From NCBI GenBank assembly GCA_028826165.1, contig JAPDFW010000124.1, positions 97,392-161,391 of the forward strand: a stretch of 64,000 nt of DNA, written 5' to 3'. This DNA is from Anaeramoeba ignava BMAN (lineage: Eukaryota > Protista > Anaeramoebae). Under the pieces are notes generated by a model. The model was not told the DNA's origin, made no database searches, and saw nothing but the letters and a program-made list of their open reading frames with translations. This document shows positions 1 to 64,000 of this stretch, in pieces. The position numbers were made by a program, and so were the translations under genes. The stretch's first letter is position 1. The number at the start of each line of letters is the position of its first letter.

Positions 1-1
1 G

Positions 2-661
2 AAATTAATTCAATTCCAAAAAATTCAAAATCAAAATGACGAGAAAGAATATGAACAATTTATTGAAAAAGAAAATCAAAATGAAAATTCATTCATTTTC
101 AAATCACGATTTAGATTTGGATCAACAATAATTCGAGAATCAAATCATTTCAGAAAAATAAAACAATGGATAAATGATGATGAATTCATTTCCAAAATGA
201 GATTAGGATTTTCAGCCAAAAGAGATGGATTTTCAGCAGAGAAATTTCATGAGAAATGTGATAATAAAGGAAATACATTAGTTATTATCAAAACAACTGA
301 TAATTATATATTTGGAGGGTTTACAAGAGAAGGATGGAATTATGGATTTCAAAGATATATCACTGATCCAAATGCATTTATTTTTTCATTAAGAAATCCA
401 AAAAATGATCCTCCTCAAAAATTCACATTAAGACAAAATTGTGAAGGATATGCTCTTTATTATTTTGGTCAATATGGTCCTAATTTTGGTTCTGCTTATG
501 ATATTTGTTTGAAACAAGATCTTCGAAGTGGTTATACAAATTTTGGTTCTGCTTATCATATTCCTGAAGGTATTAGATATGAAACTGAAGAATCTATGAG
601 TTATTTAGGTGGTTCTTATGATCAGTGGATAGTTGATGAAATTGAATGCTTTTTCATTTAA
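2..661 (+). CDS. TLDc domain protein, 5'-truncated by the window edge (probably a BTB-TLDc paralog of 44546-46147)
   Basis: The frame is open from base 2 to TAA at 661. TLDc motifs: RDGFSAEKFHEKCDNKGNTLVIIKT, IFGGFT, AFIFSL, GPNFG, C-terminal VDEIECF. Closely similar to the C-terminus of 44546-46147. Confidence 0.88.
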   Translation, partial: KLIQFQKIQNQNDEKEYEQFIEKENQNENSFIFKSRFRFGSTIIRESNHFRKIKQWINDDEFISKMRLGFSAKRDGFSAEKFHEKCDNKGNTLVIIKTTDNYIFGGFTREGWNYGFQRYITDPNAFIFSLRNPKNDPPQKFTLRQNCEGYALYYFGQYGPNFGSAYDICLKQDLRSGYTNFGSAYHIPEGIRYETEESMSYLGGSYDQWIVDEIECFFI

Positions 662-669
662 AGAAGAGA

Positions 670-1300
670 ATTTGGATTTTGATTTGAATTTTGATTTAAA
701 TTTTGATTTGAATTTTGATTTGAATTTTGATTTAAATTTTGATTTGAATATTGAATTGAATTTTGAATTTAATTTTGATTTGAATTTTGATTTAAATTTT
801 GATTTGAATTTTGATTTGAATTTTGATTTGAATTTTGATTTAAATTTTGAATTAAATTTTGATTTAAATTTTGATTTAAATTTTGAATTTAAATTTTGAT
901 TTGAATTTTGATTTGAATTTTGATTTAAATTTTGATTTAAATTTTGATTTGAATTTTGATTTGAATTTTGATTTAAATTTTGATTTGGATTTTGATTTTA
1001 ATTTTGATTTAAATTTTGATTTGAATTTTGATTTAAATTTTGATTTAAATTTTGATTTAAATTTTGATTTGAATTTTGATTTAAATTTTGATTTAAATTT
1101 TGATTTAAATTTTGATTTAAATTTTGATTTGAATTTTGATTTAAATTTTGATTTGAATTTTGATTTAAATTTTGATTTTAATTTTGAATTGAATTTTGAT
1201 TTTAATTTTGATTTGAATTTTGATTTGAATTTTGATTTAAATTTTGATTTGAATTTTGATTTAAATTTTGAATTGAATTTTGATTTGTTTTGATTTGGAT
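670..1300. repeat. 12-bp minisatellite (TTTTGATTTRAA)n, ~50 copies
   Basis: Directly visible tandem repeat starting a few bases after the TLDc stop. It generates the spurious FDLN-repeat ORFs. Confidence 0.95.
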
Positions 1301-1388
1301 TTAAATAAAAATTTAAATAAAAAAAAAGGAATCAAAGAAAATTTCATTTTTCATTTCATTTTTTTTTTATTCATTTTTTTTTAAATAA

Positions 1389-3362
1389 ATGGGACAATCT
1401 TTAGAAAAAAATTTACACAAAGCATGCAAAGAAAATTCAATACAAGATGTAGAAAACATATTAAAAAAGAAAGTCGATATAAACGCACGAAACAAAGAAA
1501 ATGAAACAGCATTACATATTTCATGTTCAAAAGAAAATTCAATTGAGATAATAAAATTATTGATAAAAAAAGGATCAAAAATAAATGCGAAAAATTATAG
1601 TGAAGAAACACCTTTACATATTGCTTGTAGATATCAAAACAAATACTTGTTTGATGTTGTTAAATTACTTGTTGAAAATGGAGCTGATTTTAATATCCAA
1701 ACTTTAAATGATGGAACAGTTTTAAATTTAGTTTGTGGAAATCCAAGAAATGATTCAGTTAAAGTTGCAAATTTTCTTATTGAAAAAGGAATTGAAATCA
1801 ATTCAATCAATTATAAAAAAGAAACACCTTTACATATTGCTTGTTATCAACAAAAATCACTTGAAATTGTGAAATTTCTTATTGAAAAAGGAGCAGATAT
1901 TAATTCTAGAAATGGAAATGAAGAAACACCTTTACATTTGGCTTGCCAAATAGAAAATTCATTTGAAATTGTGAAATTTCTTGTTGAAAAAGGAGCGGAT
2001 GTTAATGCTAAAACAAACAGAAATCAAACTCCTTTGCATTATTTAGCTTGGCTAACAAATTCAATTGAAATAATCCGTTTCTTGATCCAAAAAGGTGCGG
2101 ATATTAACGCCAAAACAAAAGAAAATGAAACACCTTTGCATTATGCTTGTCATTTCCATAAAGGATATGTTTTCAAAATGATTAAGCTTCTTGTTGATAA
2201 CGGCGCAGATGTTAATGCGAAAACAAATTGGAATCAAACCCCACTTCATTTTGCTTGTCAAGAGCAAAATTCAAACAAAATTATTCAACTACTTTCTGAT
2301 AAAGGAACTGATCTCAATGTAAAAACAATATCAAGTCATGAAACTCCATTGTTTTATTTGGTTTCCAAAAGAAATCCAAAAGGAATCCAAATTTTATTGA
2401 TGAATGATGCCTTGATTTTCAACTTGGAAGAGCTTAATGTTCCTGATGAATTTATTCCTTTATTAGTAAAGTCTTATTCGCTCAACCAAGATTTATATAA
2501 TTTGCTTAATTCAAATGAATTTTCCGATTTGGAAATTAAATCAAATGATTCATTTTCATTTTTGGTTCATAAATTAATTCTCTTATCAAGATTCAATAAC
2601 GATCAATCGATTCTTGATAAATTTATCAATCTTTGCAAACAAAAATCAAAAGAAGATATCCAGCTTGTTTTGAGTTTCCTTTATAGCGGGTTCTTTAATT
2701 TTGATCAAATAAAAAGCAAATTTGTTGATAATAAAAACTATTCAAAAAGTGTTTATGATTCATTTTCTTTATTTTATTCCTATTATCAAGATGCAATTGA
2801 TCAAGATGATTCTGATGAATTTTCTGAATCAATGGAACCAAGTTCAGATCCAATAGAAGAAACTGAAGAACATAATAATATGGATTGGGTCGACAAGCAA
2901 GAGCATATAAAAGAGTTTTTCCAAGAAATGCAACTTGATTCAAAATGGATTCAATCCAAAAAAGGAAGAAAAGGAATTGTAAAAGATTTCCAACATTTAT
3001 ATAAACAAGATTCAACAAAAGATTTCACAATCATTTGTGAACAAAATAAAGAAATCAAAGTTCATAAATTAATATTGATTTTAAGAAGTGAATTATTCAA
3101 AGGAATGTTTGCGTTGAATAAGCAAGATTCTTCTAATAAAGTTCATGATTACTCAAAAAAATCATTTGAAACTATATATCAATTAATTTACTTTTTTTAT
3201 AATGATAAATTTGATGAAAGAAGATTGAAAAATCCAAAAATTATTCAAGAATTTGGAGATGTTAAAGATTATTTCCAATTAAATCCAAATTCTGCTTTTG
3301 AGTTAATTTTGAAAACTAATATATTTTTTTCTAAAAGAAAAAAAGAAAGAAAAAAGAAATGA
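1389..3362 (+). CDS. Ankyrin-repeat + tandem BTB/POZ protein (ANK-BTB-BTB), intronless, 657 aa
   Basis: About 9 TPLH-x-AC...GADxNA ankyrin repeats, followed by two BTB domains (FSDLEI...VHKLILLSRF; TKDFTI...IKVHKLILILRSELFKGMF). TCATTTT motifs precede the ATG. Confidence 0.9.
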   Translation: MGQSLEKNLHKACKENSIQDVENILKKKVDINARNKENETALHISCSKENSIEIIKLLIKKGSKINAKNYSEETPLHIACRYQNKYLFDVVKLLVENGADFNIQTLNDGTVLNLVCGNPRNDSVKVANFLIEKGIEINSINYKKETPLHIACYQQKSLEIVKFLIEKGADINSRNGNEETPLHLACQIENSFEIVKFLVEKGADVNAKTNRNQTPLHYLAWLTNSIEIIRFLIQKGADINAKTKENETPLHYACHFHKGYVFKMIKLLVDNGADVNAKTNWNQTPLHFACQEQNSNKIIQLLSDKGTDLNVKTISSHETPLFYLVSKRNPKGIQILLMNDALIFNLEELNVPDEFIPLLVKSYSLNQDLYNLLNSNEFSDLEIKSNDSFSFLVHKLILLSRFNNDQSILDKFINLCKQKSKEDIQLVLSFLYSGFFNFDQIKSKFVDNKNYSKSVYDSFSLFYSYYQDAIDQDDSDEFSESMEPSSDPIEETEEHNNMDWVDKQEHIKEFFQEMQLDSKWIQSKKGRKGIVKDFQHLYKQDSTKDFTIICEQNKEIKVHKLILILRSELFKGMFALNKQDSSNKVHDYSKKSFETIYQLIYFFYNDKFDERRLKNPKIIQEFGDVKDYFQLNPNSAFELILKTNIFFSKRKKERKKK

Positions 3363-3398
3363 GAAATAAAAAGAGTTTTTTTTTTAACTTTTTAATTT

Positions 3399-5571
3399 TC
3401 AATTTTTTAAAAAAAAATCAATTATTGAATTTTGATTTAATTGATAATAATCTTTAATATCTTGAAGTTCTCCAAGAATTTCTTGGTTTAAATTTGTTTT
3501 TTCAATTTCATCATGATAAAGAAAATGAATAAATTGTTGAATTGTTTCAATTGATTTTTTGGAATAATCATGAACTTTATTTGAAGAATCTTGAACATTT
3601 AATTGAAACATTCCTTTGAATAATTCACTTCTTAAAATCAATATTAATTTATGAACTTTGATTTCTTGTTCATCTTCACAAATGATTGTAAAATCTTTTG
3701 TTGATTCATTTTGAAATAATTTAGCAAAATCTTTAATAATTCCTTTTCTTCCTTTTTTGGATTCAATCCAATTTGAATCAAGTTGCATTTCTTGGAAAAA
3801 CTCTTTTATATGCTCTTCTTTTTCAATCCAATCCAAAGGTTCTTCTGGTTTTTGAGTTGTAAATGCTTCTGAAAAATTAACTAAATTGTCAATCATTTTC
3901 GAATTTATTTTTTTAATAAGAAAATCAAAACCAGGAAATCCAGTATAAAGGAAATCTAAAGCAATTTGAACATCTTCTTTTGATTTTTGTTTGCAAAGAT
4001 TGATAAATTTATCAAGAATTGATTGATCGTTATTGAATCTTGATAAGAGAATTAATTTATGAACCAAAAATGAGAATGAATCATTTGATTTAATTTCCAA
4101 ATCGGAAAATTCATTTGAATTAAGCAAATTATATAAATCTTGATTGAGCGAATAAACTTGTAAAAACATATCAATAAATTGTTTTGGAAATTGTTTTGAG
4201 AATCGATAATGATAATATTGTTCTTGATCTTCATGATTGATTAACGATTGAAAAATATTGGCATCATTCATAAGAAGAAATTTAGTAACTTCAAAATTTT
4301 TGAAATGATAAGAAAGTTCAAGAGGTGATTGATTTTGAGAATTTTGAAGATTAATATCAGCACCTTTTTCAACAAGCAATTTAACAACATTAAGTGATTC
4401 TTTTCGATAACAAGCAAAATGAAGAGCAGTTTGTTCATAAGTATCAGATTTTACATTAATATCAGCACCTTTTTCAATAAGTAGCTTCACAGTTTCAATA
4501 GAATTTGTTTTATGATAACAAACAAAATGCAAAGCGGTTTCATTTCTGTTTGATTTTAGCATTAACATCAAGTCCTTTTTCAAGAAGAAATTTAACAACT
4601 TCAAGTGAATTTTCTTGTTGACAAGCCAAATGTAAAGGTGTTTCTTCTGTTCTTGTTTTGAGAGTTAAATCCGCTCCTTTTTCAACAAGAAATTTAACAA
4701 TTTCAATTGAGTTTTTCTGTTCACAAGCAATATGTAAAGGTGTTTCATTCCAAATACTTTGTGCATTAATATCAGCTCCTTTTTCAACAAGAAATTTCAC
4801 AATTTCAAATGAATTTTGTTGACAAGCAAAATGTAAAGGTGTTTCTTCTTCTTGTGTTTTAATATTAATTTTGGCTTCTTTTTCAATTAATAATTTAACA
4901 ATATTAAATGAATTTTTTTTGCAAGCAATGTGTAAAGGAGATAAATATTTATCATTGAATACTAAACTTGTTTGTAAATTAATATCAGCTCCTTTTTCAA
5001 TAAGGAACGTAATAATTTTAAATGATTTTTGTTGACAAGCAAGATGTAAAGGTGTTTCATTCCAAATATTTTTCACATTAATATCAGCTCCTTTTTCAAC
5101 AAGAAATTTCACAATTTCAAATGAATTTTCTATTTGACAAGCAAAATGTAAAGGATATTTTGATTGATGAGTTGCAATATTAACATCAGCTCCATTTTCA
5201 ACAAGTAATTTAACAATTTCCATTTGATTTTCTCTTTGAATATTAATTGAATAATCTAAAGCGGTTTTTTTTTCATCATCAATTGAATTTATTTCTATTT
5301 TCGAATTTATTAGAAATTCAATTATTTCAAGTTCGCATTTGTTTAGAATTGCTGAATGTAATGCGTTTTTTTGTTTTTTATCTGTTGAATTTGGATTTGC
5401 TCCTTTTGAAATTAATAATTGAATCATTTCAAGTGAGTTTTTATTTTCAAGTGCAAAATTTAGAATTGGTTGTGAATTTTTTTTTAATTCATTTTGTTGA
5501 ATTGAGTTAATATTTTTGATAAATTGAATATTTTTTTGTTTAATTTGATCCCATAAATTTAAGTTATTCAT
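3399..5571 (-). CDS. Ankyrin-repeat + tandem BTB/POZ protein, paralog of 1389-3362, with one frameshift at ~4556
   Basis: ORFs 4540-5571 and 3399-4604 join into a continuous ankyrin repeat (DVNAK|SNRNETALH) if one A is removed from the run in GCTAAAATCA. The BTB region is nearly identical to the convergent paralog. Confidence 0.85.
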
Positions 5572-5639
5572 TTAAAAGGAAAAAAAATGGAAATAAAAAA
5601 ATGAAAAAATGAAAAAAATTTTCTTTTTGATTTTTTAAT

Positions 5640-7215
5640 TAAATTTAAAAAGAAAATGAACTCGAATTTTGAATTAAATTTAAAAAGAAAATGAACTTGA
5701 ATTTTAAATTAAATTGAATTAAATTAAATTGAATTGATTTGAATTTTGAATTGAATTAAATTAAATTAAATTGAATTGAATGAATTTGAATTAAAATGAA
5801 CTTGAATTTTAAATTAAATTGAATTGAATTTCGAATTGAATTTTGAATTAAATTGAATTTTGATTTGAATTTTAAATTGAATTGAATTTTGATTTGAATT
5901 GAATATTGAATTGAATATTGAATTGAATTAAATTGAATTGAATTTTGAATTGAATTGAATATTGAATTGAATTAAATTGAATTAAATATTGAATTGAATT
6001 GAATATTGAATTGAATTAAATTAAATTGATTTGAATTGAATTTTGAATTGAATTTTGAATTGAATTTTAAATTAAATTGAATTGAATTTTGAATTTGAAT
6101 TTAATTGAATTGAATTGAATTGAATTTTGATTTGAATTTTGAATTGAATTTTGAATTGAATTTTGAATTGAATTTTGAATTTGAATTTTGAATTAAATTG
6201 AATTGAATTTTGAATTGAATTGAATTTTGATTTGAATTTTGAATTGAATTGAATTAAATTAAATTAAATTGAATTAAATTGAATTGATTTGAATTGAATT
6301 GAATTGAATTTTGATTTGAATTTTGAATTGAATTGAATATTGAATTGAATTAAATTAAATTGAATTAAATTAAATTGAATTGAATTGAATTTAATTTTGA
6401 AATGTAATTGAATTAAATTGAATTGATTTGAATTGAATTAAATTTAAAAAAGAAAATGAACTTGAATTGATTTGAATTTTGATTTGAATTAAATTGAATT
6501 TTGAATTAAATTGAATTGAATTGAATTGATTTAACTTGAATTTTGAATTAAATTGAATTTTAAATTGAATTTTGAATTGAATTAAATTGAATTGAATTTT
6601 GAATTTAAATTGAATTGAATTGGAATTGAATTGGAATTGAATTGAATTGAATTGAATTGAATGGGAATTGAATTGAATTTTGGAATTGAATTGAATTAAA
6701 TTGGAATTGAATTCGAATTTGAATTAAAAATGAACTTGAATTTTTAAATTAAATTGAATTAAATTGAATTGAATTGAATTTAATTTTGAAATGGAATTGA
6801 ATTAAATTGAATTGATTTGAATTGAATTAAATTTAAAAAAGAAAATGAACTTGAATTGATTTGAATTTTGATTTGAATTAAATTGAATTTTGAATTAAAT
6901 TGAATTGAATTGAATTGATTTAACTTGAATTTTGAATTAAATTGAATTTTAAATTGAATTTTGAATTGAATTAAATTGAATTGAATTTTGAATTAAATTA
7001 AATTAAATTGAATTGAATTTTGATTTGAATTGAATTTAAAAAAGGAATTTAACTTGAATTGAATTGAATTGAATTTTAAATTAAATTGAATTGAATTTTG
7101 ATTTGAATTTTAAATTAAATTGAATTGAATTGAATTGAATTTTGATTTGAATTTTGAAATGGAATTAAATTAAATTGAATTTAATTTTGAAATGAATTTT
7201 GAAATGGAATTAAAA
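5640..7215. repeat. Degenerate (GAATT/AAATT)n satellite with an internal block duplicated ~390 bp apart
   Basis: Visible 5-bp periodicity. The block containing AAAGAAAATGAACTTGAATTGATTTG recurs at ~6449 and ~6838. Confidence 0.9.
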
Positions 7216-7220
7216 ATTAA

Positions 7221-10200
7221 TCATTTTTTTTTTCGTATTTGAAAAAGTTTGTGAAAATTCTTCCATTCTTCCAAATCTGTAAAGGAAATATACATTGGGA
7301 AAAGATCCTCAATTTCAATTTTAGAAATACCAAGAATCTTAGTATGAGGTATAGCTTTAACTTCAGAATAATATCTAATATAATTTTGAGTAGAAGTTTT
7401 CATTTTTAATTCTTTCTCATTTAAAGTAAGAGTTAAATCATCAATTTTTTCATTGTTTTCATTGATTAATTCAGAATAGAATTCAGTTTTAAAAGGAATT
7501 TGATCTTGATTGAAATTTTCTTTTGTTTCTTTTTCTTCTTGTTTTGTTTCTTTTTCTTCTTGTTTTTGTTTTGTTTCTTCTTCTTTAATAAAATTTGATA
7601 AATCTCCATTTTGATTAGTTTTTTTAAAAGTAAAATTCAAAAACTCTAGAAACTTTCCCATGTCTTCAGAACTTTCAAAACGGAAATAAACAACATTTCC
7701 TTGACTAAATTCAAATTTGCAAGTATTCGTTTCTTTATTCATTGAAACAGTCAATTTTTTTCCAAATGAAAGATCAAACTGTTGTTTTTCTGTTTTTATA
7801 ATTAGCATTGCTGGTGTGATTTCAAGAGTTGCAGAGGCTTCATTAGTTTTATTCGAATCCAAAGCGGTTCCTGAGAATAAACTTTCGTTTTTATCGGGTT
7901 TTGGACGAATAAGATTTGAGATGCGAGAAATTTTTGGAATATTTTTTTTCCGCGAAATTTGAGCAAGTTGGAAAGAGTGTTCAGCTTCTGAAGGCGACTT
8001 GAAAGAGATGAAAAACTGTCTTGAATCTGGGAGTTGAATTTGCCAAACAGAACGGTTTCTTTCATGAACAAAAATTTTGACATTTTCATGATTTTCGAAA
8101 ATGTTTTCATTTTTTAATTTGAGTTCAAGTGTGGAATCTGTTATTGAAATTGAAGCTGTTTGATTTGTGGGCTCGAGATGTTGATTCAGCATATCAATCT
8201 CAGAAACAATAGCGTCTCCAAGCTCCATGATCTCTTCAAGTTCTGTGCTATCATATTTGAATGATATTCTATTTTCTTGAATGTATTGATCCCGAAATTG
8301 AGTGATTTTTGACTTGAAAAGTTGTGCTTGATTCGTATTTCCAAAGGAAATTATTAACGGAACTTGATTTGTGATTTGAATCTTGAAGATTTTGCTTGAT
8401 TTTGGAGAAGAAAACATTTTCAAATCAAAAGGAGAATATGAAGTGTGGAATTTTGCGTTAGTTGTTGTTAATACAAGCAAATTGGGATCAGTTTCGATCA
8501 AGATGGGTCCAAGAATAGCAAGAGAAGGACTTAGTAAATTTGCCTTGAAATAATTGTAATTTGGGTCTTTTTTGTCCATAATTTCCGTTGAAAGATTGGA
8601 ATAACGTCCCTTTTGTGTTATTTCTTTTAATTCCTTCATCAATACGTGATCTGACAGTTTTTTCTCAATAAGTTTTATTTCTTTGTTTTCTTGCTCCATT
8701 TTTATAATTGATATCAAAAATTCACCCTTTGCTTCTTGATCCAAAAACGGGAAAACAATCTCAGGCATTTGAGGAAAATTCAACAGGCAAATATTCGAAT
8801 TTTGGGAATCCGTTATAGAAACAGAATTGAAAGGAAAAGATGCAATTGATTCGTTAAGTGTTATAAGTGTGAGTTGATTTGATGAAAGAAATAATCGGAA
8901 ATTTTTGTCTGGAATCACAGTTTGTGACACAAACATTTTAGCAGAAAAATTTCCAAACGCGTTACTGAAAAACCTAGAGCGGCTAAATTCAAATGAAAGG
9001 ATAAAATGCTCGCGTCTTTTTGGAAGTGAGAAAAATAATGATATTTGTTGTCCTGATTTAAAAGGAATGTCAACAATGTTTTCACCTCGAGTTTTCAGAT
9101 CATAAAGTGGATAATCAATGGTGAAGGTTTCAAAGCACGAGAAGCGAATAGAATCATGAAGAAGAAAAACTCTGCAATCTGATGTACCAAGCAAAGAGCG
9201 TATTGAGCAGTCAAAAACAAAGTTCTGAGATTCTTTCCAATCAAGATGAAAATTTCGGAGATTTTGGAATTTTTCAGAAAATTTTTCGCGTTGAATTTCT
9301 GATGGAAATGAAAGCATCACGTAGTGAAGCTCATCGAGATGCAATCGGCATTTGCGCGTATCTTTTTTTAACATATGAAGGATTGAATAAGAAGAATACT
9401 TTCGGACAACAAACGAATTTTGTGATTGAACAACGAAAAAAGAATCGCTTAAAATGATTGTAATTTTGCTGACACTTTCGTTCATTTTGTTTAAAGCAAC
9501 CGCTTCGAATTTGAATTGAGAGTATTGCTTTAATTTTTGCGATAGAGAATCAAGCGAGTTATTTTGCAAATCGTGTATATATAATGTTTCTGTTGTGTGT
9601 TTTAAATGGTCCAATTTTGATTCTTCTTTTGAAGAATTTGGATCGGCAAAAATAAAAAAAGTAGGAACTTCTTCAGAAATTTGATCCACGCTTTGTACGA
9701 ATGACTCTTTCAAGAAATCCTCAGTGGATTGATAGCCTTTTTTGGGGAGATCTATTTCATAGTCTCCAGGCTTGAGATCTAATTGCGAAGTCACCATGTA
9801 CTTAAGTTCGTTTGGTTGCAAAAATTTTATATCAGTTTCCATTTGTCCGAATTTTTTGAATGCATCAAAACATCGATAAAGAAGAACAAGTCTGTCAGAT
9901 GTCTGACATGAGAAAACAACCATTGCAGGATTGTCTTGATGTTGGACAAGAAGATGAAGACGATTTGTGTTGTGGGTATCTCTGGAAATCTTGAAAAAAC
10001 CATCATTCCATGAGTAAACTAATGGTGGTTTATCTTGAAAAATAACAGAAAAATGCTCTTTTTCTAAATGAAATAATCCTGCTTCTTGATTTTCTTGGGA
10101 ATCATAAATTCGGATCAAAAATGTGCATCTTTTTTTGAACAAATTATAAAGAACAAGCATGTTTGTTTCCTCTTCAACACCGAGCATTTCTCCGTTAATA

Positions 10201-12754
10201 TGATACTTATCTGGGGTGTTTCCGCGATAATATCTTTTTAGCTCAATCATCATGATCAAAGTGTACATGTCAATATAACTATTCATTATCATTTTGATCG
10301 AATTATCCTTAGCTGTCAGTTGAACAATTTTTTGTTCAAAATCAATTGATAATTCTAATTGTGATTCGTATTTTCTCACAACTCTTGTCCCGTCTTCCAG
10401 AACAAGTCTGAAATGCTCATCGCCAAAATGGATGATTCCTGGTTTTTGTGTGAAATCCGGATACAGAAGAATTATCGGCATCTGACCTTTTCTTGATGCA
10501 AAAAAACGGGCAACAATTGAGTTCCAATTTTCCGCTCCAATTTTTTCAAAGTATTTTTTGCATGTTTCAACTGATTCAAATACTGGTTCAGCTGGAGGGT
10601 TTTTTTCTGCCTCCTTTATGCTTCTATCTCCATAACTCCAATCACCTCCAACATTTCCTTTTTCATGCAAAAGTTCAAATAAATCTTGTTTTGGCGTTAT
10701 TGATTCTTTTTTTTGCAATTGAGCTTGTTTCAATTTTTCATTCTGTTCCTTTTCTAATTGTTGCCTTATTCTTCTTAATCTTGCTTGTTTGTCAACTGTT
10801 GGCAATGGAACTATTTTCTCATCTGAAAAATTTTGTGAGTGTGATTTTGTTGTAATTCTTTGCATTCCAGTGAATCCTTTTAAGAAAAGTATTTTTCCTG
10901 AATTGATATGAAATAATTTGATTGTTTCGAATAAAAGTTCGAATAAAGTGTATGGAAAGGAAACTTGCCATTGATCATCTAATAGATTTGATTTTATAAC
11001 GATAGCATTTTTTGATTCTTTGCTTTTCCAGAACTTTATAAATTAAAATTTTTAAATTTTAATTTTAGTTTTAATTTTAATATTAATTTTAGTTTTAATT
11101 TTAATTTTAATATTATTAAATTACTTCAAGATCATTCAATTTACATCCAAATGATGCAACTGAAATTGTATTCAATTCAATTTTCTCTGATCTTAAATGC
11201 AAAAAACCTTCTAAAATTTCTTCATTTTCATGAAGTTTTTTATACTTAACAGGAAAATCAAGAACTTCTGATTTTTGAATAGCATTAGCAATAATTTTAG
11301 TAACAGAATTATCACCCAATTTAAGATCCAAAATAGAAAAAAGAGATAAACCTTGAATAGGAGTTGAAATTATTGATTTTTTAAAAGCATTTTTGAATTG
11401 ATTCATTAAAGAAGAGTCTCGATCTGTAAATTTACTAAACAAAGGAGTTGCATATTTGAAAGTATAATTTTCATATTCTATTATAATAATCACATGATGC
11501 GGAGAATACTGAGATGTTTTATCAAGGTATTCTGCAATTGCTTGTTTCATTAGAAAATCAAATGCAATTGAATTTTTTAAATCACTGATGTTTTGTGAAA
11601 AATAACAATTCAATGTTTCTTTAGTTAGATCAGAAAGTATCACTAAAAATGCGCGCGATTCATCGTATTCATCTTTGCTGATTTGTTTGTTGATCTTGAT
11701 TTCTGTTTCTGATATTTGTCTTGATATTCCTCTTGCAAATGGAGATTTTGGAACAAATTCTGTGTTTTGTGATGCTTTTTTAAATCCTGAAATGAATTCC
11801 ATTAATTTCTCTTCATCTTCCATTAGTTCTTTGGCTGTGAAACAAACATTTTTTTCTATTCCATTTTCAATTCCTGCTTCAGATAAAGTTTTAAAGTTTT
11901 CATATGGAATTTTTCTTTTTATTTTAATTTTATAAATGAATTTTAATTTTATAAATGAATTTTGATTTTAATTTTAATTTTAATTTTAATTTTAATTTTA
12001 ATTTTATAAATGAATTTTAATTTTAACTTTAATTTTAATTATAATTTTAATTTTAATTTTAATTTTAATTTTAATTTTAATTTTAATTTTAATTTTAATT
12101 TTAATTTTAATTTTAATTTTAAATTTTATAAATCAATTTTAATTTTATTTTTAATTATAATTTTAATTTTAATTTTAATTTTAATTTTAATTTTAAATTT
12201 TTTTAATTTTAATTTTAATTTTAATTTTAATTTTATAAATGAATTATAATTTTATTTTTAATTTAAATTTTAATTTTAATTTATAATTTTAATTTAATTT
12301 TAATTTTTAATTTTTAATTTTAATTTTAATTTTATAATTTTAATTTTAATTTTAATTTTTTAATTTTAATTTTATAAATGAATTTTAATTTTAATTTTAA
12401 TTTTAATTTTAATTTTAATTTTAATTTTAATTTTAATTTTAATTTTAATTTTAATTTTAATTTTAATTTTAATTTTAATTTTAATTTTAATTTTAATTTT
12501 AATTTTAATTTTAATTTTAATTTTATAATTTAATTTTAATTTTATAATTTAATTTTAATTTTAATTTTGATTTTATAAATGAATTTTAATTTTAATTTTA
12601 ATTTTAATTTTAATTTAAATTATAATTTAGGGAAAATTGTTTCCATTGCTTCTAAAAGTTGTTGTGAAAATAAACTTTGATCTTTTATTGAAATTGGTTG
12701 ATTAATAACCATACTAATCCAATCAAGTAATTCTTTTTTTTTTCTTGAATACAT
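7221..12754 (-). CDS. Large protein (~1575 aa) with an N-terminal calponin-homology-like domain and many tandem PH-like modules; 3 exons (12754-12630, 11914-11125, 11033-7221)
   Basis: Exons join in frame (4728 nt). Intron 2 is canonical GT-AG; the intron 1 donor lacks its G (see findings). N-terminal ELLDWISMVINQPI resembles CH domains. Recurrent beta-rich ~100-aa units end in F-x-S-x-E-x-R-x-x-F helices typical of PH folds. Domain calls are by eye. Confidence 0.65.
11920..12625. repeat. Intronic (TTTTAA)n satellite with interspersed TTTTATAAATGAA
   Basis: Visible. The same family occurs in introns at 33975-34400, 34926-36400, ~41170-41370 and, inverted, at 42180-42840. Confidence 0.9.
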
Positions 12755-12861
12755 TTCGTTAATTGTTTTTGTTTTGTTTTGTTAATTATTTTTGTTTTTA
12801 AAAAAATGAAAAAAATGAAATTAAAAATTTAAAAAAATTTTTTTTGCTTTTTTCTCTTTTT

Positions 12862-15051
12862 TCAATTTTTAATAATAAATTTATTAATAGATTTAAATTT
12901 TATTCCAATTTTATTTAATTTTATATATATTTTATTTAATTTTATTAAATTATTAATTATTCAAAAATTATTCAAAAATATTTATATTTTATTATTTAAT
13001 TTTTTATTTAAATTTTTAATAATAAATTTATTAATAGATTTAAATTTTATTCCAATTTTATTTGATTTTATATATATTTTATTTAATATTATTAAATTAT
13101 TTATTATTCAAAAATATTCAAAATTATTTATATTTTATTATTTAAATTTTTAATTCAATTTTTAATATTTAATAAAAAATTTTATTTCAAAAATTATATA
13201 TATTTTATTTTATTTTTAAATTATTCATTATTCAAAAATATTCAAAATTATTTATATTTTATTATTTAATTTTTAATTCAATTTTTAATAATAAATTTGT
13301 TAATAAATTTAAATTTTATTTCAATTTTATTTAATTTTTATATACTTTATTAAATATTATTAAATTATTTATTATTCAAAAGTATTCAAAAATATTTATA
13401 TTTTATTATTTAATTTTTTAATTCAATTTTTAATAATAAATTTATTAATAAATTTAAATTTTATTCAATTTTTATTTATTTTATATAATTATTTTATTAA
13501 AATATTATTATTATTTCAAAATTATTCAAAATATTTATATTTTATTATTTAAATTTTTATTTAAATTTTTAATAATAAATTTATTAATAAATTTTAAATT
13601 TTATTTTATTTAATTTTATTATATATTTTTATTTTATTAAAAATTATTAATTATTCAAAATTATTCAAAATTATTTATATTTTTATTATTTAATTTTTTA
13701 TTTCAATTTTTAATAATAAATTTATTTATAAATTTAAATTTTATTTCAATTTTATTTGATTTTATATATATTTTATTTAATATTATTAAATTATTTATTA
13801 TTCAAAATTATTCAAAAATATTTATATTTTATTATTTAATTTTTATTTAAATTTTTAATAATAAATTTATTAATAAATTTAAATTTTATTTCAATTTTAT
13901 TTAATTTTATATATACTTTATTAAATATTATTAAATTATTTATTATTCAAAAGTATTCAAAAATATTTATATTTTATTATTTAATTTTTAATTCAATTTT
14001 AATAATAAATTTATTAATTAAATTTAAATTTTATTCCAATTTTATTTAATTTTTATATATATATTATTAAATATTATTAAATTATTAATTATTCAAAATT
14101 ATTCAAAATTATTTATATTTTATTATTTAATTTTTAATTAAATTTTTAATAATAAATTTATTAATAAATTTAAATTTTATTCCAATTTTATTTGATTTTA
14201 TATATATTTTATTTAATTTTATTAAATTATTCATTATTCAAAAATATTTAAAAATATTTATATTTTATTATTTAATTTTTTATTTAAATTTTTAATAATA
14301 AATTTATTAATAAATTTAAATTTTATTTCAATTTTATTTAATTTTATATATATTTTATTTAATATTATTAAATTATTTATTATTCAAAAATATTTAAAAA
14401 TATTTATATTTTTATTATTTAATTTTTTATTTAAATTTTTAATAATAAATTTATTAATAGATTTTCAAAAATTTTATTTAAATATATATTTATATTTTAT
14501 TATTAAATTATTAATTATTCAAAAAGTATTCAAAAATATTTATATTTTATTATTTAAATTTTTATTTAAATTTTTAATAATAAATTTATTAATAAATTTA
14601 AATTTTATTCCAATTTTATTTGATTTTATATATATTTTATTTAATTTTATTAAATTATTAATTATTCAAAATTATTCAAAATTATTTATATTTTATTATT
14701 TAATTTTTATTTAAATTTTTAATAATAAATTTATTAATAAATTTAAATTTTATTTCAATTTTATTTGATTTTTATATAATAAATTATTAAAATTTTTATT
14801 CAAAATTATTCAAAATTATTTATATTTTATTATTTAATTTTTATTTAAATTTTTAATAATAAATTTATTAATAAATTAAAATTTTATTCCAATTTTATTT
14901 GATTTTATATATATTTTATTAAATATTATTAAATTATTAATTATTCAAAATTATTCAAAAATATTTATATTTTATTATTTAATTTTTTAATTCAATTTTT
15001 AATAATAAATTTATTAATAAATTTAAATTTTATTCCAATTTTATTTAATTT
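12862..15051. repeat. ~145-bp tandem array A (~15 copies) between divergent gene starts
   Basis: The anchor AATAATAAATTTATT (single variants allowed) recurs at 12871, 13018, 13287, 13432, 13571, 13712, 13857, 14001, 14148, 14294, 14441, 14576, 14721, 14855 and 15001 (spacing mostly 134-147). Confidence 0.92.
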
Positions 15052-15148
15052 GGATTCTTCCAGAAAAAAAATGAAAAATCAAAGTCAATTTTTAATGTTT
15101 TTGTTTTTGTTTTTTTTTTGTTAAATTTCATTTTTTCTTTTTTTTTAA

Positions 15149-15989
15149 ATGGTAAATTTAATTTGAATTTTTAATTTGAATTTTTAATTTGAATTTAATT
15201 TTCTAAAATAGATTAATTTTACTCCAAAAAATTTAGATTTGAATTGGGAAAATATTTTAAACTTTCCAATTCAAGAATTCCAAAAAAATGTAAAAAGAAA
15301 AATGTCAAAAAAAATGTCAAAATTTTAAATTAAAATTTTAAATTAAAAATTGTTAAAAAAGAAAGTTGATAAATCTCTTTTATTAGGTTTAGAAGATCTT
15401 TATGTTCCTTTAATTAGATCTAAAATAAAAGAAACTGATTCAAATTGTTCTGTTAAAAATTTAATTAAACTTTTTCAAATAATTCAATATGTAATTGAAT
15501 TTAAAGAGAATTTAATTAATAAACAAAATTCAACTGAAAGTAAAAAGAAAAAAAAATAAAGAAAAAAAAATCCCGAATTCCAAATTTTTTTATTAAAATT
15601 TTTTTTTATAATTAGATTTGGAAGAAATTAAAAATAAAATGAAAAATTTACAAGCAATTAATTCTAAATTAATTCAAGAAACTGAAGAAAATTTTATTCT
15701 TAGAAAAAATCTTTATTCACTTGAGCAAATTAATTCAAAATTAGAAAGAAAACTTAATGTTGATTTCCAAAATAAAATTTCAAAATTAGAACAAAAAAAT
15801 CAATTTGAAAAATTTCATTCTAAAGATGATTTAAATGAAGAAATTTTCCAAAAAACTTTAAAAAATTTAGAATTAAAATTTGATTTGGAACAATTAAATT
15901 TAATGATTCAAAGAAAAGACCAAAGAATAAAAGAACTTGAATGGGAAATTTTGTTTGTAAGAAACATTTTAACAAAAAATATAAATTGA
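15149..15989 (+). CDS. Dzip/Iguana-like N-terminal domain coiled-coil protein; exons 15149-15151 (ATG only), 15212-15289, 15362-15539, 15616-15989
   Basis: GT-AG joins give MINFTPKNLDLNWENILNFPIQ...LIKLFQIIQYVIEF, resembling the Dzip-like_N pattern (F.PR...DW...LLKLIRLAQFTIEYL), followed by coiled coil. Confidence 0.6.
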
Positions 15990-15999
15990 ATTTTGTTTT

Positions 16000-18900
16000 T
16001 CAATTTGATATTTTTTGCAAATAAATTTTCACTAAATTTTGAATTTGAACACTAAAAATTTTTGACAAATAAATTTCCTCAAAATTTTCAATTGAAAAAC
16101 TAAGTTGAGCCAAGCAAATAATTGTATATTTTCTAATTTCTACATTTTCATCATAAACTAATTTCTTCAAAAAAAATAAAATCAACTTAATCTGTGAAGA
16201 AACTATTTGATTTGAATTTGCAATTTTGATTGTTTGAATCAAAATTTCAAGAACAATTTTAATTGAAATGAAATGACGAGAAACTTGAAAATTTTTGGAA
16301 AATAAATTCCTGATAAATTGAGTTATAATTCCAAAAACTTTTGAAACATCAAGTTTTGAAATGATTAAAGTAATAACTTTTTTCAACATCCAAAATTGAT
16401 TTTCATCTAAAAAATCTGTTTTTGATAAACTTGGCGATATTAATAATTGATTAACAATTTGTTGAGAATAATTCATGAAAAAATCTTCATTTTTTACAAT
16501 TAAAATCTTCTTTAAAATCTCAAGAATAATTTCATCTTCATTTAAATCATGGAAATGATTATTTGTTCTTGATTTTCTTCGTTTTGAATTGGTTTTGATT
16601 CTTTTTATTAATGCTTGAATTATCTCCAAGAATTCTTCATCTTTTTTTGGTTGATTTTCTTCTGATAATATTTGTAATAACTGTCTAAGACTTGCTTCAC
16701 AATTCTCATTTCCTTTTTGAATCATATTTACTAAATACATTATAATTTTGTTTCTTTGGTTTTTCTTTGAGTTCATTATATTATTTGTTTTTGGGAAATC
16801 ATTTTCAATAAATTTTGTTCCTAGTTTTTCTAAATTTCCTCCAAATTCCTTTTCATTTCCCGTATTTTTTTGGAATTGATTCCATTCATTCTGGAAATTT
16901 GGTTCTTCTTTTCGTAAAATATGGGAAATTTTTGTTCTTAATTCATAAGAAAGAAGTGTTAAATTCTTGAAAAATAATTGAGAATCAAGTGTATAAATTG
17001 TTACGATTATAAATTCTGTCATTTTCATTTCTTTTGGTTCTGGATTCTCTAAAAAAATTGATATTTTTTCCATTAGAGTATTGATTTTCATTTTGTTTTT
17101 CATTTCATTTTTGTCAAAAGATTTACACATTTCTTCAATAATTTCAGAAATTAATTGCAAAATGTTTAATTTTGATTTAATAGATTCAGCAGAAAGCAAT
17201 TCTGTTAGGAAATCAAGGATAATTGATTCATCATAAATTGTTATAATTTTATGAATTAAAATATTTGCAATTTGTTTGATTAATTTGTTGTCATTTGATA
17301 GATATTCCACAATTTGAGGAATTATTTTTTCAAGATAATTTTCCATTTGAATTTGATATTGATTAAAAAGTTCCATCAATATTTCCATACAAATTATAAT
17401 AATGCTGATTTCCTTACATTTCATATTATCAATTACTATTTGGATAATTCTATGTAATTGATTTTGATCCTGAATAATTTGTTGGATATATATTTTTAAT
17501 TTATTAAATGATTCTTTTTTTAGATTTAAATTTAATTTTGGATTTGAATTTGAATTTGAATTTGAATTTGATTTTGAATTTAAATTTAATTTTGAATTTG
17601 AATTTGAATTTGAATTTGAATTTGAATTTGAATTTAATTTTGAATTTGAATTTAATTTTGATTTTGAATTTAAATTTAATTTTGAATTTGAATTTGAATT
17701 TGGATTTAATTTTGATTTTGATTTTGATTTTGAATTCGAGAGAATATTGATTATATTAGTGATTGAGTCTTGTTTTTGATTGATTTTGCTTATTGAGGAA
17801 GTTATTTGATAAATTTTTTTTTGGTTCAAATTTTGATTTTTAAATTGATTTTGATTTTGATTTTGATTTTGATTTTGATTTTGATTTTGATTTTGATTTT
17901 GATAATTGATTGAATTCAATTTGAAGTTGTAAGAAATGGATCTTGGAGTATTTCTTTTAATTTTGATTAGATTTTCTTTTTGATTTTGATTTTCATTTTT
18001 AAATTCATTTTTAAATTGAATTTGATTTTCTTTTTTAAATTCATTTTTAAATTCATTTTGATTTTGATTTTTAAATTCATTTTGATTTTGATTTTGAATT
18101 TGATTTTGATTTTTAAATTCATTTTGATTTTTAAATTCATTTTTAAATTGATTTTGAGTTTGATTTTGATTTTGATTTTGATTTTTAAATTCATTTTTAA
18201 ATTCATTTTTAAATTGATTTTGATTTTGATTTTGATTTTGATTTTGATTTTGATTTTGATTTTTAAATTCATTTTTAAATTCATTTTTAAATTCATTTTT
18301 AAATTGAATTTGATTTTGATTTTTAAATTCATTTTGATTTTTAAATTCATTTTTAAATTCATTTTTAAATTGATTTTGATTTTTAAATTCATTTTGATTT
18401 TGATTTTGATTTTTAAATTCATTTTTAAATTCATTTTTAAATTCATTTTTAAATTCATTTTTAAATTGAATTTGATTTTGATTTTTAAATTCATTTTGAT
18501 TTTTAAATTGATTTTTAAATTCATTTTTAAATTCATTTTTAAATTCATTTTTAAATTGATTTTGATTTTGATTTTTAAATTCATTTTGATTTTTAAATTG
18601 ATTTTGATTTTTAAATTCATTTTGATTTTGATTTTGATTTTCTTTTTTAAATTGATTTTTAAATTTATTTTGATTTTGATTTTGATTTTGATTTTGATAA
18701 TTGATTGAATTCAATTTGAAGTTGTAAGAAATGGATCTTGGAGTATTTCTTTTAATTTTGATTGGATTTTCTTTTTGATTTTGATTTTGATTTTTAAATT
18801 GATTTTGATTTTTAAATTGATTTTGATTTTGATTTTTAAATTCATTTTGATTTTTAAATTCATTTTGATTTTGATTTTTAAATTGAATTTGATTTGGAAT

Positions 18901-19823
18901 TTGATTTGGAATTTGATTTGGATTTGAAGTTTCCTTGAATAATAAATCTTTTCTTATTGGAAGTGCCTCCTTTTCCATTAACAAATATTTTCTTGTTTTT
19001 TCATCTTGTTTCATCATTAATTCTCTTCCTGTTTCTGGGAAATGCTCCAAAAAAATCCACATTGCTTTCCTTGCTGTTTTTCTTGATTCTTTTTGAGAAT
19101 CATGCAAGGAAACTGCTAATATTTCTTTGATATCATCTTCAAAAAAAAATAATTGATCTGTAGATAGTTTCCTCAAGAATAAATAGGTATATTTAATAGA
19201 TTTTATTCTTAAATCTGGGTTATGAGAAATCATATTATTCTTAATATAAGGAATAATTTGAGGCACATTAATATTTTTGCAAACTTGTTTAATACAATTA
19301 TGACATGATTTGGAAATAACTTCGTTTCTTGATCCTGATGATTTGAATAAACTTGGAAATAAATTCTCAAATCCACTTTGGAATTGATTTCTCAAAACTC
19401 TTGATAAATGAACAATAAAAAAACAAATTTGTTTAACTAAAGTAGAACGTAAATTTAAAACTTGCAAAGAAATTAAATTCAAACAACTTGAAATTAATTC
19501 TGGAAATTGACCAAATTTTGGATAAATATCTCCATTTAAAATTCCATGAAATCGGATAATTCCTTCATGTCTAATAGACCATTGCTCATTTTTAAGTGAA
19601 TTCTTAAATTTGATAATTTCTTTTTCAAGTTCTTCTTTTGATCCAATCTAATTTTTTCAAAATAAAAAATGGAAAAGAAAAAAATGAATTTTAATTTTTT
19701 TTTCAAAATAAAATTTACAAATATTTTTGAAACTTCTTCTCCAACTTTTTCCCAACCAATATGTTGAAAAGCTTCTTTTTTCCATTGGTTATTTTGATTA
19801 TTTGAAATTTTTCCAAATTCCAT
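16000..19823 (-). CDS. CLASP-family (TOG/HEAT) microtubule-associated protein with a long Q/N low-complexity insert; exons 19823-19719 and 19647-16000
   Basis: The spliced N-terminus IGSKEELEKE...EQWSIRHEGI...NLRSTLVKQIC...ESRKTARKAMW matches CLASP_N (TOG2). C-terminal HEAT repeats end in DENVEIRKYTIICLAQL, as in the CLASP C-terminal domain. Confidence 0.82.
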
Positions 19824-20029
19824 TTTTCTTTTTTTTTGATCAAAATTGGGATTTTTTTTTTAAAAAAAAAAGATTTGAAAAAAAACAAAAAAATGATCAA
19901 TTAAATTTTGTTTTCTTTTTGAATAAAAGAAGAACAAAAATGCCAGAAAATAATAACAATAACAATAACATAAATCAATAAGAATAATCCAAACCAATAA
20001 CATTTACATTTGACTTTGAATTATTAAAG

Positions 20030-21215
20030 TAATAAAATATTGAAATAAAATTAAATAAATTTTTTATTAAATATTTATAATAATTATTAATATATTTTAA
20101 TTATAATTTTAATTATAGATCTTTTTATATTATTATTTTAAATTAAAATATTGTAAGAAATCAAATAATTTCTATTAAAAATGTTGAAATAAAATTAACT
20201 AAATTTTTATTAAATATTTATAATAATTATTAATTTATTTTAATTATAATTATAATTATAGATCTTTTTATATTATTATTTTAAATCAAAATATTGTAAT
20301 AGATTTAATAATTTCTATTAAAAATATTGAAATAAAATTAAATAAAATTTTTTATTAAATATTTATAATAATTATTAATTTGTTTTAATTATAATTATAA
20401 TTATAGATCTTTTTATATTATTATTTTAAATCAAAATATTGTAATAAATTTAATAATTTTTATTAAAAATGTTGAAATAAAATTAAATAAATTTTTATTA
20501 AATATTTATAATAATTTTTAATATGTTTTAATTATAATTATAATTATAGATCTTTTTATATTATTATTTTTAAATTAAAATATTGTAATAGATTTAAATA
20601 ATTTTATTAAAAATATTGAAATAAATTTAAATAAAGGTGAAAATTTTTATTAAATATTTATAATAATTATTAATTTATTTTAATTATAATTTTAATTATA
20701 GATCTTTTTATATTATTATTTTAAATTAAAATATTGTAATAAATTTAATAATTTTTATTAAAAATATTGAAATAAAATTAAATAAAAAAGGTGAAAAATT
20801 TTTATTAAATATTTATAATAATTATTAATTTATTTTAATTATAATTATAATTATAGATCTTTTTATATTATTATTTTAAATCAAAATATTGTAATAGATT
20901 AAATAATTTTTATTAAAAATATTGAAATAAAATTAAATAAAAAAAGGTGAAAAATTTTTATTAAATATTTATAATAATTATTAATTTATTTTAATTATAA
21001 TTATAATTATAGATCTTTTTATATTATTATTTTAAATCAAAATATTGTAATAAATTTAATAATTTTTATTAAAAATATTGAAATAAAATTAAATAAAAAA
21101 GGTGAAAAATTTTTATTAAATATTTATAATAATTATTAATTTATTTTAATTATAATTTTAATTATAGATCTTTTTTAAATATTAGATTTACTTGAATATT
21201 AGAAGTAAATTAAAT
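20030..21215. repeat. 143-156-bp tandem array B (8 copies) upstream of CLASP
   Basis: The anchor GATCTTTTT occurs at 20118, 20261, 20406, 20549, 20701, 20856, 21012 and 21167. Later copies carry an (A)nGGTGA insertion. Confidence 0.92.
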
Positions 21216-21726
21216 AATTTTTTATTGATCTTTTTATTAATAATAAAAATTTTTTTTTCTTTTTTATTTAATTTTATTTCAATTAAAAAGGAGAAGCAAA
21301 AAAGAAAAACAAAAAAATGGAAAGAAGAAAATGAATAAGAATAAGAAAATCAAAGAATTTCCTTTATTTTCTTTTTATTAATTATTGTAAAAAGAACTTT
21401 TTTTTTTTTAATTAAATATTGAACTAATAAAATTTTAATTAAAAAAAAATAAAAAAATTTTTTTCTTTTCTTTTTTTTTCTTTTTATTTTTAATTACTTT
21501 CCATTTATTTTTTAATAATAAAATGAATTAGATCTTATTAATTAAAAAAATTATAAATTAAAATAATTAAATAAAAATAATTAAAATAATTAAAAATGAA
21601 AATTTTTTTTTTCAATTTTTTTTTTACATTTTTTTTTTTGGATTGGATTGAAATTTTTTTAATTGTTTGTTTTTTTTGCTTGTTTAAAAAATATAAAAAA
21701 AACAAAAACAACACATTAAAAAATTA

Positions 21727-21822
21727 AAATAATTGAAATATTAATACTTGGTTGTTTGTGGAGTCTATCTAAAAAATAGATAGAGTTCACAAACAACCAA
21801 GTATTAATTGTTTTAATTATTT
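21727..21822 (+). ncRNA. Candidate pre-miRNA-like hairpin
   Basis: Inverted repeat 21740-21771 / 21777-21808: 32-bp stem with one G-G mismatch, one G.U pair and a 5-A loop. It extends 13 bp further with two more G.U pairs on the + strand. Function is unproven. Confidence 0.45.
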
Positions 21823-21935
21823 GATTTGATTTGATTTGATTTGATTTGATTTGATTTGAGTTGATTTGATTTGATTTGTTGATTTGATTTAATTTGTTGA
21901 TTTAAGTTGATTTGATTTGATTTGATTTGATTTGT
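21820..21935. repeat. (TTGAT)n microsatellite
   Basis: Visible pentamer repeat starting at the 3' foot of the hairpin. Confidence 0.9.
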
Positions 21936-22254
21936 TTTGGGTATAAAATTATTCAAAAAGGAAATTAAAATTTTCATTAATTCAATTTTTGTTCCACCTT
22001 TCCAAATTTAAAAATAAAATAAAAACAAAACTCTTTTTTCTTTTTGTTTATTTCTTTTTAATTTTAAGATCACAAAAATAAAAAATAAAAAGGGGAATAA
22101 ATTGACTTAAAAAATTTAAATTAAAATAAACATAAAAAACACGAAAGAAAATTAATAATTTATCTTTTTTTTTCCTTTTTAATTCAATAATAATAAAAAT
22201 CAAAAAAAAATAAAAGAAAAAAATTTTTCTCATTGATCATTTAAAATCCAAAAA

Positions 22255-23142
22255 AAATTTCTCAATTCAATTTAATTTAATATTCAATTTTTATCCAATT
22301 TAATTCAATTCAATTTAATATTTCACCCAATTCAATATTATTTAATATTCATTTAATATTTCAATATTTAAATTCAATATTTAATATTCAATTATTTTAT
22401 TTAATATTCAATTCAATTCAAATTCAATATTTAATTCAATTTAATTAATTTTAATTTAATTCAATTTAAATTTAATATTAATATTATTTATTTAAATATT
22501 CAATATTTAATTCAATTCAATATTTAATTTATTTCAATATTTATTTCATTCCAATTTCAAATTTCAATTCAATATTTCAATTCAATATTTATTCAATATT
22601 CAATTCAATTTTCATTTATTTAATTCAATATTTATTCCGATATTTAATTCAATTTCAATTTAATTCAATATTTAATTCAATTCAATTTTCAATTTATTTA
22701 TTCAATCAAAATTTAATTTCAATATTTAACACAATTTAATCAATATTTCAATTCAATATTTTTCAATTCAATTCAATTTAATATTTAATTCAATTCATTT
22801 TTAATTCAATATTCAATATTTAATTCAATATTTAAATATTCAATTATTCAATGTTTGAATTTAATATTTGAATACAATTCAATATTTAATTTTAATATTT
22901 ATTAATTCAATTCAATATTTAATACCAATATTTAATTCATTTCAATTTTTAATTCAATATTTAATTCAATATTTATTTCAATATTTAATTTAATGTTCAA
23001 TTTAATATTCAATTCAATATTTAATTCAATATTCATTTCAATATTTAATTCAATATTCATTTCAATATTTAATATTTAATTTAATTCAATATTTAATATT
23101 CAATATTTATTTCAATATTTATTTCAATATTCAATTTAATAT
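22255..23142. repeat. Degenerate (TTCAATATTTAA)-type low-complexity repeat 3' of the ATG2-like gene
   Basis: Visible recurrent TTCAATATTT motif with irregular spacing. Confidence 0.8.
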
Positions 23143-26100
23143 TTAATTATCAGAAAATAAAATTTTTTGAGCTTTCTTTTTTCCTTTTTTAGAAGTTTTA
23201 ACAGTTTCTTGAGAAATTGTTACAATAACATCTTGAACTAAATTTTGATAACTACTAGATTTTTGAATTTTTAATCTTGTTTCATTCCAAATATTATTTA
23301 TTTTATTTGCAGAATCCCAAAAGAAATTGATTACAGGAAGTCCATGAATTTTTTCTTTAGATAAAGATTTTTTATAAAGTTTTAAAATTTTATCAAAAAT
23401 ATTATACCATCCATCAATCTAAATAATATTGAATAATTAAATAAATAAATAAATAATTAATTAATTAATTAGAAAATGTTTTTCCAATTTTTCGATTTTT
23501 TGATTTTTAGTTTTATTTACCCCATTATCTATTATTTCTGGAAATTGAAATGTATTACAATTTGTATCAAATGTAAAATTGAAAAATTTGGTGTTTAAAA
23601 ACATTATTTTTGCAGGAAATGATTTTACTTCCAAACGTTCTAAAAAATAAATAAATTTTGAATATAAAATTGAATTTGAATTTAATTTAGAATTTAAAAT
23701 AATTTACGAAAAAATGGTCGAATTTCATCCAAATTTGCATTTTTAGAAGGAGAAAAAAATTGATTTAAAAAAATAAAAGAATTCTCATCAATTTTCAAAT
23801 TTAAACGAAGAATACGAAAATAAAATCTGAATTCAAAAATATTTGGATATGGAATAACATAATCTAAATGAGCATCAATTATAGGGTTTAAATCATCATC
23901 AGAAATACCTTCTGTGCATAAAAATGTTGCGAGATCAATTATATCTGAATTTGAATTTAAATTTGAATCTGATTTTGATTTTGGAGTTGATTTAAATTTT
24001 GGAAATAATTTGAAATAACTATTTGTTTTTTTCTCATTTTTTGGTGTTGAATTTTCTGATTCAGTTTTCGTTTCTTCGTTATTCATTTTTTCTTGTTGAA
24101 GGAAATTATAAAACTGAAGATTTTTTGCTGAAAAATTAATTCTAAATCTTCCTAATTGATTTCGAGGAAAAAGTTCAAAATAAAAATTAAACAATTCAAA
24201 ATGGAAAATCATTTTTGTATCAAATTCATTATTTGGATTATCTGAAGAAACGTTTAAATTGATCATTAAATTGGTTGAAATTTCAATTGATAAAATTCGA
24301 GATTTACAATCAAAAATTCCCTTTTTTAATTTTTGTTCTTGAATAAGATAGTTTTTTTTGATTTTAAGTTTCTTCTCATCATCACCATTATCAAGAAACC
24401 ATTTTATAATAGGATATTCAACTTCTTCTCCCAGTTTTTGATTTGGTAAAGTTGGTTGGTTATAGTTAATTATGTTAAATTGATGTGAATCACCTGAAAA
24501 TGAATTAGTTGCTTTGTTTTTTGGGAAATTAAATAATTTTTTAAATGTATCCAAAATTTCCAATAAACTTAAATAAGATGAAGATGTGAAATTTAATTGC
24601 AATAAATTTTGATTAAAAATATAATCTAAAGTGTGAATTGTTTCATTTTCATTTTCATTTTCATTTTCATTTTCATTTTCATTTGGATTTTCATTTAAGT
24701 TAATTATAACACCAAAATTTTTAGAAAATCCAATTTTGGTTTGACTTGGTTTATTTTGTTCATTTTTTTCATTTTTAACATTTTTTTCATTTACTAGGAA
24801 AATATTTACGTCTTGGAATTGAAATGAGAATAATTTTGAGTTAAATTTAGGTTCATTTTTAACACTAAATTTTGATAAATCCCAAATTATTGATTTTTGA
24901 ATTGATGAACTTGCATCAAATTTAAGTAATACATCTTCTCCTGAAAAATAATAACTTTTTCTTGCGTTTTTTTGAGCAGGTTCTTGAGATTGGAACATTG
25001 GTTTTAAATAGTCTAATAAATTAGAAATAACTAAAGGACAAGTAAATTTGAAATTGAAATCTTTTAAATGAAAATCAAGAACAATTTCTTGATTACATTT
25101 TTTTTTAGTATAAGAAGAACGGTTATTGAAGTAAATCAATGAGAGCATTTTTGGATACTGATTTTGAATTGAAATATCTGTATTCTGCTCTGTATTTTGG
25201 ATATTTTCATTGATATCTTGATCCTGAATAATTTTTGGATCTTTTTCTTTTTTGGAAATTAATTTGAAGAAATCAATATCATTTTTATTATAAACATGAA
25301 AGAAAGATTGACCTGTAACAAAGAGAGAATCTTTATTATCAGTCTTATTATGCGAATGAATAGTCTTATGAATTAACTGCAGATTTTCTATTTGAAGAGA
25401 TAGATAGTCTATATTGTTTTTCATCAGATTTTTAGCAATAACTGCTGAAATATTTTCAAATTCAAAAGAAAATATATTGTTTTGAGTATTTTTTTCCTTT
25501 TCATCTGTTTTTGTTTTTAAATTATTGTTGATTTCTTGTGTTAACGAATCCTGGTTTGAAATGGTAAATATTGAGTCTTTCAAAGAAAAATACAGTTCGT
25601 TGATTTGGAAAAAAAATGCATAAGTTTTTTGAGGTGAATCAAACAATTTTTGATAAATATTTTTGATCCAATTTTGAAGTGTATTGAATTTATAGTTGGA
25701 AATTCTGATTATTGGTATGAAAATTTTGAATATTACATTTGAATTTTGCTCAATTTCCACTTTGTTTTCATTGATTGATTTTTCATCAGATGAATTTTGA
25801 GAAAAAGTATAATAATCACCAGCTAAATCATGTCTTTCAAACTCTTTTTTTTCGTCTTGCGATTCAGTAAGTAAAAATCTCACCATTTGTTTGTGTTCAA
25901 TCCCAATTTTTGGATAATGGAAAATGATTTGTATTGATGGATTTGGATTTCCTTTGTCATTTCCTTGAACTAGAACTGGTTTTTTTTCAATCATGATTGA
26001 ATTGATGTTATTTTTGAGAAAAAAGAAATAGTTTTTAAATGCAAAATTAATTTCCTCAAAAATGTTTTGAGTTGATAAAGTAAGATCTTGGAAATTATTA

Positions 26101-27996
26101 TCACAAAAATCTGCATTATTATTAATTCGGATTCCGACTTTCTCTATTGATTTTGATTCTATTTGTATTTGCGTAATTTTTGAAGTGTTGTTCCAATTGT
26201 AAATGATTTCTTGCATGCAAAAAATAAATGCGTTTATCATTTTGTTTATATCTTGATCTTCAATATCAATATTGATTCTTGAAAATTCATAAATGAAAAT
26301 TTCCATTAAATTATCATTTGTAAATAAATTTGCTGTGATCAAAGAGTTCGAGTTTGTATTTTCAAACGAGAGGATTTCTTTTCTTTCTTTGTTTTCTTTT
26401 TGATATAAAGCAAATCTTTTGAATGATAAATCGGTAAAATTTTTTGTTTTTGAAATGAAAGCAATTCTTTTGATGAATGATCCAAATTTATATCGGAATA
26501 TTTGATCATTATTTTCAAAGTTATTATTGATAAAAGGAAATTGAACGGAGAATTTTTTAATTGAAATTATCAAAAAAGTTGCAACATTTTCAAATGGAAA
26601 TGAAGTTTTTGTTTTGAAATTAAACGGATTATTTTGAAATTTGAAAATTTTTTTAATTTCATCAATTGTTTTTGTGAAAAGTTGATTTGGGTCTTCATTG
26701 GAATCATTCTCCAATGATTTTCTAATATTTTCTATTTGTTTCTCATTTGGATTTTTTTTTTGGAATGGTATTGAAGTGAATATAAAAGGATTTGAGAAAA
26801 AGAAGTTGCTAATAATTTGCAATAAATTAAGCAAAGGATGTAAATTCTCAATTTTTGGTTGTTGGAAAATCAATTCTTGAAATTTTAAATAGACAAAATT
26901 TTTGCAAATGATTTTGTTTTCATTTTGTTTGAAATCATTAGAATTTTGATTTTCTTGTAAATTATGATCAAATCCATGAAATAGTTTCATTTCCTGCAAT
27001 TTAAATGAGCATAATTGATTGTAATTTTGAGATCCATTAATTTTGTATTGAATTAAAAGGTTATTTTTTTGTTTTTTTTGAAAAAACTAAAATAAAATTA
27101 AATATTTTTTAAGAAGTTAAAAAGAAAAAAATTAATTAATTAATTAATTAAAAGATTAGCTACAAAATGAATAGTAATGATTGTTTTAAAAAATTCTTTT
27201 ATAATATTCTCTTTTGGAATTGATCTTTTTTTGTTTTTTGTTTTTGAATTTTGTTTTTCATGAATTTTGATTAAATTAAGTTTTCTTGTGATTTCTATTG
27301 GTAAATTATCAATGAATATTTCTTTTTGGATTGATTCTTCTTCAAAAATTAAATGGAATGAAATATTTGTGAAAATGTATTTAATTTCTTTAAAGTATTG
27401 TGAGTAATGTTGTTTGAGTTCTTGAATTAAGATAAATTGATGTTCTTCTGGAGTTTTTTCTTTTTGAAGATCATTATTACTAACTATTCAATTTTTTTTG
27501 TATAAAATATTAATTTAGATTTTAATTTAAATTTTTATTTTGATTTTTTGCTTTAAAATTAGAAGATACTTTTAATTTCTAAAATTTTTAATTTTAAAGA
27601 ATCAATTTTAATTTCCCATTTAGAATCTTTTTGATAAGTTAATTCTATTTTTGGAATATCCATTTCAAGTAATTTATAAGGTATATTTGAAAAATTTAAA
27701 AAAGAATTCAATAACTTTTGTTTTGTTTTTAAAAAAAAAAAGAAAAATTAGGAAAAATAATTTAAAATAATTTTAAATTTTAAAATAAAACAAACATTTA
27801 AATCAATTTGTAAAGAATTAAGTGAAAATTTAATTTCATTTGTTTTTGGAATAGAATTTTTTTTTGTTTTTTCATTCTCAATATTTTTAATACAAGTAAT
27901 TAATTTTGGATTAAAAAAAATTGATAAAACACTTTGAATAAAATCATTTTTATCTAAAAAATAAAGATAAAATAAAGGATCTAATTGATTTGACAT
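23143..27996 (-). CDS. ATG2-like (VPS13/ATG2 bridge-like lipid transfer family) protein, ~6 exons
   Basis: The spliced N-terminus LNSLQIDLN|LLNSFLNFSNIPYKLLEMDIPKIEL resembles Chorein_N. The C-terminal FRILRLNLKIDENSFIFLNQFF...RPFF|QRLEVKSFPAKI...NG|IDGW resembles the ATG2 motif LPLRLxVDQDAL.FL..FF / PFFQ. Last exons are 23639-23521 and 23418-23143. Confidence 0.65.
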
Positions 27997-28118
27997 GTTT
28001 TAAAAAAAATGAAAAAAAATGAAAAAAATAAAAATAAATTTTAAATTTTTTTTTTCATTTTTTTTTTCCTTCTTTTTATTTTTTAATTAAGAAAAACTTA
28101 AAAAAATTTTAAATTAAA
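27997..28118. promoter_or_regulatory. Compact 122-bp bidirectional promoter with TCATTTT Inr-like motifs on both strands
   Basis: Divergent ATGs at 27996(-) and 28119(+). AAAATGA occurs twice near the minus-strand start and TTCATTTTT at ~28055. Confidence 0.6.
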
Positions 28119-31100
28119 ATGACAAACAGATTAGAATATCGTAAACTTCTTTTAAAAGTTGCATTTCATAAAGATATTTTTAGATTAAAAAAAAAACAAA
28201 ATGAAAAAATTGAAACTGTTCATCCACTTGAATTATTAAAAAGATGGATTAATTTTCAATTTAAAATCAATTCAAAAACGTTAAAAATTTCAAATATTAA
28301 ATCTGATTTAAAAGTTTATTTTTTAAAATTAAAAAAAAAAAAAGCAAAAAAAAAAATTTTTTAATTAAATTTTTAATTTAAAAAAAAGGATTGTTTAATT
28401 TTATCTCAACTTTTATTCATTTTATCTCAAAATGAAAATTTTTTATCAATTTCAAATTTACAAAATTATTATGAAAGAGCTTTAAAAATACTTGATTTTT
28501 TAAAAGAAACTGATTATACTGGTTTTTTATTTAATCCTAATAATTTAATTAAAGTGAATTTTAAACAAAAGAATTTAAACAAAAAAATTTTAAATTTAAA
28601 TTTTAATATTTTTTTCATATTAAAAAATAGGGAGATGAACCTGAAATTATTCAATTTTTAGTTAATATTTTTTTATGGAAACCAAATTTAAAAGAAATTG
28701 AAACAGAAAAAGAAGATCAAGAAAATGTATAAATTTCTTAAAATTAAAATGATTAAAAATTAAAAATTAAAATTTTAAATAAAAAAAAAAAAAGAATAAA
28801 AATCAAAATTTAGAAGTTAAAACTAAACAAAAAGATTTTGATTATGATTTAGTTCTTTCAACTTCAAGTACTTCAACTGATTTTGATTTTGATTCTGATT
28901 TTGATTCTCAAGAAGATACAGGATTTAGTCAAGATGATTTTACAAATCCAATTCAACAAGAAAAATTTGAAATGATTTCAAATAATCAATTATTTGATTT
29001 TAAAAAAAAATTAAAAACAAAAACAAATGAAAATGAAAATGAAAATCAAATTAAAAATGAAAATGAAATTGAAAATGAAAATCAAATTAAAAATGAAAAT
29101 GAAAATGAAAATGAAAAAATTTCAATTAAAGATGAATTTATATTCCACTTTCTTGATTTGGAATCATTCTCATTTTTACAATTTCAAGAAATGCATAAAA
29201 TTGAAATTATTATTCAAACTTTTAGTAAAATTTTTGAAGAAATTGATGGAAATTCAAATAATACAGATTCAGGAAAATTAGCATTTCTTCAAAGATTAAA
29301 AATGTTTCATTTAAGAAATAATTATGTAAAGAAAAAAAAAGAAAAAAGAAAGAAAGAAAATTAAATATTAAATTTTTATAAAAAATTAGGGATTGATTTC
29401 AAATTTAAATCGAAATTTATTTTTCCAAATTATTAATGATATTCTTAAATCTGATTTTAATTATTTTAATCCACTTATTCAACAACAAATTAATCAAGAA
29501 TTATTAGCCCAAGATAATTATGGATGTGATCCTTTATATATTTCTTCTCAAATCAAAGGAATTCTTCAAGAAAATTGCAAATTGGAAAAAGAAGCTGATT
29601 TATCATTATCTTTATTATTTGATTTATTTACATTTACAATGGTTGTTAAACAACAAATTACAACAAGATTAACATCAGAATTAATTGCTGATTCATTTAT
29701 TAATCCTGGTAAATAAAATTAAATTAAATTAAATTTATAAAATTAATTTATAATATTGTTTTTGTTCAAATTTTTATTTTGGTTTTTGTTCAAATTGATT
29801 TAGATCAAATGAAATTAATTCGAAATATTATTTATAAGAGTCTTGATACAGCAATATTTGGATTGATTGACTTTATTAATTTAACAAAAATATTAAAACA
29901 TTATTTCTCGTTTTTCACAGAAAAAGACTTCTTATCAAAATCTCAATTGGTAGTTTCACAAACAATAAAAATTGCACTTGGAAATACAATTAGAGCGATT
30001 GTTAACAGGATTTTAGATGATAAATCAAAAGAATTAGTTGAGAAATCAATTGCGAAAATAAATCAAGAATTTAAATCATTTGGAAATGAAAAAAATACCA
30101 ATTCACAAGTTATTGAGAAAGGAATGGAAATTCTTGGAGGATATTTGTTTGTTGAGGATATTATATTTTTACAAGCAGCACTTGATGAAGAAAATTGCTT
30201 ATCATTTCAACAACAACTTGTGGATAATTTTTATTATTTGTTTTTGCAACTTGATATTTTTATTCCGATGATTAAATTTTTAGTTTCTCGACAAATTATC
30301 ACTCAAAAAAATTCTGATATGCTTTTTAGAGCCAATGATGTTTTGGCTAAAATATTAACAAAATATTCATCACATTTTGCAAAGGATTATTTACATGAAA
30401 CTTTCCATGATATTGTTGATGAAATTTGTAAAAACGGCTTGCATTTTGAAATGGATCCTTATATTGCAATGCCTAAGAATATTGCAAGAAACTTTAAAAA
30501 TTTGAAGTTTTATTTTCCATAAATTAGTTGACAGAATTATTGAGACTTCAGATAAAATTCCTTTTGGATTCCGAATAATAACATCACATATTAGAAATGA
30601 AATGCAAATTATGGGATTGGAAGAATTTGAAAAGGCGATTGGAAGTTTAATATTTTTAAGATTTTTATGTCCAGCAATATTATTACCAATTTCATTTGGA
30701 ATTATTGATTGTTTGTTTTTATTTTTCTTCAAAAAAGAAATTTATATTCCAAAAAAAATAATAATTTCAAAAAATAAAAATTAGATTCTATCGATCCTGA
30801 AAGTGAAAGAGGTTTATTACTTTTATCTTCAACAATTCAAGCTTTAGGAACTGGAAAACAATTTGGATCAAATCGAGTTTATTTGCAGCCTTTAAATCAA
30901 GAAATTCAAGCAAAATCATCACAAACAACTGAATTATTAAAAAGAATTTCTGTAAAAGAAAACAAAAAATTAAAATAATTTCTTTAAATTTTTACTAAAA
31001 CAAAAACAAACAAAAAGAATTTTGAAGGTGAAATTTGTTATCCAACACATTTAACAATGGAAAAAATCTTGAAGAACACACCATTATCGTTTTTGGCACA

Positions 31101-31929
31101 ATTATATCAGTCACAATTAAAAAATGTGAAACAAAGCAAAGCAAATGGATATGATTTATTTTTATCAGTTCGAAGATTTATCAAAGAAAAGAAACTTTTA
31201 CAAAATCCTAAAATAGAAATTTATCAAACAGAAAAAATGATCAGAGAAACAACTCAATTGGATGAAAAAACAGGGTTTTTAATTCAAGAAATTGAATTTA
31301 TTGAGAAACTTTTATCAGAAATATCAACAAAACACACAGAAAAAAAATCAACTATTGGAACAAATGAATCGCAATTATCGCATGGATTAAACGATAAAAA
31401 TAAGTCAGAGGATTTAAGTGAAACAAGCGGAGAAACTGAATACAGTGATTCATTAACGATTCCAGAAGATGTTTATAAAGAAAAAGAGGAAGTTTATGAA
31501 GACACTTTAAATCAAAACGAAGCGGCAAGAAAATTTGAATCAGGAAAAACATTTGCAAATAGGAATTTGTTTTTTTTGTGGAAGGATAATTGGAAAACAC
31601 CAACATTAATGGAAGGATTTGGATTAATGAGAAGAAAATCAAAGAAAAAATGGAGCAAAGTTTATTTTGTTCTCAAACTTGAATTTCTTGCAATTTATGA
31701 AAATTTATCAGTTAATTGTTATAAAGATTTGATTGATATTATCCATATTACTGGTTTTTTGAAGATTGTTAAATTGAAGAAAACTTCTAAATTTAATAAG
31801 AAGAAAGTTAAACAAATTTCTATTATGACTGAAGTTCCAACAAAACAAGAAATAATAATTTCTTCTGAAAATGATTTTAATATTGAAAAGTGGTTTGAAT
31901 TATTAATTCAAATTCAAAATAATTATTAA
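28119..31929 (+). CDS. CH-domain + RasGAP + C-terminal PH-domain protein, 8 exons, one homopolymer frameshift at ~30515
   Basis: CH: LELLKRWINFQ...ISNIKSDLK|DCLILSQLL. RasGAP: arginine finger MLFRAND and signature IFLRFLCPAI. PH: MEGFGLMRRKSKKKWSKVYFVL...IEKWFELL. GT-AG introns were reconstructed. Removing one T from TATTTTCCAT restores the frame. Confidence 0.85.
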
Positions 31930-32162
31930 TTTTTTTCAACAATTAATTTTTCAACAATTAATTTTTCAACAATTAATTTTTCAACAATTAATTTTTCAAC
32001 AATTAATTTTTCAACAATTAATTTTTCAACAATTAATTTTTCAACAATTAATTTTTCAACAATTAATTTTTCAACAATTAATTTTTCAACAATTAATTTT
32101 TCAACAATTAATTTTTTAACAATTAATTTTTCAATAATTAATTTTTCAACAATTAATTTTCA
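31930..32162. repeat. 15-bp minisatellite (AATTAATTTTTCAAC)n, ~15 copies
   Basis: Near-perfect tandem repeat beginning at the RasGAP stop codon. Confidence 0.95.
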
Positions 32163-32289
32163 ATGTGTAATTTGTTCCAATTTCTTTTTTTTTTTTAATG
32201 AAACGAATTAATAAAAAAAAAGAAATTCAATTTAAAAATAAAAGAAAAATTTTCAAAAGAATGATCCACTTTTTTTTTTGGCTCAGCAA

Positions 32290-32432
32290 AAAAATAAAAG
32301 AAAAAAAATAAAAGAAAAAAAATAAAAGAAAAAAAATAAAAGAAAAGAAAATAAAAGAAAAGAAAATAAAAGAAAAGAAAATAAAAGAAAAGAAAATAAA
32401 AGAAAAGAAAATAAAAGAGAAAAAGAGGAATA
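32290..32432. repeat. 15-bp purine-rich minisatellite (AAAATAAAAGAAAAG)n
   Basis: Visible, immediately 3' of the WD40 gene stop. Confidence 0.9.
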
Positions 32433-32433
32433 A

Positions 32434-35400
32434 TTAAAAAACTTGAGTCTTATCAACCTTCTTAGCTCTCCTTCTTCTTTCAGATTGAATAGCAGCCAAT
32501 TTCCTATCATATTCCACTTGTTCATTAAGAGGGACTTTCTGAACAAAACTGTTATCAAATTGTCCACCAAAGATAGGCCAAACTCTAAGCATACCATTTT
32601 CACTACCAGTAACAAAGGAGTCATTTCCGACGGTGAGACAAGTAAAGGGAGCCTCTTGGGGGACAGAATACAAAGCGACACAGTCAAAAGGCTCAGTGAG
32701 ACTAAAACAACGAACAGTGAAATCAACTGAACAAGTAAGAAGAAAACGGTTGTCTTTTGAGGCGCCAATACCAACGATCTTGCCCCAATGTTCTGTGATG
32801 GTTCTCACGCATTTCATTGACTGTTGGTTGTCTGCAATGAGCCAAATCTTTGCGGTCTTGTCCCACGACCCTGTGCAAAGTAGTTCCTTATTTGACTGGA
32901 AATCCTTGCACCAACACATGCATTCAATTAGCGCTTTATGCGCGTTTGATTCGGAAAACTTCTTGCTTAATCCCGCTTTCCGGGTGTTGGGTTTGAACAC
33001 GACAATTTTGTGATCGTTTCCGCATGACGCGAATAAATTGGATTGTTTATTAAATCCAAAGCAATTAACGTGACCTTCATGCTCATTGACGTTGTGGCGC
33101 GGCTTGATTTTCTCAGGAACAAGAACGTGCTGGATACCTGGCCGGAACTCAAATGAATTGATATCGAAATCACTTTGTGTAAGTAACTCAGCGCGAGTCA
33201 TTCTTTTGGGGGAATAGGTTTTTTTTAGTTGCCAAGTCAGAAGCGTGAAATCATTAGAAGAAGACACCATCATGCTGCCATCTGGCGAGATTGCGATGTA
33301 CTTGATCTTTCCGCTGTGGCCGACAAACCGTGCGACTTCCTGAAGAACACAAGTTGCGTCGTTATCTTGGACATAACTTGGATGCAAAGCGAATCCTTTT
33401 AGATCATAAGAAGATCCGCCGATAACAAGGAACTTTTTATCGGGAGCTAAGGACAATGATTGCACGGAATTGTGGAAGTTGATTTGCATGAGCCTGCCGA
33501 GGGTGTCAATGTCATACTGGTAAACTGTGTAATCAAGTGAGCCTGAGAAAATGGTTCGAATTGCTGTGTCTCTTTGTTGGTTGTCATTCTGTTGCGCCTG
33601 ATCTTTTCCATCGAGCTCGTCTTCTTCTTCTCGTTCATCAAGGCAGATTGACGTGATGGCCTTTTCTCTGGCCGATAAATTCATGAACAAACCCAATTTT
33701 CAGTGGGTTTACAAAGCTCCAAATTCGAATTGAATTATGCATTGATGATGTTATTGCTAATGGTGCCGTTGGTGACATCTCAAATGATGATATTCCTTCC
33801 TCGTGTGCTTCAAGATCGTTCAGGAGATGTGCTCCTCCTTCAAGTTGATCTTTGATTAATGTTGTTAGTGATACATCGTCTTCTAAGATTTTTCGAAGTG
33901 CTTCGTTGTCTACTGTTTCTAGAACATCTTCTAATCCTCCGTCTCCTTTTGTTTCCGTTCTTTCCGTTTCTTTTCATTTAATTTTAATTTTATAAATGAA
34001 TTTTAATTTTAATTTTATAAATGAATTTTAATTTAATTTTATAAATGAATTTTGATTTTAATTTTATAAATGAATTTTAATTTTAATTTTAATTTTATAA
34101 ATGAATTTTAATTTTAATTTTAATTTTAATTTTAATTTTAATTTTAATTTTATAAATGAATTTTGATTTTGATTTTAATTTTAATTTTAATTTTAATTTT
34201 ATAAATCAATTTTAATTTTAATTTTAATTTTAATTTTAATTTTAATTTTAATTTTATAAATGAATTTTAATTTGATTTTAATTTTAATTCTAATTTAATT
34301 TTATAAATGAATTTTAATTTTAATTTTAATTTTGATTTTAATTTTAATTCTAATTTTAATTTTAATTTTAATATTAATTTTTATAAATCAAATTTAGTTT
34401 CATTTTAATTTTGATTTGATTGTTTACTCTCTTCCTTGTTATCCTTAGAAGATAATTCCCAAACTTTAATAGTCTTATCAGCAGAAGCAGAAATAAGAAT
34501 AGTTTCATTTTTCAAGAGAATCAACCTTTTAATATCACCTTTATGGTCAGAAACAGAATCAACTTTTTTGCCAGATTTTGTACTCCACAAAATAATATCA
34601 TTATCTCTTGCACCACTCCAAATCCTCGATCCATCTTGTGTAAAAGTAAGCGCAGTAATATCACCTCTATGACCTTCTATTGAGTTTTGCTGAGCTATTT
34701 TCACGCTACTATCATCTTTTTCATGTTCTTCTGCTGTGAAAAAGTTATTCAATTTGCTAATATCCCATAATTTTATTGTTGAATCTCTTCCTGCACTCGC
34801 TAATACTTGTGTTGCTGCACAATAAGAAAATACTAAAATTGGTGCTTTGTGTGCGTTTATTGTATCGATACATTGTGCTTGATCTCCTCTCATATCCCAT
34901 GCTTTTAATGTTGTATCAGATGATCCTTATAATTTTATAAATGAATTTTAATTTTAATTTTGATTTTAATTTTATAAATGAATTTTAATTTTAATTTTAT
35001 AAATGAATTTTAATATTATAAATGAATTTTAATTTTAATTTTGATTTTAATTTTAATTTTAATTTTAATTTTAATTTTAATTTTAATTTTAATTTTAATT
35101 TTAATTTTATTTTAATTTCAATTTTATAAATGAATTTTAATTTTAATTTTAATTTTAATTTTAATTTTATAAATGAATTTTAATTTTTAATTTTTAATTT
35201 TAATTTTATAAATGAATTTTAATTTTTAATTTTAATTTTTATAAATGAATTTTAATTTTAATTTTAATTTTATAAATGAATTTTAATTTTAATTTTAATT
35301 TTAATTTTAATTTAAATTTATAAATGAATTTTAATTTTAATTTAATTTAATTTTATAAATGAATTTTAATTTTAATTTTATAAATGAATTTTAATTTAAT

Positions 35401-36952
35401 TTAATTTTATAAATGAATTTTAATTTTAATTTTAATTTTTAATTTTAATTTTAATTTTAATTTTAATTTTAATTTTATAAATGAATTTTAATTTTAATTT
35501 TAATTTTATAAATGAATTTTAATTTTAATTTTTAATTTTAATTTTAATATTATAAATGAATTTTAAATTTTAATTTTAATTTTAATTTTATAAATGAATT
35601 TTAATTTTATAAATAAGTTTTAATTTTAATTTTTGTAAATGAATTTTTAATTTTAATTTTAATTTTTAATTTTAATTTTAATTTTAATTTTAATTTTAAT
35701 TTTAATTTAATTTTAATTTTATAAATTAATTTTAAATTTATAAATGAATTTTAATTTAATTTTATAAATGAATTTTAATTTAATTTTTAAAATGAATTTT
35801 AATTTAATAAATGAATTTTAATTTTTAATTTTAATTTTAATTTTAATTTTAATTTTATAAATGAATTTTAATTTTAATTTTAATTTTTAATTTTAATTTT
35901 TAATTTTAATTTTAATTTTAATTTTAATTTTGATTTTTAATTTTATAAATGAATTTTAATTTTAATTTTAATTTTATAAATGAATTTTAATTTTAATTTT
36001 AATTATAATTTTAATTTTAATTTTAATTTTAATTTTATAAATGAATTTTAATTTTAATTTTAATTTTAATTTTAATTTTAATTTTAATTTTAATTTTTAT
36101 TTTGATTTTAATTTTTATTTTAATTTTAATTTTATTTTTAATTTTAATTTTAATTTTAATTTTAATTTTAATTTTATAAATGAATTTTAATTTTAATTTA
36201 AATTTTAATTTTAATTTTAATTTTGATTTTAATTTTAATTTTATAAATTAATTTTAATTTTATAAATTAATTTTAATTTTATAAATGAATTTTAATTTTA
36301 TAAATGAATTTTAATTTAATTTTATAAATGAATTTTAATTTTAATTTTATAAATTAATTTAATTTTGTAAATGAATTTTGTAAATGAATTTTAATTTTAT
36401 AATTGAAATAAAAAAAATTTTTTTTAATAAAAGGATTGAAGAAGCCAACATACCAGTAATCAAACAATCACCATTCTGAAGCCAAATCAAGCATTCCACA
36501 GTACCATCATGAGCAGAAATATGAGAACCAGTTTTTATGACTTGTTTCAAAGAAAACGATTGCAGGTCCCAAATAAAAAGACCTTCATGACCAGCAGAAA
36601 CAAGGATAGGTTTATTAGGATGAAACAGAAGAGCAGTAACTGGGGAGACATGGTCTTCAAGGGTTTCCTCAACGGTAAAAGAAAGAGCAATATTTCCTTG
36701 TTGTGATTTTCGTTCATTTTTTTTAATCAAATAAATTGAATGATTTCCTGAAACAAATGCAAACATTGTCCCATCTGGTGACCATGCTATTGGACTCTTC
36801 TCTTGAACTCCTACTACTTTTATTGGCTTAGAACATATTGGTAAGGCTCGTGGTTTTTCGGGATCTTGTAATTCATCTTTTGCTATCTGTATTTCATCTT
36901 CTGCTTCATATTTTTTTGGTTCTTCCATTTCTAAATTATTTTTATCTGCCAT
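32434..36952 (-). CDS. Multi-propeller WD40-repeat protein; exons 36952-36454, 34925-34428, 33969-32434; one frameshift at ~33665
   Basis: Many GH...WD-type repeats (LITG|SSDTTLKAWD, SAGRDSTIKLWD, TGSWDKTAKIW). Canonical GT-AG joins. Removing one A in AGAAAAGG restores EFIGQRKAITSICLD. Confidence 0.85.
34926..36400. repeat. Intronic (TTTTAA)n / TTTTATAAATGAA satellite filling the 1.5-kb WD40 intron 1
   Basis: Visible, and bounded by the GT donor at 36453 and the AG acceptor at 34926. Confidence 0.92.
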
Positions 36953-37059
36953 TTTTGTTTTTAATAAATAAAAAAATTTAAAAAAAAAAATGAAATTTGA
37001 AAAAGCAAAAAAAATTTTTTTTTCAATTATAAAATCTCTTTCTACATTCACTAAATCAA

Positions 37060-37960
37060 ACTAATCAATTTAATAATAAATTTAATAATCAATTTAATAA
37101 TCAATTTAATAATCAATTTAACAATAAATTTAATAATCAATTTAACAATAAATTTAATAATCAATTTAACAATCAATTTAATAATAAATTTAACAATAAA
37201 TTTAATAATAAATTTAATAATCAATTTAATAATAATTTTAATAATCAATTTAATAATAAATTTAATAATCAATTTAATAATAAATTTAACAATCAATTTA
37301 ACAATAAATTTAATAATCATTTTAACAATAAATTTAATAATTAATTTAATAATCAATTTAATAATCAATTTAATAATAAATTTAACAATCAATTTAATAA
37401 TAAATTTAATAATAAATTTAATAATCAATTTAATAATCAATTTAATAATCAATTTAATAATAAATTTAATAATCAATTTAATAATCAATTTAATAATTAA
37501 TTTAATAATCAATTTAATAATTAATTTAATAATAAATTTAATAATAAATTTAATAATAAATTTAATAATAAATTTAATAATAAATTTAATAATAAATTTA
37601 ATAATAAATTTAATAATAAATTTAATAATAAATTTAATAATAAATTTAATAATAAATTTAATAATCAATTTAATAATAAATTTAACAATCAATTTAATAA
37701 TAAATTTAATAATAAATTTTATAATCAATTTAATAATAAATTTAATAATCAATTTAATAATAATTTTAATAATCAATTTAATAATAAATTTAATAATAAT
37801 TTTAATAATCAATTTAATAATCAATTTAATAATCAATTTAATAATAAATTTAATAATAAATTTAATAATCAATTTAACAATCAATTTAATAATAAATTTA
37901 ATAATAAATTTAATAATAATTTTAATAATAAATTTAATAATAATTTTAATAATAAATTCC
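37060..37960. repeat. 12-bp minisatellite (AATTTAATAATM)n, ~75 copies
   Basis: Visible. It produces the spurious IIKF/IIKL ORF 37051-37968. Confidence 0.95.
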
Positions 37961-38097
37961 AAAACCAATTTTAATAATCTTTTTTTATTGTCTTTTGTTA
38001 TTTAGATTTGTTTTGTAAAGAAAAGAAAGAAAGTGTGAAAGAATAAGAAAGAGAATAAGAAAAATTTTTAAATGAATTATTTTTCTTTTTCATTTGA

Positions 38098-41000
38098 TTA
38101 ATCATCAGAATTAGAATCAGAATTAGAATTAGAATTAGAATTAGAATTAGAATTTGAATTAGAATGTAAATCTGAATTTGAATCTAGATGTAAATCGGAA
38201 TCAGAATCTTGATTTTGATTTTGTTTTTGATTTTGTTTATCATTTTGTTTATCATTTTGATTTTGTTTATCATTTTGTTTATCATTTTGTTTATCATTTT
38301 GTTTATCATTTTGTTTATCATTTTGTTTATCATTTTGTTTTTCATTTTGTTTATCATTTTGTTTTTGATCTTGTTTTTGATTTTGTTTATCATTTTGTTT
38401 ATCATTTTGTTTATCATTTTGTTTATCATTTTGTTTATCATTTTGTTTATCATTTTGTTTATCATTTTGTTTATCATTTTGTTTATCATTTTGTTTTTGA
38501 TTTTGTTTATCATTTTGTTTTTGATTTTGTTTTTGATTTTGTTTATCATTTTGTTTATCATTTTGTTTTTGATTTTGTTTATCATTTTGTTTATCATTTT
38601 GTTTTTGATTTTGTTTTTGATTTTGTTTATCATTTTGTTTATCATTTTGTTTTTGATTTTGTTTATCATTTTGTTTATCATTTTGTTTTTGATTTTGTTT
38701 ATCATTTTGTTTATCATTTTGTTTTTGATTTTGTTTATCATTTTGTTTATCATTTTGTTTTTCATCTTGTTTATCATTTTGTTTTGTTTCAATTATTGGA
38801 GTGACTAAAAACAAAACTACATTTGAAAGATAAAAAACTGAAGCTTCATTTTTTGAAATATAAAATAAACTCCATAAATAAGTTGAAAACCATAAATCAA
38901 TTTGAGGTGTTCTTGGAAAAATATTCAAAGTAATTGTTGAAGGAATTGGAATTAATCCAAGTAATGTTGTGTTTTGTAAATATTCCATAACTTGAACATC
39001 AGAAAATCTTTTAATATTCCCATATTTTTCAATTAATTTCATTTGAATAACTCGTGTTAGATTTAAAATAGGATGAATTGCAATTCTTGAATGCCAATAT
39101 TCAAACCATTCTTTAGTTGGTTTAAAAGTTGCCTTTTTTTTATTTTTATTTGAATTTTAATTTTAATTTTATTTTTATTTTTAATTTTTATTTTTAATTT
39201 TATTTTTATTTTTAATTTTATTTTTAATTTTAATTTTATTTTTATTTTAATTTTAATTTTAATTTTAATTTTAATTTTAATTTTAATTTTATTTTTATTT
39301 TTAATTTTAATTAAATTGAATTTTAATTTTAATTTTAATTAAATTGAATTTTTTACATTTTCTGGAACAAATTTTTTAAATCTTTCATATGTAAGCTTTC
39401 CTAATTTAACAAACATTGTTTTTCGTTTTAAAACCTCAAAAACAAAGTTCATATTTCCTTTTAAATTTAATCATCAAAAAAAAAAAATAAATAAAATAAA
39501 ATGAAATTTTTTGAATTTTCTTTGATAAAAATACCTTTAAATTGATAATGAATTAAATTGTTCAAAATTCTAAATAAATTCCAAAGTGAAATATAATTTT
39601 TTTCATCAAGACATAAATATCTAAAAATAAATAAAAATTAAATTAATATTTAAAATTGAAATTTGAAATTTGAATTTTAATTTCAATTTAAATTTAAATT
39701 TTGTACTTGGGATTCATAAAATATTTCACAAGATCACATAATTTCTTAGAAGATTCTGTTGATATGGAATAAATAAAAGGTGATGAATTAACAAGAACAT
39801 GAAGTATCTTCTCATGAACAAATTGAGATGAAGACGAAAAAGAAGCAGAAATAATCACATAGTAAAAAATAATAATCATCAAATCTCCATAATTTCCTGA
39901 CAGAGAAGTATTCATAATTTCAATCTTCTTTTCCATTTTTCGATTTAATAAATTCCCAAAATCTCGATTCTCACTTAAAGAAACAAGAACAAATAAACAA
40001 GCAAATAAAACTCCATTTTTATGATTATCACTAAATATTCAATCAAATCAAATCAAAATAAATTAAATCAAATTAAAATATTTTTCTATCATTAATTTTT
40101 TGTTTTTTGAAATTCATTAATAAATCCATAAATACCGATTTTGAGCAATTGAATCTAATATTGAAACTAATATTTTCGTTAATGATTCACTTGAAAGCAA
40201 ATAATTTTTAAATTTCAAATTTTCTTGTATTAATTTCCATAATAATGCCATTGATTCTGAAAAACATTCAACATTTTGATAGGAATTTGGTAGAATTGAA
40301 TTTGTTACATCCATTGGGTTATTGATTAAAATTGAAAGTCCTGTGAAAATGAATTCAAATTCTTTTTGTGAAGAAAATGATTGAAGGAATTGAATAAAAA
40401 TATTGTTTTGAAAAGGAACATTTTGATTTTTATCAAGATTTTGAATTTCATTTTGATTTTCATTATTTTTTTCATTTTGATTTTGATTTTCATTTTGATT
40501 TTGATTTTGATTTTCATTTTGATTTTGATTTTCATTTTGATTTTGATTTTCATTTTGATTTTGATTTTCATTTTGATTTTGATTTTGATTTTCATTTTCA
40601 TTTTGATTTTCATTATTTTTTTCATTTTGATTTTGATTTTCATTATTTTTTTCATTTTCATTTTGATTTTCATTATTTTTTTCATTTTGATTTTGATTTT
40701 CATTTTGATTTTCATTTTCATTTTGATTTTGATTTTGATTTTGATTTCGGAATTGATAATATAATTTATGGTAATCCAATGCTGCTAATAAAACCTTTTA
40801 ATTTTAAATTCAATTTTAATTTTAAATTCAATTTTAATTTTAAATTCAATTTTAATTTTAAATTCAATTTTAATTTTAATTTTAAATTCAATTTTGAATT
40901 CAAATTCATTTTTAAATTCAAATTTAATTTTATTTTAATTATTGATTTTTACATGAAAAGATTGCTTTGTTAAACCTTGTTTTGTATCAGTAAATACTGA

Positions 41001-43068
41001 AGATGCATAAGGTATTCCTTTCCAAAAATATGGATTATATGATAAAACAATATTAATTAAAGAAAATACTAATAATTTCTTATATAATCCATTGTGTTCA
41101 ACCAAAATATATTCCAACCATTTGTTTTGAAAAAGATAATAATTTTCTATCAGAAATAAAAATATATTAATTTTAATTTTAATTTTCAAAATGAATTTTA
41201 ATTTTATAAATCAATTTTATAAATCAATTTTAATTTTAATTTTAATTTTAATTTTAAATTTTAATTTTATAAATCAATTTTATAAATCAATTTTAATTTT
41301 AATTTTAATTTTAATTTTAATTTAATTTTAATTTTAATTTTAAATTTATAAATCAATTTTAATTTTAATTTGAAATTACTTTGATCAACATAAAGTGTTT
41401 CTGAAAAACATGATAATAAACATTTCAAAAGTTCTGTTAATCTTAAATTAATTTGAGAAGAAGTTCCTTTAAAATTTGTATCAATTTTATACATAAATTT
41501 CGATTTTAACTTTTTTTGAGGTTTTTCAATATTATCTTGATTAACTGTTTTTTGAGTTTTTGGAAAAACTGGAATAATTCCATGTTCCCAAATTAATTCT
41601 TGAAATGCTTTTTGTAATTTTCTATCTGTTTGAATTTTCTTTTTTGGTGAATCATGGTTTTGAATAAAATAATCATAATATATTTTTGTTGATATATCCA
41701 AAGTGAAATCTGGAAGAAACATTAATTGAAGTAATAAATCGATTAAATGATATGCAAGAGGTTTAGTTTTATCTCTTGGAGGAAGAGTTTGATTTTTTTC
41801 TTTTTCATTTTCATTATCATTTAATTTTTCTTTTTCTTTTTCTTTTTCATTTTCATTTTCATTTTCATTTTCATTTTCATTTTCAATTTCTTTTTCAATT
41901 TCTTTTTCATTTAAATTTAATTTTTCAATTTCACTTTCATTTTCATTTTCATTTTCATTTTCATTTAAATTTTCATTTAAATTTTCTTCAATTTTCCAAA
42001 ATATTTCATCTACTAATCTTTTCCCATTTAGATTTGGTTTCTGTTCAAATAAAAATGGCATAATTCTTGTAATTACGCGAAGTACATTTCTTAAAATACT
42101 TTCATTTTCTCCAGTATAAGTTCCATCTCTTTTATAAAAAAATAGAAAACGCTCAATTTTTGTTATTGACTTTTTTTTTTTAAAATTAAAATTAAAATTA
42201 AAATTAAAATTAAAATTATAATTAAAATTAAAATTAAAATTCATTTATAATATTAAAATTAAAATTAAAATTCATTTATAAATTTAAAATTAAAATTAAA
42301 ATTCATTTATAAATTTAAATTTAAAATTAAAATTCATTTATAAATTTAAAATTAAAATTAAAATTCATTTATAAATTTAAAATTAAAATTAAAATTGAAA
42401 TTAAAATAGAAATTAAAATTAAAATTGAAATTAAAATTAAAATTAAAATTAAAATTGAAAATTAAAATTTAAAATTAAAATTAAAATTAAAATTCATTTA
42501 TAAATTTAAAATTAAAATTAAAATTATTAAAATTAAAATTAAAATTAAAATTAAAATTCATTTATAATATTAATTTAAAATTAATATTAAAATTAAAATT
42601 AATAATTAAAATTAAAATCAAAATTAAAATTAAAATTAAAATTAAAATTCATTTATAATATTAATATTAAAATTGAAATTAAAATTAAAATTAAAATTAA
42701 AATTAAAATTAAAATTAAAATTGAAATTAAAATTAAAATTAAAATTGAAATTAAAATTGAAATTAAAATTGAAATTAAAATTAAAATTAAAATTAAAATT
42801 AAAATTAAAATTCATTTATAATATTAAAATCCATTTATAAAAATATTAAAATGAAACCAACAATATTAATAATTGAAACTATATTTATTGGTTGTAAATC
42901 TCGAATTTTTCGTATATCTTGTGGTGTTAATAAAGAATAAACATCATTTTCTGTTGTTGGAGATCTGAAAAAAGTATTCCAAAACTCAATATTTGATTCT
43001 GGAATTTCTTTTTCAAATAAAATAAAAACTGACTTTCGAAAAACTTGTTTTGATTGATTTCCACCCAT
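38098..43068 (-). CDS. HID1: HID1 (HID-1/Ecm30, Dymeclin family) Golgi protein, 8 exons, with a (KQND)n C-terminal tail
   Basis: N-myristoylation-type start MGGNQSKQVFRKSV...FWNTFF...DVYSLLTPQDIRKIRD. Conserved blocks SLINIVLSYNP..KGIPY, LSENRDFGNLLN, NNLIHYQFK|GNMNFVFEVLKRK, FKPTKEWFEYW, YLQNTTLLGLIPIP. Exons 43068-42862, 42169-41380, 41146-40953, 40794-40136, 40030-39707, 39620-39535, 39457-39357, 39132-38098 all join in frame. Confidence 0.9.
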
Positions 43069-43224
43069 TTTTATTATTAGAAAAAAAGAAAAAAAAGAAA
43101 AAAATGGTAAAAAAAAAATGAAAAAAAAAATTTAAAAAAAAAAAAAGAAAAAAAATTTTTGTTTTTAAATTTAATTAAAAAAAAATATTTTTGAATTGAA
43201 TTTAAATTGAATTTAAAACTGCTT

Positions 43225-43614
43225 CTATTTTTGTTCATTTGTATTTAATTCGTTTGAATTTTTTGCTAATTGAGTTTGAATTTTCTTTTTACTTCTTTTT
43301 TTTCTTGGTTTTTTATTTTTGTTTTTAATTTTCTTTTTAAGAGAACTCATATTTTCTTTAATAAGACCAGCATAAGAAATTTGGAAACTAACAATATCTC
43401 TTTGATGAATATGAGTTGATATTTTTTTTTCACCATCAGTTGCTCTTATTAAACAAAAATATTCATGCGTTTCGTTTTTTTTGTTTTCGTTTTTTTTCTT
43501 ATGTGGCGCTACTCCATTCGTTCGTTTAAATGTTATAAATACACTTCCTTTCTTTTGATTTTTTTGAAATAATATTGCTAATTGTCGAAGAAATTCTTGA
43601 TATTTTAAAAGCAT
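43225..43614 (-). CDS. SRP14: Signal recognition particle 14 kDa subunit
   Basis: EFLRQLAILFQK...GSVFITFKR...CLIRATDGEKKISTHI...FQISYAGLIKENMSSLKKK is the SRP14 signature, followed by a basic tail. Confidence 0.93.
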   Translation of the reverse strand: MLLKYQEFLRQLAILFQKNQKKGSVFITFKRTNGVAPHKKKNENKKNETHEYFCLIRATDGEKKISTHIHQRDIVSFQISYAGLIKENMSSLKKKIKNKNKKPRKKRSKKKIQTQLAKNSNELNTNEQK

Positions 43615-43654
43615 TTTACAAAATGAAAAAAATGAAAAAAATAAAATTCAAAAA

Positions 43655-44535
43655 TTAAAAAAATTAAAAAATTTAAATTAAGAATAATCAATAATTAGAT
43701 TTGAAATTAATTTTACTTTATATTTTATTAATATTTATTTATTTAAAATAATATAAAGTTATTCTTAAAAATTAAATAAAATTAATAAAATATTTTAATT
43801 AATTTATTTCAAAATTTAAATCAAAAATAATCAATAATTAGTTTTGAAATTAATTTTATTTTATATATTTTATTAATATTTCTTTATTTAAAATAATATA
43901 AAACTTAATTTAAAAATTAAATAAAATTAATAAAATATTTTAATTAATTTATTTCAAAATTTAAATTAAGAATAATCAATAATTAGATTTGAAATTAATT
44001 TTATTTTATATATTTTATTAATATTTCTTTATTTAAAATAATATAAAGTTATTCCCAAAAATAAAATAAAATTAATAAAATATTTTAATTAATTTATTTC
44101 AAAATTTAAATCAAGAATAATCAATAATTAGATTTGAAATTAATTTTATTTTATATATTTTATTAATATTTCTTTATTTAAAATAATATAAAACTTAATT
44201 TAAAAATTAAATAAAATTAATAAAATATTTTAATTAATTTATTTCAAAATTTAAATCAAGAATAATCAATAATTAGATTTGAAATTAATTTTATTTTATA
44301 TATTTTATTAATATTTATTTATTTAAAACAATATAAAGTTATTCTTAAAAATTAAATAAAATTAATAAAATATTTTAATTAATTTATTTCAAAATTTAAA
44401 TCAAGAATAATCAATAATTAGTTTTGAAATTAATTTTATTTTATATATTTTATTAATATTTCTTTATTTAAAATAATATAAAGTTATTCTTAAAAATTAA
44501 ATAAAATTAATAAAATATTTTAATTAAAAAAATTT
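43655..44535. repeat. 143-145-bp tandem array C, block 1 (6 copies) upstream of SRP14
   Basis: The anchor TCAATAATTAG occurs at 43688, 43831, 43976, 44121, 44266 and 44411. Confidence 0.93.
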
Positions 44536-44545
44536 TTTGGAGATT

Positions 44546-46147
44546 TTAAATAAAATAAGTCTCAAGTTCATCAACAACCCAGGAATTATAAGAACCAGAT
44601 AAATAACTTCTGGATTCAGTTGTTCCATAATAAATTCCATTCGGGAGACAAAATGTAATACCAAAATTTGAATATCCGGATTGTAAACTAGAATCCAAAA
44701 AAAAATCACAATTCAAAAAGCCTTTCTTGCCGCCAAAATAGGGACCATATTTCGACAAACGATAATATATTGCATATTTTTCTTGATCTTGCTGGATTCT
44801 AAATTTTTCTGGCTTTCTATCTCCTTTATCATTTCTTAATGAGAAAATAAATGCATTTTGATCTTGAATGAAATCATAATCTTGATTTTCATAAATTCCA
44901 CTCCATTTTGATTTATCATTTGTCCATCCAACTTGAGTAAAACCTCCAAAAATAAAATTATCTTCTGTTTTGATAATAACTAATGTTTTTCCTTTCCCAT
45001 CAACTGCTTTATGCCAATTTTGAGAAGAAAATCCATCTCTTTTTGCTGAAAATCCTTTTTTCATTTTAGAAAAAAAATCATTATCATTTATCCATTCTTG
45101 TAATTTCTTAACATATTCAATATCTTTAATAATTTCTGAGTCTGCAAAAATCTTTTGTAATTGTTCAAATTCTTTTCGAAAAAGATGAAAAGTTGGTTTC
45201 ATTTTAGCAACTTTTTTCTTCCATTTCTCTTTTATTTCCTTTTTCATTTTTTGATTTTCCTTCTCTTTGTTTTCAATTTTCTTATCTTTTTTTTTATCTT
45301 GAATTTCAAAAATAGTTCTTTCAAAAGGAATTAAAAAAGAATTTGGAAGAAAAATATCAAATTGTTTTAATTTATCAAAATCTTGTTTTGAAATTGAATC
45401 TTTATCAAATAATGAAAAAAAAGAATGAAATAATCTTTTCTTTGCATTCATTTTGTGTTTATATTTCTTTAATTTTAATGATTTAACTCTTTTTTTAATC
45501 CAATTATTTAAAAATTGAAAAAAATCAAATTGAAAAATTTCTTTTTTTTCTTGTTTAAATTGAATAAATTTGATAATTTCTTCTTTAGTTAAATTGAATA
45601 AATTCTCATTATTTTGAATTTGGGAAAAATTTTGATTTATTAATTCAAAACATTTTATTTCAATTTCATTTGAATTTAAATTTCGATTTTGGAATAAAAA
45701 TTGGAAAAAATTTGAATAATTAATTGAATTTAAAATTTTTTTTTGAATAATTTCTTTCAATAAATTTAATTTAAAATAAATTGAAATTTCTAATAATTGA
45801 ATAAGATTTTCTTGATTCTCAAAAGAAATATTTCCATAATAAATATAACTCAAAATTGATTCCATTTCTTTTTTATTAAATTGATTTAAAGAAATAGAAA
45901 GAGATTCTTGCCTTAATGATTCATTAAAAAAAGGAGATCTTGAAGATAAAATTGATTTATGAACTTTAATTTCAAAAGGATTTGATTTATTCTCAACAAA
46001 AATTGAAAAATCTTTAAATGAATTTCCATTTAAAAGGTTTGAATAATCTTTAATTAAATTTTTTGTTACTTTTTTTTCTAAATTTTTCATTTCATTTTCA
46101 TTTTGATTTTGATTTGCATTTTCAATTTGGTTATTATTATTATCCAT
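44546..46147 (-). CDS. BTB/POZ-(BACK-like)-coiled coil-TLDc protein, intronless, 533 aa
   Basis: BTB: FKDFSIFV...IKVHKSILSSRSPFF...ILSYIYYG. TLDc: RDGFSSQNWHKAVDGKGKTLVIIKT, IFGGFT, AFIFSL, GPYFG, VDELETY. Confidence 0.9.
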   Translation of the reverse strand: MDNNNNQIENANQNQNENEMKNLEKKVTKNLIKDYSNLLNGNSFKDFSIFVENKSNPFEIKVHKSILSSRSPFFNESLRQESLSISLNQFNKKEMESILSYIYYGNISFENQENLIQLLEISIYFKLNLLKEIIQKKILNSINYSNFFQFLFQNRNLNSNEIEIKCFELINQNFSQIQNNENLFNLTKEEIIKFIQFKQEKKEIFQFDFFQFLNNWIKKRVKSLKLKKYKHKMNAKKRLFHSFFSLFDKDSISKQDFDKLKQFDIFLPNSFLIPFERTIFEIQDKKKDKKIENKEKENQKMKKEIKEKWKKKVAKMKPTFHLFRKEFEQLQKIFADSEIIKDIEYVKKLQEWINDNDFFSKMKKGFSAKRDGFSSQNWHKAVDGKGKTLVIIKTEDNFIFGGFTQVGWTNDKSKWSGIYENQDYDFIQDQNAFIFSLRNDKGDRKPEKFRIQQDQEKYAIYYRLSKYGPYFGGKKGFLNCDFFLDSSLQSGYSNFGITFCLPNGIYYGTTESRSYLSGSYNSWVVDELETYFI

Positions 46148-46231
46148 TTTGTTTTGTGTTTTTTGGTTTTGTGTTTTTGTTTTTTGTTTTGTTAAAAAAA
46201 ATGAAAAAAATAAAGGAAAAAAAAATGAATA

Positions 46232-46675
46232 AAAAAATTAAAAAATTTAAATTAAGAATAATCAATAATTAGTTTTGAAATTAATTTTATTTTATATATT
46301 TTATTAATATTTATTTATTTAAAATAATATAAAACTTAATTTAAAAATAAAATAAAATTAATAAAATATTTTAATTAATTTATTTCAAAATTTAAATTAA
46401 GAATAATCAATAATTAGATTTGAAATTAATTTATTTTTTATATTTTATTAATATTTATTTATTTAAAATAATATAAAGTTATTCCCAAAAATTAAATAAA
46501 ATAAATAAAATATTTTAATTAATTTATTTCAAAATTTAAATCAAGAATAATCAATAATTAGTTTTGAAATTAATTTTATTTTATATATTTTATTAATATT
46601 TATTTATTTAAAATAATATAAAGTTATTCCCAAAAATAAAATAAAATTAATAAAATATTTTAAATTAAAAAATTT
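46232..46675. repeat. 144-145-bp tandem array C, block 2 (3 copies) between the divergent BTB-TLDc and YgeW starts
   Basis: The anchor TCAATAATTAG occurs at 46262, 46407 and 46551. Same sequence and orientation as 43655-44535. Confidence 0.93.
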
Positions 46676-46715
46676 TTTTTTGTTTTTTTTTTTCATTTTT
46701 TTTCCAACAAAGAAA

Positions 46716-49700
46716 ATGACTGAAAAAGATAAATTTATTGAAAAAGCAAAAGAGAATATTGAAAAATTAAAACAATTAAAAACAGAAATTCATGGAACTG
46801 ATTTTTTAAGAACATGGGATCATACAAAAAATGATTTAGAAGCAGTAGTTTATGTAGCACAAGCACTTGAGAATATGATTAAAGCAAACATTTCATGCCA
46901 AGTTTTTAAGGGAGGTTTAGCAATTAGCAATTTCCGTAAATTAAAATTTTCTAATTGAAATTTTTTAATTGAATCTTTTAATTGAAATTTTTTAATTGAA
47001 TTTTCTAATTGAATTTTTTAATTAGGTGATCAAAGTACAAGAACAAGATTCTCTTATTCAAGTGCTGCTAATTTAGTTGGTCTCGCAAATAGTGAAATTG
47101 ATGAATCAAAATCTCAAGTTGCTCATGGTGTAATTAATCTTAATAAATTTTGTTTTTGAATTTTAAAATTGTTTTTTGTTTTGTTTTTGTTTTTGTTTTT
47201 GTTTTTAGGAAACTGTTAGAGAAACTGCAAATATGATTTCTTTTTTTGCTGAATTTTATGGAATTAGAGATGATATATTTCTTGTAAGAAAAATCATCAA
47301 TAAAATTTAAATTCAAAATATAATTTAAATCCAAAAATATAAATTAAATCAAAATATAATTTAAATTCAAAATATAATTTAAATCCAAAAATATAATTTA
47401 AATCAAAAATATAATTTAAATTCAAAAATATAATTTAAATTCAAAAATATAATTTAAATCAAAAATATAATTTAAATTCAAAAATATAATTTAAATCCAA
47501 AATATAATTTAAATCAAAAATATAATTTAAATTCAAAAATATAATTTAAATCCAAAAATATAATTTAAATCCAAAAATATAATTTAAATCAAAAATATAA
47601 TTTAAATCAAAAATATAATTTAAATCCAAAATATAATTTTTAAATCAAAATATAATTTAAATCCAAAAATATAATTTAAATCCAAAATATAATTAAATCA
47701 AAACACAATTTAAATCCAAAATATAATTTAATTCAAATTTAAAGGGAGAAGGACACAAATTCCAAAAAGAAGTTTCTGATGCTGTTGCTGATGGATTTAA
47801 ACAAGGAGTTCTTAATTCAAAACCACCAATTATTAATTTACAATGTGATGAAGATCATCCAACTCAATCTTTATCAGATTTAATTCATATTGCTCAATAT
47901 TTTGGAGGTTTAGAGAATTTAAAAGGAAAAAAGATTGCAATGACATGGGTAAATTATAATTTCTAAATCAAAAATATAATTTCAAATCAAAAATATTTAA
48001 ATCAAAAATATAATTTAAATCAAAATATAATTTAAATCAAAATATAATTTAAATCAAAATATAATTTAAATCCAAAATAATAAATTAAATCAAAATATAA
48101 ATTAAATCCAAAATATAAATTTAAATCCAAACATAATTTAATTCAAAATATAATTTAAATCCAAAAATATAAATTAAATCAAAAATATAATTTAAATCAA
48201 AAATACAATTTAAAACAAAAATATAATTTAAATCCAAAATATAATTTAAATCCAAAAATATAAATTAAATCAAAATCTAATTTAAATTAAAAATATAATT
48301 TAAATTAAAAATATAATTTAAATCCAAAATATAATTTAAATCCAAAATATAATTTAAATCCAAAAATATAATTTAAATCAAAAATATAAATTAAATCAAA
48401 ATATAATTTAATTCAAAAATATAATTCAAATCAAAAATATAATTTAAATCAAAAATATAATTTAATTCAAAATCAAAAAAGGCATTTTCTCCATCATATG
48501 GAAAACCTTTATCTGTTCCTCAAGCTATAATTGCACTTATGACAAGATTTGGAATGGATGTTAGATTAGCTCATCCTGAAGGATATGATTTAATTCCAGA
48601 AATTGTTGATTTAGCAAAAAAAAATGCAGAAGAAAATGGAGGAAAATTTACACAATTTAATAACATGGAAGATGCATTTAAAGATGCTGATATTGTTTAT
48701 CCAAAAGTAAATTAAATATTAAATAATAAATAATATTAAATAATAAATATTAATTAATAAATAAATTAAATATTAAATATTAAATAATAAATAAATTAAA
48801 TATTAAATATTAAATAATAAATAAATTAAATATTAAATATTAAATATTAAATATTAAATATTAAATAAATTAAATATTAAATATTAAATAAATTAAATAT
48901 TAAATATTAAATATTAAATATTAATATTAAATAATAAATAAATTAAATATTAAATATTAAATAATAAATAAATTAAATATTAAATATTAAATATTAAATA
49001 TTAAATATTAAATAAATTAAATATTAAATATTAAATATTAAATATTATTTATAAATATTATTTAGTCTTGGGCTCCTTTTGTTGTTATGCAAGAGAGAAC
49101 TAAATTATTAAAACAAGGAAATGCTGTTGCTGATCAATTAAAACAACTTGAAAAAAAATGTATCGAAAAGAACAAAGAATTTATTGTAAATAATAATTTT
49201 ATATTTTTCTTTTAAATTTTAAATTAAACAAAAACAAATACTTAATCCAAAAATTAATTAAAATTTCTTTTATTTTTTTTAGAATTGGTAAAAAAATATT
49301 TTTTAATCAAATCAAATTAAATCAAAATTTATATTCTATTTAAAAAAATATTTTTTAAGGGAATGTGATGAAGAGAAAATGAAATTAACTAAAGATGGAA
49401 AAGCTCTTTATATGCATTGTTTACCTGGTAATTTAAAAATTGAATAATAATAAATACAAATAATTTATTTTAATAAAAATCAATTTAAAAATCAATTTAA
49501 ATTTTTAAGCTGATATTACTGGAGTAAGTTGTGAACATGGCGAAGTTTCTGCACAAGTTTTTGACAAATATAGAATTGACACTTATAAAGAAGCGGGTAA
49601 ATAAAAATAAAAATTAAAATAAAAATAAAAATAAAAATAAAAATTAAAATTAAAATTAAAATTAAAATTAAAATTAAAATTAAAATTAACATACAATTAA

Positions 49701-49880
49701 AATCTAAAATTAAAATTAAAATTCAAATTAAATTAAAATTAAAATTAAAATTAATAAATAAATAAAGGTCATAAAATGTATGTGATTTCTGCAATGATGT
49801 TATTGACTAAATTTAAAGATGTTCCTGAATTACTTACTCAATTAATTAAAGAAAATACACCAAGAAAAAAAGCAGATTAA
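46716..49880 (+). CDS. ygeW: YgeW-type (knotted) carbamoyltransferase, ATCase/OTCase superfamily, 406 aa, 10 exons
   Basis: Exons 46716-46935, 47026-47129, 47209-47283, 47745-47948, 48482-48706, 49066-49185, 49283-49287, 49360-49427, 49510-49596 and 49768-49880 total 1221 nt, all GT-AG. The protein has [74 protein letters not shown] and [15 protein letters not shown], which I recognise as YgeW blocks. Confidence 0.92.
47300..48480. repeat. ~20-bp intronic minisatellite (AAAATATAATTTAAATCC)n in YgeW introns 3 and 4
   Basis: Visible on both sides of exon 47745-47948. Confidence 0.9.
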
Positions 49881-50073
49881 ATTCCAATTTCAAATTTTAA
49901 TTCCAATTTTTCTTTCTTTTTCAATTCCAATTTTAATTTCAATTTCAATTTTAATTTTAATTTCAATTCTTCTTTCTTTTTCTTTTTTTTCTTTGATAGC
50001 AATCATAAAAGAATCCAATAAAATTTTTTCCAAATTAATTCACTTTCAAAAAAAAATTGTTTTTTATTTTTAT

Positions 50074-50074
<1 letters not shown>

Positions 50075-50135
<61 letters not shown>

Positions 50136-50136
50136 A

Positions 50137-50207
<71 letters not shown>

Positions 50208-50208
50208 A

Positions 50209-50255
<47 letters not shown>

Positions 50256-50675
50256 TATTGATAATTAACGCATTGGTAATAAAAATTTATTGATTAATTG
50301 GTAATTATTTGTCACCAAATAATATATATTTATTAATTGGGTTGACAAAAATTGATTGATTGGTTATTAATTTTATTTAATTAAGTAATTAGTAATTGGA
50401 TAATTGAATTGGTGGTAATTGATTGTAATTATTGGTAATTCAAATTGATTGGTAATTAATTAAAAATTAATTGAAAATTTATTCGAAATTATTATTTGGT
50501 GGTGATTGATTGGATATTATAAATAAAATGGTATTGGTATTTTGATAATTTAAATTTTATTTACAATTAACAAGGCTGACAATTTAATTTGATAATGACA
50601 ATTAATGATTGATTGTAATTGATAAAATTGATTTGATTTGGATTTTAATTAATTGATTGATTTATTGATTAATTA

Positions 50676-50746
<71 letters not shown>

Positions 50747-50767
50747 AATTAATTGATTGATTGATTA

Positions 50768-50802
<35 letters not shown>

Positions 50803-50820
50803 AATTAATTGATTGATTGA
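50075..50820. repeat. (ATTG)n microsatellite with a degenerate interior (50262-50650)
   Basis: Clean tetramer tracts flank a scrambled ATTG-like segment. Confidence 0.9.
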
Positions 50821-50825
50821 ATAAA

Positions 50826-51378
50826 GAAAATATAAATAACTAAATAATAAATTAATAATAAATAATAATAAAATTATTTTTAAATATTAATTTTATATTA
50901 ATTTATTTATTAAAACTTATTTAATTTAATTAAAAATTAAATAAAAATTAATAAAATATTTGATTTTAAAATATAAATAACTAAATAATAAATTAATAAT
51001 AAATAATAATAAAATTATTTTTAAATATTAATTTTATATTAATTTATTTATTAAAACTTATTTAATTTAATTAAAAAATTAAATAAAAAATTAATAAAAT
51101 ATTTAATTTACAAAATATAAATAAATAAATAATAAATTAATAATAAATAATAATAAAATTATTTCTAAATATTAATTTTATATTAATTTATTTATTAAAA
51201 CTTATTTAATTTAATTAAAAAATTAAATAAAAAATTAATAAAATATTTAATTTATAAAATATAAATAAATAAATAATAAATTAATAATAAATAATAATAA
51301 ATTATTTTTAAATATTAATTTTAAATTAATTTATTTATTAAAACTTATTTAATTTAATTAAAAAATTAAATAAAAAAT
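50826..51378. repeat. 141-144-bp tandem array D (~4 copies) upstream of the giant DUF3638-like gene
   Basis: The anchor TATAAATAA(C/A)TAAATAATAAATT occurs at 50831, 50972, 51116 and 51260. Confidence 0.92.
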
Positions 51379-51583
51379 GTAATTTTCCGATTTTTAATTA
51401 TTTTTAAAAAACAAAAACAAAAAAAAAATTTTTTTTTTATTGAGGGCAAAAATAGACAAAAAAGCAAAAAAAAAGAATTTAATTAAAAAACAAAAAAAAA
51501 CAAATTTTATTTTTTTATTCTTTTTTATTTTTTTTTATTAATTTTAATTTTAATTTTAATTTAAAAAAAAAACCATTTTTAAA

Positions 51584-54500
51584 ATGAACTTTGATGATGA
51601 TGATGATTGGAGAAAGCTATCAAAAAAAAAACCATTTCATCACAATAAAAATACTCAAAACAACAGAATGAACAATAAAAGATATTACAATCAACCCATA
51701 AACCATAATTCACAAAATCAATATCTTAATAATTCAAATTCAGAAAAACATAAAGAAAGAAAAAAAGAAGAAACAAATCTAATAAATGAAATAACTTCCT
51801 TTTTTGATAAACAAAAAAAAGAAGAATTAAACTCTTTCCTTTCTGAAATTTTTTGTTCTTTTTTCCTTCATAATGAAAAATCTCCAAATCTTGTTTCTCT
51901 TGATACTTTTATTGATTTCTTTTGTTTAATTCTTAATCAAATTCCTCAACAATTTCAAATCTTAAAAGAAAAAAAAATTTATGAAAAATTTAATTTACTC
52001 AAAAAAAGTAAATCAATTCCTTCTCAAATTCTTCTTGCAAAATTGAAAGAATTAGATTCTATTTATATTTTTGATAAAATAAATCAAGATATTTCAAAAC
52101 CAATTATTTATGAAATTGGAACTAATTCTCAAAATCAAGATTTTATTAACATTTTCAATTTTTATTCTTATGATAAAAATCATCCTTTTACTTATAAAAC
52201 TATTGAAAGAGAAAATGTTTTAGAAAGAAATAAGAAAAAGAAAATAATAATCAAAAAGAAAATTATTCCAATTCTTCATATTCAAGAATCAAAAGAAAAT
52301 TTATTAAAAGAAGAATGTTTAAGAATTTTAGAAATTGCTGAAACTCAACAAAATTTTGAAAGATCTGATTTTTATAATACATTTCTATTTCGTAATAAAT
52401 CTCATTCAATTCAAAAAATGTTTGATTCAAATAAAATGATGAATGTTGCTAAATCAGAAAAAAGTTTAATTTGGAAAACATTACTTTCTATTTTCAGAAA
52501 TATTTTTAATAGCAAAATTATTTATCAAGAATTTAAAGAATTTATCTATTTTTTGATTTTTTCCTCAATCCTTAATTTTATTCAAAAAGAAGAAAAGAAA
52601 ACAATTTCTTTCAAATTTTATCAAATTTTAGAATCAAGTTTACAAAAATATTCAAATTATATTTGTAAAATTTTTCAAAAACAATCAACAAATATTGGAA
52701 GTAGATGGGAATTAATTAAAAATTTAAAAAATGAAATGAAAAAAATTCAATTTTTCAAACCAATTCCAATAAATATTGAAGAATTTAAACAAGAATATAA
52801 TGTTTATTTCAAAAATTGGAAAGAAAATATCAATAATCAAATTCAAACAATTCAAAAATTCAATTATATTTTACAAAATCAAAATTCAAATTTATCTCTT
52901 TCAAAACAAGAAGAAAATAAAACAAAATATATTATTGATACTTTCAAATTTCAAAAAAATAATTTCACATTAAAAGAATTATTAAATGAACTTAATCAAT
53001 TTAAATCTTTTCTTGATAATTTAAATTCAAATCAAAATCAAAATAAAATTTCAAATTATTTTATTGCAAATCTTTTAATGATAATTCCAACTCCAAAAAT
53101 AGAAAAACCTTATTCATTTTATCAAATTCAAAATTCAATTAAAAATGAAGAAACAAGAAATGAATTATTTTCTCTTATTAATCATTTTCAAAATTTTTTG
53201 AAAAATCTTATTGAAATTGAAATTGGATCACCTTCTTTTGGATTAGCTGTTTTCAATAATTTAGCAATTTTAATTAGAATTATTCAAATTTATGATGAAA
53301 TTTTTGAAACACATATTGATCAAAGAATTGATAAATTTAAAATTCATTCTGAACCTTTTTATCAATTTTATTATCAAGGAAATTTATTCTTAAATATTTT
53401 AGAAGCAAATAAAATTTCAGAACTTAAACAATTTTATGATAAATTTGGAACAAAACAAAATGGATTTGGATTTAGAGTAACAAACAATTTATCTTCATCA
53501 GATATTCAAGAAGAAATTCAATTTCTTACTTCATTTGTTGAAAATGAATTTTCAAATGATGAATTAATTTCAAAATTTCAAATTATTGTTTCTCCTGAAA
53601 TTAAAAAAGATGATTTTATTCAAAAAGAGAAATTTTATGAAAAACATTTTAAAAAAGGAATTTATTCTTTTCTTAAAACACAAATTGAAGAAATTGAACA
53701 AAAATGGGAAAAAGAAGAAAAATATTTAAATTTAGGATTATTTTATGAAACTCAAATTTATGAAGGAGAACAAGGAGGAAATACATTGAAAACTTGTGAA
53801 TATTATTTAAAATATTTTGAACAAAACAATCAATCAATTTCAGATCAATCAATTTTTGAAAAAGCTAAAAACAATTTAAAAAAAAAAGGAAATTTTGATG
53901 AAAACAAAAAACTTTACACAATTCAAGAAAGTTTGAAAAATTTCCAACAAATTCTTCCAAAAAATGAAATTGAAAAATCAAAAATGAATTAGATTTTCTT
54001 AAAATTTCTGTTTTTCATCTTCATAATTCTTCATCATATTCACATAAATACTATTAATTCATATCAAAAATGTATTAAGAAAAGTGAAAATAAAGAAGAA
54101 AAAATTATTTTTAGTGCATTTATTTCTGATTTATCAATGGAAAGAAAAGATTGGAAAACATCATTAAATTCCTTAAATTATTTACTTGAAGAATCATTTT
54201 CAAATGAAGAATTAATTAAAAAATATCAAGATCTTTTTATTTATAATAGAAAAATATGTTTAATTGAATTAGGAAAATTTGATGAAATTATTAAAGAAAT
54301 CAAAGATTCAAATTCAAATCCTTATTATTTATTTCTTAAATTATGGGCATATTTCCAAAAGAAACAATTTAATGAAGCTATTAAAATTGCTAATATTTTA
54401 AGAAATAAATTTAATGAAAAACCATTTAATTCAAATAAATTAAAAGAATTAGAAAATAAAATGAAATTATTTGAAGCTCAAAAACAATTTAATTCCAAAA

Positions 54501-57500
54501 ATTATTCAAAATCATATGAATTATTTTCACAAGTTTATTCAGAATATCCAGATTCTTCAATTCTTAAAATTTTTCTTTTCAAATTAAAAAGATTACAAAA
54601 TTCAAATGAAATTAAATTAGATTTTGAATTGAAAAGAAATTTCCAAAAATTAATTATTTATGAATTATTTTGTCAACAAAAAGGAAAATATTCTATTCAA
54701 ATTGATTCTAAAGATTATTATGTTCAAAATTTAATAAATTTTGAAGAAGAAATTAAAAAAAGAAATGGATTAAAAATTTATAAAATTATTTGTGATTCAA
54801 TATTTCAAACTTCAAAATTTGTTTTTAAAATTGTTGAAAGAAAATATCAACAAAATCAATCAAGAAAAATTATTGAAAGTATAAAATCATTATCTCAACC
54901 TAATTTATCTCCTTATATTTCAAATCTTAAACCCAATGAAAATTTTATTATTGATTCAAAAAATCATAATCCACCAATAGGAAGAATGAAAGAAAATAGT
55001 TTTTCTTTTCAATTTACAAAATATCAAAATTTTGAAATTAATCCTTTTTTCAATCCATTTATTATTTCAAATCAAAATCAAAATCAAAATGAAAATCAAA
55101 TATTAATTAAAGAAGAAAAACAAGATTATTTTTCTGAAAGTATTTCTGAATCAATCAAAATTATAAATGAAAAAAGAAGAGAATTTGAAGAAAATGAAAA
55201 TGAAAAATATATTCATGAAAATGAAATAATTTCAATTATTCAATCAAAAAGTAGTTTAGAATTAATTGAAGAATTTTGTTTAATAAGAACTAAACCTTTA
55301 ATTCAAAGTTCATTATTAATTGAATATTTATTATCAGATATTTCATTATTAGAAAAAGAATCATTTCGTAATTTTGCATTAATTACATTTTTTGAAAAAG
55401 ATTATTTATTTAAACAAATTCAAATAGAATCAGAAATTATCAAACAAATTGATAAATTATTAGAATATTTCAAAAATTTTATTGAAAGTTCTCCTCATTC
55501 AATTCAACCTCTTCTCAAATTTTTTTATTACTTTTTAAAAATTTGTTTCAATGAATATTTATTCTTTTCAAACAACAAAAACAAAAACAAAAACAAAAAC
55601 AATAACAATTCACAAAATGAAAATGAAAATGAAAATGAAAATGAAAATGAAAATGAAAATGAAATTGAAAATGAAAATGAAATTGAAATTGAAAAAGAAA
55701 TGAAAAAAATTGAAAAAGAAATTGAAAAAGAAATGCAAAAAATTGAAAAAGAAATGAAAGAAACAAAAACCGAAAATGAAAGAATGGAATTGAAAATGAA
55801 TCTCAACTTTTTTTATTCTCTTTTAGTTTTATTATATCAACATTATCAAACTAATCCAGAAAAATTAAAAGAATCACAAATTGAAAAATGTTTACTTTCT
55901 AAAATGAGAATTTCTTTCTTTGGATTTAAAAATGAAAATCAACAAGAAATATTTCTTATTCAACAAAAATTTGATTTCTTTTATTTTTCAATTTTAAAAA
56001 TTATTTTTGAAAAGATTGAAAAGAAAAATATTATTTCTATTTTGAAAAATATTGAAATTATTTCTGAAAATGAAGAAAAAATTGAAAATTGTTTATTATC
56101 AAAAAATTTCCCATTTATCAATTTAAAAACAAAAGAAAATAATTTATATTTAATCAATATTTTAACAGGAGAATTATTCAAAAATGGAACATCAAATATT
56201 AAAAAATTAGATTCTTATATTTCAGATCCAATTTATAAACAAATTTTTGGAAATAATCCTTTATTTCAAATTCAAAAAAAAATTATTCAACAAAATTCTA
56301 AATTTTCAAATCCTATTTTTCTTACAACATTTGAAGATTCAAAAAATCAAAAACCATTTTTTCAAATTATTGGAAATGAAAACAATATTTTACTTTTCAA
56401 ACATCAAATTTCAATTCAAAATCAAAATCAAAATCAAAATCAAAATCAAAATCAAAATGAAATAGAAAAGAAAATACTTAATTTCTTTCCAAATAATAGA
56501 AAAGAAATTCCATTAATTTTTCAAAATAAGAATTATTTACATTGGATAAATGAAGAAAATTCCAAAATTTATATTCAAAAAATTCCAAAAGAAATTCAAT
56601 TATCAAATGATTTTGTTAAAATTTCTAAATGGATTTCAGAAACTCAACCAGAATATTTAATTCAAAAAAATTCTGAAAATAAATATGAATTAATTGAAAT
56701 GAAAAATTCATTAAAATTAATAAATTTACTTGAACAAGAAAATATGAATGAAAAACAAAAAAAATCAATTCAATTTCTTACAAAAGAAATTCAATCAAAA
56801 GAAATTCAAAATTTTAATAATTTATCTTTTCAAAAAATATTAAAAATTAAAGATTCAAATTCAAAATATTTTGGATTTGAAAAATTTGATTCAATTCTTA
56901 TTTGGCAAGGAAAATCAAAAATTAATCAAAATCAAAATCAAAATCAAAATCCAAAATCAAAATCAAATTCAAAATCAAAATCAAAATCAAAATCAAAATC
57001 AAAATGAAAATGAAAATGAAAATGAAAAATCAAATAATTATTTTCCACTTAAAATTGAATTTCCAAGATATTTTCATCAATCAAAAATTATTTCATTTAA
57101 TTTTAATGAAGAAAAAAATGAATATTTATTTTCACAAGATTCTCGATTTCATTTAATTTCTTTAAAAGAATCAACAAAAGAATATGAAATTTTAAACAAA
57201 AATTTATTAATTCAAAGAAAATTTGATATGTTTTTATTAATGAAAAATGAAGAAAATAATGAAATGAAAATTATTATTCCAGTTAGATCACTTTCAGAAG
57301 ATTTTAAATTATTTTCATGGAATACTTCAAATGAAAATCCAAATACAAATTATCAATGTTTTATAATGAAAATTGATGAAAATGGAAAAATATTAACAAA
57401 TAATGAAGAAGAGAATTTTTTTATTTCATTTTTATATTTAGAACATAAATTTTATGAAGAATCTATTAAATATCTTTTAATGATTCAACCAATTTTACCT

Positions 57501-60500
57501 CTTTCTAAATTATCATTTGAAATTGGATTTTGGATTTTATCTCAATTTACAAATCAAAATTTAAAATTTCGAGATTGCCATCCATATGCTTCTTCAATTA
57601 GAATTATTTGTGCTGAAATTCTTTATTCAAATTATTTCACAAAAATTCAATCTAAAAATTTAAAAGAAGATTTTCATAATATTTTTCATAATGAAATGAT
57701 TTATAGTTGGAGAACTGAATTTCAAAATTTTGAAAGTTTCCAAACATCACTTGCTATTAATTTAAATATTTATCTTAATTTTGGAAATTTATTTATTTCA
57801 CCTAAAATTGATTATTTCTATCATTTTCAAAGATCTAAATTTTTTGAAAATATTTTCCAAAAATTTAAATTTCAAGAAAATATTTATTATTTATTAGATT
57901 CAATATTTAAAAATACTTTTGAAAATTATGATCAAAATTTACCATTTCCTCAAACTTTTGAATTTATTTATTTTGAATCTTATCTTTCTTATCCTCAAAA
58001 TATTCCAAATCAATTATTATTTTCCAAAACAGAATTAGTTTCTAAAATTCATCAAAATTCTAATAATGAACTTTCAAAAATTTTTAAGAAAGTGAAAAAA
58101 AGTAAACTTATTCCCGAATTAAAAATTAATATTAAAGAAGATTTTTCAAAATTAATTTCAGAATTTCCAATATATTTTCGATCTATTCTTCAAAGATTAT
58201 GTGATCCAAATTCAGGAATTAAAGAAAATGAAGAATTATTTTTAAATATCAAAGTTTGGATGAAATTTCTTAATTTAAAAACAAATTTTAATCTTAAATT
58301 AAAAAATATTATTTTAGATTATTGGGAAAAAAGAAAAAATTCAAATTCTCAAAAATTTAAAAATCCTTTTTTAACTCAAGAAGAAAAAAATGAAAAACAA
58401 AAACAAAAAGAAGAATCAAAATCAAAATGGAATGATCAAAAGCAAAATGGAATGATTTCTCTTCATCTTTTCAACAAAAAATAGATAAATTATTGAAAGG
58501 ATTTAATCAAATGAATTATTTTGATAAATTTAATGAAGAAGAAAATTTATTAAATCAAATGATAAAAAAAATATCTCAAAATAATAATTTTCAAGAAAAT
58601 AATCAATTATCAAATATTCAAAATTTTACTTATTTGGAAATAAAAGATATTATTTTCCAAAAGAAAATTTTAAAAGAAAAACAAAAAGAATTAAATGAAA
58701 TTAAATATGAAACAATTCAAGAAAAACAATATGAAACAATTCAAGAAAAACAAAAAGAATTAAATAAAATTGAAAATGAAATAATTCAAAAATTTGATAA
58801 ATTATTTGAAAGAAAAACTTTTGAATCAAAAATTTCCAAAATTTGAAATGAATATTTCTCAACAAAATTTTGATCAACTCAAACCAAATCAAAAATTTAT
58901 TCAAAAATCTCAAAAACAATTTTTAGAAGATGAAGAAAAAGGAAATGAAATAAATCAAAAAGAAAAATATATTCTCAAATCAAAAGAAGAAAATTCAATT
59001 CAATTATTAGAAGATTTTTTGAATAAAAAAAAACAAAAAATTGAAAAAAAATCAAACAAATTTGAGAAAGAAAATAAAGAATATTCTTAATAAAAAAGGA
59101 AATGAAAACCAGAAAATTAGAGAATTGAAAATAATTGGAAATCAAATTGAAGAATATGAAATTGAAGATATATTGAATTTATTTGCACATTTTGAAAAAG
59201 AACCATTTCAATTTTTAAATCCAAATTTAAAAGAAGAAGATATTAAAAAATTATTTGGATTTATGATAATTTTCCTTCAAAATGAAATTTTAAATCAAAA
59301 AATTATAAGAACATTAAATTTATGTGAAAATTTCAAAAAATATTCACAAAATTGGAATGAAGAAAAAAAAAATGAAGAAATCAAACAAATTGAGAAAATG
59401 ATTAAAGCAAAAAGAGATTTAAAAGCTTTAGAAAAATATATTCCTCAAATTTTAATATTTGAATATCAAAATAATATTATTTTAAGAGAAAAACAAATTC
59501 AAATTCTTTCAAAAATTTGTGAATTTTATGAAAATCAAAAATTAAATTCAAATTCAAAAGTTTAAATGAAGAAAAAAAAATAATTATTCAATTATTAATG
59601 GGAGAAGGAAAAACAAAAGTAATTGGACCAATTTTAGCTTTTCTTCAAAGTAAAATATTTCAAGATAAAAAACCATTATTAATATTCTTAACACCAGAAT
59701 CTTTAATTGAAACTAATTCACAAGATATGAAAATTACATCAAAATATTCTTTTAATCAAAAACTTAATCTTCTTCAATTTTCAAGAAATGAAGAAAATAT
59801 TGAAAAAGAAAATTTGAAAAATATTCTTGAAATGTTTAAAAAATGCAAAGAAAATTATGAATTTATAATTTCAACAGCTGAATCAATTCAATGTTTAGAA
59901 TTAGAATATATTTCTTTAATTGATGAATTTGAAAAATGGGAAGAATATAAAAAAAATCAAAATCAAAATCAAAATCAAATTTCAAAAACAAAAAAACAAA
60001 AAGAAGAAGAAGAAAAAAAACAAGAAATTCCTGAAAAAATCCAAATTTTAAATCAAATTTTAGAAATAATCAAAAAAGAATCAATTTTAACTATTGATGA
60101 AGTTGATAATGTTCTTTCTGTTTTTAGAAATGTAAATTTTACAACAGGAGAAAAAGATTTAAAATTTAAAGATTATCAAATTGAAATTATTAAAACAATT
60201 TACAAAAAATATGGAAATGAATTAAAAGAAGAAAAAAATACAATATTAACTTCAAAAGAAATGAAACAAAAACAAAAAATAATTGTTGAAAATATTTTGG
60301 AAATTTTGATTCCTGAACAAGTTGATAATCAAACTTATGAAAAATATTTTGATTATTTAATGAATGAAATATCTCTTTCCAAAAAAGATTTTGAAAAACA
60401 AAAAGATCCAAATTTATCTGAAAAACTTTCCTGGAGTAGATATATTCTTAATGATTTATTACCACAAGTTATTGATAAACAACCAAATGAACATTTTGGA

Positions 60501-63328
60501 ATTTCAAAAGAAAAATGGAAATTTGAAGAAAAAAATTCAAAACAAATTCATGTTGCAATTCCTTATAAAGCAGCTAATAAACCAATAGAAGGATCAATTT
60601 TCGCAAATATATTTGAAACTCTTTGTAAAACAATTCATTATTATTATTATATTGGATTACCTTCAAATAAAATTCAACATTTCCTTTCATTTTTACAAAG
60701 AGAATACAAACAATTAGCTTCTGAAAATTCAAATAAACATTCAAAATTAAAAAAACAAATTCAAAAAGAATTTAAAATTGATATTTCTGAAGTTAGAATT
60801 GATCAATTATCAAAACCAAAACTTGAAGAAATTCAAAAAATTGTGAATAAAAATTTATTTAATCCCAAAGTTTATGCTTATTCACATTTTCATCAATATA
60901 TTAAAGAAGAAATTTTAGAACAATTTGGATGTGAATCAAGACAACTTAATAGTACATCATCAGATCTTTGTTCTTTTTTTCAATTAATTGTTGGATATTC
61001 AGGAACTTCACAAACCAAAGAAAGAGATCAAAGTCTTGGAAGAGTTGTTAATAGTCTTCTTCAAATTGAAGATAAAAATATATTTATTATTCAACCAAAA
61101 AAAACACCTTTACAACTTTTTGAAGAAATTTTTAAAAAGAATGAAAACAATTTTCCATTTCAAACTTTTATTGATGTTGGAGCATATTTCAAAGGATTTA
61201 CAAATACAGAAATTGCCAAAGAAATGATGATATTTTTTTCAAAACATAAAAAAGAAAAAGAAAAAGAAGAAAAAGAAACAGAAACAAAAACAGAAATCAA
61301 AATCAAAGGAATTTTATTTTTTGATGAAAAAGATTTTCTTTCAATAATCAAAGAAAATGAAGAAGAAAATGATTTTAATTTGAAATTTCAAGTAATAAAA
61401 ATTGGAAGAAGTGATCCAAAAACAATTCAAACAATAACACAACTTAATCAAGAAGAAATATTTACTTTTTATGATCAAAGTCATACTATTGGAGCAGATA
61501 TTCAACAACCATTATTTTGTGAAGCTCTTTTATCAATTTCTGAAAAAACACAAACAGTTCAACTTCTTCAAGGAGCAATGAGAATGAGAAAATTAAATTA
61601 TGGAACACAAAAAATATCATTTATTATTCCACAACCAACATCTATTTTTATAAAATCAACTCTTTCTTTATCAGAAGAAGAAAACAACAAAAACAATAAT
61701 AACAATAATAACAATAACAAAAACAACAAAAATAATAACAATAACAAAAACAACAAAAATAATAAAAATAATGAAAATGATCCTAAAGTTATCAAATTCA
61801 AAATGAAAAAATTAACAGAAAAATTTGAAAAAATTCAAACAAAAATTTCAAAAATTGAAAAAGAAATTAAATCTTTTGAAAATTCAAATCAAAAAGAAAA
61901 AGAAATTAAATCTTTTGAAAATTCAAATAAAAAAAAAAAGAAATTAATTAAAAAAAAGAATAAAACAGAAAAAAAAATTGATAAATTAAAACCCAAATCA
62001 ATAGATATAATTTCATTTACTTTTATTAATGATTTGAAACAATTTTCTCTTATTTCAATTCATGAAATTATTCAAGAAATTAATACAATTATTAAAAGTG
62101 AAATTTTTGAATGGATTTTAGAAATTAAAGAATTAGAAAAGAAAAGAAAATTATTTAAATTATTTGGAAAAGAAGGAGAAATATTTATCAAACAAAATAT
62201 TCAAGATTATTGGAAGCAATATTCAAAAAAAACTGAAATGGAAGATTCTAAAGAAATTATCAAAAATTTATTCAATTCAAAAAACAACAAATTGAAAATA
62301 TATTTAAACAAATTACAAATGAAATTTCAGAATTTAAATCAAAAGGAAATCAAATCAAAAAAAGAATTTTGGATAATTTAGAAAAAATTGAAATTAATTT
62401 TGAAAATTCTTTTCAATCTTTACCTGAAAAATTTTATTCATCACAAAAAGATGATAATTCAAATCAAGAAACTCATTTAAAATTAGAAATGTCAATTCAT
62501 GAACAAGAACAACAATTATTGATAATTGGAAATAAATTTGAAACAAATAAAGAAAATAAAATTAATATTCCTTTTATTATTCAAGAAAATATCAATTCAA
62601 AAATTAAAACAAATTCATATTTCAAATTAATTCAAAAATTCCAGAAATGATTTATCCAAAAATGAATAAAAAAATGAAATGAAAATTTCTTAAAGAATTT
62701 ATATGTTACTCAAAATTTTATCAATTCAATTAATCAAAAAGAAATATTAAATTTTAGATTAAGATTTTTTACAAGAATTTTATTAATAATTGAAGCAAAA
62801 ACAAAATCAAAAATTTGGATATTTTTAACTCAACAAGAAATTGAAGATATTATGGAATTTATTTTAGATTTGAAAATGAGAAATATCAAGAAAGATAACA
62901 ATAATAACAATAATAACAATAATAGTAATAATAATAACAATAATAATAATAATGATAACAAAAATTCTTTTATTTTAATGAGTTTAGATGGAAATATTCT
63001 TTGTAGATTTGGATCAGAATTCAAAGATATTACAACAAATATTATTCAAAAGAAACATATTCCAAATCATCATCAACATTTCACTTTAATTAATGAAATT
63101 CGAAAAACTCTTTTTATTTTTGGATTATTAAAATTTCATTGGGGAATTTTTGAAATTGGAAGAAATAAAAATAAAGAAATAAGAAATGATATTGAACAAG
63201 AATTGAATAATTTTTATCAACTTCAAGAAAATTTTAAAGATAATTTTTCACAAAATCTTTCTACTTTTAAAAAGAAAATTCATTTTAATTTGGAACAAAT
63301 TTCCAAAAATAATTCCAAAAAAGATTAA
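51584..63328 (+). CDS. Giant (~3900 aa if repaired) intronless DUF3638/DUF3645 SF2-helicase-like P-loop protein with a TPR-like segment; ~10 frame disruptions (pseudogene or unpolished assembly)
   Basis: Consecutive ORFs overlap in shifted frames without needing introns. Motifs in order: IFEYQNNIILREKQ, QLLMGEGKTKVI (Walker A), LTIDEVD (Walker B), AIPYKAANKP..GSIF (DUF3645-like), GYSGT, FIDVGA, FYDQSHTIGADI, LLQGAMRMRKL. Confidence 0.72.
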
Positions 63329-63477
63329 TTTTTTTTTTCAATTCTTTTTTTTCAATTCTTTTTTTTTCAATAAAAGAAAAATCAAATCAAATCAAAATTG
63401 TTTTTTTATTTTTTTTTCTTTTTTCTTTTTAAATTAATTAACTGTTTTTGATTAATTTTTCTTTTGATTTTTAAATT

Positions 63478-63526
63478 AATTAATTGATTGATTGATTGAT
63501 TAATTGATTGATTGATTGATTGATTA

Positions 63527-63557
<31 letters not shown>

Positions 63558-63558
63558 A

Positions 63559-63633
<75 letters not shown>

Positions 63634-64000
63634 TATTGATTTCGATTGATGATTGGATGATTGATTTGCATTGGATTTGATTGGATTACCGATACTGGAT
63701 GCATTGATTTTACAATTTGATGTACTGGTTTCATTTACCGATTTCATTGATTGGATGGACATTTGGCCGATGGATTACTTGGCTGAATGCATTTCCATTA
63801 TCATCGATTTACATTTACTGGATTACAATCGAATACCGGACACCGACAATTACCGACTGATTTATCAATTCCAAATGACAATTACATTTGGCCATGACAC
63901 CGGACAATTACCGAATACTACGATCGGAATTTATCGCATTTCATTTCCATTTGGCTGATTGCATTTATCGGTCAATGAATGATTATCATTACCAATTACC
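63478..64000. repeat. (ATTG)n microsatellite decaying into degenerate ATTG-like sequence to the window end
   Basis: Clean tract 63478-63640, then scrambled derivatives. Confidence 0.8.

Follow-up and report, generated by a model that had tools for sequence, protein, structure and literature searches.

Why should tandem arrays of different, almost G+C-free sequence share a unit of about 145 bp, and why should they stand beside the starts of genes? The question is raised by a window of 64,000 nucleotides from Anaeramoeba ignava BMAN, the whole stretch of DNA analysed here, in which the first-pass annotation reported five such arrays. Is their length set by a process acting at each promoter, or are the arrays inherited? 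All five were recovered by Tandem Repeats Finder (TRF) at the reported positions and, with the mapping of single monomers, they are laid out as follows.

12860-15051 by TRF (mapped from 12820), no strand: array A, period 145 bp, also a 291-bp dimer
20034-21175 by TRF (to 21226 when mapped), no strand: array B, period 155 bp, consensus 145 bp
43668-44527, plus strand: array C1, TRF period 145 bp, 5.9 copies; 6 mapped units of 143-145 bp
46242-46668, plus strand: array C2, TRF period 144/145 bp, 2.9 copies; 3 mapped units
50601-50820, plus strand: (GATT)n microsatellite, abutting the left end of array D
50827-51383, plus strand: array D, TRF period 144 bp, 3.9 copies; 4 units of 141-144 bp

The TRF consensus units of A, B, C1, C2 and D measure 145, 145, 145, 145 and 144 bp with 3-6% G+C, and the G+C content of the arrays is 1.8-5.8%. 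Matches within an array reach 86-97% (TRF), and monomer mapping finds the units in register, so that they are head-to-tail and homogenised. Array A opens at 12820 with a decayed partial unit and holds 16 units, mostly of 143-146 bp; some are deletion variants of 120-133 bp, and one measures 150 bp. Its higher-order unit is the 291-bp dimer. In array B, the first four of the 8 units measure 143-145 bp and the other four, which carry an 11-12-bp insertion variant, 151-156 bp. C1 and C2 start in the same phase, end in the same phase (unit position 137) and have similar junctions, a degenerate lead-in to C2 beginning at 46197. Multimeric higher-order units comprise dimers of 285-311 bp and one trimer of 433 bp. 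Single-strand folding of the units gave z values of -1.7 to +0.6, that is, no structure. With 3-20 units in 0.4-2.2 kb, set between expressed-type genes, the arrays are unlike the long satellite arrays, with units in the hundreds, of heterochromatin or centromeres. The five are real members of an almost G+C-free class of ~145-bp tandem repeats that fills intergenic spacers of a very AT-rich eukaryote.

The surroundings of the arrays are equally regular, and the features that border them are these.

12803-12818, minus strand: two Inr-like TCATTTT motifs of a CH/PH-type gene (ATG 12754), separated by 8-17 bp from array A's partial first unit
15128-15134, plus strand: Inr-like TCATTTT, 77 bp past the right end of array A
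43620-43635, minus strand: two Inr-like motifs of SRP14 (ATG 43614), 39-48 bp from C1
44546-46147, minus strand: BTB-TLDc gene, intronless, between C1 and C2, its ORF made of BTB and TLDc only
46198-46228, minus strand: two Inr-like motifs of BTB-TLDc (ATG 46147), 20-44 bp from C2
46693-46699, plus strand: Inr-like motif of a plus-strand gene (ATG 46716), 25 bp past the right end of C2

Array ends lie 20-211 bp from ATGs and 10-90 bp from Inr-like TCATTTT motifs; the distances to the ATGs at 12754, 43614, 46147, 46716 and 51584 agree with those first given, the last of these, on the plus strand, being ~200 bp from array D. The arrays thus have the location of promoter tandem repeats, in the promoter and upstream of the start site, and the Inr motif is absent from the arrays themselves. 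C1 occupies its entire spacer, from the BTB-TLDc stop codon (44546), which is 19 bp away, to the SRP14 core promoter; C2 sits between divergent core promoters; and the far sides of D and of B each face the 3' end of a gene. In general, then, an array takes up its spacer to within 10-90 bp of an Inr-like core promoter, or ~20 bp of a stop codon. As for the gene names, Pfam supports CLASP, SRP14, BTB-TLDc and DUF3638, whereas "Dzip" and "CH/PH" had no Pfam match on the pieces tried, and neither did the small exons flanking array A.

Do the arrays therefore mark the 5' ends of genes, as had been suggested? In part. They are promoter-proximal, and within the window none is intronic and none separates convergent genes, just as the annotation had it. 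None of nine ~145-bp arrays occupies a convergent spacer (p about 0.075), and in tandem-type spacers the array is on the promoter-proximal side in five cases out of five (p about 0.03). However, C1 abuts a stop codon, and satellites are everywhere in the spacers: those of all periods together make up about 75% of the AT-rich non-coding DNA here, and one array, of 168 bp, lies between convergent ORFs. The link between arrays and promoters is suggestive (p about 0.02-0.08).

Another question is whether the families are as unrelated as they look. The samples used were an unselected 200 kb of the genome, ten 3.3-kb loci and a 264-kb comparison set. Consensus alignment leaves A, B, C and D mutually unalignable (z<=2.5 against an AT-matched null), with the exception of C1 and C2 (z=20), and profile HMMs gave no cross-family score exceeding that of decoys. 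Together with monomer mapping, these results bear out the earlier observation of several unalignable families with one unit of ~141-147 bp. Two more ~145-bp families, E and F, were found in the unselected 200 kb; D and F are weakly related in consensus alignment (z=5.2), and members of the D lineage show graded similarity (97, 85-88 and 77-79%) with the period preserved. BLAST matches of 70-76% to A, B, C and D, which could be taken for large superfamilies, were rejected as noise because order-2 shuffles reach equal scores in the 264 kb.

The genome-wide picture is different from family to family. Of five families tested, three (C, D and E) are present at multiple loci. Array A has only matches of at most 76%, the noise level for AT-only DNA, and for array B a single relative, on a different contig, is borderline (77-79%), so that both count as single-locus; families of 153, 168 and 179 bp are also private in the genome search. 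Family C, queried with 43668-43958, recurs at at least 39 loci beyond the window, its units being 94-97% identical in the window vs 86-89% elsewhere, and D and E are likewise more alike within loci than between them. The BTB-TLDc gene that C1 and C2 enclose is multiplied as well: its 5' ~750 bp (45450-46196) are 95-99% identical at at least 39 other loci, whereas its 3' 350 bp are only 72-78% identical among copies; a contig search with the BTB-TLDc protein has nothing on record. At at least ten loci of this 5' module a C array on the same strand lies downstream, at 1.6-2.0 kb from the mid-point of the module, a link between array and gene copies that is read from coordinates, since flanks were covered only at the C locus of the window. 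SRP14 and the gene to the right of C2 each occur once in the genome, so that the unit which is repeated extends no further than the arrays.

Family D occupies at least four other loci, with 4.9, 5.9, 7.9 and at least 20 copies compared with 3.9 in the window. Its left junction with (GATT)n is identical in the window and at three other loci, and the phase in which the array ends is also conserved. At one locus the right flank is 98% identical to that of the window over 1.2 kb and is a duplicate of the downstream gene; right flanks are otherwise unrelated. D arrays are thereby found in three contexts that have nothing in common, and their ends are the same in each. Family E is found upstream of a Ras-type GTPase gene present in 8 copies, and the left flank of E, 350 bp that include the 5' end of that gene, is 95-97% identical at all seven other loci, whose wider setting is, as for C, read from coordinates.

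These shared flanks and junctions show that C, D and E were copied with gene-bearing segments rather than born locally. The proposal that each array was amplified from its own promoter-proximal unit is not supported here: in these three families period and position came with the duplicated segment. Because C, D and E are multi-locus with conserved flanks or junctions, much of the apparent convergence is co-duplication followed by copy-number drift. Copy number does shift, by unequal exchange or slippage, as seen in paralogous arrays of 6 vs 3 units and in the 3.9, 4.9, 5.9 and 7.9 copies of D; the dimeric and trimeric higher-order units, and units that differ by 11-12 bp in either direction, are further signs of such drift.

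What remains to be explained is the length itself. In the unselected 200 kb long periods range from 108 to 179 bp and 145 bp is the commonest, with two of the nine families, which gives p about 0.1 in a pre-specified test. When all 13 families are taken, six fall within 5 bp of one another (scan statistic p=0.001; p=0.11 in a conservative version), in a sample biased by the choice of the window for its arrays. Units of 141-147 bp and dimers of 285-311 bp fall in the range of nucleosome length (~140-180 bp or double). Homopolymer A/T runs of at least 7 occur at 0-1.3 per kb in the arrays vs 15-19 per kb in non-repeat AT-rich DNA, a scarcity that fits nucleosome-compatible DNA; helical phasing of AA/TT at 10-11 bp showed no clear peak in the arrays. 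The genome encodes a linker-histone domain, which is uninformative on repeat length. At 145 bp a unit has no room for a linker and is, to our knowledge, shorter than any known nucleosome repeat length. We infer that the preference for 145 bp may come from chromatin, with one nucleosome core per unit, a proposal that has been made for satellites in general.

A comparable case is that of Tribolium castaneum, in which the unrelated euchromatic families Cast1-Cast9 have a predominant unit of ~170 bp that has been explained by nucleosome length (PMC4675708). The two systems share non-homologous AT-rich families in gene-containing euchromatin, one predominant length, variable copy numbers and featureless junctions (PMC4675708). 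Unlike the beetle repeats, those described here have a unit of ~145 bp (a core with no linker), a G+C content of 2-6% and only 3-20 units; the genome is compact, the arrays lie within tens of bp of core promoters, and three of the families are co-duplicated with genes.

Although the families cannot be aligned, they have one short element in common.

44508-44518, plus strand: one example of the box core TAATAAAATAT, found once or twice per C unit

The box belongs to a longer word of 16-26 nt, with dyad symmetry, that C, D and E have in common. D carries it once per unit (50949, 51092 and 51236), as do E and the 153-bp family, and C carries it twice, inverted; A has a close variant and F another, while B is without the exact box. 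The core that the annotation had noticed in C and D is real, if borderline (in-phase global z=2.5, p=0.03 for an 18-nt common word), and their in-phase alignment ranks 6 of 144 rotations. An exact 26-nt word is common to C and E (p<0.01), and 14 11-mers are shared by at least four families where 2.4 are expected. When units are aligned on the box, homology outside it stays at the null level (z<=1.6). In the 264 kb, 41 of the 52 exact 12-mer matches are inside long-period arrays, and some are in 11-12-bp satellites; genome-wide, the box 16-mer is counted 576 times vs 274 for the reversed control, about 2x. Among the neighbour distances listed across the genome, 34 of 58 box-to-box spacings are 142-149 bp and 10 more are two to three times that. 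Two other candidates were set aside. The 10-mer ATAAAATTAA is present in every family, but background satellites often have it too, so that it was discarded as a specific motif; and with one or two boxes in each unit, the fact that arrays of C, D, the 153-bp family and B end at the box is not significant.

The box is either a putative protein-binding site or the last trace of a common ancestry. Similar elements are the CENP-B-box-like motifs reported in nematode satellites (PMC3694981) and a 19-bp box reported in Meloidogyne holocentromere repeats (PMC8097292). There, as here, families that are otherwise unalignable carry one short motif per unit; by comparison, the present box is AT-only and dyad-symmetric, with modest enrichment and no known centromere link.

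Taking these data together, we regard it as reasonably probable that the arrays are short euchromatic satellites of 3-20 units whose periods cluster at 141-147 bp, the multi-locus families being borne by genes and the length possibly being imposed by chromatin. Each multi-locus family has its companion: C the BTB module, D the (GATT)n junction and once the downstream gene, E the Ras-type GTPase. A and B are single-locus arrays of the same design. Units of nucleosome-core length may expand and persist more readily at the first upstream nucleosome positions.

Perhaps, instead, all families descend from one ancestral promoter-side satellite, whose AT-only sequence diverged array by array until the box was left; the period would then be inherited, since unequal exchange preserves it. 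The graded D lineage with its kept period, the D-F relation (z=5.2), the common phase of C and D (z=2.5), the 26-nt and 18-nt words and the excess of 11-mers (14 vs 2.4) all point this way. Yet outside the box similarity is at the null level (z<=1.6), no cross-family profile-HMM signal emerges, and there are private arrays of 153, 168 and 179 bp, the first of which has the same box. Common descent is possible, with the balance against it.

Could the arrays be carried by transposons, as central or terminal repeats, for example Helentron-like, or as an LTR-like element made of array, BTB ORF and array that was inserted between SRP14 and the next gene? C1 and C2 do form direct repeats, with the same boundaries, on either side of an ORF that has no introns although the genome is rich in them; the BTB 5' module exists in at least 39 copies, at 98-99% on many contigs, next to single-copy outer neighbours; and D, with its microsatellite tail, keeps identical ends in three unrelated contexts. 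Oyster Helentron derivatives have satellite-like central repeats (PMC7492417), and the Cg_HINE Helentrons of Crassostrea gigas resemble the present case in their short satellite-like arrays at many loci with family-specific conserved flanks (PMC7492417), but in the present case the conserved flanks consist of cellular genes or a microsatellite, not of Helentron termini. The carried ORFs (BTB-TLDc, Ras GTPase) are of cellular type and not a transposase or reverse transcriptase; of the marks of an LTR element, the direct terminal repeats with equal boundaries are present, whereas an RT/integrase ORF is absent and a target-site duplication is not discernible. At the D and C junctions, which are of low complexity, terminal inverted repeats, hairpins and target-site duplications are not visible, and D and E have none of the conserved non-genic arms with termini and 3' hairpin that define Helitrons. 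A genome search for Helitron_like_N (PF14214) found no match, and control genomes were equally without one. The 3' part of BTB-TLDc, at 72-78% among copies, is also unlike a recently mobile unit. A transposon origin is therefore rather unlikely.

Variable tandem repeats are known from yeast promoters, and enhancer repeats from rDNA intergenic spacers, most of them short-unit or rDNA-specific. Like these, the present arrays are tandem repeats directly upstream of core promoters, and copy number, which varies in those systems, varies here between paralogous loci; unlike them, they stand, with unrelated ~145-bp units, at many Pol II-type genes. The arrays might be multimerised functional elements, with one box per unit bound by a putative dimer, and act as a dose-tunable, nucleosome-spaced enhancer, insulator or origin. 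The per-unit box in D, E and the 153-bp family, the inverted pair in C, the variants in A and F, the concentration of exact 12-mers in long-period arrays (41/52) and the promoter-proximal position speak for such a role. Against this, the 16-mer is only about 2x its reversed control and AT-only words recur easily, B is without the exact box, and some exact matches fall in 11-12-bp satellites, which makes the reading quite unlikely.

A broader and similarly improbable picture is that of a chromatin ruler, by which promoter-upstream segments of 141-147 bp would preferentially be duplicated or retained regardless of sequence. The box, one in each unit, would bind a putative dimeric protein and set the register, and the arrays would be self-phasing, tunable modules; maybe they would also be recombination handles that let cassettes of array, BTB gene and array excise and reinsert.

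The model first put forward, in which a process that measures length, be it origin re-firing, Okazaki-size duplication or nucleosome-phased recombination, repeatedly amplifies any ~145 bp just upstream of a promoter, has in its favour A and B, which are private, unrelated and both of 145 bp, and the start of the arrays at the expected -1 nucleosome site, 10-90 bp upstream of an Inr-like motif. It is nevertheless very unlikely: C, D and E are inherited with gene duplicates and have conserved array ends, periods extend over 108-179 bp, a 168-bp array lies between convergent ORFs, and for none of the units was a single-copy progenitor seen. Lastly, that the arrays or their copy numbers come from misassembled low-complexity reads is hardly credible for arrays of 0.4-2.2 kb, within long-read length, in an assembly of 147 contigs, with array-specific unit variants, ordered higher-order structure and families on many contigs with consistent ends.

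For annotation, the lesson is twofold: BLAST E-values mislead on AT-only DNA, where identity up to 76% is noise, and similar arrays at separate loci are often inherited, not independent. Three families of short euchromatic satellites are tied to recently multiplied genes, which suggests that the arrays travel with gene duplications, or may promote them. Tandem repeats account for about a quarter of the DNA of this genome, and those considered here are small enough to be spanned by single reads and rebuilt in reporters, beside defined core promoters. If the preference for 145 bp is indeed imposed by chromatin, they would offer a compact system in which to learn why satellites adopt nucleosome length.

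The window corresponds to positions 97392-161391 of contig C125, in an assembly of 42.8 Mb and 147 contigs. Its G+C content is 18.5%, its ORFs are long and read in the standard code, and the eukaryotic genes found in it are those for CLASP, SRP14, BTB-TLDc, ankyrin and WD40 proteins. Across the window and a sample of contig C1 (stretches L001-L020), AT-rich tandem arrays of at least 200 bp make up 21-24% of the sequence and account for ∼75% of all DNA below 12% G+C, and 6- and 12-bp units are the commonest among them. Short-unit satellites are found in introns and in every type of spacer. The sample also holds a tandem duplication of coding-type composition (contig C1 222728-226338, L013:2728-6338), with two copies of an 1829-bp unit at 85% matches.

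The five ∼145-bp arrays described in the first-pass annotation are all recovered by TRF in the same places, with consensus units of 145, 145, 145, 145, and 144 bp; dimeric higher-order units of 291, 311, and 285 bp score equally with the monomers.

Units of the window arrays (unit-by-unit mapping)
Array A: 16 units, mostly 143-146 bp, with variants of 120-133 and 150 bp
Array B: 8 units, the first four 143-145 bp and the last four 151-156 bp long
Array C1 (family C): 6 units of 143-145 bp
Array C2 (family C): 3 units of 143-145 bp
Array D: 4 units of 141-144 bp

The G+C content of these arrays is 1.8-5.8%, and A/T runs of at least 7 occur at 0-1.3/kb in 145-bp arrays, compared with 15-19/kb in the scarce nonrepeat AT-rich DNA. 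A search for 10-11-bp phasing in the arrays gave no clear signal, and one for single-strand structure in the 145-bp units found none. The gene-free stretch right of array B contains a solitary hairpin, a near-perfect inverted repeat with normal G+C (window 21727-21822).

Is 145 bp a preferred period? In an unselected sample, 145 bp is the commonest value, but others from 108 to 179 bp occur. Contig C1, of which 200 kb were sampled without selection, has AT-rich long-unit periods of 108, 113/125, 125, 136, 145 (family E), 145 (family F), 153, 168, and 179 bp; 145 bp is thus only two of nine, so that a pre-specified test gives p ∼0.1. When the window and this sample are pooled, six of 13 families fall inside a 5-bp range (scan statistic p=0.001, or p=0.11 with D and F merged and B counted as mixed). 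Among the 100 listed matches to a 16-mer discussed below, neighbors are spaced 142-149 bp apart in 34 of 58 cases and two to three times as far in another 10. The ∼145-bp mode is probably real, yet other periods exist too.

The families are distinct in sequence, as had been claimed. BLAST statistics fail on two-letter DNA: a dimer shuffled by an order-2 Markov model still scores 141-168 bits, at ∼75% identity, within 264 kb. E-values are meaningless here up to ∼76% identity on AT-rich DNA, and all matches at or below 76% were therefore dropped. Against AT-matched nulls, consensus alignment gave z=20 for arrays C1 and C2 and z=5.2 for D and F; no other pair exceeded z=2.6. Profile HMMs built per family found nothing above decoys in other families, except for D and its 85%-identical relative. 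From these null-level alignments and HMM scores it follows that A, B, C, D, and E are not mutually alignable.

What several of the families do have in common is a short AT-only box. Eleven-mers present in at least four families number 14, against 2.4 expected (order-2 null); C and E have an exact 26-nt word in common (null maximum 21), and an 18-nt word common to C and D bears out, at borderline strength, the short core previously claimed for them. Each unit of D, E, and the 153-bp family has one copy of the core, TAATAAAATAT, and each unit of C has two, in inverted orientation; A and F have a close variant. The extended word is nearly palindromic. Exact 12-mer matches lie inside long-unit arrays in 41 of 52 cases in 264 kb, and the exact 16-mer common to C, D, and E is matched 576 times in the genome, only ∼2x the reversed control. 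The box may be bound by a protein, may be a relic left by a common ancestor, or may in part reflect chance. Common descent of the ∼145-bp families, which would explain such a relic, is doubtful: alignments anchored on the box stay at null level outside it.

Some families are confined to one locus, and others are dispersed.

Distribution of the long-unit families
Family A, 145 bp: single-locus
Family B, 145 bp: single-locus, with one borderline array at 77-79% on contig C13
Family C, 145 bp: at least 39 further loci at 86-89% identity (40 candidates scored)
Family D, 144 bp: two loci on contig C50 and one on contig C60 at 93-97%, one on contig C79 at 83-88% with at least 20 units, and weaker relatives
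Family E, 145 bp (contig C1 173799-175482): 7 further loci at 89-96%
153-, 168-, and 179-bp families: each single-locus

Features accompanying families C, D, and E
Window 44546-46196, minus strand: BTB-TLDc gene
Window 50601-50820, and stretches L022-L029: (GATT)n junction of family D
Contig C1 173025-173798 (L008:3025-3798): Ras-family small GTPase gene (Pfam Ras)

Arrays C1 and C2 agree in their start and in their end phase, and bracket the intronless BTB-TLDc gene, a member of a very large family. The 5' ∼750 bp of this gene (window 45450-46196) are 95-99% identical at 39 or more other loci on many contigs (40 candidates scored), while its 3' 350 bp (TLDc end, window 44540-44890) are only 72-78% identical between copies; the difference may stem from gene conversion, from the BTB module having spread very recently, or from a mobile cassette. 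Both outer neighbors, SRP14 to the left and the gene beyond C2 to the right, are single-copy. By coordinates, ten loci or more have a C array on the same strand as the BTB module, 1.6-2.0 kb downstream of its mid-point; the distance in the window is 0.9 kb. A diverged 1.3-unit terminus is common to at least 13 C array ends. The gene right of C2 also has, in its 5' part, a stretch of ∼85 bp (window 46939-47024) that recurs at 14 or more loci with 88-94% identity, the rest of the 350 bp examined there being single-copy; the stretch may be an intron that carries a repeat, or a dispersed element of small size.

For family D, the window locus, with 3.9 units, and the contig C60 locus, with 4.9, match at 98% identity across 1.2 kb or more of the gene downstream; at the two contig C50 loci, neither the right flanks nor the genes on the left are related. 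The (GATT)n microsatellite joins the left end by an identical short junction at all four loci, in three unrelated contexts, and all four end within 5 nt of one unit phase. This (GATT)n resembles the microsatellite tail of a dispersed unit. The left flank of family E (350 bp) directly abuts each array, keeps 95-97% identity across the seven other loci, and comprises the promoter and N-terminus of the Ras-family GTPase (182 bits); the right flank is common to only two loci. With this flank conserved at eight loci, family E therefore travels upstream of an eight-copy gene. Transposon carriage, for which oyster Helentron derivatives offer a comparison (PMC7492417), is compatible with the recurrent D junction and has to be set against the gene-bearing flanks of C and E; we regard it as unlikely.

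The idea that arrays mark gene 5' ends was upheld only partly. Gene orientation was judged via ORFs, Pfam matches, and the Inr-like motif TCATTTT/AAAATGA, a core-promoter candidate, with no annotation used. This motif was not found inside arrays, which stop 8-91 bp before it on the gene 5'-end side (144 bp for B). Of nine 145-bp arrays whose context could be read, none separates a pair of convergent genes (chance 0.75 each, p ∼0.075), and in five of five tandem-type spacers also holding other repeats the 145-bp array is promoter-side (p ∼0.03). However, one end of array C1 comes within 19 bp of a stop codon, and the array must therefore carry the BTB-TLDc transcript 3' end as well; a private 151/168-bp AT-rich array between two convergent ORFs (contig C1 201102-202879, L011:1102-2879) shows that not every long-unit array marks a 5' end. 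Two 108-bp arrays (contig C1 263750-265994, L017:3750-5994), with minus-strand ORFs on both sides and a 2240-aa ORF adjoining, may sit in introns of one giant gene. The evidence is suggestive of a promoter link that is partly a by-product of whole-spacer filling and partly inherited. A functional multimerised element, which the promoter-side positions would suit, is distinctly improbable.

Families C, D, and E are conserved together with gene-bearing units; period and position were therefore inherited by duplication, and copy number drifted later. This inheritance speaks against the first-pass model of local amplification at each promoter, which we consider very improbable overall. The preferred unit length would most simply come from nucleosome-core length, a chromatin step that we infer; in Tribolium, nucleosome length was the explanation offered for euchromatic families of ∼170-bp units that are unrelated to one another (PMC4675708). 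Units of 145 bp have no room for a linker, and a linker-histone domain is encoded in the genome. In the best-supported account, euchromatic satellite families expand and contract through unequal exchange, and several of them spread when the gene units they flank are duplicated.

What the first reader, a model, noticed from the sequence alone, without database searches (positions are those of the whole stretch)
46716..49880. Bacterial-type YgeW carbamoyltransferase domesticated in a eukaryote with 9 spliceosomal introns
Seen: a complete 406-aa protein missed by the ORF track, with intact STRT, HPTQ and HCLP motifs and YgeW-specific blocks ([34 protein letters not shown]). Known: YgeW is a prokaryotic transcarbamylase distinct from OTCase/ATCase, encoded in the ygeW-ygeX-ygeY-hyuA-carbamate kinase-ssnA-ygfK-xdh cluster that anaerobic bacteria use for purine/urate degradation. 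Inference: an old lateral transfer (many intron gains, host-like codon usage) that may give an anaerobic protist a purine catabolic route yielding carbamoyl phosphate, and hence ATP through carbamate kinase.
Basis: partly seen in the sequence, partly recalled or inferred. Interest (0 to 1): 0.8.

Follow-up and report, generated by a model that had tools for sequence, protein, structure and literature searches.

The report
Gut-bacterial urate pathway in an amoeba
An oxygen-avoiding amoeba carries a spliced gene for the energy-yielding step of the uric-acid breakdown route thought to be confined to anaerobic bacteria, plus candidates for most other steps, and key genes recur in other anaerobic protists, so some eukaryotes may get ATP from purines.

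Summary
Confirmed: ten exons and nine GT-AG introns (one exon only 5 nt) encode a 406-aa YgeW knotted carbamoyltransferase. The exons tile the YgeW model end to end; all three catalytic motifs and eight substrate-site residues are kept. The genome is Anaeramoeba ignava. The gene is not new: it sits, undiscussed, in a published lateral-transfer table (apparently truncated at residue 318), and Trichomonas YgeW was noted in 2015. What seems unreported is the pathway. Scattered over the genome are SsnA (above cut-off), a long YgeY, a hydantoinase, carbamate kinase, two xanthine dehydrogenases and a second dihydropyrimidine dehydrogenase with an altered pocket. YgeX and YgfK were not found; instead it has both PLP enzymes that stand in YgeX-less prokaryotic ygeW clusters (0 of 55 YgeX loci carry them). 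YgeW also occurs in Barthelona; SsnA in eight anaerobic protists of four major lineages. Best reading: a eukaryotic variant of the reductive 2,8-dioxopurine route, described in 2025 as bacteria-only, yielding carbamoyl phosphate and ATP (about 0.65). Caveats: no RNA or activity test, no MoaC, and carbamate kinase, hydantoinase and DPD have other jobs. The scan earlier noted the YgeY gene on another contig.

The parts
46716..49880 (+). ygeW gene, 10 exons, 406 aa knotted carbamoyltransferase
46716..46935 (+). Exon 1 (73 codons + 1 nt), includes the YgeW-specific extra N-terminal helix; acidic start, no obvious organelle presequence
   Evidence: NF005538 54.5 bits, profile 3-67
46936..47025 (+). 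Intron 1, GT-AG, phase 1, 13/27-bp repeat
47026..47129 (+). Exon 2, carbamoyl-phosphate motif STRT at 47034-47045 and Q98 equivalent
47130..47208 (+). Intron 2, GT-AG, phase 0
47209..47283 (+). Exon 3, D124 equivalent
47284..47744 (+). Intron 3, GT-AG, phase 0, 18-bp AT minisatellite
47745..47948 (+). Exon 4, extended 120s loop, Q160 equivalent, HPTQ at 47856-47867
   Evidence: (99.8 bits YgeW vs 26 OTCase)
47949..48481 (+). Intron 4, GT-AG, phase 0, same 18-bp minisatellite
48482..48706 (+). Exon 5, proline-rich knot loop (48482-48523), S200, K203 and K270 equivalents
   Evidence: (134.7 bits YgeW vs 51.4 AOTCase, 42.4 OTCase)
48707..49065 (+). Intron 5, GT-AG, phase 0, 0.6% GC
49066..49185 (+). 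Exon 6, extended 240s loop with a 2-residue insertion shared with a Thermoplasmatota/Aureabacteria subgroup
49186..49282 (+). Intron 6, GT-AG, phase 0
49283..49287 (+). Exon 7, 5-nt micro-exon; needed for frame, supplies N and two bases of the conserved W
49288..49359 (+). Intron 7, GT-AG, phase 2; if retained the protein stops at residue 318
49360..49427 (+). Exon 8, HCLP at 49415-49426
49428..49509 (+). Intron 8, GT-AG, phase 1
49510..49596 (+). Exon 9, D334 and E344 equivalents
49597..49767 (+). Intron 9, GT-AG, phase 1
49768..49880 (+). Exon 10, C-terminal helices and stop

Best explanation
The gene encodes a catabolic YgeW carbamoyltransferase (shown by sequence). In E. coli this enzyme splits one ureido group of 2,3-diureidopropionate with phosphate to give carbamoyl phosphate, which carbamate kinase turns into ATP (shown there, bioRxiv 10.1101/2025.04.24.650524). 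In A. ignava it most likely does the same as part of a dispersed, eukaryotic variant of the reductive purine route (inferred): a single-chain xanthine dehydrogenase makes 2,8-dioxopurine from urate (weakest step; molybdenum cofactor probably scavenged from prey), the second DPD with an altered pocket reduces it (inferred, like C. difficile UacX), SsnA and the hydantoinase open the two rings, YgeW and the long YgeY strip the two ureido groups, and a ThrC-like and/or 490-aa PLP enzyme deaminate diaminopropionate to pyruvate in place of YgeX (inferred from gene neighbourhoods). The enzymes came from prokaryotes long ago, before A. ignava and A. flamelloides split and probably much earlier, or spread among anaerobic protists.
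For: Exons tile YgeW and keep 8/8 site residues. SsnA, called the most reliable marker of the pathway, passes both cut-offs (530 vs 444; 501 vs 455.5) and is in an A. ignava transcriptome set. Long YgeY is 57% identical to a protein encoded 8 kb from ygeW in a Holophagaceae MAG and 55% to the YgeY half of a YgeW::YgeY fusion. Among 81 ygeW loci YgeX (55) never co-occurs with the ThrC-like or 490-aa PLP enzyme (10 loci); the 7 genomes with both in the cluster lack YgeX genome-wide; the amoeba has both (46% and 52-78%) and no YgeX. Two environmental contigs put the same parts side by side, with XDH of single-chain layout and, in one, a single-chain DPD-architecture flavoprotein. DPD2 changes three pocket positions that DPD1 keeps. 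Carbamate kinase present; no uricase; six xanthine/uracil permeases listed as LGT.
Against: No activity, RNA or flux data. No YgfK, no YgeX, no XdhD/XdhAC-type enzyme; the two XDHs are ordinary eukaryote-type. No MoaC found and the published table lists no molybdopterin synthesis protein in metamonads. Carbamate kinase is explained by ADI + OTC; hydantoinase (about 30% to HyuA) and DPD1 by a full pyrimidine pathway with beta-ureidopropionase. The ygeW loci are not independent of kinship and are mostly incomplete MAGs; two genomes hold both YgeX and the 490-aa enzyme. Genes are unlinked in the amoeba.
Confidence: 0.65

Rival explanations
1. Lower-pathway only: YgeW, YgeY, SsnA and the PLP enzymes salvage ring-opened intermediates or 2,8-dioxopurine released by prey or neighbouring bacteria, while the amoeba cannot itself reduce urate.
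For: The steps with clear pathway-specific orthologs are the lower ones; no MoaC, no XdhD or YgfK ortholog.
Against: Two XDH genes and a modified DPD are retained; XDH and a DPD-type protein are clustered with these genes on two environmental contigs.
Confidence: 0.2
2. YgeW acts on another ureido compound (for example beta-ureidopropionate from pyrimidines, or citrulline-like substrates) to win extra ATP.
For: DPD and dihydropyrimidinase would feed beta-ureidopropionate; the substrate was long unknown (PMC4581275).
Against: A dedicated beta-ureidopropionase-like gene (C64) and OTCase (C71) already cover those substrates; the substrate site equals that of E. coli YgeW; SsnA and YgeY would be left unexplained.
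Confidence: 0.1
3. The gene is truncated or decaying: intron 7 is retained and the product ends at residue 318, as the published model seems to do.
For: Published best-hit alignment of BMAN_g12991 stops at query 318, exactly the Trp before the in-intron stop.
Against: Exons 8-10 keep frame, splice sites and conserved residues; the A. flamelloides orthologs align to residue 394.
Confidence: 0.04
4. Bacterial contamination or a mis-called eukaryotic OTCase.
For: High identity (61-66%) to prokaryotic proteins.
Against: Nine spliceosomal introns with host-type repeats, flanked by BTB-TLDc, SRP14 and other host genes; a separate OTCase exists; exon scores favour YgeW two- to four-fold over OTCase.
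Confidence: 0.01

Closest known systems
E. coli YgeW / YTCase (PDB 3Q98; E. faecalis 2YFK; NF005538, TIGR03316)
   Same: About 61% identity summed over exons; all motifs, proline-rich loop and eight proposed substrate residues conserved.
   Different: Nine introns, 5-nt micro-exon, unclustered nuclear gene, 2-residue insertion in the 240s loop shared with a Thermoplasmatota/Aureabacteria subgroup (63-66% identity).
Reductive urate / 2,8-dioxopurine pathway (Liu et al. 2025; Li et al. 2025; review PMC12990295)
   Same: SsnA, YgeW, a YgeY-family hydrolase, a hydantoinase, carbamate kinase and XDH-family enzymes are all encoded.
   Different: Eukaryotic host; genes dispersed; no YgfK, YgeX or XdhD found; long-type YgeY; ThrC-like and 490-aa PLP enzymes and a modified single-chain DPD as candidate stand-ins.
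Trichomonas vaginalis YTCase XP_001326968 (noted in PMC4581275) and Anaeramoeba LGT entries BMAN_g12991, BUSSELTON_g15620/g21053 (PMC11550330 Suppl. Data 5D)
   Same: Same family in eukaryotes; BMAN_g12991 is almost certainly this gene.
   Different: Neither source links it to a purine pathway; the A. ignava model appears to lack the last 88 residues. The T. vaginalis sequence was not fetched or compared here.
Arginine deiminase pathway of metamonads (ADI, OTCase, carbamate kinase)
   Same: Same energy logic: phosphorolysis of a ureido group, then substrate-level ATP by carbamate kinase, probably the same kinase.
   Different: Different transcarbamylase family (knotted YgeW against unknotted OTCase) and substrate; the genome has both.

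Membership tests
YgeW knotted carbamoyltransferase | Best match among transcarbamylase models along the whole length | tested here: met
   every exon best on NF005538/TIGR03316, contiguous 3-395 of 396
YgeW knotted carbamoyltransferase | Whole-protein score over curated cut-off (453 / 500 bits) | tested here: inconclusive
   Joined search left out by instruction; exon scores add to about 491 (NF005538) and 462 (TIGR03316), but sums of pieces are not whole-protein scores
YgeW knotted carbamoyltransferase | SxRT, HPxQ, HxLP carbamoyl-phosphate motifs | tested here: met
YgeW knotted carbamoyltransferase | Proline-rich loop, extended 120s and 240s loops, extra terminal helices (PMC4581275) | tested here: met
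   By sequence: near gap-free match to those profile and PDB segments
YgeW knotted carbamoyltransferase | Second-substrate residues Q98, D124, Q160, S200, K203, K270, D334, E344 | tested here: met
   8 of 8 identical (list)
YgeW knotted carbamoyltransferase | Trefoil-knotted fold, trimer | not tested
   Would need the joined protein; left out
YgeW knotted carbamoyltransferase | Phosphorolysis of 2,3-diureidopropionate | not testable with these tools
   needs assay
Ornithine / aspartate / acetylornithine carbamoyltransferases | Best match and placement with these families | tested here: not met
   Exon 5: 134.7 bits YgeW, 51.4 AOTCase, 42.4 OTCase, 16.9 ATCase; exon 1 placed inside the YgeW clade, support 100; true OTCase is a separate gene
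2,8-dioxopurine pathway (E. coli / C. sporogenes type) | SsnA | tested here: met
2,8-dioxopurine pathway (E. coli / C. sporogenes type) | YgeW plus carbamate kinase | tested here: met
   kinase shared with ADI pathway
2,8-dioxopurine pathway (E. coli / C. sporogenes type) | YgeY | tested here: inconclusive
   YgeY family best hit, but a long variant: 57% to one cluster-encoded protein, 32-39% to standard YgeY
2,8-dioxopurine pathway (E. coli / C. sporogenes type) | HyuA | tested here: inconclusive
   Spliced hydantoinase/dihydropyrimidinase, about 30% to HyuA; may serve pyrimidines
2,8-dioxopurine pathway (E. coli / C. sporogenes type) | YgeX diaminopropionate ammonia-lyase | tested here: not met
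   No candidate with TIGR03528 or TIGR01747; exon-wise search could miss a finely split gene
2,8-dioxopurine pathway (E. coli / C. sporogenes type) | YgfK (or UacX) reductase | tested here: inconclusive
   No YgfK; two single-chain DPDs, one with altered pocket; UacX itself was not available to compare
2,8-dioxopurine pathway (E. coli / C. sporogenes type) | XdhD-YgfM / XdhAC urate reductase with molybdenum cofactor | tested here: inconclusive
   Two eukaryote-type XDH, 26-33% to cluster enzymes; no MoaC
2,8-dioxopurine pathway (E. coli / C. sporogenes type) | Genes clustered | tested here: not met
   On contigs C125, C120, C55, C69/C53, C79, C104, C66, C1, C86; neighbours in the window are unrelated host genes
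2,8-dioxopurine pathway (E. coli / C. sporogenes type) | Conversion of urate to pyruvate | not testable with these tools
   needs labelling experiment

The most novel reading that the evidence does not exclude
Free-living anaerobic protists of several major lineages (Metamonada, Discoba, Amoebozoa, Obazoa, Stramenopiles) share a complete reductive purine pathway of prokaryotic, possibly Thermoplasmatota-related, origin that makes ATP from urate, using a repurposed dihydropyrimidine dehydrogenase and a previously unrecognised PLP enzyme pair in place of YgfK and YgeX. This would be a new eukaryotic energy route and evidence that the 'gut' pathway is an old sediment pathway.
Probability: 0.4. 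Interest if true: 0.85.

Novelty: new variant of a known kind. Interest (0 to 1): 0.7.

Why it matters
A 2025 review (PMC12990295) states that anaerobic urate breakdown is restricted to selected anaerobic bacteria and asks whether it is ancient or a recent gut adaptation, leaning to the latter. Finding its marker enzymes domesticated in free-living sediment protists, with nearest kin among sediment archaea and bacteria, speaks for the ancient option and adds a candidate ATP source (beside arginine breakdown) to anaerobic eukaryotes. It also names two uncharacterised PLP enzymes as testable substitutes for YgeX, which would widen screens for urate-degrading microbes, and gives a function to test for the orphan Trichomonas YgeW.

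Tried and rejected
Annotated neighbours could not be retrieved to read the published gene model directly. Two word searches with prokaryotic YgeW queries returned only the top 120 prokaryote-like hits and no named protist, so the spread of YgeW in protists is under-sampled. A 'careful' tree did not finish; supports are SH-aLRT from quick searches. Exon 5 is too conserved to place. My rough family-level Fisher table rested on hand counts and is not used. PMC3115391 and PMC12666987 were not held. Paper searches found no text linking ygeW, SsnA or dioxopurine to protists beyond the two mentions cited; the library lacks most subscription papers. Rejected: OTCase, contamination, YgeW as stand-in for a missing beta-ureidopropionase, intron number as a clock.

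Full report
Observation. The start codon is at 46716 and the stop ends at 49880. Ten exons add to 1221 nt, 406 codons plus stop, and nine introns all begin GT and end AG, with 0.6-14% GC against 20-36% in the exons. Searched one at a time, the nine exons of usable length each match the YgeW models best and cover the profile in order with almost no gaps; exons 4 and 5 match the solved E. coli and E. faecalis YgeW structures 3Q98 and 2YFK far better than any OTCase. Exon 7 is only 5 nt; it is the only way to keep the frame, since the interval holds just two GT and two AG. The three carbamoyl-phosphate motifs and all eight residues proposed to line the second-substrate site of E. coli YgeW (list in PMC4581275) are identical. 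One run holds 0.32 of the gene's words, about what exons alone would give (0.31-0.36); that is a hint, not proof.

Organism and prior knowledge. An intronless gene elsewhere in this assembly is 100% identical to Anaeramoeba ignava KAJ5068157.1 on a contig of the same length, so the genome is A. ignava. The genome paper lists BMAN_g12991 and two A. flamelloides genes as lateral transfers with YgeW best hits in a supplementary table, but its text never mentions purines, urate or carbamoyl transfer (PMC11550330). Its A. ignava alignment ends at residue 318, which is where the protein would stop if intron 7 were retained after the micro-exon; I infer that the published model is truncated. A 2015 review already notes a YgeW in Trichomonas vaginalis. 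So a eukaryotic YgeW is known; its role is not discussed.

Partners in the genome. YgeW's function was solved in 2025: it cleaves a ureido group of 2,3-diureidopropionate and, with carbamate kinase, makes ATP. In this genome I found SsnA above both curated cut-offs, a spliced carbamate kinase, a spliced hydantoinase in two near-identical copies, a spliced long-type YgeY, two eukaryote-type xanthine dehydrogenases, a guanine deaminase-like gene and two single-chain dihydropyrimidine dehydrogenases. YgeX, YgfK, uricase and MoaC were not found. Arginine deiminase, OTCase and a beta-ureidopropionase-like gene are present, so the kinase, the hydantoinase and one DPD have ordinary jobs and count little. 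SsnA, YgeY and YgeW have no such alternative.

The missing steps. In 81 prokaryotic ygeW loci, 55 carry YgeX and 10 carry a ThrC-like and/or a 490-aa PLP enzyme; none carries both kinds. The seven genomes with both PLP genes in the cluster have no YgeX anywhere in their assemblies; two genomes with only one of them in the cluster do have it. These loci are related by descent and mostly incomplete, so the pattern is a lead, not a statistic. The amoeba has spliced orthologs of both PLP enzymes (46% and 52-78% identity, PLP lysine motif kept), and its YgeY is 57% identical to one encoded beside ygeW in a Holophagaceae MAG. For the reductase, C. difficile uses a DPD homolog (UacX); the amoeba's DPD1 keeps the canonical uracil pocket, while DPD2 alters the positions matching pig S670, H673 and T737. 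Two environmental contigs show such parts linked: a marine scaffold with a YgeW::long-YgeY fusion next to a single-chain XDH, and a contig with ThrC-like gene, SsnA::YgeW fusion, single-chain DPD-architecture flavoprotein and XDH in a row. Their source organisms are unknown; the single-chain layouts look eukaryotic. The first step is the weak point: no urate-reducing XDH ortholog and no MoaC, so the cofactor would have to come from food.

Origin and spread. YgeW is also encoded, intronless and among eukaryotic genes, in Barthelona sp. PCE. SsnA is found in both Anaeramoeba species, Stygiella, Pygsuia, Mastigella, Trimastix, Cantina and Ergobibamus; seven of these eight form one branch with four unnamed sequences (SH-aLRT 95). 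The window's exons score highest against a small prokaryotic subgroup (63-66% identity) that includes Thermoplasmatota archaea and Aureabacteria and shares a 2-residue insertion in exon 6, present in 30 of 290 sequences. Exons 1 and 4 place in a 97-99% supported clade holding that subgroup, PVC and deltaproteobacterial sequences and the protist-like sequences; finer placement differs between exons and runs, and exon 5 is unresolved. The best YgeW relative and a member of the SsnA sister group come from the same metagenome sample, the former near a 491-aa PLP gene, the latter beside an 834-aa reductase on an archaeal-looking contig, which hints at a common donor lineage. A single old acquisition with losses, or transfer between anaerobic protists, both fit; a recent Anaeramoeba-only transfer does not.

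Verdict. The protein is a YgeW (near certain). It most likely works in a eukaryotic, dispersed, YgeX-less variant of the reductive purine pathway (0.65), or at least in its lower half (a further 0.2). It works like the gut-bacterial pathway but fails strict membership of the E. coli-type cluster (no YgeX, no YgfK, no clustering). A 2025 review calls the pathway restricted to bacteria and leaves its age open; I found no paper placing it in eukaryotes, within the limits of the library. Interest 0.7: the gene was catalogued, the pathway reading and the enzyme substitutions appear new and are directly testable, but none is shown by experiment.

Noticed in passing
window 49283-49359: The published model BMAN_g12991 seems to stop at residue 318 by retaining intron 7 after the 5-nt exon, losing the HCLP motif; the annotation likely needs correcting.
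   Followed up: partly
G000:C1:1546636-1548774 (L030): Second single-chain dihydropyrimidine dehydrogenase with altered substrate pocket and extra C-terminal 4Fe-4S motifs; candidate purine-ring reductase.
   Followed up: partly
G000:C104:910716-913400 (L042) and G000:C66:225539-228824 (L144): Spliced ThrC-like and 490-aa PLP enzymes, orthologs of the genes that take YgeX's place in Spirochaetota, Holophagaceae and Bacteroidota ygeW clusters.
   Followed up: yes
L043:992-1111, L042:1962-2081, protein P0278: One XDH and the ThrC-like enzyme begin with hydrogenosomal-looking presequences, as does Stygiella SsnA, whereas YgeW, SsnA, YgeY and the 490-aa enzyme of A. ignava do not; the route may be split between compartments.
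   Followed up: no
L147:5208-12892 (Tara scaffold) and L150:179-8298: YgeW::YgeY and SsnA::YgeW fusion genes clustered with XDH, a DPD-type flavoprotein and a ThrC-like gene in unidentified, probably eukaryotic, organisms.
   Followed up: partly
G000 whole genome: Two xanthine dehydrogenase genes but no MoaC hit; molybdenum cofactor may be taken from prey.
   Followed up: partly
G000:C69:211228-214431 and C53:33277-36514: Hydantoinase gene present twice with near-identical matches; C53 is a 44.5-kb contig and may be a haplotig or recent duplicate.
   Followed up: no
window 54137-63328: A run of six same-strand long ORFs, one with DUF3638, probably one very large gene split by short introns or frameshifts.
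   Followed up: no
   Followed up: no
window 47299-48465: Introns 3 and 4 are filled with the same 18-bp minisatellite on both sides of exon 4.
   Followed up: no
L079:9015-10217, L155:10001-11212: YgeW also occurs in archaea (uncultured, one relative named Thermoplasmatota) outside any cluster; the L079 genome has SsnA and the 490-aa PLP enzyme and no YgeX.
   Followed up: partly
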